Part shown: positions 1 through 64,000 of the stretch, piece after piece
How positions within the stretch are numbered: position 1 is the stretch's first letter
How the letters are laid out: every line of letters begins with the position of its first letter
NCBI GenBank assembly: GCA_965208835.1
Contig: OZ242358.1
Coordinates: 4,384,001-4,448,000 of the forward strand
Source: Candidatus Latescibacterota bacterium
GTDB taxonomy: Bacteria > Latescibacterota > UBA2968 > GCA-2709665
Direction of reading: 5' to 3'
DNA: 64,000 nt
Notes under the pieces: generated by a model
Database searches by the model: none
Seen by the model: only the letters and a program-made list of their open reading frames with translations
Told to the model about the DNA's origin: nothing
Translations under genes and position numbers: made by a program

Positions 1-1
1 G

Positions 2-64
2 GATGGGCAACCGAGACGGAATTCCGGACGTGTCTGCAAGGCGTGATGCAATGCGTCTTTTCAT
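2..64 (-). CDS. 5' end of an unknown gene running off the left edge (MKRRIASRLADTSGIPSRLPI...)
   Basis: Near-perfect RBS AAAGGAGGTGA (80-70, minus) just upstream of ATG at 64; frame open to the window edge. Confidence 0.55.
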   Translation of the reverse strand, partial: MKRRIASRLADTSGIPSRLPI

Positions 65-349
65 GTCTATCACCTCCTTTCGTAAACATCCCGGCGACAA
101 ACGAACGATGCCGTTTCCTGACAAGCCGTATGCCGCAGTGCGTCGCCGAAATATCTTGATTTACAAAGGGTTACGAGTGCCGTTTCGGGTTCCCGGCACA
201 CCCCCTTTGGCGTTACTTCGGTTGCGAATCAACGGAAACATCCAGCTACGCGTCTTGCTTTCGTTCCGTGCCTCCGTCGACTGATTGGACTCGCAATGAT
301 TGTGCCACTCGCGATGTCCCGGGACCTAACTGTCTGGTATGCAAGAGAG

Positions 350-382
350 AAAAAACCGCCGGCCTTTCAGCAGGCCGGCGGT
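350..382 (-). terminator. Rho-independent terminator-like hairpin
   Basis: 11-bp stem ACCGCCGGCCT/AGGCCGGCGGT followed by a T-run on the minus strand. Confidence 0.55.
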
Positions 383-488
383 CGACGCCCAGATCGTGAA
401 CAATGTGTTCCATTTTGCGGCACCCGGATGAAACCTTGTTGCATTTCGCGCCGCTCAAAACCTGACTGGAGAAGAGTCGTCACCACAC

Positions 489-520
489 AAAAAAACACCG
501 GTGACAAAGCCACCGGTGTT
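489..520 (-). terminator. Rho-independent terminator-like hairpin
   Basis: Stem CACCGGTG/CACCGGTG with 7-nt loop and T7 tail on the minus strand. Confidence 0.6.
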
Positions 521-778
521 AGACGCACTATGGACCCGCGGAGGGGTGATTTCAGCCTGCGTTGGGCGGGCAGTCGTCAGATTCCCTGGAAGTCAATGTA
601 ATACGCCGCCAGGACAACCTGCCACTTGAGCCTTACCGTTACTGTTGCCGAGGTGGGGAGATGTCGTTAAACTTGGTGAGAGGTCCGCTGCTCACGCCTA
701 ATGAGTCTCTTCGGACGCAGGGGTTCTCTGGCCCATCCCCAAACGCATCCGTTCAATACCCGCATCCCATCGAATTCC

Positions 779-1222
779 ATGCGTATATTCGGAAAATTGC
801 TGTCTCCGACATTCGGCAAATTCGCGCTCACGGGCCTGGGCGGCGTGGTTGTGAATCTCGGATCGTTTCAGCTGATGCTGACGCTCGGCGTACATGCGCT
901 GCTGGCGTCGCCCGTTGCGATCGAGTTGTCGATCATCTCCAATTTTCTGCTCAACAACTATTGGACCTTCCGCAAACGCTCTATGTCCGGAAAGAGGCGG
1001 ATTCGGGGGTTGAAGTATCATCTTGTATCGCTCGCGACGCTGATGCTGAGCTACGGCACGTTTGTTCTGCTATCCGTGCTTTTTGCGGATGTGCCGCTGG
1101 TGATCCTGCAGGGGTGCGCGATCGCCCCTGCCGGCGTGCTGAATTATTCCGTCAACTCGCTCTGGACATTTCGCGAGGCGACTCCCAGTGCCGCGGATGA
1201 CGTTCAGGACGGCACCGGATGA
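779..1222 (+). CDS. GtrA-family membrane protein (putative lipid-linked sugar translocase)
   Basis: 4 TM segments; KFALTGLGGVVVN, NFLLNNYWTF and NYSVNSLWTF motifs; start taken at ATG 779 within ORF 701..1222. Confidence 0.85.
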   Translation: MRIFGKLLSPTFGKFALTGLGGVVVNLGSFQLMLTLGVHALLASPVAIELSIISNFLLNNYWTFRKRSMSGKRRIRGLKYHLVSLATLMLSYGTFVLLSVLFADVPLVILQGCAIAPAGVLNYSVNSLWTFREATPSAADDVQDGTG

Positions 1223-3267
1223 TGCGCGCGCACGCCAAGGGTGAACCGATTGAGCCGATTCGCGACGGCGCGGCTCTGGTTGCTTCTATCCTGGCGCCAT
1301 TCGTCCTCTACGTGCTGACGATGCCGCGCACCGTCGTGTTGGAGGACGACGGGTTGTTTCTGATGGCCGGCGCGCACCTTGGTGTCGCCCATCCGCCGGG
1401 ATACCCTCTCTATACGCTGATCGTCTACCTCTTCACGCTGTTGCCTTTTGGCAGCGTCGCCTTCCTCGGCCACCTGTCCAGTGCGACACTGGGCGCACTC
1501 GCGTGCGGTTGCGTCCACATTTGCGGCCGTCTGATCGGCGCTTCGCCCATTCCCGCCCTGACAGCCTCCCTCCTGTTCGCCGCCTCGGAACATCTCTGGT
1601 CTCAAGCAATTGTTACCGAGGTCTACACGCTCAATGCGCTGTTTTTCTTCGGCATTTACGCGCTACTCCTGTATGGCGTCCGACACCCTCACCGCACCGG
1701 CATCTGGATCGCCGCCGCTGCGGCCTACGGACTGAGCCTGGCCAATCACGTGCCGCTCACGGTGCTGTCAGCCCCTGGACTCGCGGCACTGACCTATACC
1801 GTTCGGCGGAATCTATACAGAAAGCTTCCGCTGCTCCTCGCCGTTCTCGCGTGCGGCGCAGTATTGCCCTATGTCTGGATGGTCTGGCGTACTCACCAGG
1901 ACGTCCTGATCAATTTCTACGGCTCGATCGGTTCCCTGAAGGAATTCTGGTTCTACTTCAGCCGACTGGGGTATATCGAAGTCGATTTCAGCCCCAGCGC
2001 GGGATGGCACGACCGGTTCAAGTTCATGCAGTGGCTTGGCAAGGAGTTGCTTTGGCAATTGACGCTGCCCGGATTCGCGATATCGGTCCTCGGTTTGGTC
2101 GCTCTGTTTCGGCGGAAGCAGGTCGCAGTTGCAAAGTCGGGGTTGCTGGTATTCCTGGCGAGTAGCATTGTGTTGATCGTCCTGTTGCGCTTCGACTTCG
2201 ACGAGTTTCAGGTCGGAGTGTTTCGTCCCTATTCGCTCTTGTGTTACGGGATCCAGGCAATATGGCTGGGCATTGGGTTGCAGGCTTTCTGTACCAGGCT
2301 GGCAGGAACTTTCCTTTCAACAACAACCCATGAACCGAGAATCAGGACCGGTATCGCAACGCTGACCGGCGTCGCGCTGGTCTGGTGGTCTGTCCATTCC
2401 GACTTGCACGTCAACGACAGGTCCGACAGCGACTTCGCGGAACGCTACGCTGAAATGGTGTTCGATTTCCTGCCGGAAAACGCGGTCCTGTTCGTATTCG
2501 GTGATCCTTCGGGCCCAACCGGCTACTTTCATTATGTCGAAAACCGCCGTCCGGATGTCTCGGTGTACAATTCGCAGGGACTCGTATACGGCACACGCCT
2601 CTTCAGCCCGTTCACTTCCGCCCGGAAGCGGAAGTTGATCCTGGAAGAATTCGTCGACTCAACCGGGCGGGCCGTCTTTTCTCCACTTGATGTCGACATC
2701 TATCCCGACCGCCAGAAGTGGATTTATGGATTCATCATGCAGACCGCCAAAGGCGGCAAGCCCGGGACCTTAAAGCTGAAACCACATCCTCGAGGCGAAG
2801 CGTTCTTCGTACAACTCATCCAAGGCAAGCCCATCGACCGCTGGGAACGCGTCCGGCGAAACGAACTGCTGTTCCAATACGGTCAATACCTGGGACTGAT
2901 CGATTTCTCCCGCCACCCGTTACGCCATCACGTGAAGGAACTGCTCCGACTTGCACACGGAAGTTACGCAAGCCTGCTCGGCATGGCCACCGTCGTACTG
3001 GACAACGGGAACGCCTCCAACTGGGAACAGGTCTCGGGGTGGCTGGCCACGGCGGAGACGCTGAAGCACGAGGCGCTGAAGAAGAAAACCCTCTCTGAAC
3101 TATATTACCACAAGGGCAGGCTGCTTCATAAGCAGGGCCGGACGAACGCCGCCGTCGAATCCTTCAGAAAGTCATGGGACATATATCCTCATCCCGGGAA
3201 CAAGGCCCTGGAAGCTATCAATCAATACAGAATCGACTTGAATCGGGTCAAACAACCGCGACCCTAG
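1219..3267 (+). CDS. DUF2723 (TMEM260-like) multi-TM GT-C glycosyltransferase with C-terminal TPR
   Basis: EDDG..LGVAHPPGYPLYTL and WSQAIVTEVYTLNA motifs; ~10 TM; TPR-like YYHKGRLL..A...F; ATGA overlap with the gtrA-like stop. Confidence 0.85.
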   Translation: MMRAHAKGEPIEPIRDGAALVASILAPFVLYVLTMPRTVVLEDDGLFLMAGAHLGVAHPPGYPLYTLIVYLFTLLPFGSVAFLGHLSSATLGALACGCVHICGRLIGASPIPALTASLLFAASEHLWSQAIVTEVYTLNALFFFGIYALLLYGVRHPHRTGIWIAAAAAYGLSLANHVPLTVLSAPGLAALTYTVRRNLYRKLPLLLAVLACGAVLPYVWMVWRTHQDVLINFYGSIGSLKEFWFYFSRLGYIEVDFSPSAGWHDRFKFMQWLGKELLWQLTLPGFAISVLGLVALFRRKQVAVAKSGLLVFLASSIVLIVLLRFDFDEFQVGVFRPYSLLCYGIQAIWLGIGLQAFCTRLAGTFLSTTTHEPRIRTGIATLTGVALVWWSVHSDLHVNDRSDSDFAERYAEMVFDFLPENAVLFVFGDPSGPTGYFHYVENRRPDVSVYNSQGLVYGTRLFSPFTSARKRKLILEEFVDSTGRAVFSPLDVDIYPDRQKWIYGFIMQTAKGGKPGTLKLKPHPRGEAFFVQLIQGKPIDRWERVRRNELLFQYGQYLGLIDFSRHPLRHHVKELLRLAHGSYASLLGMATVVLDNGNASNWEQVSGWLATAETLKHEALKKKTLSELYYHKGRLLHKQGRTNAAVESFRKSWDIYPHPGNKALEAINQYRIDLNRVKQPRP

Positions 3268-3651
3268 GGTCGCGAATCCCCGCATCCAATGCCCCCGATT
3301 ATCGCCACACCTGTTGCCCCGACTCGACGATTGTCCAAGCTTCGCTACGAACTGCACGCGCGGGAATCTGCCGATCTGAGGACGATTCCACGCGGCAAGC
3401 GACGGGCATCTGCCAAATCCGGAAAGAAGACTTTCTGGCTGCGGACCGCAAAACCGCGCGCGCTCGTGGATTGCACTTCCCGAGGCGACCGTTGTCACTA
3501 CAACGGAGGCAGAGACGGTAGGGAGCGGCATTGGATCGGAAAGGGCGTATTGCCGGGCGATACGCCGGGGGCTCGAGAGGTGAGAAATGCGATTGGCAGG
3601 ACACCCGGTTCGAACGACAACTCGATCGTATAACTGGACGAACGAGATATG

Positions 3652-4068
3652 TCACCCGTCGTGAATTCCTTCCAACTCGGGCAGGAGCCGGACGCTTTCC
3701 TGCTCATTGGGGTCGGTGCGGGCGATGACGGCGATGCAGGGTTCGGTGTCGCTGGCGTTGTACGGAAGGTGGGGCACGCCGGGCGGAATGTAGACGAAAT
3801 CGCCGCTGTCGACGCGCACGTGCTCCTCCAGATTCTCACCGTACCACAATCCGGACTTGCCGCTGATGACGTAGACGGCGCTCTCGTGGCCATCGTGCAT
3901 GTGGGGTTTGGAACGACCTCCGGGAGGGATCGACAGCAGGTGCATGCTGAGTCCACGGGAGCCGGTGTTTTCGGCCGTGACACCCTTACGGTAGGTAAAG
4001 GCCTGCTTCCCGGTGAAGACGTCCTGCGAGCGAATCAGCTTGCAAGTCTGAGCAGTCCGCGACGGCAT
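3652..4068 (-). CDS. Cupin domain protein
   Basis: PGGRSKPHMHDGHES and GDFVYIPPGVPH cupin motifs. Confidence 0.9.
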   Translation of the reverse strand: MPSRTAQTCKLIRSQDVFTGKQAFTYRKGVTAENTGSRGLSMHLLSIPPGGRSKPHMHDGHESAVYVISGKSGLWYGENLEEHVRVDSGDFVYIPPGVPHLPYNASDTEPCIAVIARTDPNEQESVRLLPELEGIHDG

Positions 4069-4125
4069 AATTCATCTCTCGGATTTTACGACATTGTTGA
4101 TTGATTGCCTGCGTGGTTTGCGTTT

Positions 4126-4902
4126 TCACCCGTGTTGCGTCTTCACGGCTCGACAACAGAAAACCGGCCAATAGAACTCGAAATCGTCGTCACCCGAACG
4201 ACGAATCCCGAACTCGCTTCTGACCTCCCGCGGCGCGTCGGCGAAGTCCCGGTACAATCCCTCCACTGCCTCCGCCGGCGTCCCTGACCTCTCAACCCAA
4301 TCCGACAACGTCATTTCAACCCGCGTGTCCGCCGTATGGGTTATTTCGAATCCGGTACCGCCCAGGTCCCTGCGCCACTCCTTCGGCGTAGGCGCCGACA
4401 GATGCGTCGGGTCCCGTTCCACTTCCACGCGATGATGCCACGCCGCGACCTCCGGATCTTCCGACGTCGTCGTGTCGCACAGAAGAAAGACGCCCCCCGG
4501 TCTCAACACGCGGTGGACTTCCGAAAGAAACCTGCCGATATCCTGAAAATGGTGAGGCGCCGTCCTGCAGGTGACCAGGTCGATCGATGCGTCAGGATAT
4601 GAAACATCGCATGCATCGACAATCTCGAAGCGTACGTTCGCAATGCCTCGCTCATCGGCGATTCTGCGGGCCTGATCCAGCATCCCCTGCGCGATGTCCG
4701 AAGCCACGATTGTGTCGCAGCAACCGGCAACCGCGAATGCCGTGAAGCCCGGACCCGTGGCAATATCCAGACCCAGGGTGTAGCGTTCGAGAGACGCCCA
4801 TGCGGCGAGGATGCGCAGACTTTCGCCTGATGAATGTGCCTCGCTCACGGCATATTGGGCCGCTTGGCGATTGAACTGCTCCCCGGCTGAATTCAATTTC
4901 AT
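4126..4902 (-). CDS. Class I SAM-dependent methyltransferase
   Basis: LDIATGPG motif I; DLVTCRTAPHHF; VLRPGG. Confidence 0.9.
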   Translation of the reverse strand: MKLNSAGEQFNRQAAQYAVSEAHSSGESLRILAAWASLERYTLGLDIATGPGFTAFAVAGCCDTIVASDIAQGMLDQARRIADERGIANVRFEIVDACDVSYPDASIDLVTCRTAPHHFQDIGRFLSEVHRVLRPGGVFLLCDTTTSEDPEVAAWHHRVEVERDPTHLSAPTPKEWRRDLGGTGFEITHTADTRVEMTLSDWVERSGTPAEAVEGLYRDFADAPREVRSEFGIRRSGDDDFEFYWPVFCCRAVKTQHG

Positions 4903-5001
4903 TCCCGCAGTTCTACCTTCTTACTCAAGTCAAACGTCGATAATCCGTCACCGTCGCCACTGCGCTGCCGGCTTCCCGCCAGGGCAAAGCGAAACGACGC
5001 G

Positions 5002-5739
5002 CTACCGAACGGGATCGGAGTACCACCCGGCCCAGGCCCGTTTCCATCGCCGGAACAACGCGATAACTAACGGGTTCGTCCAGACAATGATCTTCCAGAC
5101 CGGCCACCTGTCGAAGCGCCGGCTGGAAGGCCGTACACGTGGTTCACGAATAAATCTGACTGTCCGGCCCGTTGATTTTGCCAGCCCTTTCAGCTTCCAG
5201 TAGAAGTCGACGTCCTCACCCATCCACACGCTCTCATCATAGCCGCCCGTCTGCTCGAAGATGCACCTGCGACAGAATTGCGCAGCCCCTTGAACCATCC
5301 CGGTGGTGCGACCAAAGATCCGCCAGGCGCCAAGATAGAGCCGAACCGCGAGGCGTCGAGGTCGAAAGTCTACGTCCACGCCGCCTCCGATGCACTCTGG
5401 ATCGCCCATCGCCAGCCGTATCGTTTGCAGAAGATCGTGAGGAACGCTGACGTCCGCGTCGATAAAGACCAGCACATCCCCGGCGGCGTGACGCGCACCC
5501 CTGTTGCGCGCGCGGGAGATGCCTTGCACCGGCTCGAAAACAACCGTCGCCCCGCTGGCACGTGCGATAGCGTCGGTTCCATCCACGCTGCTGTTGTCAA
5601 CGACGATCGTCTCGACGTCCGCGTTCGACCCCGCGGTCAGCAGCTCCGCCGAGGCACGGATCGAGTCCAGGGTGGCGGCGAGATACGCCTCCTCATTGAA
5701 AGCAGGGATAATAACGGTGAGCCGGGGACAGGAATCCAT
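5002..5739 (-). CDS. Glycosyltransferase family 2
   Basis: VIIPAFNEE, VVDNSSVDGT, ARNRGA, FIDAD, GEDVDF; start could extend to 5772. Confidence 0.9.
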   Translation of the reverse strand: MDSCPRLTVIIPAFNEEAYLAATLDSIRASAELLTAGSNADVETIVVDNSSVDGTDAIARASGATVVFEPVQGISRARNRGARHAAGDVLVFIDADVSVPHDLLQTIRLAMGDPECIGGGVDVDFRPRRLAVRLYLGAWRIFGRTTGMVQGAAQFCRRCIFEQTGGYDESVWMGEDVDFYWKLKGLAKSTGRTVRFIREPRVRPSSRRFDRWPVWKIIVWTNPLVIALFRRWKRAWAGWYSDPVR

Positions 5740-5784
5740 CGCTACGTTTTCAACCAAATCCCGCGCAGGCAAGCCTGTATCCTC

Positions 5785-6921
5785 TCACGACGTGCCCAGG
5801 ACCTCACGCAGGCGCTCGCCGACGACCTTCAGGTCCTCGTCCGTCAGGGTCGGCACCGACACGTGGAGCGCATCCGCGGAATCCCCCAGCACGATGCTCG
5901 GCCGGCCCTCCTTCAGCTCAGCCAGGACCTGTGACAATGATTTTTGAAGGGCCCTCTCGTCGATCCGGATCAGCAGCCCGCTGCCGAGTCCGCGTTTTTC
6001 CGTCACGTGTTCCACCCCGATGTGAGGAACGCCATTCAATGAGCGGAACAGTTCGTCGGCCTTGCGCCGGTGATCGGCGAAGCGCGCATCGTGGTCCATT
6101 CCAAACCATTCCTTCAACGCGGCAGTCACGGCGACAACTTCCTGGCGGTCCACCTTCAGCGGGCGGCCCACGGTTCGCCGCTCCTCGGTCTCGAATCCTA
6201 TGAAACCCTGCACGAAAGCCGCGTCCACCAGGTCTTTCCTTCCACACATGATCCCGGTGGAGTTGCACGCGCCGAAGTATTTCGCGCCGTATCCCACCAC
6301 GTCCGCGCCCATCCGGGGGTACCGGCACATGACGTCCAGCGGGAATACCTGCGAGGCCGCATCCACAATTACCGCAACGCCGCGGTCCCTCGCGATGGCT
6401 ATGGCGTCTTCCAGCGGGACCACGCCCGGCCCCCCGCCAGGGGCGACGTAGAGCAGGCCTGCCGTGCGATCGGTCATCGCGGCCCGCAACTGGCTCTCCG
6501 TCGTACCGTCCCCGTCACCAACCTCCACCAGCTTTCCGCCGTAAATCGTCACGCAGCGTTCGTATTTGTACCGCTGCCCGGACTGAATCAGAAACTCGTC
6601 GCGCATCCCCGTCGTGTCGGGCAGCCTCTCCATCCTGCCGCGGTCGTTTCCCGTCATGCATGCGGCCGATCCCAGCGCCAGCACGGACGCGCATCCGGGC
6701 GTCACCAGCGCCGCTTCCGCACCCAGCATCCCCGCAATCACTTCGCCCGACCCCTTCAGCAACTCCTTCATATCCACAAAGTACCGGTTCGCATCCTGCA
6801 TCGCCCGGAGCACACCGGGAGAGAGACGCGAACCGCCCAGCACAGTCTGGCTACCCATACCGTTGATCACGGGGTTCACGCCCAGGTCTTCGTAGATCCG
6901 GAGTCCACTCTCGCTGTCCAT
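5785..6921 (-). CDS. SelA-like / DgaE-family PLP-dependent enzyme
   Basis: GVNPVINGMG.QTVLGGS, IVDAAS, YGAKYFG (PLP Lys), GRPLKVDRQE; RBS GAGG before ATG 6921. Confidence 0.8.
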   Translation of the reverse strand: MDSESGLRIYEDLGVNPVINGMGSQTVLGGSRLSPGVLRAMQDANRYFVDMKELLKGSGEVIAGMLGAEAALVTPGCASVLALGSAACMTGNDRGRMERLPDTTGMRDEFLIQSGQRYKYERCVTIYGGKLVEVGDGDGTTESQLRAAMTDRTAGLLYVAPGGGPGVVPLEDAIAIARDRGVAVIVDAASQVFPLDVMCRYPRMGADVVGYGAKYFGACNSTGIMCGRKDLVDAAFVQGFIGFETEERRTVGRPLKVDRQEVVAVTAALKEWFGMDHDARFADHRRKADELFRSLNGVPHIGVEHVTEKRGLGSGLLIRIDERALQKSLSQVLAELKEGRPSIVLGDSADALHVSVPTLTDEDLKVVGERLREVLGTS

Positions 6922-7052
6922 ACGCACCTCATAAAAGGGAAATGATCCGGGCGGCATCTGACATTCCTGCGGCTCACAACGCCGCTGACGACGCCGACAA
7001 GATAGCCCTCATGAATATGCCGATCAACGCCTTTTTGTACTTATGCGAAAAG

Positions 7053-7078
7053 AACAGGGCGACCACAAGGGTCGCCCA
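7053..7078. repeat. REP-like palindrome AACAGGGCGACCACAAGGGTCGCCCA, copy 1
   Basis: GGGCGACC/GGTCGCCC stem; identical 26-mer at 9395-9420. Confidence 0.8.
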
Positions 7079-7212
7079 TGCAAAAGACACAAATCGTCGG
7101 GACGGGTCTGCAATGCCGGACTGCCGATTCAGTAGATTCAACAGTCAGTTTCAGTAAAACCCGTCTTGCCTGTAATTTCCCGCGGTCACGAATCGACCGG
7201 TTGACGTCGAGG

Positions 7213-9270
7213 TCATTCAATCGCCCTGCCGAATCCTGGAACGCCGGATTCGAATAGATACGCGACTTTCGCGAACACGGCTCGATTACCCGGCCTGCCA
7301 TCCACGAATACGAAGTAAAAGTGGCTTTCAGGAGTGAATTCGTAATCGAAAATGGCATTGAAACTAAGGGAATTTTCATCCCGCAACCGTTCCTCAATGC
7401 GTTCAATATAGATGCGCCAGCCGACCCTTCGAGTCAGTTGGTAGTTGCCGCGCAACCGGAATACAATCGTGTTGCGAATCGCGTCCCATGAAAGATAGCC
7501 GAGATCGACATCCACAGTCGTTCTTTCCAATAGGTTGAGACCTGCGGAGAAACTCGAATATCGGCTGATTTCGCCTCGACGAAACCCGATTCGACCAAAT
7601 GTGCTCAGGTGCCAACGCTGCGCCGTATAATTCAACTCTGAGCCAAGAAACCTGGTGTCGAAGAGTTCACCGACTTCGCGAAGGGCGCCGAATCCACCGA
7701 ACGTCGCGAAGTCAATCCGGCCGATTTCGACATTGAACCTGAACTCGTTACGCCGTTCCCTCAACAGCTTGTCTGCATCGGTTTGATATGCGTGGTACAT
7801 CTCAGCCGTCAATGACCGCACGAGACTCGTCTCCGAAAACCCGTAACTGTATCTTGTGCGTACACGTTTGCGATGGAATGCGTCATCTTCAAGTCCGATC
7901 TCGTTGGGACGAAAGCCGTCCTGGATTTCTTCAACCCCGATTTGGGCCATCCAACCTTCATGGACCCACGTCAGTGCCTGGTGGTACGCGCTATGGGTTT
8001 GACCACCAACGGAATTCACGGCAAATTGGGACGTTGCAGTCAAGTCTCGACCAAATCCAAATCGACCGTTGAGAGACAAAAGCAACACGTCTCTGTCTTC
8101 CTGGTGTTTCTGCACTCCCATGAACCCGACGACCGTACGTTCGCCAATGTCGTAGTTGGCACGACCGGCCAGGAGATTCGCCTGCTTTTTGTTATCCCCA
8201 TCGTATCGGTCTATCATCTTTCCGTAAGTGTTGATCACGGCGAAATTCGCTGCGCGCAATCTGCCGGCTACTTTCGTCCCTATGTCGATTTCCTGAACGC
8301 GGCGCGTATAATACAGGTTCAGGGGCAACTTGAACAGTTCGGCGCCCTCCCGGTAAAATGGCCTGCGTTCCGGCAGTGACAGCTCCCTGTCGCTAACTAT
8401 GTTGATTCGGGTCGGGTCACTTTCCAACTGAGAAAAGTCGGGGTTGAACGTCACATTCGAAGTGAGGTGTGTCGAGACCGGTACAATAAAGTCCAGGCCA
8501 CCGTCGAAATCATCCTGACCGTCATCTATCGCACGATAAGTGGCGTAGGGTAGAATGCCGATTTTCGGTTCAATGCCGATCTTTCCAAGATTCAATCCGG
8601 TCAGATCACCGAACTCGGACACACGACCGAAAAATGCGGAAGGCGCCCAGGAATAGGATTGACCGCTAATCGGATGCGTCCTCCAGAAGTTGATTCCCCA
8701 CGTCGCATTGTGCGGGTCAAACCGGAGCACTCGAAACGGGATCGAGAATTCGGCGGTCCATCCGTTGCGGTGTTTTCTTACCTTCGATTCCCAAACGGCA
8801 TCCCAACTCAGGTCGAAGACACTCTCATTGCTTATCCGTTCGTCCATCTGCGTGCCAAGTGTGTTTGTCGCGAAAACGTAACAATTGCGCCGGTCTCGAT
8901 AGGTATCCAGCATCACTTCCACGCAGTCATTATGCCAGATACGAGAATCACGTCGGGTCATTGTTTCCCGCAGATTCGCCATATCCGGTTCTTCACAGTA
9001 TATGCCGATATAGAGCGCCTCTTCGTCGTACAATATCCTGACTTCAGTTTTCAGACGCGACGGGTGAATACTTCCCTCCTTTATACGGAAGAAACCGGTC
9101 GCAATGCGTGCTTGCTGCCATACGGCGTCGGAAAGCTCGCCATCTATAACCGGTGCGGTTTTCACCCTGACCGCCTGGGCGACCCGGGTCCGGTGCTGAT
9201 CATCGGCGCCCAATGACACCGGCATCAGCAACGTCACAACGACGCCGCAAATGTGTAATCGCTTTTTCAT
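7213..9270 (-). CDS. CBM9-like + DUF5916 secreted/outer-membrane protein
   Basis: Signal peptide MKKRLH...; APVIDGELSDAVW, WTAEFSIPF, TFNPDFSQLESD, ERRPFYREG; beta-rich C-terminus. Confidence 0.85.
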   Translation of the reverse strand: MKKRLHICGVVVTLLMPVSLGADDQHRTRVAQAVRVKTAPVIDGELSDAVWQQARIATGFFRIKEGSIHPSRLKTEVRILYDEEALYIGIYCEEPDMANLRETMTRRDSRIWHNDCVEVMLDTYRDRRNCYVFATNTLGTQMDERISNESVFDLSWDAVWESKVRKHRNGWTAEFSIPFRVLRFDPHNATWGINFWRTHPISGQSYSWAPSAFFGRVSEFGDLTGLNLGKIGIEPKIGILPYATYRAIDDGQDDFDGGLDFIVPVSTHLTSNVTFNPDFSQLESDPTRINIVSDRELSLPERRPFYREGAELFKLPLNLYYTRRVQEIDIGTKVAGRLRAANFAVINTYGKMIDRYDGDNKKQANLLAGRANYDIGERTVVGFMGVQKHQEDRDVLLLSLNGRFGFGRDLTATSQFAVNSVGGQTHSAYHQALTWVHEGWMAQIGVEEIQDGFRPNEIGLEDDAFHRKRVRTRYSYGFSETSLVRSLTAEMYHAYQTDADKLLRERRNEFRFNVEIGRIDFATFGGFGALREVGELFDTRFLGSELNYTAQRWHLSTFGRIGFRRGEISRYSSFSAGLNLLERTTVDVDLGYLSWDAIRNTIVFRLRGNYQLTRRVGWRIYIERIEERLRDENSLSFNAIFDYEFTPESHFYFVFVDGRPGNRAVFAKVAYLFESGVPGFGRAIE

Positions 9271-9394
9271 CGTGAGATACGGTTCAATCGCATTATCCTC
9301 CAAGTGGACGACTGTAAGGGTTTCTATCGGCCGATCCTCCGCACTTACACCCATCAGGATGCACTCCGGTAGGCCCGTCAAAACACAGAAAAAA

Positions 9395-9420
9395 AACAGG
9401 GCGACCACAAGGGTCGCCCA
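9395..9420. repeat. REP-like palindrome, copy 2
   Basis: Identical to 7053-7078, same orientation. Confidence 0.8.
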
Positions 9421-9449
9421 AACGCCAGAATGATATCTTTTCCGGATCG

Positions 9450-10607
9450 CTACAACCGCGGCCGGCTGCCCGTCCCGTACCCCACGAGTTCCACGTATCC
9501 CTGCCCAATCCGCTTCCCGTCACGGCCGGTGATTTCCACCGCGCCCTCCCAGTAGAACATCGACCTGATCAACGCGCTATGGTTTTCCTGGTCCGCCATC
9601 ACGGGCCGGATCGACATCCGCAGGTTCTCGGCGGGCAGCGCGACCTCCCAGCGCGAGGGGTAGACCGCATCCGTTTCCGGACTTTCCCAGGTCTCCGTCG
9701 CTCGAATGGAAAACGCTTCGGGCGCCAGATACCTGGCCTGCCCCGACGCCGAGACTATTGTACCGCCCGCGTAATCCGCGGCGCCGGTGGTATCCCGCAG
9801 CACGTACATCATCACCTCGCGGCCGTCGTCCAGCTGCAGGCTGAACCAGTCCCACCCCACCTGATGGGCTTCCAGCTGGTTCGACCCGAACTCCTTGTCC
9901 ATCCAGCTCCGACCCGTTACCGCCAGCCGCTCGCCGCCCAGCCTGATCTCGCCCGTTGTGGCAAGCCGGGTAAAGCTGTAATACTGGCTGGCCGCGGCCT
10001 CGGCATTGCCTTTTCTGCTGAATCCGTTCGGCCCCTGGAAGATCATCTCTTTTTCGGGCCGGGTCGAAAGCGAGAAAGCCATAGGCTGCCGGCTGTCGGT
10101 CATCGCGAAATCGAAACCGGATCCGTTCCACCTCAACGTCCATAGCGCGTCGGTACCCGCCGGCGCCCGGCTCCATGCGATCAGCGTGTCCGGATACTGG
10201 CCAAACCCACCGAGCAGGGGCGTGATCCGGTAGATTACCTCGCTGAAGTGATGGCGTCGCGACTCGAGATCGCCGATGGCCGCGTGGCCCATGATCACAT
10301 TGCCGGCCGCCCATTCCGAGGCCAGCGAGGGACGCTGCGGCAACATTCCAACCCTGAAGAAGGTGAACTGGTACCCGAAGCGGCGCCCGTCCTCCGATGT
10401 CAGATGCCCCGTAAAATACCACCATTCCGTCTTGTACCCGTCACGCGCCCAGTGGTCGCGCGGGAAGGCCCACGGATAGTCCGGACGGGCGGCCTTCCAC
10501 TCCCCGGAGTGGACCGCGGGGGCGGTCGCAAGCAGGCAAAAAGCGAGCGCAACCCGCAATCTCTCAAGCCAGTAGCGGGCGCGCTCCGTTTTCAGGATCG
10601 ATTTCAC
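9450..10607 (-). CDS. AttH/CrtC-like lipocalin-domain secreted protein
   Basis: FPRDH, TEWWYFTGHL, SWMDKEF, GWDWFSLQL, YWEGAV, GYVELVGY. Confidence 0.88.
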   Translation of the reverse strand: MKSILKTERARYWLERLRVALAFCLLATAPAVHSGEWKAARPDYPWAFPRDHWARDGYKTEWWYFTGHLTSEDGRRFGYQFTFFRVGMLPQRPSLASEWAAGNVIMGHAAIGDLESRRHHFSEVIYRITPLLGGFGQYPDTLIAWSRAPAGTDALWTLRWNGSGFDFAMTDSRQPMAFSLSTRPEKEMIFQGPNGFSRKGNAEAAASQYYSFTRLATTGEIRLGGERLAVTGRSWMDKEFGSNQLEAHQVGWDWFSLQLDDGREVMMYVLRDTTGAADYAGGTIVSASGQARYLAPEAFSIRATETWESPETDAVYPSRWEVALPAENLRMSIRPVMADQENHSALIRSMFYWEGAVEITGRDGKRIGQGYVELVGYGTGSRPRL

Positions 10608-10715
10608 GATTCGAGCGATTCGTCCTCCGGGGGTTCTTCGAGATTTGCCCTCACGACGACGTTGCCCGCGATAAAATCGTGGATAGCCGGGTTTTTAAAG
10701 ATTCCTGCAGTTTAC

Positions 10716-12173
10716 TCATTTGGATCCTCCTGGCACCAGACCACCGAAGCCTTCACGACCCTGCCGGAAGAGCTCCCGGACGTCTTCGCGCTGCCGGTCC
10801 GTGTTGTAACGGCCCCAGGTATCGATCCATTTCAGCGAGTCGTCTATACCGTTCAGGAAATATTGCGCGGATTCGTCTCGCTCGGCGGGGGGACGGCCGC
10901 ACGAGAAATAGACCGGGCTGCTGTGGGCGTAGATGGACTGGCCAAAGCTGTCGCGCCCGTCGCCCCAGAGCCGCGCGGCGATCCACCCGTCCCTGTCGAC
11001 GTCCACGCGATGGCGGACGGCTCCGGCGCGTTTACCTTCGGCATCGTTCTCCGCGTGGATGACGCGGCCATTCATCACAACTTCCACGCGATGGACCGGA
11101 TAGAAGGAACTGAAGCTGGCTTCGATATCGAGCGCGCCGCCGGAGGGCAGCCGGACCGTGGATCCCATCGGCTGATCGTTGACGGTCAGATCGACGGCGG
11201 GGCCGTTGGTGATGAAGGTGTTGCCCGCCTTCATACCGGCGATCCAGTTCTCGTAGGAAAACGCGTCGCTGGTGTTGACGTACACGCGGTTGTTTGAGCA
11301 GACGAACCAGTCCGTGCCGGTGGACGCGGGCAGGCGGATGCCGCAGTTGAGGAGCTTGTACCAGAGGTCGTATTCGGGGTCCATCCAGAAGGGATCGAAC
11401 AGGTTGAAGGCATCCAGTTTCCCGAGCACCGCAGCGACCGGCGCCTCCATGCCCCGGCCGTTGTGGCACCAGATGACGATACCGCCCTGGTCTCGCGCTT
11501 CGTCGCAGCAGAAGCAGAGGGGTGGATAGTCCGGGTCGAACTGGGCGGTAAGGATGTGGCCGCGGCTGACGGGCTGGACGATATTGCGGATGTTGAGAAA
11601 CATCACGTGTCCGTACCCGAAGCCCCAGGGCGAGTTCTCGCCGTAGTGGCGGTTCTCTTCGCCGATGTCCAGGACGTGATGCGCGGTGGTGAATTCGTTC
11701 ATCACGCCGATGGGATACTTGTTGCTGGCGTAGGGGAGTTGCCTCCTGTCCAGAACACTGACGACGGTCACGTTGTAGCCTTCGACGCTGGAGTCGATGG
11801 CCAGCCGGTCGTCCGGCCGCGATTCTTTTTCGTCGTAGTGGATGTGGGTGTTGCCAGGGTACCAGTTGTTCTCCTGCGGGAAATACCATCGGTTGAGGAC
11901 GATTTCGACGTCTCTCGCGCCGTGTTCGGGCATGTCGACGACCGTTCGCCGGGGCTCGTATTCCGTCCCTCGTTCCACCAGGACGTCGGTACGCCCGCGG
12001 CCCCCCCGGACCTCGAAATCCCCGTCGCAGAAGAAGAACGCCGTTCCCGGGCCCCGCTTCAGCACGGCCTCGGGAGGATGCGCAAAACGGCCGTCGGAGG
12101 TCAGCACGTGGACCTTGGCGTCGATCCGCTCGCCGGTCGCGCCGTCGATGATATGTCCTCTCAGGATGCCCAT
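10716..12173 (-). CDS. CehA/McbA-family (PHP-like) metallohydrolase
   Basis: WYPGNTHIH, WCHNG, WYKLLNCGIRLPASTGTD, GNTFITNGP, YAHSSPVY. Confidence 0.85.
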   Translation of the reverse strand: MGILRGHIIDGATGERIDAKVHVLTSDGRFAHPPEAVLKRGPGTAFFFCDGDFEVRGGRGRTDVLVERGTEYEPRRTVVDMPEHGARDVEIVLNRWYFPQENNWYPGNTHIHYDEKESRPDDRLAIDSSVEGYNVTVVSVLDRRQLPYASNKYPIGVMNEFTTAHHVLDIGEENRHYGENSPWGFGYGHVMFLNIRNIVQPVSRGHILTAQFDPDYPPLCFCCDEARDQGGIVIWCHNGRGMEAPVAAVLGKLDAFNLFDPFWMDPEYDLWYKLLNCGIRLPASTGTDWFVCSNNRVYVNTSDAFSYENWIAGMKAGNTFITNGPAVDLTVNDQPMGSTVRLPSGGALDIEASFSSFYPVHRVEVVMNGRVIHAENDAEGKRAGAVRHRVDVDRDGWIAARLWGDGRDSFGQSIYAHSSPVYFSCGRPPAERDESAQYFLNGIDDSLKWIDTWGRYNTDRQREDVRELFRQGREGFGGLVPGGSK

Positions 12174-12293
12174 AAAGAACTCCGGGGTTGGAATTTCATA
12201 TCATAAAGGCGCCTATTGCCCTCATCGACCGAAGACGAATCCATGCAGGTTCACTTCACACAGCCGGCGTCGAACGGCACATGCGCCACCAGC

Positions 12294-12317
12294 GGGCGAC
12301 CGGCCGGTCGCCCCTGC
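12294..12317. repeat. REP-like palindrome GGGCGACCGGCCGGTCGCCCCTGC
   Basis: Same GGGCGACC/GGTCGCCC stem as the 7053 and 9395 copies. Confidence 0.7.
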
Positions 12318-12389
12318 AAATGCAATGAAGGTACAACGAGGCCAGGATGCCCTCGATCCGGGGGAAGAGGTCTCGTCTGTTGGCTTCCA

Positions 12390-13652
12390 TCAGCCTTCGT
12401 CCCCCGACGCCTCTCCCGTCGCTTCCTGGAATTCGGCGATCCATTTTTCGGCGTCTTCCCCGTTATAGGTTCCAATGACCGCGCCGCTGTGTTCCGGAAG
12501 CTCATAGGATGCCGTCTTGCCGACGTGTGGCGTCAACTTTTCACGCAGGGTGTTTGCCGTTTCGTGGTACATTCCGTCCAGAATGGATTCCATCTCCTCC
12601 AACGCCAATCCGCCGCTGAAAATCGCTCCGCTCAGGTCGGTCTCTTCGCCGACGGACTGCGTCACGCGCTCCGAGAATGAGTCCGGGTAATCCACGTGAC
12701 TCCTCACGCCCTGAAACTGCGCCTCGGTGAGGTCCGCACCCTGAAGATTCGCATCCACAATGAAGGCACCCTGAAGATGCGCGCGTCCCAGCGTTGTGCC
12801 GCGCAGCATCGAACGGGCGAGATCGGCGCCATGCAGATTTGCCCGGGAAAGGCTCGCGGCGTCGAGTCGCGCCCCCACCAGGTCCGCGCCCTGCAGCTTC
12901 GCCCATGAAAGGCCGGCCACCTGCAGGTGCGCCCACGACAGGTCCGCACCCTGGAGTTGCGCCCCCACCAGGTCCGCGCCCTGCAGATTCGCCTCAGCAA
13001 GATTGGCGCTGCACAGATACGCGGCACAGAGTGTCGCTCCGTTCAACCAGCTTCCCTGCAGGTCGATGCGAAGCCCTTTGCAGATCTCGCCAGGCGATGC
13101 GAACAGCAGGTTAAGCAGGCTCTGGACCTCATCTGAAGGTTTCGACCTGTGCCTCCTCCGGTACGTGTCCTGTTCCGTGGTGCGGCGGATATGAGAGCAG
13201 AGAATGTCCAACACTGGCTGTCGTAACGCTTCCGTATCCTGCGCGAGGTGGAAGAGTTCGTAGGCGCCGCCCAGGCGTACGGCTACTGACTCGTGCCCCA
13301 TGTGTTCGACGCCGTAATGCAGGCGTTGATGCCTCCGTCCCAGTTCGGCGCCGTGGCTCGCCCGTGCCTGCTCCGCAGTGGCCCTGGCCTGCTCTACCGC
13401 CGACTCGGCCTGTGCTCTTGCGACCGATTCCATTTCTCTGGCGCGTTTGTAGGACATCAGGGCGTTCAGCGCAACCAGGACACCGGCAGCGCCTATTCCC
13501 AGGAACTTAAACGTATCGGCTTTCTGGTCCATACCCAGAGCCGCGGACATGGAATATGCGGCCCCGGGTAAGAACAGGAAGCTCACGAATGCCCCCAACG
13601 CAAGCACGAGCAGGGCGATCAGAACGGTCTGCAGAACCAGGAAAAGATTCAT
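12390..13652 (-). CDS. Membrane-anchored pentapeptide-repeat protein
   Basis: 2 N-terminal TM; VRLGGAYEL..LA; A(D/N)LxG repeats; RBS GGAGG. Confidence 0.9.
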   Translation of the reverse strand: MNLFLVLQTVLIALLVLALGAFVSFLFLPGAAYSMSAALGMDQKADTFKFLGIGAAGVLVALNALMSYKRAREMESVARAQAESAVEQARATAEQARASHGAELGRRHQRLHYGVEHMGHESVAVRLGGAYELFHLAQDTEALRQPVLDILCSHIRRTTEQDTYRRRHRSKPSDEVQSLLNLLFASPGEICKGLRIDLQGSWLNGATLCAAYLCSANLAEANLQGADLVGAQLQGADLSWAHLQVAGLSWAKLQGADLVGARLDAASLSRANLHGADLARSMLRGTTLGRAHLQGAFIVDANLQGADLTEAQFQGVRSHVDYPDSFSERVTQSVGEETDLSGAIFSGGLALEEMESILDGMYHETANTLREKLTPHVGKTASYELPEHSGAVIGTYNGEDAEKWIAEFQEATGEASGDEG

Positions 13653-13816
13653 TGGGTCCTCCCTGTAAAGTGGCGGTATTCAGAATCGGGTTGAGATGTT
13701 GTCCCGCATCCCGGTCATGTCGGACGCGGAACCACGTGACAAATGCATCGCGGTCTCGGAAATATTCAGTCATATGCTGCCATTGGCAAACAGAATTCGC
13801 GGCACACCGCCCTGCC

Positions 13817-16348
13817 TCACACCATCAGATCGTCCCGGCCCAGTTCGGTTGCCGGGGTACGGCTGGCGCGCACTGCAGGGTAGAGACTGGCCAGAAAGGC
13901 CGCTCCGAGTATGGCTGCCACCTGCTGGAGAACGGGTCCCCAGGGCCAATAGACCTGTATGGTCCATCCGAAATACGCCCGGTTGATCTCGAAAACAAGC
14001 ACACCCGCGAGCAGCACGCCCCCCAGAAGTCCGAGCGCCAGGCCCAACAGTCCGAATCCCATGCCCTGGCCCAGAAACACCAGGAAGACCTGGCTGCGCT
14101 TCGCGCCGACCGCGCGATATAACGCCAACTCGGTTACCTGCTCCCGCACGAGTACCAGAAGCATCAGCATAATCCCGCAAACGGCAATCAGCAGGCTCAT
14201 ACCCTGCAGAATCCGGGTGACCAGAAACGTCTGGTCGAAAATCCGGAATACCTCGTCTCTCAGCCGGCGATTGCTGCGGATTTGCAGCGGCGCATCCGAA
14301 TACCGGGCTTTCAGGCCCTCTATGACCCTGTCCCCGTCCCAACCCGGCTTGAGGAATAGCGCCGCGCCGTTGACCGGACCGGGGCCGAAGGTGGTCTCCA
14401 GTGTTTTCAGGTCCATGACGACCGCGCCGCCGCCAGTATGGTAGTCGTAATACACACCTGCCACGGCAAACCGGACCTCCCCCTCCGGTCCGGAAACCGG
14501 GATTTGGTCACCAGCCCACGCATCGATCCCGCGCGCAAGCGTTTCTCCCACAAGAACCGCGGACTCCTCCCGCACTCGTCGGAACGCCCCATCCACGTTT
14601 CCGTCGAGCAGCGGAAAACGCACCTCGCCCCCTGGAAGCGCCATGTCAACCCCGGCCAGTCCAATCTGACGGTCGCCGGACCAGGCGGGGAAGCCGCGGA
14701 GGCGGTCCACCATCGCTACGCCCGGGTGACCCGCCAGAGAATCCACGAGTTCATCACTCAGTGTACCCTCGTTTCCGCGCCCCCGCCAGGAAGCGGGCGA
14801 AATATAAACGTCCGCGCGGACCGACGCGTTGACCCACACCTCCATCGTCCGCCGGAAACTTCCGATCATCAGCGTGATGCCCACCAGCATGCTGACGGCG
14901 ATGGCCAGAGACGCCACCGCGAACGACGTCGTCCGGATCCGGACGCCCAGCGCCCTCAGGCTGTACCCTGGCCCGAATCCCCTTACGCGCACCCGGCCGC
15001 AAACCTGGCTGATCGTAAACGGCGCGCACAGCGGCAGTCCGATGAGGAGCGCCACACACAGCACGAACCCCGCGTGTTTCCATTCCCGTCCCCATCCGAA
15101 GTACCACACGCCAGCCGACGCGAAAATACACATGCCCGCCGAAAAAAGGCGCAATACCAGCGACCCCGTATGCTCCTGAAGCGGCACTGACGAAAGCAGG
15201 GCACGTGTATCCCGTCGACTCATGTCCAGCGCGGGCGCCAGCGCGCCCGCCAGCGCGCCGCCCATCCCGATCGCCACGCCCAGCCCGTACAGCCACCCCG
15301 GCAGCGTCAGGGATGAGATTTCCTCCAGCAGGTAGAGATTGGTGAGCGTCGCGCTCACAAGCTCCATGTTCGCCTCGGCGGCCCAATACCCCAACGGCAG
15401 CCCGAGCAGCACCCCCACCGCCCCCAGAAGCGCCACCTCCCCCAGTATCAGCGCAAGGACCTGAACTCGTGTTGCGCCAAGAGAGCGCAGGAGTCCGAAC
15501 TCCGCCCGCCGCCGTATCAGCCCCGCCTGCGTGCTGCTGTACACCAGAAACAATCCAACGAACAGGCTGATCAGGCTCATCGCCGTGAGATTCAGCCTGA
15601 ACGCGGCAAGCAGTCCCTCAGCCTGCTCCGACCGCTGGCCGGGCGTCGCCACGCGCACCCCGGGTCCAAGCCTTTCCTGCAAACGCCTTCGGACGCTGGC
15701 GGCTTTGGCGCCCCGGGCCACCCGCACGTCTATCTGATGCAGCTCGCCCTTCCTCCCTGTCAGCGCCTGCGCCTGCGCGATATCCATCACCACCAGCTTC
15801 CGGCTGGCGACCGGGCTCAGCGCCTGGAAGTCCACCAGCGCCCCCACGCGCAGCCGCACCCTCCGCACCCCGCTGTGCACTTCGAACGTATCGCCCACGG
15901 CCCAGCCGAACCGCTTTGCCAGGTCCGGCGTTACCGCGCTCCAGCCGTCTCCCGCGAGCGCGGCCGGAAGATCGCCGGGGTCGCCCCGCCATGGGATCCG
16001 CATCGGCGTGAAAAAATCGACCCCCAGAACCTCGAGGTAAAACCGCTCCCGGCCCGCCAGCACCACGTCCGTGCGGTACAACGGCCACGCCGCCGCCACA
16101 CCCTCAACCGACAGCACTTCGGGGTACAAATATTCCGGAAACGCCGGCGTCTTTCCCAGCACGCTCAAGTCCGCCTCCCCGCTTACCGCCCGCACGGTCC
16201 CTTCGAACGCGGCCAGCGCATTGAAATTCACAATCTGAATGGAGAGCACCGAAGCAACGCCCAGCGCCACCCCGAATACGGTCAGGAAATAGAGGCTGCC
16301 CCCCGCACGAAGATGGGCGCCCAGCGATTTAGCGAAGTATCGGATCAA
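13817..16348 (-). CDS. FtsX/MacB-like double ABC permease (AttFG-like)
   Basis: GVALGVA; two RRxEFGLLRSLGA / ELALYRAVGA motifs; LYPAVRAS. Confidence 0.92.
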   Translation of the reverse strand: MIRYFAKSLGAHLRAGGSLYFLTVFGVALGVASVLSIQIVNFNALAAFEGTVRAVSGEADLSVLGKTPAFPEYLYPEVLSVEGVAAAWPLYRTDVVLAGRERFYLEVLGVDFFTPMRIPWRGDPGDLPAALAGDGWSAVTPDLAKRFGWAVGDTFEVHSGVRRVRLRVGALVDFQALSPVASRKLVVMDIAQAQALTGRKGELHQIDVRVARGAKAASVRRRLQERLGPGVRVATPGQRSEQAEGLLAAFRLNLTAMSLISLFVGLFLVYSSTQAGLIRRRAEFGLLRSLGATRVQVLALILGEVALLGAVGVLLGLPLGYWAAEANMELVSATLTNLYLLEEISSLTLPGWLYGLGVAIGMGGALAGALAPALDMSRRDTRALLSSVPLQEHTGSLVLRLFSAGMCIFASAGVWYFGWGREWKHAGFVLCVALLIGLPLCAPFTISQVCGRVRVRGFGPGYSLRALGVRIRTTSFAVASLAIAVSMLVGITLMIGSFRRTMEVWVNASVRADVYISPASWRGRGNEGTLSDELVDSLAGHPGVAMVDRLRGFPAWSGDRQIGLAGVDMALPGGEVRFPLLDGNVDGAFRRVREESAVLVGETLARGIDAWAGDQIPVSGPEGEVRFAVAGVYYDYHTGGGAVVMDLKTLETTFGPGPVNGAALFLKPGWDGDRVIEGLKARYSDAPLQIRSNRRLRDEVFRIFDQTFLVTRILQGMSLLIAVCGIMLMLLVLVREQVTELALYRAVGAKRSQVFLVFLGQGMGFGLLGLALGLLGGVLLAGVLVFEINRAYFGWTIQVYWPWGPVLQQVAAILGAAFLASLYPAVRASRTPATELGRDDLMV

Positions 16349-16408
16349 CGGAACGGCCCTGATCTGCCAAAAACAGTCAATATACGATGCGTTCGGCGCC
16401 CCGGGCGG

Positions 16409-17125
16409 TTACGCGGGGGCGTGCGGCGGGGACGGTAGGCTCAGCTCTCCGCTGTGCAGTTCCCAGACCTCGTCGGCCAACGCGGCGAATTCCCGGCTGT
16501 GGGTCACGTAGACCAGCGTCGCGCCCTCGTTTTCAACCAGGTCCATCATCATATTCATCACCCGCCGCCCGTTCTCGTCGTCCAGGTTGCCCGTGGGTTC
16601 ATCCGCCAGCAGCAATCCGGGCCGGCGCAACAGCGCCCGGCAGATGGCCACCCGCTGCTGCTCGCCCCCCGACAGCTTCTGCACCGGGTCACCGGCGCGG
16701 TCGGCCAGATCCACGCGCTCCAGCAGTTCCAGCACCCGAGGGCGGTACAACCCCGTCTTCTCCCCGGCGATCATCGCCGGCAGCGCGACGTTATCCGCCA
16801 CCGGCAGGTGCGGCATCAAATAGAAGAACTGAAAGATGAGCCCGATCTCGTCCCGGCGCAGCTTCGTTCGCGTATCTTCCGACAGCGTACTCAGGTCCCG
16901 TTGGCCGACTCTCACGACCCCTTCAGTTGGGACGTCGATACCGGCCGCCAGGTGCAACATGGTGGACTTCCCGCTCCCGCTCCGTCCCACAACCGCCACC
17001 CTCCGGCCCGGCTCCACGACAAACGAAACGCCGCGAAGCGCATATCGCAATCCGACGCCTGCATCGTAGGCCTTCGAAACGGCTTCAAACGAGAGCGCGT
17101 TTGCTATTTCGATTTTACCGTTCAT
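16409..17125 (-). CDS. ABC transporter ATP-binding protein (LolD/AttE-like)
   Basis: GRSGSGKST, LSGGEQQR, LLADEPTGNLD, VTH; start uncertain (17125-17167). Confidence 0.92.
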   Translation of the reverse strand: MNGKIEIANALSFEAVSKAYDAGVGLRYALRGVSFVVEPGRRVAVVGRSGSGKSTMLHLAAGIDVPTEGVVRVGQRDLSTLSEDTRTKLRRDEIGLIFQFFYLMPHLPVADNVALPAMIAGEKTGLYRPRVLELLERVDLADRAGDPVQKLSGGEQQRVAICRALLRRPGLLLADEPTGNLDDENGRRVMNMMMDLVENEGATLVYVTHSREFAALADEVWELHSGELSLPSPPHAPA

Positions 17126-17272
17126 CAGGGCCGTATCGGGGAAGAACGCGAGGTGTCGCGGGTACACGACACTGGAGCGTGCAGATGGATTGCGTTTGCG
17201 ATCGCGGTTGTTTTCGCGTATCTATTTCAGCACAGATCGTAATGCTAATCTTCCTCCGGGGGCGTCCCTTCG

Positions 17273-18328
17273 ATGTCGTTCATCAGAAAGAAACATACGC
17301 TCACAAGCCTGGCGCGGACCTGCGGGTGAGCGGCCAAAATCAGTCCGGTCGGACTGAAGAAACTCCTGGACGGCCTGCCTCAAAACACCGACCCGAATCT
17401 GATGGTGGGATTTCAGTCCAGCGACGACGCCGGTGTCTACCGGATGGACGACGAGACTGCCCTGGTACTCACGGCGGATTTCATCACGCCTCCGGTCGAC
17501 GACCCGTACGTTTTCGGACAGATCGGCGCGGCCAACGCCCTCAGCGACGTCTACGCCATGGGCGGACGGCCCATCGCGTGCCTGAACCTGATCGGATTTC
17601 CATCCCGGCGGCTCGGGCCGGAGGTCCTGGAGGGCATCGTCGAGGGCGCCCTGAGCAAGATTACGGAAGCGGGCGCTGTACTGGCGGGCGGGCACACGAC
17701 CGACGACGAGGAACCCAAGTTCGGCCTGTCTGTGACCGGTGTCGTGCACCCTGAAGAATACTGGCACAACGCCGGGGCCCGTCCGGACGACCTGCTCATC
17801 CTGACCAAGCCCATAGGCAGCGGCGTGCTGTTTAACGCCAACCTAAAGGGATGGGTTTCGGACGCGGCGCTCAAGGATTGCCTGGACACCACGTCGGCCC
17901 TCAACAAAACCTCGGTTGACGTGATGGCGGGGTTTGACATTCACGCGGCGACAGACGTCACCGGCTTCGGCCTGGCCGGCCACGCCCTCGAAATCGCGAG
18001 GGGTTCCGGGCTCACCCTGGAGATCTCGGCGGCAGACGTCCCGGTGATGCCGGAAGCCCTGGAAATGTACGAGAAGGGCGTTGGCACCGGCGCCAACGCC
18101 GCCAACCGGGAACTCATCCGTGACGCGACCCGGTTTGACGCGGCCCTGCCTGAACGGCACGACGAGATATTCGTCGATCCCCAGACCAGCGGCGGTTTAC
18201 TGGTCTCGGTTTCTCCCGACCAGGGACGAAACCTCCTGACTGCCCTGCACGACGCCGGAGAGCGTTGGGCACGTATCATCGGTTCCGCAAAGCCGCTCGA
18301 CGGGAGCGCGCAGATCATCTTTGCCTAA
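17273..18328 (+). CDS. selD: Selenide, water dikinase; selenoprotein with Sec at codon 19
   Basis: ATG 17273 reads MSFIRKKHTLTSLARTCG-TGA-AAKISP.. in frame into ORF 17402 (DDAGVY, DFITP, ANALSDVYAMGG, TDVTGFGL, DPQTSGGLL). Confidence 0.93.
17340..17357 (+). promoter_or_regulatory. Bacterial SECIS hairpin
   Basis: TCAGTCC-GGTC-GGACTGA; G-starting loop 17 nt after the UGA at 17327-17329. Confidence 0.75.
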
Positions 18329-18488
18329 CAGTCCGCTGATAAAGTCGCTCTGCAGGCAAGGCCGAGCCATTGTGGCCGAAGACAAGGCGCGCGACCGAGT
18401 CCCATCTTGCGATTCGGCGAGGGAGCGCAACGCAGTATTTCGACCGCAAGGGCCGGCCGTAGCCCGGATGGACTTTATCAACGGGCTG
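18329..18488. mobile_element. 160-bp MITE flanked by CTAA duplication
   Basis: TIRs CAGTCCGCTGATAAAGTC / GACTTTATCAACGGGCTG (16/18); CTAA at 18325-28 and 18489-92. Confidence 0.75.
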
Positions 18489-18492
18489 CTAA

Positions 18493-18549
18493 GTGTTCTG
18501 TCCCAAAAAAATCTCACCATTCAGGCAACCTGTTTCCGGGACAGAACAC
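18493..18549. mobile_element. 57-bp IS630-derived mini element
   Basis: Perfect TIR GTGTTCTGTCCC / GGGACAGAACAC followed by TA; near-identical to the ends of the IS630 at 52227-53407. Confidence 0.7.
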
Positions 18550-19568
18550 TAGCGGCCGACCGCGCTTTCCGCCACGCTAAGCCCGGGACACCGCGTCAGC
18601 ACCATCTCTCCCACCCTGCCCACCGCCTGCTTCACCCCCCAGGTGGGCCGCGGCTGTCCGATCGGAGACAGCTTGATCAACACCCTGTTTCCGGGACGCG
18701 CCAGCACCAAGACGCCGAAGTGCTGTGAAAATGCGCCCTCTTTGACCAGCGCCTCCACCAGACAGTCCCCGTTCCTGTCGGTGTAGAGGGCCGCCAGTTT
18801 GATCACCACCGTGACCCCGCGATGTTCCGTCTGCCACGAACAGGCTTCAAAATCCGCCGGCAACCGGTCACGATCGTACTTGCCCTTAAGCAGCATATTC
18901 GGCATCGGTCCAACCTTTTCAACGGCTCTTGCCTTGGCGCCGCCTGCTTTTCGCCGCCAGACGAAATAACGGACGGACGCCCCTGCATCCAGGGCCTTTC
19001 GTTCATACTTGGTGGGCTTCCTACCGTGTATCCTGCACACCGACGGCGTCTGGAAGCCGGATCGCAGAAGCGGTTGCGATCCCAGAATTTCCGAAATCCA
19101 CGACGCGTATCCACCGTGGTCCGTCGCCACGGTTACCGTGCCGCCGGGCGCCAGCCGTTCCGCGAGCACCTGGATGAATCCCGGCTGGATCAGGCGCCTG
19201 CCGTGATGCCGCTCCTTGGGCCAGGGATCCGGGAAGTTAATATAAACCTGCGCGAGGCTTTCCGCCGAAAAGAGACGTTCCAGCACAAAATCCGCCCCTC
19301 CATGGACCACACGCACATTCTCCGGCCCGCCCCGATCCAACCGCCTGAACAACCGCTGAACCGACACCCACGATCGTTCGATTCCTATGAAATCCATCTC
19401 AGGATACGCACGGGCCCGGTCCACCAGAAACTCGCCGGTGCCGAAGCCGACTTCCACGACCAGCGGGCCCGAACGGCCGAAGACCTTCCCCCAGTCAACC
19501 GGCCAGTCCACCCTTGTCCAGGATACCGTGTAATTCAGGATGGCTTCGCTAAGCGGCCTGGCAGCCAT
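18549..19568 (-). CDS. trmB: tRNA (guanine-N7)-methyltransferase with C-terminal extension
   Basis: VEVGFGTGEF, INFPDPWPKERH, ATDH, TKYERK. Confidence 0.93.
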   Translation of the reverse strand: MAARPLSEAILNYTVSWTRVDWPVDWGKVFGRSGPLVVEVGFGTGEFLVDRARAYPEMDFIGIERSWVSVQRLFRRLDRGGPENVRVVHGGADFVLERLFSAESLAQVYINFPDPWPKERHHGRRLIQPGFIQVLAERLAPGGTVTVATDHGGYASWISEILGSQPLLRSGFQTPSVCRIHGRKPTKYERKALDAGASVRYFVWRRKAGGAKARAVEKVGPMPNMLLKGKYDRDRLPADFEACSWQTEHRGVTVVIKLAALYTDRNGDCLVEALVKEGAFSQHFGVLVLARPGNRVLIKLSPIGQPRPTWGVKQAVGRVGEMVLTRCPGLSVAESAVGR

Positions 19569-19604
19569 GACACCGCTCCATGGGGAACAAACACACTGTC
19601 GAAT

Positions 19605-20351
19605 TCATCCTCGCCGGCGGCGCCAGGCAGCCAATTCTTCTCTCAGAGGCGCCCAATACCGACGGTCCAGCTTACGTTCGCAATCTTCTTCGTGGCGCAA
19701 CTGAATGTCGACGTCCGTACGACGTCCTTCCAAAACACATCCTAAGAGCGGTCGGCAATCCACCATATCACGGGCTAAATCAGGATATTTGCTCACAATC
19801 TCCTGAAGGATGTCCAGCGTCCTGCATTCTGCGAGCCAGAAACGCACGTCATCTTCAGTTGCCTCGGTATGACGCTGAAAGTAGTCGGCCTCGATCAGGC
19901 GGCGGATCATTGGCCAGTCTTTGTCACGCTGCGTTTTTTTTGCGCGAACCAGATCCTCCAACGCCATCACCGGTACGGTACAAACCCCGGGAAGTACAAT
20001 CTCCATACGACGATTCCACAACACGTCGAAGTTCGCCAAGCCTCTGAGTTTACCCATTACATCGATTCGAAGACCTTCGACACCAGGAGCGCCACACCTG
20101 AAGTGGCAGGCATGTCCCCGTACGAGCACTTCCCGGCTTAATTCAGGCACGTACGTTGTTTCGGCCTGCAGGTGATCAAGAACAGCCTTCAGGTGATTCA
20201 GATTATCTGCCGATGCCAGTATCGCCAGATCGATGTCTCGACTGAACTCCGCCGCTCCGTAGAGGATACAGGCTTGACCGCCCATCAGCAACGCTCGGAC
20301 TCTGGAACCGAATATCGTGGAAAGGGCTTTGGGTATCGGGCTCAGGTTCAA
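19605..20351 (-). CDS. Pol-beta-like nucleotidyltransferase (DUF6036/AbiEii-like)
   Basis: LLMGGQA..YG...FSRDIDL, RIDVM, DLVRAKK..RDKD; TTG start at 20351 with GAGG RBS. Confidence 0.75.
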   Translation of the reverse strand: MNLSPIPKALSTIFGSRVRALLMGGQACILYGAAEFSRDIDLAILASADNLNHLKAVLDHLQAETTYVPELSREVLVRGHACHFRCGAPGVEGLRIDVMGKLRGLANFDVLWNRRMEIVLPGVCTVPVMALEDLVRAKKTQRDKDWPMIRRLIEADYFQRHTEATEDDVRFWLAECRTLDILQEIVSKYPDLARDMVDCRPLLGCVLEGRRTDVDIQLRHEEDCERKLDRRYWAPLREELAAWRRRRG

Positions 20352-20454
20352 AGTCACCTCCAAAGAGCAGGAATGTCTCCCACAGTTTCTGCGACTCAAC
20401 GAAACGCTCCGCGGGAGAACGAGCGTACCAATCCCTGACTTCACCTTCGTACAT
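20203..20454 (-). CDS. Small hypothetical protein overlapping the NTase (possible antitoxin-like partner)
   Basis: DWY..SPAERF.ESQKLW..F...GG..EPEPD.QSPF; lies 5' of and overlaps the NTase start. Confidence 0.55.
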   Translation of the reverse strand: MYEGEVRDWYARSPAERFVESQKLWETFLLFGGDFEPEPDTQSPFHDIRFQSPSVADGRSSLYPLRSGGVQSRHRSGDTGIGR

Positions 20455-20865
20455 GGCGTCGTGTTCCTGAGATTATCAGTTGGAACAGATTGCGTTAATT
20501 ACAACAAGGGGCGTTCCGGATTACCACACCCGGGAGCGGAATCGCCGCCCCGTTGAATTTAGGGGATATGACAACCCGAATCAAGAGGCGCGTTCCGCCG
20601 ATGCCGACGCCGCGAAAAATCATTGACATCGGAATTCTCGCGTTGCATGTTTTGTCCGACGTGAGCGTTCTGGATAGAAGATGAATAAAATCAATTAGAT
20701 AGGGAATTCATTAAGTTCCACTGACGCCTGTCGCCGGCGAGTCCGGATGGCCGTTCGCAATGGCAGGCGGCCCGCTCACGGGGATACGATCGTCGAGCGC
20801 TGGCGACGGTCCGGATCGCCGCCGCGGATTTCGAAGGGCGAAGATTTTCCAGGGGAGGTATTGCG

Positions 20866-21504
20866 ATGAGGGTATTGATTTTGTCGGGTGAGAATCACGG
20901 CTTCGATCAGAGCGCCGGAATGATCCATGGGTTTCTGGACGCCCAGCCCGAACTGTCGGCGGAACTGTGTACGGACAAGGACCTGCTGACGAGCGGGATG
21001 GATCAATATGACGTCTGCGTGTTCGGAACGGGGTTCACGCGCACCGTCAAGCGGGAGGACGGTTCGATTGCCCGCGAATCGGACCTGACGCCCGCCCAGG
21101 AGGACGGCCTCTTCGGGTTTGTCGCCGGCGGCAAGGGACTCGTGGGGATTCACGGAACGGGATGGTGGATCGGCGGGCGGGCGGCGGATCTGCTGGGCGG
21201 GCATGCCAATTGGCATCCGCCCGGGTTGACGTTTACCGTACGGGTGGATGACGCGGACCATCCCGTGATGGAGGGCATCGAAGATTTCGAGGTGGACGAC
21301 GAGATTTACATTTCGGCGTACGAACCTCAGCTGCGAATTCTCGCGTCCGCGCAATGGCATGGCGGGACATTTCCCGTCGCGTGGGTGAAAGCGTACGGAT
21401 CGGGTCGGGTCTTCTACACGGCGCTCGGCCACGGCCCGGGGACGTTCGCGAGGCCTCCGGTACAGGCCATGCTTTGCCAGGGCGTGCGCTGGGCCGCAGG
21501 TTGA
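20866..21504 (+). CDS. ThuA-like domain protein
   Basis: GENHGF, GGKGLVGIH, DHPVM, DEIY, GRVFYTALGH; RBS GGAGG. Confidence 0.9.
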   Translation: MRVLILSGENHGFDQSAGMIHGFLDAQPELSAELCTDKDLLTSGMDQYDVCVFGTGFTRTVKREDGSIARESDLTPAQEDGLFGFVAGGKGLVGIHGTGWWIGGRAADLLGGHANWHPPGLTFTVRVDDADHPVMEGIEDFEVDDEIYISAYEPQLRILASAQWHGGTFPVAWVKAYGSGRVFYTALGHGPGTFARPPVQAMLCQGVRWAAG

Positions 21505-21585
21505 ACGGCAGACGGCGCGGAGCCGGACTTAGACAATCGAAGACACCGTTGACGACACAGAGTGTCGGGGCAAGGAGGGACCGAG

Positions 21586-22371
21586 ATGCTGGAGTTGAAT
21601 CTGTCGGGCAAGGTGGCTCTGGTGACAGGGGCCAGTGAGGGCATCGGAAAAGGGATCGCCCTGAAGTTGGCCGGAGAGGGATGCCGGGTTGCGATGTGCG
21701 CGCGGCGTCAGGACGTTCTGGCGGATGCGGCGGAGGCCATCAGGTCGGAATCCGGCGCCGAAATACTCGCGGTGGCTGCGGATGTCGCGCTTGCCGCGGA
21801 TGTGGAACGGTTCGTAAATGACGCCGTGTCAGAATTCGGTGGTATCGATATCCTGGTCAACAACGCGGGACGTTCGGAAGGCCATCACTTCGAGGATACA
21901 ACCGAGTCGGTCTGGCATGGAGACTTCGATTTAAAGTTCTGGGCCGCGGTACGCAGTTCCCGGCTGGCCGTTCCGCAAATGAAGGCGCGCGGCGGGGGCA
22001 GCATCGTGAATATTACGCATCCGGGGGGCAAGGCGCCGGGACCGGGCTCCGTGCCCACGTCGGTGAGCCGCGCGGCGGGAATCGCATTGAGCAAGGCCAT
22101 GTCCAAGGACCTGGCACAGCATCGGATTCGCGTGAATACCGTGTGCCTGACGAATATCAAATCCGCGCAGGGCGTGCGGGCGTGGCGGGCGTCCGGCAGC
22201 GACATGGATTTCGATGCCTGGTGTGAAGAAGCCGGAAAAGACGTACCGCTGGGGAGGATGGGCGAACCCGGAGAGGTGGCCGATCTGGTCGCGTTTCTGG
22301 TGTCCGAAAGGGGCGCCTTCATGACCGGCGCCGCGATCAACTTCGATGGCGGGTCGGGTGAGACTGTCTAA
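21586..22371 (+). CDS. SDR-family oxidoreductase
   Basis: TGASEGIG, DILVNNAG, PLGRMGEP, DGG; RBS AGGAGG. Confidence 0.92.
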   Translation: MLELNLSGKVALVTGASEGIGKGIALKLAGEGCRVAMCARRQDVLADAAEAIRSESGAEILAVAADVALAADVERFVNDAVSEFGGIDILVNNAGRSEGHHFEDTTESVWHGDFDLKFWAAVRSSRLAVPQMKARGGGSIVNITHPGGKAPGPGSVPTSVSRAAGIALSKAMSKDLAQHRIRVNTVCLTNIKSAQGVRAWRASGSDMDFDAWCEEAGKDVPLGRMGEPGEVADLVAFLVSERGAFMTGAAINFDGGSGETV

Positions 22372-22599
22372 ACCGGACTATATCGCCAGTTGATGCTCCG
22401 CCGGGAGCCGACGATCCGCGGCTGTGAACGCGCATTCCAGTTGGTCGTGATCCAGACTGTAAGACAATTGCAAACGATCCCGGAAAAGACAAGGGGCGGT
22501 GCTGCATCCGAGCACATCGTCCCTTTTTTGTAAATTCGACGAAAGTCCCGACGTCCCCGCTTCATCTGTTCATCCCACTTCCTTTTCTCCCGCCACCGG

Positions 22600-22751
22600 A
22601 TCCGTCTGGATTCCCGCCTGCTCGACGCGACCCCATGAAGTACTGCCTCCATCTCCACGCTTTGGCTGATGTTCCAGCTTGCTTCGAACAGCCTGGACGG
22701 GCGCTCCCTCAGCGTCCTGTTTTCGGTTTCCTGCTCCTGTCTCGTCCGCAT
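22600..22751 (-). pseudogene. Truncated N-terminal remnant of a hybrid histidine kinase paralog
   Basis: MRTRQEQETENRTLRERPSRLFEAS.. aligns with [25 protein letters not shown].. (27915); similarity lost after ~45 aa; left bound approximate. Confidence 0.8.
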
Positions 22752-23200
22752 TACCCCTCTCCCTGAACGCTGTGTCTACCCCAGGTAACGTCATTTCCGG
22801 TACCCTCTTCGTGCACGGTTCCGCAATCCTGCCGCGGGGGTCGGTTTTGGAATAAAAGGAAAAAACGCCGCAAAGCGGTCAAGACACCTAAAAAACACAC
22901 AAATAGCCCAACTCGACACAGCGACAACACATCTAATTTGCTATATTAGCCCCAAATAGTACATGGGAAAGCCGGCCGAATCGACGACCGACCTTGTGAC
23001 AGCCGAGGAAGGGGTGACAACGGGGACCTGCATAGTGACGGTAATCTGTGAGGGTGGACCGTAACCAGGGTGGTTATCCGGCTGAAACTGTGTCTACCCA
23101 CGCCACAAGCGCCCAGACCCTTTCGTGTCCAGGTAAGGGCCCTCAAAGCAAGCATTCGGTTGAATACAATCGATGTTACTTGTCGGGAGGGAAATTGAAA

Positions 23201-25257
23201 ATGAACAGGACAGCACGTCACTATGTCGCCCAGTTGCTGCTGCTGGCGATGTGTCATTTCGTAATATTCTGCATTTGTTATGTCGGCCACGCATCATCCC
23301 CTCCAGCCGGCAGCGTCCATTTCCCACTGCCTGTCGATCCCGAACAGCGGCAGTACGATGATCCCCGGCCCGCCGGAAAATTGGCGGCGGACCTTAACGT
23401 GGGTGAACCACGTACCGTAGGCAGTGGGAAATGGACGCTGCCGGGCGGATGATCTACTTCCTACCTAAGGACAAGCAAGCCCAGCCAGATGTAGACGCGA
23501 CGTTCGATACTTTGATGAAAGTCGTACAACAATCCTACGCCGAGCATATGGAATACCACGGATTCGGAAGGAAAACCTTCCGATTTGAAACCGGCGCCAA
23601 TGGAAAGGCCCTGGTACATCACGTGAAGGGGAAATTCAGCGATATGCACTACCATGCTGACGCGTTCCGCAAAGTCGAGGAAGAAGTGATTGGACGTTTT
23701 GATCTGGAACGAAACATCTACCTGGTATCCCTGGATGTAAGTAACAGCCAGGGGTGCGGATGGGGCTTACGTCATGGGCCCGAAAGTGGAATGGTAGTTA
23801 TACCCGTCACGTTTTTCAAGAATGAGCATGCCTGGAATTGTGGTAATGTTGCCCTTATTGCCCATGAACTAGGGCATGCTTTTGGGTTGTCGCACGATTC
23901 CTTCAGGAATGCCACTCGTAGCCCGTCGTCGTATCATACCGACTGGATGGTTGCATCTTTTGCCGCGGCCGAGTGGTTGGACGTCCACCGCTATTTCAAC
24001 GTCGGCCAGAGCTATCCTGAAAGAGATGAACCAACCACGATTAAGATGCTTCCACCGAGCGCCGTTCCGCCGAGGGCTATTCGGGTCCGTTTTGAGGTAT
24101 CCGATCCCGATGGACTCCATCAAGTGCAATTGTTCAACAGCACCGGCGAGGTCATTGATTTTCGAGGGGTTAAGGGCAAGAACGGTACGGTTGATTTTGT
24201 CACTCAAGAAGTGACCGAAGCCCCTGGCAATAAGGTGGAACTCCGTGTTATCGATGTATATGGCAACGTCGGGAGTAACCGCGATCCAATCGATATTCTG
24301 GCTCTGCTCACCCATGAAGGCGTGTCGATCCCCGATGAAAATTTGGCCGCGGTGGTGCGGCAAACTCTCGACTTGGCGCCGGGGGAAACCGTGACACAGC
24401 TAAGAATGTTGAGATTGAGGAGACTTGATGCCACCTCTCGTCAGATCACAGACCTTGCCGGGCTTGAACATGCGGTTAATCTCATAGACTTGGCTCTCGG
24501 CGACAATCAGGCGCGCGGCGTCACACCTTTAGCTGGATTGATCATCCTGAAAAAATTGGCCCTTTGGAACAACCGCATATCCGATATACGACCGCTGATG
24601 CGGATGAACTCTCTGGAACGATTGTGGTTGATCGGAAACTCGGTATCCGATCTCTCCCCTTGTGCGGGATTGACCGGTTTGAAGGTGATTCATCTCCGCG
24701 GGAATCCGATTGCGGATAAGAAGCCGCTATATGGATTACTGCGGCGGAATCCGTTCCTGGAAATTGATATTGAACTTGATATTCTAACACTGGAAATCAT
24801 CTCCGGCGACGGTCAGGAGGGGGTGCCCGGCGCCGCGCTCGCTGACTCTATGGTCGTTCAGGTACGGGATCAGTTGGGCGAGCCCCTGGGGGATGTTGTA
24901 GTGACCTTTACCGTCACTGCCGGCGGCGGGACGCTCTCGGATACCACCGTCACGACAGATGCCGATGGCCGCGCCAGTACCACACTGACTCTGGGCCGCA
25001 CTCCGGGGACCAACACCGTTGTTGTGACTTTAGCCAATCTCAAGCCTGTCATCTTTGCAGCCACCGTCAGGGTTCACGCCGACTTCAACGGCGACGGGGC
25101 GGTGGGCTTTCCAGACTTTCTGCAATTCGCGGCACACTTCGGACTAAGTCGCGGCGACGAAGGGTATAACGCGCGGTTCGACCTTGACGAGAACGGTGCC
25201 ATCGGGTTCAGTGACTTTGTGATCTTCGCCGGGGCGTTTGGCAAAAGCACCTCATGA
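23201..25257 (+). pseudogene. Secreted metzincin + LRR + Ig-like + dockerin-like protein, frameshifted by a 26-bp insertion
   Basis: RBS GGGAGG, signal peptide from 23201; HELGHAFGLSH; internalin-type LRRs; Big_1-like ISGDGQEG..TTDADGRA; C-terminal DFNGDG module; removing 23419-23444 joins the frames. Confidence 0.8.
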
Positions 25258-25545
25258 ACCGGATGATCCTACCATGAAATCGCCCGTTCATTATGCTGTT
25301 TTGTTCGTGTCGCTCGGCCTCTTCGTCCGGACGCTCTCCGCGGGCTATGCATCTGCCACGGCCAGCAGGACCGTCTGCGGGTGGCGGGCGGGAGTTCAAG
25401 CGCAGTAAATCGACCTCGTCAAGAGCATCGGGCGATGGCAGCATCCATCGCCTCATTTGCTATTTTCCGACCAATCGCGTCTTCACTATCCCTGCTTACA
25501 ATATCACCTGGTCTCAATCTCCGAATGCTCAAGTCTTTCGTCCAC

Positions 25546-27915
25546 CTACTCGACTCGACCCAGGCGATAGCCGACGCCAGGTACATTGCATATGTACTGG
25601 GGGCCGTCCGCGCTGTCGCCCAATTTGCGGCGGAGGTTCTTGACGGCGGTGCGCAGCGGTTGCGTATTGGCAAAACGCTCGGTGCGCCAAACCCGCCTGA
25701 GCAGTTGTTTATGTGTCATTATGCTCCCGGCATTGATGGCGAGTTCAGCAAGCAGCCGGTATTCGATATCGGTTGCCGGCACCGGCCGTCCTGCAAGGGA
25801 CACTTTGCGCTTCACGAAGTCGATCTCCATTTCACCCATGGCGAAGGGCTCGGTTGGCAACGCCGTGCCGGGCGCCACCTGCTTGCGCAGGGCTGCCCGA
25901 ATTCTCGCCGCCAGTTCTGACGGCGAAAGTGGCTTGACCATATAGTCGTCGGCACCGGCGTCGAAAGCCCGTACGATCGCTTCCTCGTGCCCATAGGCCG
26001 AAATGAAAATGACCGGCACATCATACACTTCGAGTATGTCCTCCATCACGTGGACCCCATCGGTGCCCGCGAGCACGAGGTCCAACAATACCAGAGCGGG
26101 ACGGTACTCTTCCATGAGTTCCGGTACGTCATTGGGGTCGCTGGTTACAAATGGCGTGTATCCCGCATTCGAAAGGGCTTCCCGGATGACAAGCAACGTC
26201 CTGGGATCGTCGTCCACGACCAGGATTGGCGTCGGAAGCTGTACGTCGTGCTGACGGATGTCGTCTGTCTCTGTCGATCCTGCTTCCTCCGCGATGGGAA
26301 CGGTAAACGTGAACCGGGCGCCTTTGCCCAACCCTTCGCTTTCTGCACGTATGCGTCCGCCGTGTGCTTCAACGATGCCCTTGCATATGGCCAGCCCCCA
26401 GCCCGTACCTGCATCATCTCCGGAGAAATCCTCCACCTCAATGCGTGGAAACTTCCGGAACAGGTTTGGAAGGTGCTCTTCGGGCACACCCCGGCCCTTG
26501 TCCGAGACGGAAACCGCGACGTCGAGATCCTCTATCACGGCGGATACAAGTATCGGTGAATTCTCTGGCGAATTCTGGGCCGCGTTGACGAGTAGGTTTT
26601 CCAGCACCTGAACGATGCGTCTGATGTCCGCCATCACCCGAGGCAGCCCGGGCGCCATCTCAATTCGGATGTCGCTGGCAAGCCCACCCGTAAGAAGGGT
26701 GTTCCGGGCTTGATCCACCAGGTCCGCTATCGACGTGGATTCGGGATTGACCTGAAGCGTCCCCGTCGAGATCCGTGCAACGTCATGCAGGTCGGCGATC
26801 AGCGCGTTCATGCGTTCTGAGTGATCATTTATGATGCGGAAGAGCTGGACGATCTCAGCCACACTCAATGTGGAAGTATCCGCCAGGCCTGACGTGACAG
26901 ATCCCCTGATGGCGTTCAACGGCGCCCGCAGTTCGTGGCTGACCATGGCAAGAAACTCGGCGCGCAACCGTTCGACTTCCTCGAGATGCGTCATGTCCTG
27001 CAACGTCACGACAAAGGACTCGACGTCGCCGGCTCCGGAGCGAATGGGTGTGGCGTTGACCAGGGCGGTTACACTCCGTCCGTTCGGGACCTTGAAGACG
27101 ACCTCCTCCGCCCGCACCGTCTCACCGGTGCTGAGCGCCTGTGATAAAGAGAGCTTCTGAAGGGATACCTCCCGGCCGTCGGCTCTCCGGATCGTCATGA
27201 CTTCCAGGAGTTGCTCGGTTGTACCGTCCTCGTCGCGAAGGTCATCGAGGATTCGCGCCGCCTCGCGGTTGAAAAGCACCGGCTTTCCGGTTCTTGTATC
27301 GAAGACGGCGACACCCACCGGCGAGGTATTGATCAGGGCCTCCAGGTCAGCCCGTGTCCGCTTCTCGTCACGGTATCGACGGGCGTTTGCGATTACGAGC
27401 GCCGCCTGAGACGCAAACATCACCAGGGTCTCTTCGTCTTCCGCGTTGAACCTGCGGCCGCCTTCTTTTTCCGACACGAAAAAGGTACCGACGTTCTTCC
27501 CCTGGTGGCGAATCGGTGCGGCCATAAACGTCAGCACCCGGCTCATTGGCGCCGGGGGGTCGAACTTCGGAAGCCCAAGCGCACGCGTATGGGCGTGAAA
27601 GTCGTGCAGCCTCAGCGGCGCCTGAATACTGCTGAAATACTCGAAGAGACGGGCGCCGTCACCGAAGTTGAACAGTTTCCGGGTCTCTTCGGCCGTCATT
27701 CCTGAGGTAAGGTGGTCCTCCGCCTTCCCTTCGTCGTTCAGCAGCGTGATCAACCCGTATTTGGCGTCGGTCAGAAACCTGCCGCTATCCACGACCCCCT
27801 GCAGTACTTCGTCGAATTCCAGGCTCTCGTTGATGTGCCGGCTTGCTTCGTACATCCGGGACAGCCGCTCCCTCAGCGCGCTGTTCTCTGTTTCGTACAC
27901 CTGTCTCGTCCGCAT
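25546..27915 (-). CDS. Cytoplasmic hybrid GAF-PAS-HisKA-HATPase-REC-wHTH kinase/response-regulator fusion
   Basis: [60 protein letters not shown]; RBS GGAG. Confidence 0.92.
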
Positions 27916-28166
27916 TGCGCATCTCCCTGAAGGCGCTGTCGGTGCCACACGATTATATTCTCGGTACCCTCTTCCTGCTCGATTCAGCAATCCTGCCGAA
28001 TTGTCAGTTTGGAATATAAGAAAAAAAGTGCCATTAAATGAAATGAACACAAAAAAAACACGCAAAAGGGACATATTGGCACAGCGTCGACACATCGATT
28101 TCGATAAATTGGACCGCTCCATCTATCCGCATTAACACTAACCTGCCGGAGCAAGGATCGCACTCT

Positions 28167-30140
28167 ATGACATCAATAGAGAAAGTTGAATTCATCGCCA
28201 TTCTCATCTTGCTGATATTGGTTGCATTCGTTCCGACTGGTTCGGTCGCGCAGGGAGATCGTACGACACGACAAGGGACCACCGTCGGTTCCAATGGGCA
28301 TGACGCGACGTATCTGCCGGATTTCGACGGCGACGAGACGGTCGGCTTTGGTGATTTTTTACAGTTCGCGGCGAAATTTGGACGAAGTGAAGGTGATGAC
28401 GGATATGAAGCCCGGTTCGATCTGAACGGCGACGGGGAAATTGGGTTTTCGGACTTTTTGATCTTTGCGCAGAGCTTCGGGAAGGACTTTTCATTCGGGA
28501 TGCTCCTGCCCTGGGACCTGTCCGGAATCGTGCCGATCGAATCGGTCCGGTCTACACCCGAAGGTACGCGTATTTACATGCGGACGGAGTTTGCCATCGG
28601 CGCATTCGTCGACCTGCAGATGGAGTTCATCCAGGTCGTGGATGATTTTCTGCCGCCCATGCCGGTCTATATGGTGAAAGCCTCCGATTCCTTGCTGGTG
28701 GCCGCGGGAGGCCTCGCCAGGGGCATGAGCGGTTCCCCCATTTTTTCGGCGCAGGGCGTCTGGGGCGCGATCGCTTACGGCTTTAACGCCCAGGACAGCC
28801 CGCCCTACTACTTTTTCGCCACTCCCATCGAATGGGTGATCGGCGACAGGGGAATGGTCCCATTGGCTAAGACCTCATCCGTCTGGGGTGGAAGCGGCAT
28901 CGTACCTCTTGATGTACCGATCGTCAGTACAGGTCTCAACCGCACCCGGTTAACCCCGCAAGGGCGTCCGTCGATCCTGAACGATGCGATCTCGGCCGGT
29001 TTGACCAAGGACCGCCAGACGAGTTTTGCGCCTGGCAGGCCGCTGGCGGTGGCTTTGCTGCTGGGCGAACTGACACTCGGCGGTCTCGGAACCATCTCCT
29101 TCGTTGACGGCGACCGGGTGTATGGTTTCGGACACTCAATGTTCAAAGCGGGACCGGTGGCGCTTCCGATTATCGAAGCAACGGCAGCCGGAGGGAACTC
29201 CAATTTGCAGGCGCCGTACAAATTCGCAACGCTGAATCCTACGGTACGGGGAACGCTTACCGAAGACCGTGTTCCGGCGGTCCGGGGCATTATGGATGAA
29301 GCGCCTGACCTGGCGCAGATCAAGAGTGTGTATTCGTTTCCGACGGCCGGAGAAGTTGAGCTCTTGCATATGATTCCCACAGTTGGCGTGAGTCCGGATA
29401 TGTCCATCGATCTGGTCGCGGGCGCGTTCTTCATACCGCTGTCCAACCGGATCGAACTGCAATCGGACCGCAGCATGCGCATTGCTGCGTATGTTTCTTT
29501 TGACGGCTCCGATTCCACGCTTTCACGTTCGCGACTCTACGCCTCGCCCGAAGGACGGCTCGGTTCGTTGATCCGGTTCGCGTTCGCCGACATTTCCTCG
29601 GCACTCTCAGCTCTGATGATAAGGGACGACTACGCATTACACGTGACCGATGCCTCCGTGCAAGTGGAAGTGATCGCAGAACCCCGTTTCGCCAGGGTCT
29701 TTGGAGTGTCCGCGGACACAGTCGCCAGCCCCGGCGACACGCTGGCCGTTACCGCTTTGTTACGGGTGGGACGCCGGATCGATCGGGAGGTCGAACTGGC
29801 GTTTGGGGTTCCCGAAGCGTTTCCGCCGGGCGTCTACCTGCTCGAGGCGGGTTCGGCCGCGGCGCTCGGGGACGCTGCAGGTGGACCCGGATTCGGCCGC
29901 CTGCGACGTGACGAGACACTCGAAGAAGCCTTTGAGAGGGTCAACAGCGAAGACGACAACGTGGTCTTGAAAGTCCGGCTGACGTTCGATATGCCGCTCG
30001 GATCGCCGGGGGGTCAGCGTCCCCCACCCGGCAAAGAGGGAGGCATCAGACCGTCCGTTTCAATCCGTAAGAATGTCGATCTGTTCCTGCAGGGTTCAGT
30101 GAGCAAGTCCATAAGGGTCGTCGTACCGGAAGGGCCGTGA
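28167..30140 (+). CDS. Secreted dockerin-like + SpoIVB (S55)-like peptidase domain protein
   Basis: Signal peptide; DFDGDETVGFGDF..FDLNGDGEIGFSDF; GLARGMSGSPI, GAIAYG, YGFGHSM. Confidence 0.8.
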   Translation: MTSIEKVEFIAILILLILVAFVPTGSVAQGDRTTRQGTTVGSNGHDATYLPDFDGDETVGFGDFLQFAAKFGRSEGDDGYEARFDLNGDGEIGFSDFLIFAQSFGKDFSFGMLLPWDLSGIVPIESVRSTPEGTRIYMRTEFAIGAFVDLQMEFIQVVDDFLPPMPVYMVKASDSLLVAAGGLARGMSGSPIFSAQGVWGAIAYGFNAQDSPPYYFFATPIEWVIGDRGMVPLAKTSSVWGGSGIVPLDVPIVSTGLNRTRLTPQGRPSILNDAISAGLTKDRQTSFAPGRPLAVALLLGELTLGGLGTISFVDGDRVYGFGHSMFKAGPVALPIIEATAAGGNSNLQAPYKFATLNPTVRGTLTEDRVPAVRGIMDEAPDLAQIKSVYSFPTAGEVELLHMIPTVGVSPDMSIDLVAGAFFIPLSNRIELQSDRSMRIAAYVSFDGSDSTLSRSRLYASPEGRLGSLIRFAFADISSALSALMIRDDYALHVTDASVQVEVIAEPRFARVFGVSADTVASPGDTLAVTALLRVGRRIDREVELAFGVPEAFPPGVYLLEAGSAAALGDAAGGPGFGRLRRDETLEEAFERVNSEDDNVVLKVRLTFDMPLGSPGGQRPPPGKEGGIRPSVSIRKNVDLFLQGSVSKSIRVVVPEGP

Positions 30141-30674
30141 CGTATCGAGCGGATCTGTACAGACATCCCCGTGTGTGAGGGCTTAGACCTTTTCAAGAGA
30201 AAAGATCGGTCTGCGCGGCGGCAACGGTTGTCCGGCCTGCATGCATTGAAGGAGTCAGGAAGTTGAAACCACCTCATCCTTCGTGATGGAATCCACGTAC
30301 GACACGTATGAATTCGCCTGTGACTCACCGCGATGGCGGCCGTACAGGCAAACCCAAGCAACGCTTGGCCCGGACGCCGAGAGTTTGACCGACACGAACG
30401 CGAGAATCACCGTCCGGACTGCCTCCGGCGCTTGTGGTAACTGATCACCTTTAGCCTTGCGGCGGCGGAAATCAGCGGTGAAACGCGTCTTCGCGCCTCT
30501 CAATCGTGGCCGCGGGTTCCCCGGAACCGACGCCAAATACTCCCCGAGACCGGAGGCGTCGCCCGGCCCCGCGGCCCGGTTGGCTTGCGGCCGCCCAACT
30601 GTCGCAGATTGCGACGGTTCTGTCCATTCGCACTAATCTACCGGCGCCGGTAGTCCCGATAAAGGAGAGAGTCC

Positions 30675-33179
30675 ATGCTGAATATCAGATATCCGGAACG
30701 CCGTTCTGTTAACCGCCGAATCGGTTTGGGGCGGGCCTCCTGCCTCGTGATGGTGTGCGTTGTCCAGATGCTTTGTCCTCCGCCGGTATCGGCCCAGGAA
30801 AGCTTCTCAGTGTCTGCGGACGTAGATAACGCGGCACAAGATCAGGGTTTCACGGCCATGGAGGCATCCCCGGAAGCGGCGGTTTCCATCCAGGTCTTCG
30901 CAACCAACGTCGGGCAAGCACAGGGCCTTTCGATTCGCATCGTCTACGACGGCGGCCAGGTCGTATACGACGGCGCCGAACCCGGCGACCTGTTTCCCGA
31001 TGCCCGGTTGGCTGAGCAGACCGGAACAAGCCCGACCTCTGTCACCCTGGAGATCACTTCGCAGGACGGGCGGGTTTCCGCTGCGGCCGGTCTTGCGGCA
31101 ACGGTCGGGTTTCGCACGACGGATGCGTTTACGGGCACCACCATCCGCATCGTCGAAGCAACGGTGGACCGCGGCGCGCAGCAGGAGACTTTGATGCCCG
31201 ATGTAGAGATCGCGCTGCATCCGCCCTCGGCGGGTCCATCCGCTGATTTCGACGGCAACGGAATCGTGGGTTTTCCCGATTTCGTGCTGTTCGTGTCGCA
31301 CTTCGGATCGACAGAGGGCGAAGCCGGGTATGACGCGGGATTCGATCTGGATGCCGATGGATCCGTGGGGTTTGCCGACTTTCTCGTATTTGCAGGCCAA
31401 TTCGGCCGAAGCGTACCGGCGCCGTCGCCGGACCGCGACGCGCTGGTCGCGTTGTACGACGCGACAGGCGGGTATAACTGGGCCACACAGACCAACTGGC
31501 TGACGGATAACCCAGTTTCCACGTGGCATGGCGTCACGGTGGCAGATGGTCGCGTCACGGGGTTAAGCCTGCCTCAAAACAACCTGACAGGCGCGATTCC
31601 TTCCGAATTGGGAAACCTCGCCAACCTGACCGCTCTGAATCTTCACCAGAACCGGTTGACGGGGGGGATCCCGTCCGTTCTGAGCAACCTGGTTAACTTG
31701 ACGGTTCTGAATCTTAACCAGAATCAGTTGACGGGGGGGATTCCGTCCGAATTGGGCAATCTGGTTAACCTTACGGATCTGAACCTTAACCAGAACCAAC
31801 TGACAGGTGGGATCCCGTCCAATCTGGGCAATCTGGTTAAGCTGATGGTTCTGAATTTTCACCAGAACATGTTGACGGGCGGGATCCCGGCCGAATTGGG
31901 CAACCTGGTTAACCTGACCGATCTGGGTCTTCACCAGAACCTGTTGAACGGGGGCATTCCGTCCGAATTGGGCAATCTGATTAACCTGACGGATCTGAAT
32001 CTTCACCAGAACCTGTTGAACGGGGGGATTCCGTCCGAATTGGGCAATCTGGTTAACCTGACCGCTCTGAATCTTTACCGCAACCAGTTGACGGGGGGGA
32101 TCCCGTCTGAATTGGGCGATCTTGCCAACCTCAAAGATTTGAATCTTTTCAAGAACGAACTGACAGGCGTGATTCCGTCCGAATTGGGCAATCTGGTTAG
32201 CCTGACGGATCTGAGCCTTAATCGGAACCAGTTGAAAGGAGTGATTTCGTCCGAATTGGGCAATCTGGCCAACCTGACCGTTCTGAATCTTAACCAGAAC
32301 GAGTTAACGGGGAGGATTCCGACCGAATTGGGCGGTCTGGCCAACCTGACGATTCTGAATCTTAACCAGAATGAGTTAACGGGGAGGATTCCGACCGAAT
32401 TGGGCGGTCTGGTCAACCTGACAGGTCTGCATCTTCACGAGAACGGGCTGACAGGTGTGATTCCGTCCGAACTGGGCAATCTGGCCAACCTGACGGTTCT
32501 GAATCTTCACCAGAACCGGTTGACCGGGGCAGTTCCGTCCGAATTGTGCAATCTGGCCAACCTGACGATACTGAGTCTTCACCAGAACGAGTTAACCGGC
32601 GTGATTCCGTTCGACCTGGGCAATCTGGTTAATCTGAAGAATCTCAGTCTTCACCAGAACGAGTTAACCGGCGTGATTCCGTTCGAATTGGGCAATCTGG
32701 TAAACCTGACAAGTCTACATCTTCACCAGAACGAGTTGACAAGTCTGATCCCACCCAATCTGGGCAACCTCGTCAGCCTTACGGTTCTGAGTCTTCAGCA
32801 GAACCAGTTGACGGGGGGGATTCCGTCCGAATTGGGCAATCTGGCCAACCTGAAGGAACTGCGTCTTCACCAGAACCATTTGGGCGGCCCTATTCCCGCA
32901 GTACTGGGTAATCTAACCAACCTCGAAGTGTTGCAACTTCACGAGAATACGCTCATTGGAGCGGTCCCGACCGAATTGGGCAACCTGACCGGCCTGAAGT
33001 TACTGACGCTTCACTCCAATCAGATCAGCGGCGCACTTCCTCAGAGCCTGACCGCATTGGAAGTGCTGGAGGAGTTCGTCTTTCATGGCGACGGAGGTGT
33101 TTGCGCGCCGCGCAGTGCGTCTTTTCAGGCGTGGCTGCAGGCTATCCGATATTTCAATGGACCAACCTGCCTGCGATAG
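30675..33179 (+). CDS. Secreted cohesin-like + dockerin-like + plant-type LRR protein
   Basis: RBS AAAGGAG; beta-sandwich N-domain; DFDGNG module; DRDALVALY..W.GVT cap; ~21 LxxLxLxxNxLTGxIPxELG repeats. Confidence 0.9.
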   Translation: MLNIRYPERRSVNRRIGLGRASCLVMVCVVQMLCPPPVSAQESFSVSADVDNAAQDQGFTAMEASPEAAVSIQVFATNVGQAQGLSIRIVYDGGQVVYDGAEPGDLFPDARLAEQTGTSPTSVTLEITSQDGRVSAAAGLAATVGFRTTDAFTGTTIRIVEATVDRGAQQETLMPDVEIALHPPSAGPSADFDGNGIVGFPDFVLFVSHFGSTEGEAGYDAGFDLDADGSVGFADFLVFAGQFGRSVPAPSPDRDALVALYDATGGYNWATQTNWLTDNPVSTWHGVTVADGRVTGLSLPQNNLTGAIPSELGNLANLTALNLHQNRLTGGIPSVLSNLVNLTVLNLNQNQLTGGIPSELGNLVNLTDLNLNQNQLTGGIPSNLGNLVKLMVLNFHQNMLTGGIPAELGNLVNLTDLGLHQNLLNGGIPSELGNLINLTDLNLHQNLLNGGIPSELGNLVNLTALNLYRNQLTGGIPSELGDLANLKDLNLFKNELTGVIPSELGNLVSLTDLSLNRNQLKGVISSELGNLANLTVLNLNQNELTGRIPTELGGLANLTILNLNQNELTGRIPTELGGLVNLTGLHLHENGLTGVIPSELGNLANLTVLNLHQNRLTGAVPSELCNLANLTILSLHQNELTGVIPFDLGNLVNLKNLSLHQNELTGVIPFELGNLVNLTSLHLHQNELTSLIPPNLGNLVSLTVLSLQQNQLTGGIPSELGNLANLKELRLHQNHLGGPIPAVLGNLTNLEVLQLHENTLIGAVPTELGNLTGLKLLTLHSNQISGALPQSLTALEVLEEFVFHGDGGVCAPRSASFQAWLQAIRYFNGPTCLR

Positions 33180-33204
33180 CTAATGCGCCCCCGTTTGATA
33201 GGCC

Positions 33205-33316
33205 AATCACGCCCCCATTGTGGTGGAGTCGCAGAAGCCGAGCCGGTCACTGAACAATTGCACCGAGCCTGTCGAAAGGGTGTCGAAGAGGCCGGCGACG
33301 GCCCATGCGGTGGGGG
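33205..33316. repeat. Degenerate copy of the composite palindromic element at 62401
   Basis: Shares GGAGTCGCAGAAGCCGAGCC...GGCCGGCGACGGC..ATGCGGTGGGGG with 62401-62519. Confidence 0.7.
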
Positions 33317-33494
33317 ATTCGAACAACATACCGTATGCAAGCAGCATGACGATTCCTCTACGCATTCTGTGTTGAACCCGGACTGCGCTGCGCGGCCAAC
33401 CAATTCAATTATGCCACGAAATCCCCAACGTCTTGACCGTGTTCGCGAAGCGGGCGTACGATCACGACGCAACAACGAATGAAAGGAGACTGAA

Positions 33495-34529
33495 ATGATC
33501 GTCAGAAATAGGTTCGTCCGTGGAACGTTGATTTTGGTGGCACTTGCGTTCACAGGCATTGCCTTTGTTTATGCCCAGACTGCGGCGGATGCTGATTTTG
33601 ACGGAGATGGGACGATTGGATTCAGCGATTTTCTGGCGTTTGCGGGCAAATTTGGGACCGCTCACGGCGATGGTAGGTACGAGGCGAAGTACGATCTGAA
33701 TGGCGACGGACAGGTGGGTTTCTCGGATTTTCTCGCCTTCGCGGGATTTTTCGGCCGGACAGTACCGCCCACGCAGGTGCCCGTAAGCGAGGGCTTCGAC
33801 CTGTACGGAGACAACAACAGTCCATTTGGGATTACGTATGCAAACGAGAGGCTGTACGTCGTATCAATCAGCTTGAATGACGATGGTCCGGTTGCCGGGA
33901 CTCAGAAGGTGTATGCGTACAGTCTTTCCGGTCAACGCGACGTAGCGTCTGAATTTGAACTTAACACAGACATATTCCCGTACGGGATCGCCTACGCCGA
34001 TGGCCGGTTTTACGTCACGGCGACGGCCATTGACGGAACCGCAGGCTTGGAGAAGGTATACGCATTCCGTCCCGACGGCCAACGCGATGCGTCATACGAC
34101 CTAAATATTCCCGGTGACGATGATTTCCCGTTAGGGATCACGTACGCCAATGACAGGTTCTACGTGGTCGTGAATCCAGACGACACCGACATGACGCGGG
34201 TATTGGCATACAGCCGATCGGGTCCGCGTGACGGGTCTTCCGACTTCAACCTGTTCGATGAGACTGTGGAAAATGCGCTGCCAAATGGGATCGCCTACGC
34301 TGGTGACCGGTTCTACGTAGTCACCGTCAGTCTGGAAGTGGATGGTCCCGCAGGCGGCGCGCAGACGGTATTTGCCTACTCGCGTACAGGAATGCGTGAT
34401 GCGGCTTCCGACTTCGAACTGGATGCCGATAATTCGAATCCCTTCGGGATCGCGTATGTCAATAACCGGTTCTACGTGGTCGATACCATGGACAACAGGA
34501 TTTACGTGTATCGGGTATACAGGGAATGA
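33495..34529 (+). CDS. Secreted dockerin-like + beta-propeller-like repeat protein
   Basis: RBS AAGGAG; DFDGDG module; 5 x P.GI(T/A)YA.xRFYV..V(Y/F)AY..G.RD repeats. Confidence 0.85.
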   Translation: MIVRNRFVRGTLILVALAFTGIAFVYAQTAADADFDGDGTIGFSDFLAFAGKFGTAHGDGRYEAKYDLNGDGQVGFSDFLAFAGFFGRTVPPTQVPVSEGFDLYGDNNSPFGITYANERLYVVSISLNDDGPVAGTQKVYAYSLSGQRDVASEFELNTDIFPYGIAYADGRFYVTATAIDGTAGLEKVYAFRPDGQRDASYDLNIPGDDDFPLGITYANDRFYVVVNPDDTDMTRVLAYSRSGPRDGSSDFNLFDETVENALPNGIAYAGDRFYVVTVSLEVDGPAGGAQTVFAYSRTGMRDAASDFELDADNSNPFGIAYVNNRFYVVDTMDNRIYVYRVYRE

Positions 34530-34667
34530 GCATGAAGCAGAGATTCGTCTCTGAGGCGAACTTCCCAAGAGAATGCCGTCTGGATCCTTGACCTAAAAGC
34601 GATCAATGATCAAGAATCCACCACGACCCGCTATACAACCCGTGGAAATCAAAAAAGGGAGGAAGCT

Positions 34668-37565
34668 ATGTTGACCTTTCGACGTCTCGCCTTAATTCTC
34701 GCGCCCCGAAAATTCCGATTACGGCAGGCCCCGTGTCTTGCAATCGTATGCATCGTTCTGAGTTTGTATCCCGTTCGAGTGGCATCCCAGGACGGTTTTT
34801 CTCTCTCTCCGGACGTGGATGGGGCAGCCGGGGACCAGGGTGTGACGACAGCGGAGGTCTCGCCGGAAGCAACCGTCTCCATCCAGATTTTCGGCAGCAA
34901 CCTGAGCCAGTCCCAGGGCGTTTCCGTTCGATTCGCGTACGACAGCGGCCAGGTCGTTTACGACGGCGCGGACGCGGGCGACGTGTATCCCAACGCTCAG
35001 ATCCTTGTGGAAACTGGCGTCAATCCGACGTCGGTCACCCTGGGCATCGCATCGCTGGGCAGCCGTGCCGAAACATCGGCGGGCCTCGTCGGTACGGCCC
35101 GCTTTCGCACCTCGGCTGCATTTACCGGTACGACTGTTCGGATCCTGAAAGCCGTACTGGGGGGTGGCGGCCAACAGGACACCCTGAAGATGAACGTCGG
35201 TATCGAGTTGAATCCTGCATCCGCGGGGCCATCTACCGACTTCGACGCCGATGGTATGGTTGGTTTTTCTGACTTTCTGCAGTTCGCGTCGCAATACGGG
35301 ACGTCGGTGGGCGACGGGCGCTATGACGCCCGGTTCGACCTGGATTCCGACGGTTCGGTGGGCTTCGCCGATTTTCTCGTGCTTGCGGGTCAGTTCGGAC
35401 AAGAGGTAGCGCAACCGCCACCCGAGGAATCAGACCGTGACGCGCTGGTCGCGCTGTACAACGCCACGGACGGGTACAACTGGACCACGCAGACCAACTG
35501 GCTGACGAACAGCCCGATCGACACATGGTACGGGGTTACGGTGAAGGACGGTCGGGTCACCGGTCTCGTCTTGACGGAGAACAATCTGACGGGCGAGGTA
35601 CCGGTCATGCTGGGAGACCTCGCCTCCTTGGACAGCCTGATACTCCGGAAAAACGAGTTGAGTGGTGATATACCTCCGAAGCTGGCCGATCTATTAAACC
35701 TTACGAAACTTGACCTATCGATCAACCAAATGAGCGGTAACATTCCGCCAGAATTGGGCAACCTTGTCAACCTTGTTAATTTGCAACTTGACCGAAATCA
35801 ACTCACTGGGACGATTCCGCTCCAATTGAGCAATCTTCGGAACCTAAGAGTACTTTGGCTGTGGCAGAATCCCATACACGGTCGCATTCCTACAGAGCTG
35901 GGGAAGTTGGAAAACCTGGAACTTCTTGGTCTCGCGTTCACTGAGTTGAGCGGACCCATTCCGGCGGAATTGGGAAACCTGCGCAACCTGGAGGTTCTGC
36001 TATTGGCCATAAACAGGCTGAGTGGTTCGATACCGTCGGAACTAGGAAACCTGATCAAACTGAGGTCACTGCAACTCCACAACAATCAACTTAGTGGGTC
36101 AATCCCTGAACAGTTGGGTAATCTTGGAAACCTTCAGAGGCTGTTTCTGGCCCAAAATCAGTTAACCGGCTCGATTCCAGAAGAGTTGGGTAACCTTGCC
36201 GAACTGACCGGGCTATCGCTTAACTTTAACCAGCTGAGTGGTGCAATTCCGGTCACATTGGGTAAACTCGAACGGTTGGAATTTCTCTGGATGAACAATA
36301 ATCGGTTGAGCGGCTCGATTCCTGAAGAATTCGGGAACCTTTCAATGTTGGTGTCCCTGGGATTGGGAAACAACGAATCCCTGATGGGTGTGCTTCCTCA
36401 GAGCCTTACGGGATTGACTGAATTGGAGAGCTTCTCCTTTGACGGGACGTCGTTATGCGCGCCGATAAACGAAGCCTTCCAACTTTGGCTAGCGGGAATC
36501 GAATCCAGAAGTGGAGCGAACTGCGCACCGGAATCCCAGCGCGAAGCGCTCGTTTCGTTCTACAATTCAACCGACGGAGACAACTGGACGAACAACACCA
36601 ACTGGCTGAGCGACGCCGATATTTCCACCTGGCACGGCGTTGGTGTTTCGAACGGTCTGGTTACGCATCTGGACCTGAGAAACAACAATCTGAAGGGTGA
36701 ACTTCCAGTTGAACTGGGCAATTTGACCAGTCTGGAGAGCCTGCACCTTCCTGAAAACTCATTGACGGGACGGATTCCCGTCGAATTGGGGAGCCTGACG
36801 AATCTTACTCGCTTCTGGCTGTACGATAACCAGTTAATTGGTGCGATTCCATTAGAATTGGGGAATCTGTCCAATTTGGTCACTCTGGACCTTAGGGTCA
36901 ATCAACTGAGCGGAACGATCCCGGACGAACTGGGCCATCTTTCGAAACTCGATTACCTGGGACTTGCCGAGAATCAACTGAGCGGTCAGGTACCGGTGGT
37001 GTTGGGTCAGCTGACTCACCTTATGGAGTTGCATCTTACCAATAATGAGTTGTCCGGCAGCATTCCCGCCGCGCTGGGCAATCTCTCCAACCTCAGATAT
37101 CTGGGTCTTGCCCACAATCAGTTGAGGGGCGGGATTCCCAGGGAATTAGGCGGCTTGGACAACCTGCAGGTGCTGTATACAAGCAAGAATGAATTGAGTG
37201 GTTCGATCCCAACAGAATTGGGCAATCTGTCAAATCTCAGAGAGCTGCTGTTGTGGGACGATGGATTGACCGGTACGATTCCCGCGGAATTGGGGAACCT
37301 GGACAACATTGAAGTGCTGCATCTTCCCGACAATTTGTTGAGTGGTCCAGTCCCAACAGAATTGGGCAATCTCTCCAACCTGACGGAACTGAAGGTCGGC
37401 GGCAATCAATTAAGTGGCGCTTTGCCGCAGAGCCTGACCGGGCTGGCAAATCTGAGGATCTTCGAATTTGGTGGCGACGGCAGCCTATGTGCGCCGCGCA
37501 GTGACGCCTTTCAGGCGTGGCTTCAGGGTATAAGAGAGACCAGCGGTCCGAATTGCCCGCAATAG
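34668..37565 (+). CDS. Secreted cohesin-like + dockerin-like + two plant-type LRR blocks
   Basis: Paralog of 30675; two DALV..Y...W..NTNWL caps, each followed by 24-aa LRRs and a LCAP..FQ.WL cap. Confidence 0.9.
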   Translation: MLTFRRLALILAPRKFRLRQAPCLAIVCIVLSLYPVRVASQDGFSLSPDVDGAAGDQGVTTAEVSPEATVSIQIFGSNLSQSQGVSVRFAYDSGQVVYDGADAGDVYPNAQILVETGVNPTSVTLGIASLGSRAETSAGLVGTARFRTSAAFTGTTVRILKAVLGGGGQQDTLKMNVGIELNPASAGPSTDFDADGMVGFSDFLQFASQYGTSVGDGRYDARFDLDSDGSVGFADFLVLAGQFGQEVAQPPPEESDRDALVALYNATDGYNWTTQTNWLTNSPIDTWYGVTVKDGRVTGLVLTENNLTGEVPVMLGDLASLDSLILRKNELSGDIPPKLADLLNLTKLDLSINQMSGNIPPELGNLVNLVNLQLDRNQLTGTIPLQLSNLRNLRVLWLWQNPIHGRIPTELGKLENLELLGLAFTELSGPIPAELGNLRNLEVLLLAINRLSGSIPSELGNLIKLRSLQLHNNQLSGSIPEQLGNLGNLQRLFLAQNQLTGSIPEELGNLAELTGLSLNFNQLSGAIPVTLGKLERLEFLWMNNNRLSGSIPEEFGNLSMLVSLGLGNNESLMGVLPQSLTGLTELESFSFDGTSLCAPINEAFQLWLAGIESRSGANCAPESQREALVSFYNSTDGDNWTNNTNWLSDADISTWHGVGVSNGLVTHLDLRNNNLKGELPVELGNLTSLESLHLPENSLTGRIPVELGSLTNLTRFWLYDNQLIGAIPLELGNLSNLVTLDLRVNQLSGTIPDELGHLSKLDYLGLAENQLSGQVPVVLGQLTHLMELHLTNNELSGSIPAALGNLSNLRYLGLAHNQLRGGIPRELGGLDNLQVLYTSKNELSGSIPTELGNLSNLRELLLWDDGLTGTIPAELGNLDNIEVLHLPDNLLSGPVPTELGNLSNLTELKVGGNQLSGALPQSLTGLANLRIFEFGGDGSLCAPRSDAFQAWLQGIRETSGPNCPQ

Positions 37566-37775
37566 TCGTCACGGCGGGCGCCAAGATAGTCATTCTGAGG
37601 AAGCCGTCGTGAAGGTGGGGCAGACATTCCTGTCTGCATGCCTCGTCCCCTTTCTATTGAAAAGAAACCTCAAGCGGTAACATGGACAATCCTCCATCTA
37701 TTCTTATCGACGCAGCGCCAGGATCCTCTAGCGACTCACCGCCAACCGATTCCACCTTGTCGAAGAGAGGATGAT

Positions 37776-38035
37776 ATGCTGAAACGGCTTGTTGTATCCG
37801 TGGTCGTGATTATCGTGTTTGCCACCATCGCATTTGCGTAGTTGCCACCGGAGATCATGGTCGACAAATATCTCATTCACGCGGAGCAGCTTCGCGCCGC
37901 GAAGGACTTGCGGCCGGCTTCGACGTGATGCAGAAGATCATCGCGCTGCAGGAGGAGCACAGCCTCGCCGTACCCGACGACTTTCACTTCAAGTACGCGC
38001 GCGTGCCCTGTCGGCGGATTCGGTCTGGATAGCGA
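37776..38035 (+). pseudogene. LPPEI-header family remnant (stop, frameshifts, cut by IS630)
   Basis: MLKRLVV..AFA-TAG(37839)-LPPEIMVDKYLIHAEQL..PDDFHFKYARV; ends at the IS boundary. Confidence 0.85.
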
Positions 38036-39199
38036 CTACTACTTAATTGATTAAATTAGAGTATTTATTATCAACGAATTTCGGTGTGACTTTCGTAGCC
38101 TTCCACTGGAAGGGGTGTGCGTTTTCGTTATAGGCGTCGATGAAGTGGTCGATAGCGGATCGGAGGTCGCGTATCGAGGCAAAGGACCCGCCTTTGAGTG
38201 CGCTTCTCCACAGGATGCTGAACCAGATTTCGATCTGGTTGAGCCAGGATGCGTGTGGGAGGGTGTAGTAGAAGTGGACATTGGGATGCTGCGGCAGCCA
38301 TCGGTCGTTCTTAGGCTTGTGCGTGTTCAGGTTGTCCAGGATGATGTGGAGTTCCTGATCGGGGTATTCGGCGACAAGTTCGTTCATAAAGCTCAAAAAC
38401 TGGCGTCGTTTGCGCCTTTTGTAATGCCCGGCCTTGACCCAACCCGTGGCGACGTTTAGTGCAGCTAATAACGTGGTGGTGCCGTTTCGCTTGTATTCGT
38501 GGCTAAAGCCGGTGAGGGCTTTGCCGTTGGGCAGCTTGAGCCATCCCTGCACCCGTTGCAATGCCTGGATCGCGGGCTTTTCGTCGACGCATAGGACAAT
38601 CGCGTTTTCGGGAGGTTCCAGATACAGCCCCACGATGGATGCGGCCTTGGTGGCAAATTCGGGATCTGTGCTGATACACCAGCTGCGTCTTCTGGCAAGT
38701 GAGATGCCGTGGTTGCGCAACACCTGCCAGACATAGTGGACAGAAATCCCCAGCTTTTCGGCCAACAAAGGGCCGGTCCAAGTCCCATAGCCCTTGGGCG
38801 GGGCTTCGTCCAATGCCCGCAAGATGCGCTTTTCGGTCAACGCATCGTACACCGCAGGCTTGCCCGATCTCGCCTTGTCCTGCAATCCGGCCAAGCCCGA
38901 CTCGCGAAAGCGCCGGCGCCACTTGCACACCGTCGCCTCGCGCGTTCCCAGGTGTCTGGCTATGTCCCGATTTGCTGTGCCCTGCGATGCTGACAGCACA
39001 ATCCTGGCGCGCAGCACATAGCGGTGTTGCGTCTTGCCGGAACGGGTCCAACTCAACAACGTCTCTTTTTCCTCGTCACTCAACGTGATCAACACTGCGG
39101 GGCGGCTCATAGGCGGTCTCCTCTCCACAATTGAATTGAGATCGATTCCCTATGAGCACAAAATATATTAATTCGCTTTTTTTGTCAAGTAGACACTAG
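38036..39199 (-). mobile_element. IS630-family insertion sequence
   Basis: Transposase ORF; ends at CTAG (39196-99) and a CTAC/TA site near 38036; boundaries approximate. Confidence 0.85.
38043..39128 (-). CDS. IS630 transposase
   Basis: RARIVL, KWRRRF, LCVDEK, YKRNGT, ILDNLNTHK, SWLNQIEIWF; likely start ATG 39110. Confidence 0.93.
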   Translation of the reverse strand: MERRPPMSRPAVLITLSDEEKETLLSWTRSGKTQHRYVLRARIVLSASQGTANRDIARHLGTREATVCKWRRRFRESGLAGLQDKARSGKPAVYDALTEKRILRALDEAPPKGYGTWTGPLLAEKLGISVHYVWQVLRNHGISLARRRSWCISTDPEFATKAASIVGLYLEPPENAIVLCVDEKPAIQALQRVQGWLKLPNGKALTGFSHEYKRNGTTTLLAALNVATGWVKAGHYKRRKRRQFLSFMNELVAEYPDQELHIILDNLNTHKPKNDRWLPQHPNVHFYYTLPHASWLNQIEIWFSILWRSALKGGSFASIRDLRSAIDHFIDAYNENAHPFQWKATKVTPKFVDNKYSNLIN

Positions 39200-39635
39200 T
39201 CTGATTCCATTCAATCTGGGTAATCTGGCTAATCTGAAGGTTCTGAATCTTCAGCAGAACCAGTTGACGGGGGGGATTCCGTCCGTATTGGGCAATCTGG
39301 TCAACCTGAAAGATCTGAGTCTTCACCAGAACCATTTGAGCGGCGCCATTCCCGCAGCACTGGGTAATCTAGCTGACCTGGAAGTGTTGCAACTTCACGA
39401 GAATGGGCTCGTTGGAACTGTCCCGACCGAATTGGGCAACCTGACCGGTCTGAAGTTACTGACGCTTTTCGCCAATCAGATCACAGGTGCACTGCCTGAG
39501 AGCATGACCGCATTGGCCATGCTGGAGGAATTCTTCTTTCGGGGCGACGGAGGTCTTTGTGCGCCGCGCAGTGCGTCTTTTCAGGCGTGGCTGCAGGCTA
39601 TCCGATATTTCAATGGACCAACCTGCCTGCGATAG
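39200..39635 (+). pseudogene. 3' fragment of a plant-type LRR gene paralogous to 30675
   Basis: Ends with the identical CAPRSASFQAWLQAIRYFNGPTCLR; begins at the IS end in a TSLIP repeat. Confidence 0.88.
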
Positions 39636-39844
39636 GCGCCGCGCGATCGTTCAGGATACCCTCGTCGCCACCCACAACGTTTGACAACACCTCACAATCA
39701 TCAATGATGGGCTGGATACCCAATCCATCAAACGTCCACAATACCGGGGTAACTCAATCAGCGTCAGAGGAAGGAAGACTTGGAAAGGATGGGTTTTCAC
39801 GTGTACATATTCCTGTTGTCTTCGGAGGTACCGATGCCCATTCT

Positions 39845-39913
39845 GAACTTGATGGCAACGGGACGGAGGAGTTCGCGGATCTCTTCAGATTCATCGATGC
39901 GTTTGGATCGTAG
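39845..39913 (+). pseudogene. Orphan half dockerin-like remnant
   Basis: ELDGNGTEEFADLFRFIDAFGS* resembles the second Ca-loop of the shared module. Confidence 0.5.
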
Positions 39914-40004
39914 AAGCAAATCACCGCCGCATTGCTCGTTCGCAACGCCGCGCCACAGTCGATAGACACAGAAATCGATCTCTACCTGAAGGGAGGATTC
40001 TCTG

Positions 40005-41183
40005 ATGAAGTGGAAACGATCGTCGAATCTCGCGCTGTTATTGGTCGCAGTTCTGTCAGCGCAGGAAAGCTACGCCCAGACACCACTGAAAGGGCATACG
40101 GATTGGGTCAATTCCGTGGCGTTTTCACCCGATGGGAATCTGCTCGCTTCCGGTTCGGACGATGAAACGGTCAAGTTGTGGGACGTGGTGAAAGGAGAAT
40201 TGGTTGCTACACTGGAGGGACACAGCGGCTCGGTCAATTCCGTGGCGTTTTCGCCGGATGGAAAACTGGTCGCTTCCGGATCGGACGATAGAACGGTCAA
40301 GTTGTGGGACGCGGCGACGCACAAAAACATAACCACCTTTGAAGAAACCGCTTGGACGGAAGCAGTGGCGTTCTCGCCCGATGGACAGTTGCTGGCCTCC
40401 GGTTCGTGGGATGACGCGGTTACGCTGTGGGACGTGGCGACACACACAAGCGTCGCAACCCTTGAGGAATCGGACGCGGTCTTTTCATTGGCGTTTTCTC
40501 GGGATCTGCTGCTCGCTACCGGATTGGACGAAGGTCCGGTCAGGCTATGGGACGTGGCCAGGAGAGAACCCGTCGCTACCCTGGAACAGCATACGGACGA
40601 CGTTAATTCTGTGGCGTTTTCACCCGATGGGAAACTGCTGGCTTCCGGTTCGGATGATGGAGTGGTCAAACTATGGGACGTGGCTGAAAGAAAGATCAGT
40701 GCGTCTCTTGAACAGGTCGAAGGTCACAGTTTGGACGTTGTCCACTCAGTGTCCTTTTCACCGGATGGGACGCTGCTGGCTGCGGGTGGTTCCTGGGACG
40801 GTGCGGTGAGGCTGTGGGACGTAGCGACACGGAGAATTGCTGCAACCCTTGAAGGAAATTCAGATGTCGTCTTTGCAGTGGCGTTCTCGCCGGATCCCAA
40901 GGTGCTGGCTTCCGGTACTGCAGACGGCACATTGCAGATATGGGACATCTCTTCCAATTCCACGTCTCGGCCTCCGACTCCACCTCAAGATCCGACTGCC
41001 GACTTCGACGGCGACGGGACGGTCGGATTCGGTGACTTTCTGCTGTTTGCCGCCGCATTCGGTCGAAGTCAAAGCGATGCCGGATACGATGTGCGGTTCG
41101 ATCTGGACGGGAACGGCGCGATCGGGTTTGGCGATTTTCTGATTTTTGCGGGCGCGTACGGGAACAAAACATCTTCTAATTGA
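40005..41183 (+). CDS. Secreted WD40 7-bladed propeller + C-terminal dockerin-like module
   Basis: GH..VNSVAFSPDG.LLASGS.D..VKLWD repeats; Pro-rich linker; DFDGDG module; RBS GGAGG. Confidence 0.93.
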   Translation: MKWKRSSNLALLLVAVLSAQESYAQTPLKGHTDWVNSVAFSPDGNLLASGSDDETVKLWDVVKGELVATLEGHSGSVNSVAFSPDGKLVASGSDDRTVKLWDAATHKNITTFEETAWTEAVAFSPDGQLLASGSWDDAVTLWDVATHTSVATLEESDAVFSLAFSRDLLLATGLDEGPVRLWDVARREPVATLEQHTDDVNSVAFSPDGKLLASGSDDGVVKLWDVAERKISASLEQVEGHSLDVVHSVSFSPDGTLLAAGGSWDGAVRLWDVATRRIAATLEGNSDVVFAVAFSPDPKVLASGTADGTLQIWDISSNSTSRPPTPPQDPTADFDGDGTVGFGDFLLFAAAFGRSQSDAGYDVRFDLDGNGAIGFGDFLIFAGAYGNKTSSN

Positions 41184-41420
41184 CGATGTGCCGGATTTGG
41201 AATGAACCGCTTTGAACGGCAATCTCTTACTGCCGCTGGCCATGCTTCGGACGCGCCGGCGTGGGCGGCGCACTCTGCACGCTGCTGCAATGCCTGGGCT
41301 CGACGTCGAACCAGCCTCGATTCATGAATCAAGGGCAACGTCTCGGCAGCCAATCGGAACCGCCAACAGTATCAGGAAATCAGCCAGAAAGGCCGCTAGC
41401 TGAATCGATCAGGAGGACAA

Positions 41421-43673
41421 ATGGCTTCCGTGAAATCTGCATTGTACGTTTTCTCCGTGTTGTTGTTGGTCCTCACGCTTCACGTGGCTGCGGGTTCCAA
41501 TACAGACGATAGTCGCACAACAACCGATGGTGTCGCCGTAAACACCAACGCCGACGACACCGCGTCTATACCCGACTTCGACGGCGACGGTACGATCGGC
41601 TTCGGGGATTTCGTGATCTTCGCGGGTGCGTTCGGGTCACACCGGGGCGATCAGGGTTATGATGCCAGGTTCGATCTCAATGGCGACGGGGAGATAGAAT
41701 TCGCGGACTTTGTGATCTTCGCCCAGAACTTCGGCAAGGCGGCGCCATCGCCTGTCGTTTCGATCCCCGACGCTATTCTGCGCTCGGCGATTGAGGATGC
41801 CCTGGACAGGGCCGTTGGTGCAGCGATCACTGTCGCTGACATGGCGACATTGGATAGTATCCAGTCGGTGAATTGGGGTAGAGCGGGCATCAGGGACTTG
41901 ACCGGCTTGGAGTATGCTACCAGCCTGGCATGGCTGGCGCTTCAAAAAAACGACATCACGAATCTATCGCCGTTGGCAGGCCTGACCAACCTGAATCATC
42001 TCGACCTTTGGAGCAACCGGATCCGGGACATCTCGCCGCTGGCGGGCTTGACCAATCTGACATGGCTGAGCGTTGGGGGTAACCACCTCACGGACGTGTC
42101 TCCGTTAGCAGGCTTGACCAAGCTGACCTATCTGCATGGTTCGTCGAACTCCATCGTGGACATCTCGCCGCTGGCAGGCTTGACCAATCTGACTGGATTG
42201 TACCTCAGTGGGAACTCCGTCACGGACATCTCGCCGCTGGCAGGTTTGGACAACCTGTCCCGTCTGTGGCTGATGGACAACTTTATTACGGACATCTCAC
42301 CGCTGGCAGGTTTGGAAAACCTGTGGGATTTGAACCTTGGGTACAACCCCATCGTCGACATTTCGGCTGTTTCGGGCTTGGTCAACATGCTTTGGCTGGA
42401 ACTTGAGGCCACCGACGTCACGGATATCTCGGCGCTGTCAGGCCTGACCGGGATGCGTAAGCTCGTCCTGGGATTCAACTTCATCACGGATATATCGGCG
42501 CTTCCCGGCCTGACCAACCTGTCGGAATTGGACCTTCGGGGAAACCCCCTGGGGCGGTCCTCCATCGACGTTCACATTCCGGCCCACGAACGCAACGGGG
42601 CTACGGTAACCTTCAACTCGCTGCGCGAGGGCGACTTTGATATCGAACTCGTCTTCCTCGAGTCGTTCACTGAGCGCCATAAGAGGGTATTCCGATACGC
42701 GGCCCGTCGGTGGATGGCGGCAGTTATGGAGGACCTGCCGGACTATGTATTTACGCAAGGCTGGTCCGGGCAGTGCGGCGGTCAGTCGTATGAGATCTCT
42801 GCTGGCGAGCGCATAGACGACCTTCGGATCTACGTGATCAGCTTCGATTTAGAAACCGCAAAAGATGCCCGATATCCCTCTGCCGCGTGGGGTGGCCCAC
42901 ACCTGCTGCGAGACACCAACCACCTGCCCGTCGTAGGATGTATGGGGTTCGGTTTTTATAGTGTCGGCGCAGTATTGGCGAACGTAGTTCCCCACGAGAT
43001 CGGGCACGTTCTGGGATTTACCAGTGGGGTATGGGATAGATTTGGCTACTTCCAGAACCCGCCGGACGGCGACCAGCACTTTACCGGTCCACTGGCGATC
43101 ACTGCTTTCGACGACGCGGGCGGACGGGAATACGCAGGCGCCAAGGTACCGGTGGAGTCCGGTTACCATTGGAGGAGTACCATTCTGGATGCCGAACTGA
43201 TGGGGGGAATGCAGCTATGGCGGCCCTCCGGTGCGGCGCTGAGCGCGATCACGGTCCAGTCCTTCGCGGATCTCGGGTATGGCGTCGACGTCACGCAAGC
43301 AGACCCATATACCCTGCCGAGCGCTGCTTCAGGCGCGAAGATCGCCGTTTCCACACTTGCCGTTCCGGGATTTGGTATTAACGGGTACCGGCCGGAGACC
43401 TTCACGCAATCGGGCGCGGATCGGTCCGGCCAGGAATCGATCCGACGGAGCCTGCCCTTGGGTCCCGCAGACGGCCGCGCCGGTCACCTGGAGAGTGGCG
43501 AGCGGTTGCGGGGCCCCGGCATCACGTTTGATCTCGCGAGAAACCAACAAGTGTGGGACACGGCACTGCCCACGCACACGGCGCCTGAGCTGACCTGCGG
43601 CGCCGAGCCGATGAATGAACCAATTTACGTAGTGGATCCGCAGGGGCGTATCGTGCGAACGATAAACCGGTGA
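41421..43673 (+). CDS. Secreted dockerin-like + internalin-type LRR + leishmanolysin (M8)-like metallopeptidase
   Basis: RBS AGGAGG; DISPLAGLTNL repeats; HEIGHVLG..HW..ELM..SAITVQS.ADLGY. Confidence 0.88.
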   Translation: MASVKSALYVFSVLLLVLTLHVAAGSNTDDSRTTTDGVAVNTNADDTASIPDFDGDGTIGFGDFVIFAGAFGSHRGDQGYDARFDLNGDGEIEFADFVIFAQNFGKAAPSPVVSIPDAILRSAIEDALDRAVGAAITVADMATLDSIQSVNWGRAGIRDLTGLEYATSLAWLALQKNDITNLSPLAGLTNLNHLDLWSNRIRDISPLAGLTNLTWLSVGGNHLTDVSPLAGLTKLTYLHGSSNSIVDISPLAGLTNLTGLYLSGNSVTDISPLAGLDNLSRLWLMDNFITDISPLAGLENLWDLNLGYNPIVDISAVSGLVNMLWLELEATDVTDISALSGLTGMRKLVLGFNFITDISALPGLTNLSELDLRGNPLGRSSIDVHIPAHERNGATVTFNSLREGDFDIELVFLESFTERHKRVFRYAARRWMAAVMEDLPDYVFTQGWSGQCGGQSYEISAGERIDDLRIYVISFDLETAKDARYPSAAWGGPHLLRDTNHLPVVGCMGFGFYSVGAVLANVVPHEIGHVLGFTSGVWDRFGYFQNPPDGDQHFTGPLAITAFDDAGGREYAGAKVPVESGYHWRSTILDAELMGGMQLWRPSGAALSAITVQSFADLGYGVDVTQADPYTLPSAASGAKIAVSTLAVPGFGINGYRPETFTQSGADRSGQESIRRSLPLGPADGRAGHLESGERLRGPGITFDLARNQQVWDTALPTHTAPELTCGAEPMNEPIYVVDPQGRIVRTINR

Positions 43674-43932
43674 TCGTTCGCGTTGCCACATTGGTGACCC
43701 CTCAATCCTGCCGGGACGACAAGAGATCCGGACCGAATCGCAAAAATGCGTTTGCGGCCGCAGAAACAGGAGTCGAAGCCGCAGTTGTTCGCTTCGACCC
43801 TTCCTGTCTGTCTCGTGGGGAATAACAAAGATAGTGCCATGTGGGCATCGTGAGAAACATAAATGACCCGTTCGGCGTGAAGGCGTAACCCGCCGGTATG
43901 GGTACAGAAAAATCAAGCTGAAAGGATCGACA

Positions 43933-44505
43933 ATGTGCCAGGCATCAATCAAGCCTTCGACAGTCTCAGGTTTTGTCATTCTGATCCTCATCGGGTTTTC
44001 CGCCATCGCATCCGCCCAGCGCTTCGACCCGGCTCAGCGACCGCTCCCGCCCGAGATCCTGGTCGACAAATATCTGATCCACGCGGAACAGCTCCACGCC
44101 GCGAAGGACTATGCGGCTTCGTTCAAAGTGATGCAGAAGATCGTGGCCCTGCAAAAGGAGCACAACCTGGCGGTACCCGACGACTTTCATTTCAAGTACG
44201 CGCTGGTGGCCCTGGCTGCGGATTCGATGCGTATCGCGCTGGAGTCGGTGACCAGGTACCTGTCGGCAACGGGGAAAGACGGTTAATTCTACGAGGGAGC
44301 GCTCGTTGTGTGGCTTGAGGCTGAGTGGCCTGAGATCAGTGTCGAGGAAACCTGCGCCGGAAAGCGGGCACGCGTTAAGTGCTGGAACGAACTGACCAGT
44401 CACCCTCAATGTTACATGTAGGAAGAAAACTACGATGAGGACCGGACTGTAACCTGGTCGGACAAGTGTTCAGGGAACGTAGCCCACGGGAAGGGTACGC
44501 TAGTA
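43933..44505 (+). pseudogene. LPPEI-header/Cys-domain gene with internal stops, truncated
   Basis: TAA at 44284 in place of E; in-frame homology continues (EETCAG..CW.EL..HPQCY-TAG..TWS.KCSG..GKGTL). Confidence 0.85.
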
Positions 44506-44701
44506 GCCTGTCGGGATACCTGTGGTTCAGGGGTTGAATGCAGTGGCTACAGGCGGAAAGGTCTCAGAAATGCTCGGGCTCCATATCGAATCTGCCGCGA
44601 TTAATCAATCATCGGCAATTGTTTCGACAGCTAATTGACATCACCATGGCTGCGAAGAAATCAGGCGGACAGACCTATTGGCGAGGCGTTAGGAGCACAA
44701 A

Positions 44702-47515
44702 ATGGCTTCCGGAAAATCAACGTTGTACGTAATCGCCGTGTTGTTGTTATGCACGCTTCACGCGGCAACGGGTTCCAATGCCGACGATAGAAGCACAGCA
44801 ACGCATGCTGTCAGGGTTGATACCAATGACGACGAAACCGCCTCTATTCCGGATTTCGACGGCGACGGGACGATCGGTTTTGGCGATTTTGTCATCTTCG
44901 CGGGCGTGTTCGGAGCGAGTCAGGGGGAAGAGAAATACGACCCAACGTATGATCTGAACGGCGACGGAGAAATCGGGTTTGCGGACTTTGTGATCTTCGC
45001 GGAAGTCTTCGGTAGCGACGCATCTTCATTCGTGTCAATCCCCGACGCCAACCTTCGGGCGGCGATCGAGGCGGCCCTCGGCAAGGCCAGCGGAGCGCCG
45101 ATCACCGTGGCTGAGATAAAGAGGTTGACCGCTCTGAACGCCTGGGAAGCGGGCATCAGCGAATTGACCGGGTTGGAAACTGCCACCAACCTTACGGACC
45201 TGAGTCTTGGGCTTAACAGGATTACGGATTTGTCGGCGCTTTCCAACTTGACGAACTTGACATCCCTGAACTTGTGGGGCAACATCGTTTCGGACATATC
45301 GGTGTTGTCAGGCCTGACCAATCTTACAGTTTTGCAACTTGGCTTTAACCCGGTCACAGATCTGTCGCCACTTGGCGGATTGGCCAACCTTACGACTTTG
45401 GGTCTCTTCTACTGCCACACCGCGGACATATCGGTGCTGTCAAAACTGACCAACCTGAAACGCCTGACCGCCGGGGGCGATCCTGCTCCCATTGTGGATA
45501 TATCGCCACTTGCTGGCTTAACCTACCTGACATATCTGTGGCTTTCCAGAAACGACATCACGGACATATCGCCGCTGACTGGTTTGACCAACCTGACATT
45601 CCTGCAACTCGCGCTAAATGACATCATGGATATTACGCCGCTAAGTGGCCTGTCACATCTTACTGAACTGTATCTTGGAAGAAACCTGGTCGCCGATATA
45701 TCACCGCTGGCCGGATTGAACGACCTGACAGCACTGGGTCTTTATGATAATCCCATTATAGACGTGTCGCCGCTGGCCGGCTTGACCCGCCTTGAGCGCC
45801 TGGAACTTGGTGGCGACGAATTGGCGAACCCATCGACGCTGGCGTCGTTGCTGTCAGGTCTTACCGGCCTCAGGAGACTCGGGCTTAGAACACTCAACAT
45901 CGCGGATGCATCAATGCTGTCAGGCTTGATCAACCTGACAGAGCTGAATCTCTCCGACAACACTATTATGGATATATCGGTTCTTTCCCGCCTGAACGAG
46001 CTGACGGAACTGGACCTCAGCGACAACACCATCACGGACATCTCGCCGCTGGCCGGCCTGACCGACCTGACGGAACTGTACCTCAGTCGCAACATCATCG
46101 CGGACATCTCGCCGCTGGCCGGCCTGACCAACCTGACGAAATTGTACCTAAGTCGCAATACAATCGCCGAGATCTCGCCGCTAGCCAGCCTGAACGAGCT
46201 GACGGAACTGGACCTCAGCGACAACACCATCACGAACATCTCGCCGTTGTCCGGCCTGACCAACCTGACGCGACTGTACCTCGGGAACAACAACATCACG
46301 GACATCTCGCCACTGGAAGGCCTGGCGCGCATGATTGAATTGACTCTTCGGTTCAACGCCATTTCCGACATATCGGCACTAACCGGCTTGACCAACTTGA
46401 AATGGCTGTGGCTTCGAGGAAACCTGCTGAACGATGCTTCCATCAACGACTATATACCCGTTCTTCAGAGCAGGGGAACTGACGTTAAATTCGACCCTCC
46501 TCGTCCCGAAGGCGACTTCAACATCGAGCTTGTCTTCACGGACGCTTTCTCTGAGAACCAGAAGAAAGTGCTCCAGTATGTAGCCAGACGCTGGATGGCG
46601 GTCATTCAGGACGACCTTCCAGACTATGAACTCACCCGGGGTTGGTCCGGGCAGTGCGGCGGACAGGCTTATGAGATCCCTCCAGGGGAGCGGATAGACG
46701 ACCTTCGGATCTATATGACCACGTTTGAAGGCGACGGTGCTGTAGGGTGGGGTGGACCGCGTTTGTTACGTGACGAGACCCATCTGCCTGTCGTGGGATG
46801 CATGGGCTTCGACCTGAAACGTGCCAATTTGCTGATTACAGGGCTCCACGAGATCGGACACGTCCTGGGGTTCGGGACGGTCTGGGCAGAGCTTGGCTTT
46901 TATCAGAATCCGCGGGGTGGCGACGAGCACTTCAGTGGCCCTCTGGCGATTGCCGCGTTTGACGATGCAGGGGGACGGGGCTATACGGGCAAGAAGGTGC
47001 CGCTGGATGATCCTGCGCATTGGAGGGTTCCTGAGCTGAGTGGGGAACTCATGGTGCCGCATGGAGGAGGGTCGCTCAGCGCGATTACGGTGCAGTCTAT
47101 GGCCGATCTCGGCTACGGCGTCGATGTCGCGCAGGCTGACCCATATATGATGCCCGGCGCCGCAAGCAAGGCAGTTGCGAAGATCACCGTGTCCGGGCCT
47201 GTCGGTCCAGCCTATGACACAAATGTCGTTCGCACGGACGTCTACACACTGTTCGGCGGCAATCCGCACGGACAAGGGCCGATCGAGGGGAGACTGCCCT
47301 TGGGTCCCGCAGACGGCCGCACCGGTTTCCAGGAGAGCGCTGAACATGTATGGGGCCGCGGCTTGACACTCGATCTCGCGGAAAACCGCCGGATGTGGGA
47401 CGCGGGATCGACTGCCCGCGCGGCGCCTGAGCTAACCTGCGGCGCCGAGCTTTTGAATGAACCCATTTACGTCGTAGATACGCAGGGTCGTATTGTGCGC
47501 ACGATAAGCCCGTGA
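44702..47515 (+). CDS. Secreted dockerin-like + internalin-type LRR + M8-like metallopeptidase (paralog of 41421)
   Basis: Same architecture with more LRRs; HEIGHVLG, AHW, ELM; RBS AGGAG. Confidence 0.88.
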   Translation: MASGKSTLYVIAVLLLCTLHAATGSNADDRSTATHAVRVDTNDDETASIPDFDGDGTIGFGDFVIFAGVFGASQGEEKYDPTYDLNGDGEIGFADFVIFAEVFGSDASSFVSIPDANLRAAIEAALGKASGAPITVAEIKRLTALNAWEAGISELTGLETATNLTDLSLGLNRITDLSALSNLTNLTSLNLWGNIVSDISVLSGLTNLTVLQLGFNPVTDLSPLGGLANLTTLGLFYCHTADISVLSKLTNLKRLTAGGDPAPIVDISPLAGLTYLTYLWLSRNDITDISPLTGLTNLTFLQLALNDIMDITPLSGLSHLTELYLGRNLVADISPLAGLNDLTALGLYDNPIIDVSPLAGLTRLERLELGGDELANPSTLASLLSGLTGLRRLGLRTLNIADASMLSGLINLTELNLSDNTIMDISVLSRLNELTELDLSDNTITDISPLAGLTDLTELYLSRNIIADISPLAGLTNLTKLYLSRNTIAEISPLASLNELTELDLSDNTITNISPLSGLTNLTRLYLGNNNITDISPLEGLARMIELTLRFNAISDISALTGLTNLKWLWLRGNLLNDASINDYIPVLQSRGTDVKFDPPRPEGDFNIELVFTDAFSENQKKVLQYVARRWMAVIQDDLPDYELTRGWSGQCGGQAYEIPPGERIDDLRIYMTTFEGDGAVGWGGPRLLRDETHLPVVGCMGFDLKRANLLITGLHEIGHVLGFGTVWAELGFYQNPRGGDEHFSGPLAIAAFDDAGGRGYTGKKVPLDDPAHWRVPELSGELMVPHGGGSLSAITVQSMADLGYGVDVAQADPYMMPGAASKAVAKITVSGPVGPAYDTNVVRTDVYTLFGGNPHGQGPIEGRLPLGPADGRTGFQESAEHVWGRGLTLDLAENRRMWDAGSTARAAPELTCGAELLNEPIYVVDTQGRIVRTISP

Positions 47516-47774
47516 TCGTTCGCGTTGCCTCATTGGAGACCTCTAAATCCTGCCGGGACGACAAGAGATCCGGACCGAATCGCAAAAATGCGCTTGCGGC
47601 CGCAGAATCAGGAGTCGAAGCCGCTGTTGTTCGCTGCGACCCTTCCTGACTGTCTCGTGGGGAATAACAAAGATAGTGCCACGTTGGCGTCGTGAGAAAC
47701 ATAAATGACCCGTTCGGCGCGAAGGCGTAGCCCGCTGGTATGGGTACAGAATAATCAAGCTGAAAGGATCGACA

Positions 47775-49139
47775 ATGTGCCAGGCATCAATCAAGCCTTC
47801 GACAGTCTCAGGTTTTGTCATTCTGATCCTCATCGGGTTTTCCGCCATCGCATCCGCCCAGCGCTTCGACCCGGCTCAGCGACCGCTCCCGCCCGAGATC
47901 CTGGTCGCCAAATATCTGATTCACGCGGAGCAGCTCCACACCGCGAAGGATTATGCGGGCGCCTTCGAAGTGATGCAAGAGATCGTCGCATTGCAGAACG
48001 AGCACAGTCTCGCGGTGCCCGACGACTTTCATTTCAATTATGCGCGGGTAGCCCTGTCGGCGGATTCAATGCGGACCGTGCTCGAGTCGGTCACCAGGTA
48101 TCTATCGGCAACGGGAGAAGAGGGGAAGTTCTACGAAAAGGCGCTGACGTTATTGCTAAAGGACGAAGAGAATGAGGTCACGTCACCGGAGGATTTCTAT
48201 GAAAACGTTATCAAGACCCAGGAAACTTGTGAAGGTTTGCCGGATCGTTCCGAGTGCTGGATGGCGTTGACGAATCACCACGAATGTTACGTGTGGAACC
48301 GCAACTTTCGGCAAGGTGACTCCGCGATATGGACCGGAAAGTGTTCGGGGCACGTGCCCGATGGCGAGGGGACAATAACCTGGTTTTTCATAGACCGCAC
48401 AGGAGGCAAAGGAAAATCCAGCACAGAAGTCGAGAGAGAATTGAAGAGAGACACAGGTCTTTTTCAAAATGGAAAGAAGCATGGGAAATGGACCAAGCGT
48501 AGCCAGTATTCGGAAGGAGGAAGAATGGGGGACCACCTTAGTATGGTAACCGTAGCCACGTACAAAAACGGCACGCTGCACGGACAGTGGGTCAATCGTC
48601 TCCTGGTTCGTACCGTGTTGAGTGAAGACGCCTTCGATGATGGCAAGAAGGACGGGCCATCGGACACCACCTACGTCTAGGAAATAGAAAAGGGTCAGTA
48701 TGTGGACGGAAAACGACACGGCCGATGGGTGTTGCGGAACCGGGGCAATGTGTTTGAAGTTCCGTTTGTGGACGGGAAGGAACACGGTCAAGCGGTCAAT
48801 CGATGTTCTGACGGGAGGGTAGGGGGAGGTTCTCACATCAATGGCAGAATGACCGGACGTTGGGTGCTATTTGGCTGGTATGTGTACGCGTGCAACGGAG
48901 ATCACGATGAAGGCACCTTTGTTGACAACAAGAAACACGGAGAATGGATCGAACGTGACTCGAGCGGCAATAAGGAAAAGGGACAATACATTGAGGGCGA
49001 GAAAGATGGGACATGGTTGGTATATGATCGATCTGAGAACAAATGCTGGTACGAAAAATATCGTCGCGACGACAACATAATTCGAAAAAAGGAAAAAAAA
49101 AGATACGCCAACAGGCAGCGTGGTGAGCGAAGCAGATGA
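47775..49139 (+). pseudogene. LPPEI-header + Cys domain + MORN-like repeats, split by in-frame TAG
   Basis: ORFs 47775..48680 and 48702..49139 share a frame, separated by TAG 48678-80; GKKHG.W repeats on both sides. Confidence 0.8.
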
Positions 49140-49553
49140 ATTCGCGTAGCTGGCCTGGAAGTGTTGTCGGGTTCGGCTGGTAACTGCCGAGACGTCTAGG
49201 GTTTTCCCGCATTTGGCGTCGTTTCTGTGCCGACGAGCGTGCGGTCGTGGGTCAATTGACGACAATGCATCGCCTGCAACTGTCGCAAGATACATCATAT
49301 GTAGCGAATTGCGACATATCTGACCCGCCATCACAATCTTTCGGCTCGCGCTGGCGGTCAGCCACATCGAAACTGACACACGGTCCGTACGCCGGAAAGG
49401 AAAGTTACGTCGGCGTCGGTGGTGGTCACGAAACGTACGTCACTCGGATCACTGAAATTGCAAGGAACACGTGAAACAGCATTGACCTGGTGTTTTCAAC
49501 GAAACCACTACATAACGTCCCTCGGACATCGTCAGACGGTGAAGGAGGCCAGA

Positions 49554-50840
49554 ATGAGAAACACCATGGGAGCCATGATCACAAGCCTTTTCATCGTAAT
49601 CCTGTCAGGGTATTTCGAGGTCGTATCCGCGCAGCTCCCGCCGGAGATCCTGGTCGACAAATATCTGATTCACGCGGAACAGCTCCATGCCGCGAAGGAC
49701 TATGCGGCTGCCTTTGAAGTGATGCAGAAGATCGTCGACCTTCAGCAGGAGCACAGCCTCACGGTGCCGGACGACTTCCATTTCAAGTATGCGCGCGTGG
49801 CGCTGTCAGCGGATTCGGTCAGGATCGCGATTATGTCGGTGAACGCGTACCTATCGGCTGCAGGGAGAGAGGGTGAGTTTTACAAAGAGGCGCTAGCGCT
49901 GTTGGTTGAGGCTGAAGAAACGCAGATTCGTGCCGAGGAAACCTGCACCGGCAAACCGAATGGCGCTTTGTGCTGGAAGGAATTAGCCAACCATCCACAA
50001 TGCTACGTCTGGGACGAGAACTATCGTGAGGACCAAGCTGTGACCTGGTCCGGCAAGTGTTCGGGCAGCATGGCCACTGGGGAGGGAACGCTGATCTGGG
50101 CAAGAGGCGACCAGAAGCATACGGAGACAGGTCGCCTCGAGCGAGGCAAGAAGCAGGGCCGTTGGGTCGTCCGTGACGACGGCGGCACGTCCGAAGGCCT
50201 TTTTGCGGACGGAAAACGGAATGGACATTGGGTCCTGCGTTCCTCCGATGGCGAGGTTTCCGAAGGCGCCTATCTGGACGGCAGCAAGCACGGGAATTGG
50301 AAATATCAAGACGGAGACGGGAGGCAAAGTGAAGGTATCTACGTGAACGGTAGAAAGGATGGGCCGTGGGTGTTCCGTGACTGGTCCGACGCCGTATTAA
50401 ATGAGTCCTATGTGGATGGTAAAAAAGACGGCGAGTTTCACGGAGAGTATGAGTTGTGTTCGCGACCTGAGGGTTCGACCCGAATCCCTGTCCGCGGAAA
50501 GTACGCCGGCGGTAACAAGCAGGGATATTGGCACAATGACAATTCGTACGATGGCAAGACTGAGGGAGGAAGGTGGATTGGATCCGGTCATTACGATGAG
50601 AACGGTAAACGGCAAGGTTCGTGGACGTTTCGGCTATTTCGTTGTAGTGGCGACGAATCAAAATGGAGAGGCAGATACAAGGGTCAATTTGTCGACGGAA
50701 AAAAGCATGGCAGATGGATCTGGTATTTGTTTTCGGCAGACCCTGACGAAGGGGGTTGCACCTTCGACAGATACGAACACGGGAAATTCGTGAAATACGA
50801 TAGGAAGAAGATCAAGACATGCCGCCGGATGGATTGGTGA
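49554..50840 (+). CDS. Secreted LPPEI-header + Cys domain + MORN-like repeat protein (intact)
   Basis: RBS AAGGAGG; signal peptide; QLPPEILVDKYL; EG.Y.DG.K.G.W repeats. Confidence 0.88.
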   Translation: MRNTMGAMITSLFIVILSGYFEVVSAQLPPEILVDKYLIHAEQLHAAKDYAAAFEVMQKIVDLQQEHSLTVPDDFHFKYARVALSADSVRIAIMSVNAYLSAAGREGEFYKEALALLVEAEETQIRAEETCTGKPNGALCWKELANHPQCYVWDENYREDQAVTWSGKCSGSMATGEGTLIWARGDQKHTETGRLERGKKQGRWVVRDDGGTSEGLFADGKRNGHWVLRSSDGEVSEGAYLDGSKHGNWKYQDGDGRQSEGIYVNGRKDGPWVFRDWSDAVLNESYVDGKKDGEFHGEYELCSRPEGSTRIPVRGKYAGGNKQGYWHNDNSYDGKTEGGRWIGSGHYDENGKRQGSWTFRLFRCSGDESKWRGRYKGQFVDGKKHGRWIWYLFSADPDEGGCTFDRYEHGKFVKYDRKKIKTCRRMDW

Positions 50841-51063
50841 GGCAGACTCCACAGACGCGTTTCGGCAAGTTCCACTCTACCGTACAAGGCGCATTGGATG
50901 TCGAATGTCTACTGCTCTCGGCAACCGCAGCGGATTTGTACTGCGAACCAGCGTAAGAAAAGAGACAGTCGAGTTTCAGAATCGATTTGGATCCGCATCA
51001 AGCCCCTATAATCGCAATCGTGATAGAGCGCCAACGATGAGAATGAGCACAAGGAAAATCGTC

Positions 51064-51928
51064 ATGCGGGACAGCGTGAAGAGTCTCTACATCCTGATCC
51101 TGTTTGGGTTCTCAAGCCACGCATCCGCTCAGCTTCCCCCGGAAATAATGTCGGATCGATATCTGGTGAAGGCGGAAATGTTGGAGGCCAGTAAGGATTA
51201 CGCGGCGGCCTTCAATGTGATGGAGAAAGTCATTGCGCTCCATAAAACACACGATCTCAGATTGCCCGTCGACTTTCATTTCAAGTATGCCCGCGTTGCC
51301 CTGGCAGCGGATTCGATCAGGAACACCTATGATTCGGTGAATCTGTATCTGACGACGGCGGGGCGGGAGGGCGAGTACTACAGGGAAGCGCTGCTCTTGT
51401 CGTTGGAGGCCGAGGAGGAATTGGCGGAGGTCGTGATACGGTCTGAAGACACGTGTGCCGAAAAGCTGGAACGAGGGAAATGCTGGATGCCGCTGTCCGA
51501 TCGTCCGAATTGCTACGTCTGGAGTTATGGTAACAAACACATGACCGAAACAGCTCCGCAGCTTAAGTGGTCCGGCAAGTGTAGAGGAAACGTCGGTCGC
51601 GGTGAGGGAATACTTACCTTTTCTGGATCTGGATGGTCTGGATAAACAGCAAAAGGGATCCTACAAAAGGGGTAAGCTTCACGGCAAATCTGTCAAAATC
51701 AACGACCGTGGATTTGTATCTGAGGGTCGTTATGTGAACGGTAACAGGGATGGTCATTGGATTGAGCGGTACTTTAGCAACTGGCGGGAAAGTGGTGAAT
51801 ATATAGACGGAAATCGCGAGGGATCGTGGCTGAAAATGTACAACGAATCATGCACGTCCATCACATATCGCCAGGGCGAAGAGGCAGCGTCATGGCAAGT
51901 GGATAGGTCGAGATGCGAGGGGTGGTGA
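51064..51928 (+). pseudogene. LPPEI-header + Cys domain + MORN-like gene, frameshifted
   Basis: QLPPEIMSDRYL..GEGILTF, then frame change in the TCTGGA repeats (~51622-51645) to DKQQKGSYKRGKLHG..W*. Confidence 0.8.
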
Positions 51929-52226
51929 CTGGGTCGGGGCCCTTCGCAATGGGAGGCCCGCCCTTCCTGTTATAAACGTACAAAACGCATCAATAGATCT
52001 TGCGGAAGAGTCGTAAATTCGTGTGAGTTATCTCATACCATAAAGGAGGAGGCCATGCAGTAACGGTTCGGGTAACGCAAGCTGCGTCACTCACAGATTT
52101 CGCGGAAATGTACCATCCGCAGCGAATTGCGACACGTGCGCCCGTCGTCGCGACGACGCCCCTCTTGGGTTCCCGCGGCTCGGATAGCGCCTTGAGCGAC
52201 TACTCACGACCCGCACGACGCCACTA

Positions 52227-53407
52227 GTGTTTTGTCCCTAAAGTAACTTGACTATTTATTGAGCCTGTCCTATGTTCTCTCTACACGCTTCTTACACCCA
52301 TTGGAAAAGGAGAGAACCATGGGACGCGGTCGTCCTCGAAAGCCCATTGTGTTGTCTGACCAGGTCCTTGAGGAACTCAACTCACTTTCAAGTTCTCGTA
52401 CGTTGTCGCACGGTCTCGTGCGACGGGCCAAGATCGTCCTGATGAGCGCGGATGGTCTCAGTAACCGGGTGATTGCCCAAAAGGTCGGGCTGAGCCAGCA
52501 GAGCGTCATCACCTGGCGGAACCGCTTTCTCCAGCAAGGTTTGATGGGTCTGTATGATGAACGCCGTTCGGGCAGACCACGCACGGTTCAAGCCGAGGCC
52601 ATCACCGGACTGATCCGCAAGACGCTGACCACAAAACCAACGGACGGCAGCACCCATTGGACCTGTCGATCCATCGCTGCCGCAACGAAGATATCCAAAT
52701 CCGAGGTGCAACGGATCTGGTCCACAGTGGGGATCGCGCCACACCGACAAAAACACTTCAAGCTATCCAACGATCCCTTCTTCATTGAAAAAGTTCACGA
52801 CATCGTCGGATTGTATCTGGACCCACCCGATTCTGCGATGGTGCTTTGTGTCGACGAGAAAAGCCAGACGCAGGCGCTGGAACGTACCCAACCGCTGTTG
52901 TCGATGGGACTGGGATACGTGGAGGGCGTGACGCACGATTACCGCCGCCACGGCACCACGACGTTGTTCGCCGCCCTGGACGTTGCCACGGGTGAGGTGT
53001 TGACGCAATGCAAGCGCAGGCACCGCCACCAGGAGTTTTTGCAGTTCCTCAAAAACATCGACCAAAACGTCCCTGATGACCTCGATGTGCATTTAATCGT
53101 CGACAACTATTGTACCCACAAACACAACAAGGTGAAACGATGGCTTTCACAAAGACCCAGATACCACATACACTTTACCCCGACCTACTCATCTTGGCTC
53201 AACCAGGTCGAGATCTGGTTCAATATCATCACTCAGAAGGCCATCAGGCGCGGCTCCTTCAGGTCCGTCAGAGAACTCATCGACAGAATTCAAACCTTCA
53301 CCGACAACTACAACAAGACGTCCAAACCTTTCGTCTGGACCGCCACCGCGCAATCGATACTCGAAAAAGTCGAACGACTTTGTAAAGCCATTTCTGGGAC
53401 AGGACAC
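52227..53407 (+). mobile_element. IS630-family insertion sequence
   Basis: TIRs GTGTTTTGTCCC / GGGACAGGACAC; CTAG at left; right flank reads CAG instead of TAG. Confidence 0.88.
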
Positions 53408-53416
53408 CAGCACTGA
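52319..53416 (+). CDS. IS630 transposase
   Basis: [48 protein letters not shown]; RBS AAGGAG. Confidence 0.94.
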
Positions 53417-53438
53417 TCTTATCGAGAAAGGATCGCAT

Positions 53439-53798
53439 ATGTTATCCCTGTTTTTGTCCGCAGCCCTATCCGTTTCTCCCGCTATCGCAGACAGTACTGC
53501 GGTGACGATTCAAGATACGCTTGCCTGCGAAGTCCGCTTGTCGGTGCTTCGTGAAGAGCAGACGACGCTGCTGGAGATGGGCGAGGATATGCGTTATTTC
53601 GCTCTTTGGTTGCTTGACGGCGGCTGTTCTGTCGATTCCGTCGCGGTGTGGTACGCGGGTATGCGAAATCTGCAGAAGGATGAGGTGGGGCGTCGCAAGA
53701 ACAGGAAGTCTGTCACGCCCGAGCCATGGACACCCGGTTGCAAAATCCCGGAAGGGTGGACGCGTCCGGATCGTCGACGAAAACCAAACGAACAGTGA
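53439..53798 (+). CDS. Hypothetical secreted protein
   Basis: RBS AAAGGA; signal-like MLSLFLSAALSVSPAIA; no recognised domain. Confidence 0.5.
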   Translation: MLSLFLSAALSVSPAIADSTAVTIQDTLACEVRLSVLREEQTTLLEMGEDMRYFALWLLDGGCSVDSVAVWYAGMRNLQKDEVGRRKNRKSVTPEPWTPGCKIPEGWTRPDRRRKPNEQ

Positions 53799-54108
53799 GG
53801 AGCCCCTTCGAGAAAACGTGATGGAGGACTCTGAGCGCTTCGCCCTGCGACGTCGATCAGGGTGCATCCCGGGACGAAGCTTCAAAGGATGGCGCGGAAA
53901 TTCCCGTCTGCCCGCGTCGTTGTCCTTCTGTCCGGAACGGTAACGGAAGAAACGGTCGCTCTGCGGAATTATCGGCAGCATCAATGGATCAGACGTCAGC
54001 CTAAACTGTCATACCGAGGATGTCGGCGAGATGGTGGAGCGGACATTCCTGTCAGCTCACGTTCATGCACGGGTGAGGCGAAGGGCATCGCTTGCAGGTT
54101 GGCCGAAA

Positions 54109-54200
54109 CTGTCATCCTGAGGACTTGCCCTGCTTGTGCTGCCTGCACTGAGCTTGTCGAAGGGGGTCGGGGCCGCCCGGCCCGACGAAGGATCTACTGC
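54109..54200. repeat. GTCATCCTGAG...CGAAGGATCT palindromic element with internal TGAGCTTGTCGAA unit
   Basis: Both ends match 62139-62301. Confidence 0.75.
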
Positions 54201-54310
54201 GGCATGGAAGGATGTCATAGCGACGCTGACTTGACGAAAACTCGCAGGCAGCACGACTGCGGTGATTCGGCGTACCAATCACTTTTACCCATTTCCGGGA
54301 GGATTACAAC

Positions 54311-54838
54311 GTGAACCTCGCAAAAAGGACAGCCTGCGGAATCCTCGCGTTGACGGCAATCGCCTTTGCCGGGCTTGCCATTGTCTATGCCCGGTCCGCG
54401 GTCGACGCGCAGATGCGGACCGACGCCCTGCAAAGCCTGAACAATGGCGACTCAGGCGCCACCAGGTCGGTGGTGACCTTACAAGCACTACGGCCGGACC
54501 TGGGCGGATCTCAAGCGAATCCTGAGAATCGCTCTCTTTGGGGTGCACTGTCCATAGACGTCAATCAGGGGCAGAGATGGGGCTGGGCAATCGACTATGC
54601 GACGGTTCGAGAGGCGGAACAACGCGCACTTTCGGAGTGTGGCAGCAACTGCCGCGTCGTCATGACGTTCCGAAACCAGTGCGCGGCCTATGCGGCGGAC
54701 CAGGAAAAGGGCAGCACGATCTACGGATGGGGGAAGGACAGTACCAGCGCAGCAGCGAAGAACAGGGCACTGAACGAGTGCCGCAATCGGGGTGGGAAAT
54801 CGTGCATTGTGCGCGTTTGGGGCTGTACGCGGCGATAG
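54311..54838 (+). CDS. Secreted DUF4189-like Cys-rich protein
   Basis: RBS GGAGG, GTG start; WGALS..WGWA..A.Q.AL.EC...C.VV..F.NQC.AYA..A...AL.EC....C.VRVWGC. Confidence 0.8.
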   Translation: MNLAKRTACGILALTAIAFAGLAIVYARSAVDAQMRTDALQSLNNGDSGATRSVVTLQALRPDLGGSQANPENRSLWGALSIDVNQGQRWGWAIDYATVREAEQRALSECGSNCRVVMTFRNQCAAYAADQEKGSTIYGWGKDSTSAAAKNRALNECRNRGGKSCIVRVWGCTRR

Positions 54839-54845
54839 AGAAACG

Positions 54846-55187
54846 AAGCAGGCCCTGGCGGACTGAATGAATGTGATGGCAGGCGGAAACCCCAGCGGAT
54901 GCCCCCCTGTGACTTCCGGCGCGCCGTCGCAGTCGCCAGCGCCCAAAGGGGATCCGATGCAACCGGCGCTTCAGAACATGGAGACGGTCTGTGGAAAGAA
55001 ACACGGGAGCGGTTTATCGGTCAATGTCGACGCCCGGTTCAATTGCCTGGCGGCGTTCGGCGACTACTGCACGCTCAATCGTGCGCCGAGTGAAGAAGCC
55101 AGGACGAAACTGCGCGCCAGGTTGGCGCAGAACTGCGGGGTGTTACAGGGTATCGGCGCGGCGGGTAAATGTTCGTATTGTCGATAG
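54846..55187 (+). pseudogene. Orphan copy of the 6-Cys C-terminal domain of the 59140 ankyrin protein
   Basis: KQALAD-TGA-MNVMAG matches DQAITDWARVMAG; DPMQ.AL.NME.VCG..CLAAFGD.C..NCGVL.GIGA.GKCSYC shared. Confidence 0.75.
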
Positions 55188-55615
55188 TTGGCGGGTCGAC
55201 CGCTATCAAATCGCGAGTCAGGAAAACCTGGCAGAAATTCAGTTGCGCGACTGATACAAGGTGCGGCCCCGCAATGCTGGTGGGTGGACGGATGGTCCAC
55301 ACCATGGAAGTCCCCACACGGGATACAAACCGAAATGCGGTCGCCATACTGATCTGAGATAAAATATCTCGTGCGCGGCAGGTCGCATTCACCATCGCGT
55401 GATGTCTACCGTCATGTAGTCGACTTCAGCCTGTCTCCCGTTTGGCATCGTTTGTGTCGGCTTTTCGATGTAGATGCATCCGAAAAGCTCTTACAATTGT
55501 AGAACCATTCGACACTCAGTCAGTTGAATATTAATAAATTAGTTTCATATCGGGCGTCTCTCGAGTTTGTCAACAACCTGGCGCCTTTCCTGGAAGTACA
55601 AGTCGGGAGGTTGAC

Positions 55616-56656
55616 ATGGACTTTCGTTCAGTAAAGATTCGCAATATGCAGGCGGCGTATCTGTTCCTTGCCAAACTGAAGTCGTTCTCGAGGCCCGTTG
55701 TTTTCCTCGTGATGTGTGTAACCGCACCATCCACAACCCTGCCTGGATCAGCGCCAGTGGTGGCCCTTCATCCTCGCAGCGTTCCCGGAGAGGCAGGTAT
55801 CAACATTACGAGGATAACGGAGAAAGAGGATGTGCATTTTAGCGCTTGGATCGCGGATATGCTGTCGTATGACGACCCACCGCCGCAGAACTTCAGCATC
55901 GCGGAAGGCAGAATGGCTTATGTCGATGTTAATGACGGCGGACTCGATGTGTACACCAGGGAGTTGGATGGCGAAAATCCAGTGCGTCAGACGACATTCA
56001 GTGGAAACGTCAGAGGCGTTTCTCTTTCTCCCGACGGAGTACACATAGCTTACGTCGAAGAACTGCACGGACTTTGGAATGTCTTCGTATCGACGTGGAA
56101 TATCGACCCAACTCCGCGTCAGATTAACAGGCGGGGAACGTCTGCGATATTCCCGGTATTTTCGCCTGACAGTTCAACGATTCTCTTCTATGGATCCCAA
56201 ACAAACGGGTACGGCATTTGCACGTATGATCTGGACACTGGCAACCGGGCGTTTTTCGGTGTAGGCGTCGGATTATCGTTTACTCCGGACGGAAGGAAAA
56301 TCGCGACGATACGTGAGAGAGGAGACACCGACTTCTACGAAATCTGGCTGGTTGATCTGGAAAACGGGGATGAATCCCTCGTGCTGTCTTCCAAACATCG
56401 AAGTTACATAGATTGTGCGGTTTCGCCGGACGGCAAAAGAATCGCAGTTGTTTCGACATTCGCAATTGAAGGCACTCCGCCTAATTTGGACATTTTCTTG
56501 GCCAACCTCGACGGAACGGGTCTCAGGCAGATGACTTTTCATCCGGGCAACGACCTGACGCCCAGATGGTCAGCAGACGGCCGGTCATTGTATATCGTAT
56601 CACAGCGAGGGACGAGCAGCGGAAATTACAGTATATGGCGCATGGACTTAGACTAG
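55616..56656 (+). CDS. TolB-like PD40 beta-propeller protein
   Basis: Repeated SPDG..IA; DIFLANLDG; HPGNDLTPRWSADG; RBS GGAGG. Confidence 0.88.
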   Translation: MDFRSVKIRNMQAAYLFLAKLKSFSRPVVFLVMCVTAPSTTLPGSAPVVALHPRSVPGEAGINITRITEKEDVHFSAWIADMLSYDDPPPQNFSIAEGRMAYVDVNDGGLDVYTRELDGENPVRQTTFSGNVRGVSLSPDGVHIAYVEELHGLWNVFVSTWNIDPTPRQINRRGTSAIFPVFSPDSSTILFYGSQTNGYGICTYDLDTGNRAFFGVGVGLSFTPDGRKIATIRERGDTDFYEIWLVDLENGDESLVLSSKHRSYIDCAVSPDGKRIAVVSTFAIEGTPPNLDIFLANLDGTGLRQMTFHPGNDLTPRWSADGRSLYIVSQRGTSSGNYSIWRMDLD

Positions 56657-56942
56657 CTCGCGAGCTGCACGGGGTTTAGGCAGGGAAGCCAAACCCTGGC
56701 GGCGATGATGTCCAACCGCCAATGATGTCACCTCCAATTCGTATCGGTTGCAGGTCAGGATCCGCGAAGGTTTGAGAAACGGTACAGGTATCATGGTTTC
56801 GAATGCGTTCGGAGCAGGGAAAGCCGACGCGACTATTCGAGTTGGTAACCTATCGCGCGACTTCCAACGCAACTTGAACAATCGAACCCGGATAGAGTTT
56901 TCGCTCGATAATGGCAGCATGAAGGACAATTGGAGATTCAGC

Positions 56943-58790
56943 ATGATGGCGACACGCACTGGCTTTTACCTTGTGGTCCTGCTTTCATTCGTTGCAGCAG
57001 TACCTGCCAGAAGCTCCGAGACACGACTGGTGCTACTTCCGCCGGAGAATGTGGCGTACCAGTATGTTCATCTGGTGGAAGAGCTGCATACCGATCAAGA
57101 CCACGCGGAAACTTTCGAACTCCCGGATAATATCACAGCGCTTCAGAGCGAGGACAGCTTCAAGTTGCCCGGCCTGCGCAACTACAAAGCAGCGTGTGTC
57201 GGGCAGTCTGCAGATTCAATGAGGAATATCCCTTACACGGAGGCCGGGCATTCGGGGGATTCTTCGGCAATCGGGAAAGACGGTAAGCTCTTCAAAGAGG
57301 GACGGATACCGTTTAAGAGGGGAACGGCAGATGTTGAGGAATCATGTGTTGGAGAGTTTTTAGGGGAAAGTTGTTGGATGGCCGTAGCCAACCACACCGA
57401 TTGCCGCGTCTGGAACCCTGACCTCAGACCGGACGAGACCGTGATCTGGACCGGCAGTTGTTCAGGGAATTTGGCCGAAGGAAAGGGGACGATCATCTGG
57501 ACATACGTTGGTAGGGACACGCTCGAGACTACGGAGGCGGGAAAAGGGCGCCTGCAGAAAGGCAAATATCACGGACACTGGATCGAGCATTATTGGGATG
57601 GAACGGTCGGGAAGGGTACCTATGCGGATGGCAAGCGGCACGGACAATGGGACTATCGTTATCCTGGTGAAACGGGACCTGATGCCGCGTTTCTGGACGG
57701 CAACAATCGGGGGCAGGGGGTCTATTACGAAACGAATGAAAGGGTATGGGGAGGTCGTTTTGTCGCCGGCAAGAAGCAGGGCCAATGGCGTGAATGTTAT
57801 CCACGTGGCGTACAGAAGGCGTCATTTGTGGATAGCAGCAGACGCGGCCATTGGGTCTGGATTTATGAAAATTGGTTCGGCGCCGTTGAAGACGGTGAGG
57901 TATCGCCACATTTGGTGTATGGATATAATGATGGGACGGCTGGCGAAGGCCCTTATGTGGATGGCAAGAAACACGGTCATTGGGTATTTACGGATAGCGA
58001 TAGCAGCCTAGTGGAAGAAGGCCCCTACGTGGAAGGCCGGAAGCATGGCCATTGGGCTCGTCGTCAGGATAATGGGTATGAGACTGAAGGCCTCTACGTG
58101 GACAACAGGAAGCACGGACTCTGGGTCGTACGCTATCCCTTTGGTAGTGTAGAACAGGGGCCCTATGTAAACGGTAAGAAGCACGGACACTGGGTCGAAC
58201 GTCAGGCCGACGGCAAAGGATGGGGTAGCTATGACGAGGAGCACGTACAATGGCTCAAACGCGAGACGGAAGGGACGGAATGGGGAGGTCCATATGTGAA
58301 CGACAAGAAGCACGGCCATTGGATAGAACGTGACCTTCAAGGCGGTCGAAGTGAAGGTCGCTATCTGGATGGGGAGAAGCACGGACACTGGGTCCGGCAT
58401 ATCGGCCGGCGCGATTACGTGCTGTTCCATATCGAATCGGAGGAAGGCTCTTATTTACACGGCAAGAAAACCGGTCATTGGGTCACCCTTTTCTGCGATG
58501 GCAGCGTAGAGGAAGGCAACTACACGGACGACAAACGGGACGGCCGTTGGGTCATGCGTCACCGAAACGGAGACGTAGAGTACACCGAGTGGATAGATGG
58601 CAAGCGTCATGGCGGGTGGTTGACGCGTCATTTGAAAGAGTATCAATCAAAAGGCAGGTATATAGACGGAGAAAAAGATGGCGTATGGTACAAATGGCTG
58701 AAGGATGATCGAGCGTGCTGGTCCGCTACATTTCGTCAGGGCGCAATTCTAGAAAATAAAGTGGTCAATCAGGAAATGTGTCGGCGGTGA
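56943..58790 (+). CDS. Secreted protein: degenerate LPPEI header + Cys domain + long MORN-like array
   Basis: LPPENVAYQY..SADSMR..GKDGKLFKE; CWM..C.VW..WTGSCSG..GKGT; >12 GPYVDGKKHGHW-type repeats. Confidence 0.85.
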   Translation: MMATRTGFYLVVLLSFVAAVPARSSETRLVLLPPENVAYQYVHLVEELHTDQDHAETFELPDNITALQSEDSFKLPGLRNYKAACVGQSADSMRNIPYTEAGHSGDSSAIGKDGKLFKEGRIPFKRGTADVEESCVGEFLGESCWMAVANHTDCRVWNPDLRPDETVIWTGSCSGNLAEGKGTIIWTYVGRDTLETTEAGKGRLQKGKYHGHWIEHYWDGTVGKGTYADGKRHGQWDYRYPGETGPDAAFLDGNNRGQGVYYETNERVWGGRFVAGKKQGQWRECYPRGVQKASFVDSSRRGHWVWIYENWFGAVEDGEVSPHLVYGYNDGTAGEGPYVDGKKHGHWVFTDSDSSLVEEGPYVEGRKHGHWARRQDNGYETEGLYVDNRKHGLWVVRYPFGSVEQGPYVNGKKHGHWVERQADGKGWGSYDEEHVQWLKRETEGTEWGGPYVNDKKHGHWIERDLQGGRSEGRYLDGEKHGHWVRHIGRRDYVLFHIESEEGSYLHGKKTGHWVTLFCDGSVEEGNYTDDKRDGRWVMRHRNGDVEYTEWIDGKRHGGWLTRHLKEYQSKGRYIDGEKDGVWYKWLKDDRACWSATFRQGAILENKVVNQEMCRR

Positions 58791-59139
58791 ACGGGCCACG
58801 TGACGGGTTCCAGTTTAAACGCGCCAATATCGCCCATGAAGCGGTGAGCGCGGATCTGTCAACAGGCAGTGACGGCTAGTTTTGCAAGGATGCACAGGCG
58901 CAGTTGATCAGAGATTCCCAAACCACTCTTTTTGGCGAGTCGCATTTCACGAATGGGTCAGGTTTAACCCTACACTTCTCGCATTAGTGTTGTCAGTATC
59001 TTTCTGCCATTTGTCGCGCCATCAAGGAACGGATTAAAGAATCGGACGGCTCTTGTCCGAGTTGTCAAACGAGAGCATTGGTGGGATTTCACGAGGCCGG
59101 TTCCGTTATGCGTGGTTGTGTGCTTCTTGGGGAGACCCG

Positions 59140-61920
59140 ATGCTTCCTGCAATCAGATGTTTTGCTGCTACATTCCTCCTCGTAATTTTCACGGTCACCT
59201 CCGCCCAGCGCTTCGACGCTGCTCAGCGGTCGCTACCCCCTGAAATCCTGGCCGACGCCTATATGCTGCAGGTGGAGCAGGCCGTTCGCGACGGAGATAT
59301 AAACCGGGCAAAGGCCGTGATTCACAAAATCCGCGGTCTGCAGGAACAGCACGAATTGGACGTGGAGATTGAGTTTGACTTCAGGTACGCACGTGCAGCG
59401 GGCGCTGTCGGTATGTCCGATCTGGCGCTTGAATTCGTGGTGAAGTACCTCGCTGCGGCGGGACCCGAAGGCCAACACTATCACGATGCCCTTGCGTTGA
59501 TGAACAGAGCGAAGGCCGGATCGTCGGGAGGCGATGTATCGGTACAATTATCACCGGATATTATCACGGACGCAAAACTCTCGGACGCGGAGCAGGCGAT
59601 TCGAGAAGGTGACACGGATCGGGCGCGGACCGCAATTCAAGATGTCCGTAAGCTGCAGGAGCAATATGCTCTCGAACCTCTGGATACGTTTCACTTCAGG
59701 TACGGGAAAGCAGCGGGCGCCATCGACTTGCCTGAACTGGCGCTCGAGTCCGTGGTCAAGTACCTGGCCGTATCAGGGCGTGAGGGGCAGCACTACGTCG
59801 ACGCCCTGGAACTGATGAACCGCGCGCAAATTGCGGTAAGTTGTAAGGGATGGGACTCGGAAGAATATTTCAAGACGGCGACCGTCGATGAGGTCAAGGC
59901 CTGCCTCGACACGGGTATCGACGCAAAGACCAAGGACGATTCCGGCGTAACGCCGCTTCACCGGGCGGCGAGATATTCCGATAACGCGGAGGTCATTACC
60001 GCGCTGCTGAATGCGGGAGTGGACAAGGAATCGAAGGACAGCGACGAAAGAAACCCCCTGCATTGGGCGGTCGCGCACCACAATGCGGTTGCCGTCAAGG
60101 CGCTTATCGATGTAGGCGCCGATCCGAACGCACGGGACCATGACGGCCAGACACCCTTGCTTGACGCCGCGAAGAATATCGAGAATCAGGAAATCGTCGA
60201 ATCCCTGCTCAATGCGGGCGCCGACAAGGAGGCAATGGACAGATATGGACTGACACCCCTGTATCTGGCGGCCTGGTATAATAACACGGTTGCTTTAGCG
60301 GCACTCATTAGGGCTGGCGCCAACTTGGAAGCTAAAGACAAGCGTGGATTGACTCCCCTGCACTGGGCTGTTGAGCGGGGACATCCCGACGCGATCCGAT
60401 TACTTCTAGCGGCCGGGGCCGATAAGGCGCGTGTACGAGAAAAATGGACTGCTCTGCATTGGGCAGTTTCGTACATCGAAAATCCATCCTCAATTGAGGC
60501 TATGCTTAAGGCGGGGGCCAAGCAAAAATCCGCGGGTTGGTCTAAAACCAGGCCGCTGCATGTAGCTGCGAAGTACAAAAAGAATCCGGAAGTTATCAAC
60601 GCACTGATTGAAGCTGGCGCCGACGTAAACGCCAAGGATAGGGGCAAAAACCGACCCCTGCACGAGGCGGCTTCGTACAATGAAAATGCGGATGTTGCCG
60701 AGGCACTGATTAAAGCTGGCGCGGACGTAATGGCACGCAACCGCGGTTCAAAGGAGACGCCGCTGCATCTTGCCGCACATCACAACGATAATCCTGCCGT
60801 TGTCGAATTGCTGCTGAAGGCCGGTGCCGGCCTGGAAACTCAGGACAACGATCACAGAACACCACTACACGGTGCGGCCTGGTACAATGAAAATGCGGAT
60901 ATTGCCAGGGCACTGATTGACGCTGGCGCGGACGTAATGGCACGCGACCGCGGTTCAGAGACGCCGCTGCATCGCGCCGCAAGACACAACGAGAATCCTG
61001 CCGTTGTCGAATTGCTGCTCGAGGCAGGGGCCGATGCAAGCGCTCGCGATGATCGGGGCAACACACCCCTTCACCAAGCAGCGAAATCGAGCAATAATCC
61101 TGTTATTGTCAAATTGCTGCTTGAGGCCGGCGCTGATGCAAGCGCTCGGGATTTCGCCGAGTACACACCCCTTCACCGAGCCGCCGAATCGAACGAGAAT
61201 CCTGTCATTGTCAAATTGCTGCTCGAGGCCGGCGCTGATGCAAGCGCTCGGAATTTTTTAGACTACACACCCTTGCATTACGCCGCCTTAAATAAAAATC
61301 CGGATATTGCACGAGTTCTGATGGATGCTGGCGCCAATCTCAACCTGCGCGACGAAGACCATCGGACGCCGCTGGATATCGCCGAGGAAGAAGGCAACCA
61401 TGCAGTCGCACAGTTACTTGCCGTAGCGGGCGGCGAACGTACGGTGGTATCGCAGTCGACCGTAGAAAAGAAAGGAACAGACTGGTCCAAGGTGGCCGTG
61501 GGTGTGCTGGGTGCGGCGGCGATCGCGCATGCCGGCAAAGACGCGCCGCAGGAGGCTGTCGATCAGGCCATTACGGATTGGGCCAGGGTGATGGCAGGGG
61601 TCGAGTCTTCAGCGGATGCGCCAACCGCTTCCGGCGGGCCGACTCAGGCACAAGGGGAACAGTCGCAGCCGGCGACGGCGGAGGATCCGATGCAACAGGC
61701 GCTCCTGAACATGGAGGCGGTCTGTGGAGAGAAATTCCGGAGCGGATTTGCGGCCAATGACCATGCCCGGTTCTATTGCCTGGCCGCGTTCGGCGACGCC
61801 TGTGCGCTCAAACGGGCGCAGACCGAAGAAGCCAGGACCAGGCTGCGGGCAAGCCTGGCGCGGAACTGCGGGGTCCTGACCGGTATTGGCGCGGTGGGAA
61901 AGTGTTCATACTGTCAGTGA
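59140..61920 (+). CDS. Secreted protein: two LPPEI headers + ~14-15 ankyrin repeats + 6-Cys C-terminal domain
   Basis: RBS GGAG; LPPEILADAY and LSPDIITDAK headers; TPLH.AA..N...V..LL.AGAD repeats. Confidence 0.92.
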   Translation: MLPAIRCFAATFLLVIFTVTSAQRFDAAQRSLPPEILADAYMLQVEQAVRDGDINRAKAVIHKIRGLQEQHELDVEIEFDFRYARAAGAVGMSDLALEFVVKYLAAAGPEGQHYHDALALMNRAKAGSSGGDVSVQLSPDIITDAKLSDAEQAIREGDTDRARTAIQDVRKLQEQYALEPLDTFHFRYGKAAGAIDLPELALESVVKYLAVSGREGQHYVDALELMNRAQIAVSCKGWDSEEYFKTATVDEVKACLDTGIDAKTKDDSGVTPLHRAARYSDNAEVITALLNAGVDKESKDSDERNPLHWAVAHHNAVAVKALIDVGADPNARDHDGQTPLLDAAKNIENQEIVESLLNAGADKEAMDRYGLTPLYLAAWYNNTVALAALIRAGANLEAKDKRGLTPLHWAVERGHPDAIRLLLAAGADKARVREKWTALHWAVSYIENPSSIEAMLKAGAKQKSAGWSKTRPLHVAAKYKKNPEVINALIEAGADVNAKDRGKNRPLHEAASYNENADVAEALIKAGADVMARNRGSKETPLHLAAHHNDNPAVVELLLKAGAGLETQDNDHRTPLHGAAWYNENADIARALIDAGADVMARDRGSETPLHRAARHNENPAVVELLLEAGADASARDDRGNTPLHQAAKSSNNPVIVKLLLEAGADASARDFAEYTPLHRAAESNENPVIVKLLLEAGADASARNFLDYTPLHYAALNKNPDIARVLMDAGANLNLRDEDHRTPLDIAEEEGNHAVAQLLAVAGGERTVVSQSTVEKKGTDWSKVAVGVLGAAAIAHAGKDAPQEAVDQAITDWARVMAGVESSADAPTASGGPTQAQGEQSQPATAEDPMQQALLNMEAVCGEKFRSGFAANDHARFYCLAAFGDACALKRAQTEEARTRLRASLARNCGVLTGIGAVGKCSYCQ

Positions 61921-61969
61921 ATGGCGTCGCAAACCGGCTCCGTGGGGGAACGACGATCGCTCGCAATGC

Positions 61970-62089
61970 TGTCATGCTGAGATGGACGCGACGCTGAAGA
62001 AGTGTCCGCGCACAAGGTCGTCTACAGAGACCATATACGACACGTACAATCGAGAAGACGGGAGATTCTTCGCTCCACTCTGAATGACA
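61970..62089. repeat. TGTCAT..GAG / CTC..ATGACA palindromic element
   Basis: Terminal IR 10/12; internal GAGATTCTTCGCT. Confidence 0.55.
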
Positions 62090-62138
62090 TGTCTTGAAAT
62101 AACCATTGGTGAAATGTATCGGTCAGGTGTTCGCCCCC

Positions 62139-62301
62139 ACTGTCATCCTGAGGACTTGCCCTGCTTGTGCTGAGCTTGTCGAAGCAAGCCCTCGGTCACT
62201 GATCCGTTGTCCTGCTTGTGCTGAGCCTGTCGAAGCAAGCCTGCCGAAGGATTGTCGAAGGGTCGAAGGGTGCCCGCCAGGCCGACGAAGGATCTACTGC
62301 G
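62139..62301. repeat. GTCATCCTGAG element expanded by nested TGTCGAAG units
   Basis: 31-bp unit repeated at 62160-90 and 62211-41; ends shared with 54109-54200. Confidence 0.78.
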
Positions 62302-62400
62302 ACGCCGCATCCATCAAAAGCGTCTGTCACACTCTGACCGACCTGACAGGCAGCACGAATGCGGCCCCTTCAAGCGAAGCCATCCGTCGATTGTCGCCGT

Positions 62401-62519
62401 AATCACTCCCCCCTTGAGGGGGAGTCGCAGAAGCCGAGCCGTCCCCTGAGCTTGTGGTCTCTGAGCTTGCTTGCATTGAGCTTGTCGAAAGGGCCGGCGA
62501 CGGCTGATGCGGTGGGGGG
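62401..62519. repeat. CTCCCCCCTTGAGGGGGAG composite palindromic element
   Basis: Hairpin head; three internal TGAGCTTG units; homologous to 33205-33316. Confidence 0.72.
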
Positions 62520-62524
62520 TTAAG

Positions 62525-64000
62525 ATGAAAAGTCTCCGCATCGTTGTCCTGGTCATTGTCTGCGGAATTGGGACGTGGTCGCCCCATGCGCCTGCCTTCC
62601 AATCCGGCCCGTTTCCCGACTTTGACGAAGACGGCGTAGTGGGTTTTGCGGACTTTCTGCAGTTCGCCGGTCGGTTCGGTGCGGCACGGGGCGATCAGAC
62701 GTACGATGAACGGTTCGACCTGGATGGCGACGGCGCAATCGGGTTTCCGGATTTTCTCATCTTCGCCGGCAGCTTCGGCAAGGCATCGCCTTCCGCCGGC
62801 GACGAGAACGACGTGAACATACCGGATACCAACCTGCGCGCCGTGATTGCTGACAGTCTCGGCAAGGCGCGCGATGCGCCTATCACCCGTGCGGAAATGG
62901 CGACCCTCACCGAACTCGAGGCGGATGAAGCCGATATCAAAGATCTCACCGGACTTCAGTTCGCCTCCAATCTCGAATCCATCTGGCTCACGAACAACCC
63001 GCTTTCGCATCTCTCCCCGCTTTGCGACCTGACCGATTTGAAGGTGCTGGTTCTGTATGGGAATTCGATCTCCGACCTCAAGCCGCTGTCCGGGTTGACG
63101 AAATTAACGGACGTGCACCTCAACGACAACAGGATCTCCGACGCTTCTCCCCTTGCGGATCTGACCAATCTCACGTCCCTTACGCTCGGCGGCAACGAGA
63201 TAAAGGACCTCGCCGCGTTGTCAGGCCTGACCGGTCTGACGAATCTCGCGCTCTTTCGCAATGGTATCTCCAACGTTTCGGGTCTGTCGGGCCTGACCGA
63301 TCTGACCGAACTCGACCTCGGCGAAAACGCGATTTCGGACATATCCCCATTGTCCGGTCTGGTCAATCTGAAATTGCTCAATCTCACCCAGAACAGAATA
63401 CCCGACTGCGACTCGGATATCACGGCGCTGTCTGCCCTTACAAATCTGAATCATCTGAGTTTAAGCGACAACAGGATCTCGGACTTTTCTCCTTTGGTCG
63501 CCAATACGGGACTCGGCCGCGGCGACGCGGTCGACGTGCGCGACAACCCGTTGAGCGTCGAATCGATCAGCACGCACGTGCCCGCCCTTCAAAGCAGAGA
63601 CGTGGAAGTACAATTCGACAACCGGCCGCCGGTTTCACAATGTGTCCCGATCCTTCCACCGGAAGATTCCGTCGACGCGGGTTCTTCTCACACGCTGCAA
63701 TCAGACCACCTTCACATTGATTACGACGGAATAAGGCACGGGGACCGGCGCGGCGGCGTCGCCGCCGTCGCGTATGCGGATTTCAACAGTGACGGCCACA
63801 TTGATGTTTTTTACGCGCCCAGCGATGGTTTCCAGCACGACCCAATTCCCGCTGAGATGTACCTGAACGACGGTACGGGGTGTTTCACGTTCGACGCCAG
63901 TATCCTGGGTGCGAACCCGCCCGGCAGGTTGGCGCCGCGAAAGGCACTCCCGGGCGATTTCAACGGTGACGGCCGAATGGACGTCTTCATTTTGGACCAT
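62525..64000 (+). CDS. Secreted dockerin-like + internalin-type LRR + FG-GAP/VCBS protein (partial, runs off the right edge; missing from the ORF track)
   Basis: MKSLRIVVLVIVC.. signal; DFDEDGVVGFADF module; IPDTNLRAVI LRR cap; ADFNSDGHIDVF..YLNDGTG; GDFNGDGRMDVF. Confidence 0.88.
   Translation, partial: MKSLRIVVLVIVCGIGTWSPHAPAFQSGPFPDFDEDGVVGFADFLQFAGRFGAARGDQTYDERFDLDGDGAIGFPDFLIFAGSFGKASPSAGDENDVNIPDTNLRAVIADSLGKARDAPITRAEMATLTELEADEADIKDLTGLQFASNLESIWLTNNPLSHLSPLCDLTDLKVLVLYGNSISDLKPLSGLTKLTDVHLNDNRISDASPLADLTNLTSLTLGGNEIKDLAALSGLTGLTNLALFRNGISNVSGLSGLTDLTELDLGENAISDISPLSGLVNLKLLNLTQNRIPDCDSDITALSALTNLNHLSLSDNRISDFSPLVANTGLGRGDAVDVRDNPLSVESISTHVPALQSRDVEVQFDNRPPVSQCVPILPPEDSVDAGSSHTLQSDHLHIDYDGIRHGDRRGGVAAVAYADFNSDGHIDVFYAPSDGFQHDPIPAEMYLNDGTGCFTFDASILGANPPGRLAPRKALPGDFNGDGRMDVFILDH

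Follow-up and report, generated by a model that had tools for sequence, protein, structure and literature searches.

Proteins that share one dockerin-like tag in the genome of an uncultured, probably sponge-dwelling bacterium with relatives among the Latescibacterota are predicted to belong to a genome-wide, non-cellulosomal cohesin–dockerin display system attached to type IX secretion machinery (T9SS), a reading to which we give a probability of about 60%. The tag, a 57-aa duplicated Ca-loop/helix module, occurs in nine proteins of the window (the whole 64,000-nt stretch of DNA analysed here); it probably clips proteins without a CTD to the cell surface, and may also be their route out of the cell. 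The window appears to be a cargo array of this system and itself encodes no anchor protein; the likelier receptors of the tag are predicted to be cohesin–CTD proteins (D class) encoded outside the window.

A type II-like dockerin on diverse exported proteins

The nine tags of the window (Table 1) start within 3 nt of the positions given in the preliminary description and share 49–74% pairwise identity (mean 61%). An HMM built from them detected 86 tagged ORFs in the genome, with exactly one tag each (86/86), and had no matches on reversed ORFs. Against the PDB, the tag profile placed type II dockerins on top (2y3n_B, E = 1.5e-12; 4wi0_B, 3.3e-11); 4u3s_B, 5k39_B and 2b59_B also matched, and the best four matches were all dockerins (E from 1.5e-12 to 1e-8). 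A calmodulin-like EF-hand pair was rejected, dockerins scoring far better against the profile. PF00404 had 44 matches in the genome, 37 above cut-off, and exceeded its cut-off in just 1/9 window proteins (hmmscan).

Dockerins were recognised by two repeats, with a 12-residue Ca loop (acidic or Asn at positions 1, 3, 5 and 12) and a helix. A strict loop pattern took in 68 regular copies (18/86 fell outside it), and in 68/68 of these D1 and D12 were invariant in both halves, which were spaced by 33 residues in 53 copies and by 27 in 15. Residues A17, F20 and G21 agree with the type II helix, Gly occupies loop position 9 in roughly half the copies, and an AF2 model consists of two loop-helix units. 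The Ca2+ ligand residues are present, making Ca2+ binding a putative property of the tag, and the tag surface is nearly invariant. By its sequence the tag is thus a dockerin, as had been proposed; it is of a type II-like kind with internal symmetry.

Most tagged ORFs have a Sec-type signal peptide: a heuristic called one in 70/86, compared with 78/400 background ORFs. Nearly all tagged ORFs are without CTD, transmembrane helix or lipobox; a CTD was found in 2/86 genome-wide and in 0/9 window proteins. The tag is carried by 18/20 LRR ORFs and 12/13 WD40 ORFs of the genome, and tagged cargo includes 2,500-aa FN3/Ig adhesin-like proteins, an M60 peptidase, M8-like peptidases and heparinase-like lyases. 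The earlier view that the cargo comprises proteases and repeat proteins, mostly not glycosidases, was borne out by Pfam and NCBIfam: no cellulases or hemicellulases were found in the nine window proteins plus 36 others (Pfam) or 37 (NCBIfam, strict E-value), 4/86 tagged ORFs lying outside these scans. The dCache, FGE-like and heparinase-like cargo could function in the periplasm.

Table 1. Tagged genes and associated features of the window (dockerin coordinates in brackets)
Feature	Position	Strand	Remarks
5′ part of first tagged gene (signal peptide, N-terminus)	23201..23419	+	frame break ~23420-23445
3′ part of frameshifted gene: metzincin-like (HExxHxxGxxH), internalin-like LRR, Big_1, C-terminal dockerin	23431..25257	+	
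Dockerin tag 1, C-terminal	25078..25248	+	
Signal peptide, N-terminal dockerin (28317-28487), SpoIVB/S55-like peptidase	28167..30140	+	
Signal peptide, N-class cohesin, dockerin (31242-31412), plant-type LRR	30675..33179	+	
N-class cohesin-fold domain of 30675	30795..31220	+	PF00963 18.8 bits; 55% identity to modelled 34788-35213 domain
Signal peptide, N-terminal dockerin (33591-33761), NHL-like beta-propeller	33495..34529	+	
Signal peptide, N-class cohesin, dockerin (35235-35405), two plant-type LRR blocks	34668..37565	+	
N-class cohesin-fold domain of 34668	34788..35213	+	AF2, Foldseek, VIA
IS630-type transposase (HTH + DDE_3)	38043..39128	-	decayed part of cluster
Orphan LRR tail	39188..39635	+	vs 30675 gene end: 88% DNA, 81% protein identity
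Decayed half dockerin, short-linker subtype	39845..39913	+	resembles C-terminal halves of tags
Signal peptide, WD40 propeller, C-terminal dockerin (40998-41168)	40005..41183	+	
Signal peptide, dockerin (41571-41741), internalin-like LRR, M8-like HExxH peptidase	41421..43673	+	
Signal peptide, dockerin (44849-45019), LRR, M8-like HExxH peptidase	44702..47515	+	paralogue of 41421
Signal peptide, dockerin (62615-62785), LRR, FG-GAP repeats	62507..64000	+	continues beyond window

Cohesin–CTD proteins as candidate receptors

D-class cohesins occur in the genome as direct fusions with a T9SS type A CTD. Signal peptide–cohesin–CTD proteins are the products of five small genes, one of them broken, and two 1600-aa proteins end in tag–cohesin–CTD. 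TIGR04183 scored above cut-off on the tail of 4/4 cohesin–CTD proteins tested, and a D-cohesin was followed by a CTD in 30/30 fetched loci. The class is distant from known cohesins by sequence (best E 6e-4), with PF00963 above cut-off for 3/7 D domains and a fourth at 22 bits; the Foldseek matches listed for a D-cohesin model were cohesin entries only. Among the untagged cohesin–CTD genes, 5/6 lie ≤364 nt from a tagged ORF, compared with 2% of random positions within 1 kb of one, and in 10/24 small-anchor loci the D–CTD gene is directly upstream of a gene encoding the second, N class of cohesin with a tag, although the genomes compared are related and a single genus supplies many of the gene-pair loci as orthologues. 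Tag, D class and N class are each present in 53/53 genomes of the order, and in 137, 128 and 73, respectively, of a phylum sample of 151 genomes.

The genome-wide tally of tags against cohesin carriers that had been suggested gave 86 tagged ORFs against about 8 anchor genes. No ORF in this genome had more than two cohesin-like domains, and no multi-cohesin primary scaffoldin with a cellulose-binding module was found in it. A complex prediction combining D-cohesin, N-cohesin, two Ca and the tag scored 0.08 and 0.07 against a mark of 0.32, in a three-chain-with-ions design that lies outside the calibration and with controls that were unfolded; these scores speak neither for nor against binding.

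A second cohesin class next to the tag

An AF2 model of the 34668 N-domain (pLDDT 91.8) matched 2vo8 with a VIA Z of 15.1 (rmsd 2.5 over 129 residues). VIA ranks 1–16 were all cohesin entries, the next fold scoring Z 11.5, and Foldseek likewise returned cohesins. As modelled, then, the domain before the tag is a nine-strand jelly-roll cohesin fold, and the cohesin-like character ascribed to it in both proteins held, the 30675 domain being 55% identical. By sequence, the N class is distant from known cohesins (best E 4e-3): PF00963 was over cut-off in neither window N-domain (30675, 18.8 bits vs 24.1 required; 34668, no match). Iteration of an HMM seeded only with the two N-domains of the window settled at 3 proteins; further cohesin classes were found by reading sequences and with group HMMs. 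The N-domain lies 4–13 residues upstream of a tag in 29/30 loci. One protein without the tag, encoded at 4915306 in this genome (G000), combines an N-like cohesin with a CTD, and others do so in L089, L095, L096 and L125; N-like domains may therefore also be receptors.

The two classes differed in which sheet was conserved, when compared at equal overall identity (about 0.6). Here the docking sheet was assigned from strand order in AF2 models and from the dockerin-binding face, which we take to be strands 8-3-6-5. With strands so inferred, the presumed docking sheet was 0.68 identical in small D-cohesins (other sheet 0.62) and 0.68 in the large-protein D class (other sheet 0.65), a small margin. 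The corresponding values, again on AF2-inferred strands, were 0.59 vs 0.71 in the window N subgroup and 0.61 vs 0.82 in the largest N subgroup; in a third, small N subgroup (4 sequences) the two sheets were equally conserved. Across the N class the presumed docking sheet was the least conserved part (entropy 2.31 vs 1.61 bits). Because of their CTD fusion, order-wide presence, tagged neighbours and conserved presumed docking sheet, D-class proteins are favoured as sockets. The window N-cohesins are most likely secondary: each may partner its own dockerin in the manner of an X-module, or they may be adaptors that differ in specificity.

Proposed export and display

T9SS parts in the genome comprise SprA, PorU (a C25 peptidase with CTD, in a 1939-aa frame) and eight PorV-family proteins above cut-off, and SprA was present in 48/48 order genomes. 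Neither a secretin nor a T2SS ATPase was found in the genome; secretins were found in 0/15 and 0/21 genomes of two genera, and a secretin in 9/48 order genomes. For the T9SS motor the GldM model had no match, its control being silent as well, a ShlB search with a silent control gave no information, and there was one weak CsgG-like match. T9SS is the only fitting outer-membrane exporter among those found, type I, type V and lipoprotein routes being partly covered.

In the display system that we favour, Sec would bring cargo and anchors into the periplasm, where the dockerin would bind Ca2+ and clip onto a D-cohesin; the CTD would then direct the anchor through SprA, and PorU would attach it to the surface. 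Displayed in this way would be LRR, WD40, FN3 and propeller domains together with zinc or serine proteases, with roughly 86 cargoes in competition for roughly 8 anchor genes. Since a CTD occurs in only 2/86 tagged ORFs, no secretin or T2SS ATPase was found, and SprA, PorU and PorV are present, it is possible that the cargo is itself exported by T9SS on the cohesin–CTD protein. The dockerin would then be a putative transferable, trans-acting type IX export signal, which we put forward tentatively and hold to be somewhat doubtful. CTD-less cargo would bind a small cohesin–CTD shuttle in the Ca-rich periplasm, pass folded through SprA and be held on the surface-anchored shuttle, so that a 57-aa tag at either end would give any domain both export and display. 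Such a signal would explain why 18/20 LRR and 12/13 WD40 ORFs are tagged, and how genera without secretin deliver eukaryote-like repeat proteins. Against it stand the 9/48 order genomes with a secretin and the incomplete exclusion of type I, type V and lipoprotein routes; vesicles are possible also.

Alternative readings

It had been proposed that the window N-cohesins are sockets for the same tag, so that proteins with both parts could chain or branch. As adaptor scaffoldins, cohesin–tag and cohesin–cohesin–tag proteins would then probably stand on a D–CTD anchor. This reading was unsupported as stated, the second, CTD-fused class keeping its presumed docking sheet and the N class the opposite one, and we regard it as unlikely. 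The true cohesin fold, found in 53/53 order genomes, speaks for it, as do the recurrence of tandem N–N–tag proteins (L108, L109, L119, L128, L131, L136, L137) and the 10/24 loci in which a D–CTD gene precedes an N–tag gene, the anchor-then-adaptor order that the available text of the planctosome model describes (PMC6461901). However, the presumed docking sheet is variable although the tag surface is nearly invariant, N sits where type II dockerins have their X-module, and identical specificity would be expected to cause uncontrolled self-polymerisation.

Could the dockerin itself be a T9SS sorting signal, read by a PorV-family shuttle with no cohesin involved? The eight PorV-family proteins, the C-terminal placement of 41/86 tags and the failure to find a secretin would fit, but 45/86 tags are found at the N-terminus or in the interior, in contrast to CTDs, tagged ORFs have no gene of the PorV family within 5.9 kb but do have cohesin–CTD genes nearby, and the conserved cohesin–CTD proteins would be left without a role; we consider this very unlikely. 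Retention of tagged proteins in the periplasm, or exit in outer-membrane vesicles, with the tag as a gathering device rather than a surface clip, seems just as improbable: FN3/Ig adhesin-like, M60 and M8-like cargo fits the outside best and the conserved cohesins bear an outer-membrane export signal, even if 84/86 tagged ORFs are without CTD, neither a secretin nor a T2SS ATPase turned up, and dCache and FGE-like cargo is typically periplasmic. The least probable reading takes the tag for a module that acts alone, without a cohesin partner, by binding Ca2+, stabilising its protein or associating with itself. Pfam gives weak EF-hand matches to the tag, and non-cellulosomal dockerins without known partners reportedly exist; yet dockerins are ahead of calmodulin by seven orders of E-value, every tagged ORF has exactly one tag, and tag and cohesins co-occur, adjoin and are fused.

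Relation to known systems

The best tag matches come from type II cohesin–dockerin pairs of Gram-positive hosts, which use SLH anchors and lack an outer membrane: the B. cellulosolvens Cel48A dockerin (2y3n), A. cellulolyticus ScaA XDoc (4u3s, 4wi0), and C. thermocellum CipA XDoc with the single-cohesin anchor SdbA (2b59, 2bm3). Symmetric halves and single-cohesin surface anchors are shared with these pairs. Their X-module, however, is Ig-like, whereas here a cohesin fold precedes the tag, position 10 is Phe and the cargo is not cellulases. The best sequence and fold matches of the N class are the C. perfringens NagJ GH84C (2w1n/2ozn) and GH33 (2vo8) cohesins, which likewise form part of the cargo itself, in a setting that is host-associated and non-cellulosomal; that glycosidase/toxin complex differs in having few members, glycosidases and no T9SS. 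A canonical cellulosome, unlike this system, combines a multi-cohesin CBM scaffoldin with dockerin cellulases. SprA, PorU, PorV and CTDs are held in common with Bacteroidota T9SS (type A CTD TIGR04183; type B CTD/PorP shuttle pairs), in which, by contrast, known cargo bears its own CTD; here 84/86 tagged ORFs have none, so that the signal would act in trans. T9SS transports folded proteins, according to the available text of PMC9251779.

Candidatus Stygibacter (Cloacimonadota; Williams et al. 2021, PMC8542988) is proposed, in the available text and by genome inference only, to form a cellulosome-like complex of signal-peptide enzymes, including peptidases, with dockerins, and a cohesin protein that would attach to the surface by its C-terminal CTD, as here. 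It differs in its one 3,755-aa multi-cohesin scaffoldin with CBMs, a few C-terminal dockerins and polymer digestion, compared with 86 tagged ORFs, tags in any position, several single-cohesin CTD anchor paralogues, cargo that is mostly repeat proteins and in part fused to a second class of cohesin; that text does not address export of CTD-less cargo. The planctosome of freshwater Nemodlikiaceae (Andrei et al. 2019, PMC6461901), again in its available text, also has a non-cellulosomal anchor, a cohesin+dockerin adaptor and zinc peptidases, but belongs to another phylum, has a lamin-tail anchor with no T9SS CTD, comprises far fewer parts, and is presented there without mention of LRR/WD40 cargo.

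Sponge symbionts, including Latescibacterota, encode many eukaryote-like repeat proteins, while delivery secretion systems occur in few lineages and the route is left open (Robbins et al. 2021, PMC8163846, available text). Chen 2020 (PMC7081726, available text) attributes to Farag 2017 a report that Latescibacteria have cellulosome-affiliated enzymes; part of the present finding may thus already be in print. The main text of Youssef 2015 (PMC4454575) has no mention of dockerin, cohesin or cellulosome, and a T9SS effector review (PMC10202324) none of ‘piggy’ or ‘hitchhik’. Among the matches listed for non-cellulosomal dockerin–cohesin literature, all concerned lignocellulose or starch, as far as the listed entries tell; by the same kind of entry, none was on topic for dockerins or cohesins of sponge symbionts, none described T9SS piggyback export, and those listed for dockerins of Latescibacteria dealt with fungal microbiomes. 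Nearly all LRR and WD40 proteins of one such genome share one dockerin, and T9SS, the only fitting outer-membrane exporter found, would be within their reach by way of small cohesin–CTD proteins; the delivery question is thereby reduced to a two-protein binding assay and a reporter test. If export in trans is true, T9SS would be extended to signal-in-trans export, an entire bacterial order would have reused cellulosome parts for a coat that faces the host, and Gram-negative cells would gain a modular tool for surface display; if the display part alone is true, the system extends the Stygibacter and planctosome proposals on a large scale but in a foreseeable direction.

Gene content and decay within the window

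Signal peptides, ascribed in the preliminary description to all tagged proteins, were seen by eye in 8/9 (the heuristic found 7/9, missing 28167); that of the 23431 ORF lies in another frame, starting from ATG 23201. Paralogues of this first tagged gene have GEPRTVRMIYF uninterrupted at the break site. An assembly slip at 23420–23445 was set aside, the letters being identical in contigs of four runs, which all come from one sample and hence are not independent. The plant-type LRR label stood for 30675 and 34668, whereas the four other LRR proteins are of the internalin-like bacterial type (LRR_4), both proteins scanned having NCBIfam internalin rows below cut-off. Cargo labels were in line with Pfam: 23431 has the metzincin motif HELGHAFGLSH with LRR_4 and Big_1, 28167 a Peptidase_S55 match of 22.7 bits (below the cut-off of 25), 33495 an NHL-like propeller (E 3e-5), and 41421 LRR with an M8-like match (E 0.0016, below cut-off); 44702 has no Pfam M8 row and is M8-like by its sequence paralogy to 41421. 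The 62507 gene has a 757-aa frame when read in the genome. The exported ankyrin and MORN-like proteins of the window have neither tag nor CTD. Poly-C/G phase-variation tracts of at least 9 numbered 0 in the window and 4 genome-wide.

The IS630-type transposase at 38043 is present in a single copy genome-wide (blastn E 1e-20). Judged by its sequence, the orphan LRR tail at 39188 is a relic of a third gene of the cohesin–dockerin–LRR type. The tag remnant noted earlier at 39845 (ELDGNGTEEFADLFRFIDAFGS) proved real, a decayed second half of the short-linker subtype that is absent from the 86 HMM matches.

The tag is a dockerin

The repeated module noted in nine proteins of the window was recovered by both pattern search and HMM as a 57-aa tag, with 49-74% pairwise identity between window copies. 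The same HMM detected 86 tagged ORFs in the 5.18-Mb single-contig genome, each without exception bearing one copy, and none among reversed ORFs; the tag was C-terminal in 41/86 ORFs and N-terminal or internal in the remainder. Its dockerin identity, raised in the preliminary description, is upheld by profile comparison (89 sequences), in which type II dockerins came first (2y3n_B, E 1.5e-12; 4wi0_B, 4u3s_B, 5k39_B, 2b59_B) and calmodulins ranked after them (E about 1e-5); PF00404 matched 44 times genome-wide, 37 over cut-off. Among the 68/86 copies that fitted a strict pattern of two repeats, both halves invariably had D1 and D12 and retained helix residues F13, F16, A17, F20 and G21, and position 10 was mostly Phe. 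This symmetry, together with the titles of structures 4u3s and 4wi0, suggests two equivalent binding faces per tag. Records labelled Poribacteria, Gottesmanbacteria, Planctomycetaceae, Nitrospirae and Saccharibacteria carry similar tags (L019, L032-L036). Two genes end in only half a dockerin, preceded by a coiled-coil-like start, a hydrophobic stretch and Gly-rich repeats.

Coordinates of features in the window and in the source genome (G000)
Feature	Window (nt)	Genome (nt)
Tag copies	25078, 28317, 31242, 33591, 35235, 40998, 41571, 44849, 62615	
Half-dockerin genes (L041, L053)		936997, 3522189
Small D-cohesin-CTD genes		10883, 628252, 2404620 (broken), 2828077, 4104536
1600-aa protein locus (L051)		4915306-4931952
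FN3/Ig proteins, variant dockerin (L039, L050)		620706-628178, 4477605-4485134
FN3/Ig variant-dockerin fragments		4468444, 4471191, 4474541
Six untagged CTD proteins, tandem array		1193260-1206166
M8-like peptidases, shared tail	41421, 44702	1252169, 1256859, 1290967, 4079894
One-protein two-component system	25546-28122 (-)	
Second IS630-type transposase	52259-53416	
LPPEI-module ORFs	37775-38030, 43867-44283, 47775-48680, 49419-50840, 50905-51645, 56748-58790, 59053-61920	4452513
DUF4189 protein and neighbours	53862-55187	
DUF4189 region, segment of the 234-nt similarity	61683-61915	

Two classes of cohesin

One class, N, comprises ten domains across nine tagged ORFs of the genome, each directly preceding a tag or another N domain; one untagged protein with a type IX secretion system (T9SS) C-terminal domain (CTD) carries an additional N-like domain. 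The cohesin-like domain previously described before the tag does have a cohesin fold in the predicted model: that of the N domain and tag of ORF 34668 was confident (pLDDT 91.8, pTM 0.69), cohesins occupied VIA ranks 1-16 for the N domain (best Z 15.1, C. perfringens cohesin 2vo8), and Foldseek also matched it to cohesins. The second class, D, is a distant relative (hhalign probability 61%) with seven domains in the genome and none in the window; its model is a cohesin by Foldseek, and the tail of D proteins passes TIGR04183. Five D domains form small signal peptide-cohesin-CTD genes and two end 1600-aa proteins as tag-cohesin-CTD. Look-alike cohesin-CTD clusters were present in Zixibacteria, Fidelibacterota and Latescibacterota. 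The two 1600-aa proteins, which are acidic, are followed by an N-like cohesin-CTD gene in an order kept across genera (L089, L095, L096, L125), and are candidates for a core surface lattice or primary scaffold.

Which cohesin is the likelier receptor of the tag

Given occurrence, gene order, adjacency, and motif and sheet conservation, we take D as the main receptor of the tag. The N domains, those of the window included, would more likely serve as X-module-like partners or specialised adaptors than as the sockets originally proposed. Among 151 genomes of the phylum, related and hence not independent, the tag occurred in 137, D in 128 and N in 73; all three were found in 53/53 genomes of the order (23 to at least 43 tags per genome), and in family f3 D was found in 64/67 and N in 16/67. 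A CTD followed D in 30/30 fetched loci and a tag directly followed N in 29/30, while 5/6 untagged cohesin-CTD genes of the source genome lay ≤364 nt from a tagged ORF (random positions: 2% within 1 kb). Strand 3 of D carries a near-invariant GYG and strand 5 is entered through an NLL..G..LF loop, a pattern resembling the type II SGYQ motif. Sheet conservation was compared in subgroups of equal divergence, with strands mapped from model secondary structure and general cohesin topology. In D the presumed docking sheet had a slight edge (0.68, against 0.62 for the opposite sheet); in both large N subgroups it trailed (0.59 vs 0.71 and 0.61 vs 0.82), and in a 4-member N subgroup the sheets did not differ. 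The accompanying idea of branching stays alive, since an anchor (cohesin-CTD) gene precedes an N-tag gene in 10/24 small-anchor loci, all of one genus, and N-N-tag proteins exist.

An asymmetric variant dockerin lies at the C-terminus of 2,500-aa FN3/Ig proteins. The one beginning at 620706 has its own cohesin-CTD gene 74 nt downstream and a 16-C run upstream; its dockerin and that gene are possibly a dedicated plug-socket pair.

Proposed export and display

A signal-peptide protein without a CTD or lipid anchor is expected to remain periplasmic. By a crude test, 70/86 tagged ORFs had a signal peptide (vs 78/400 background ORFs); one had a possible lipobox, four a single further hydrophobic stretch, and only two were among the genome's 24 CTD proteins. 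The genome encodes SprA and eight PorV-family proteins, as well as a PorU-like C25 peptidase that bears a CTD and lies 4.8 kb away from a cluster of tagged genes. Neither secretin nor T2SS/T4P ATPase was found in it (completeness 97.8%) by searches positive in 6 and 13 of 14 control genomes, respectively; across the order SprA was present in 48/48 genomes and secretin in 9/48 (0/15 in the source genus, 0/21 in genus g6).

From sequence, we put at roughly 60% the probability that tags dock on D-CTD anchors and so display cargo on the surface, a reading built on observed domains, folds, gene order, co-occurrence, T9SS presence and cargo without CTD. The tag would bind Ca and, if it pairs with D-cohesin at all, would do so first in the periplasm; as T9SS transports folded proteins (PMC9251779), export of cargo together with its anchor would be a natural consequence, PorU would anchor the complex on the surface, and the displayed proteins may act toward the host. 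Such export in trans is judged less likely than not, and the cargo has some chance of leaving by a type I, type V or lipoprotein route or in vesicles instead.

This proposed display system shares with the cellulosome the principle of an anchor system but differs in that a multi-cohesin scaffoldin and cellulases were not found here. It extends published non-cellulosomal cohesin-dockerin systems, which include Ca. Stygibacter with its CTD-bearing scaffoldin (PMC8542988) and the planctosome (PMC6461901). Chen 2020 attributes cellulosome-affiliated enzymes in Latescibacteria to Farag 2017; the open-access papers searched yielded neither this system in sponge-type Latescibacterota nor T9SS co-export.

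Cargo and the window array

Candidatus Latescibacterota MAGs were the nearest named records for 27/35 loci; the lineage (Robbins 2021) and bin names that are presumably sponge-derived hint at a sponge habitat. Cargo labels in the preliminary description match Pfam, some under cut-off. Genome-wide, 18/20 ORFs with ≥3 LRR motifs and 12/13 with ≥3 WD motifs were tagged, and 25/86 tagged ORFs contained HExxH. The M8-like peptidases share a C-terminal tail, PIYVVD..G.IVR, which recalls one type A CTD strand and is probably part of the peptidase family.

The first array gene is broken (signal peptide from 23201, frame shift about 23420-23445), with identical letters at the break in contigs from four runs, all of one sample. 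The cluster is decaying at 37.6-40 kb, where an IS630-type element and an orphan LRR tail, which shares 88% identity with the last part of ORF 30675, accompany the expected tag remnant at 39845, a half tag. Within the array, a single polypeptide combines GAF-PAS-HisKA-HATPase-receiver-OmpR DNA-binding domains.

A second common N-terminal module (about 95 aa, starting LPPEI, with TPR-like helices) occurs on eight ORFs, all inside the window or just past its end, fused to MORN-like or ankyrin repeats, with dockerin in 0/8 and CTD in 0/8; this set is a local expansion, several copies of which have decayed. In the DUF4189 region, a 234-nt stretch matches the terminal part of the ankyrin gene at 81% identity.
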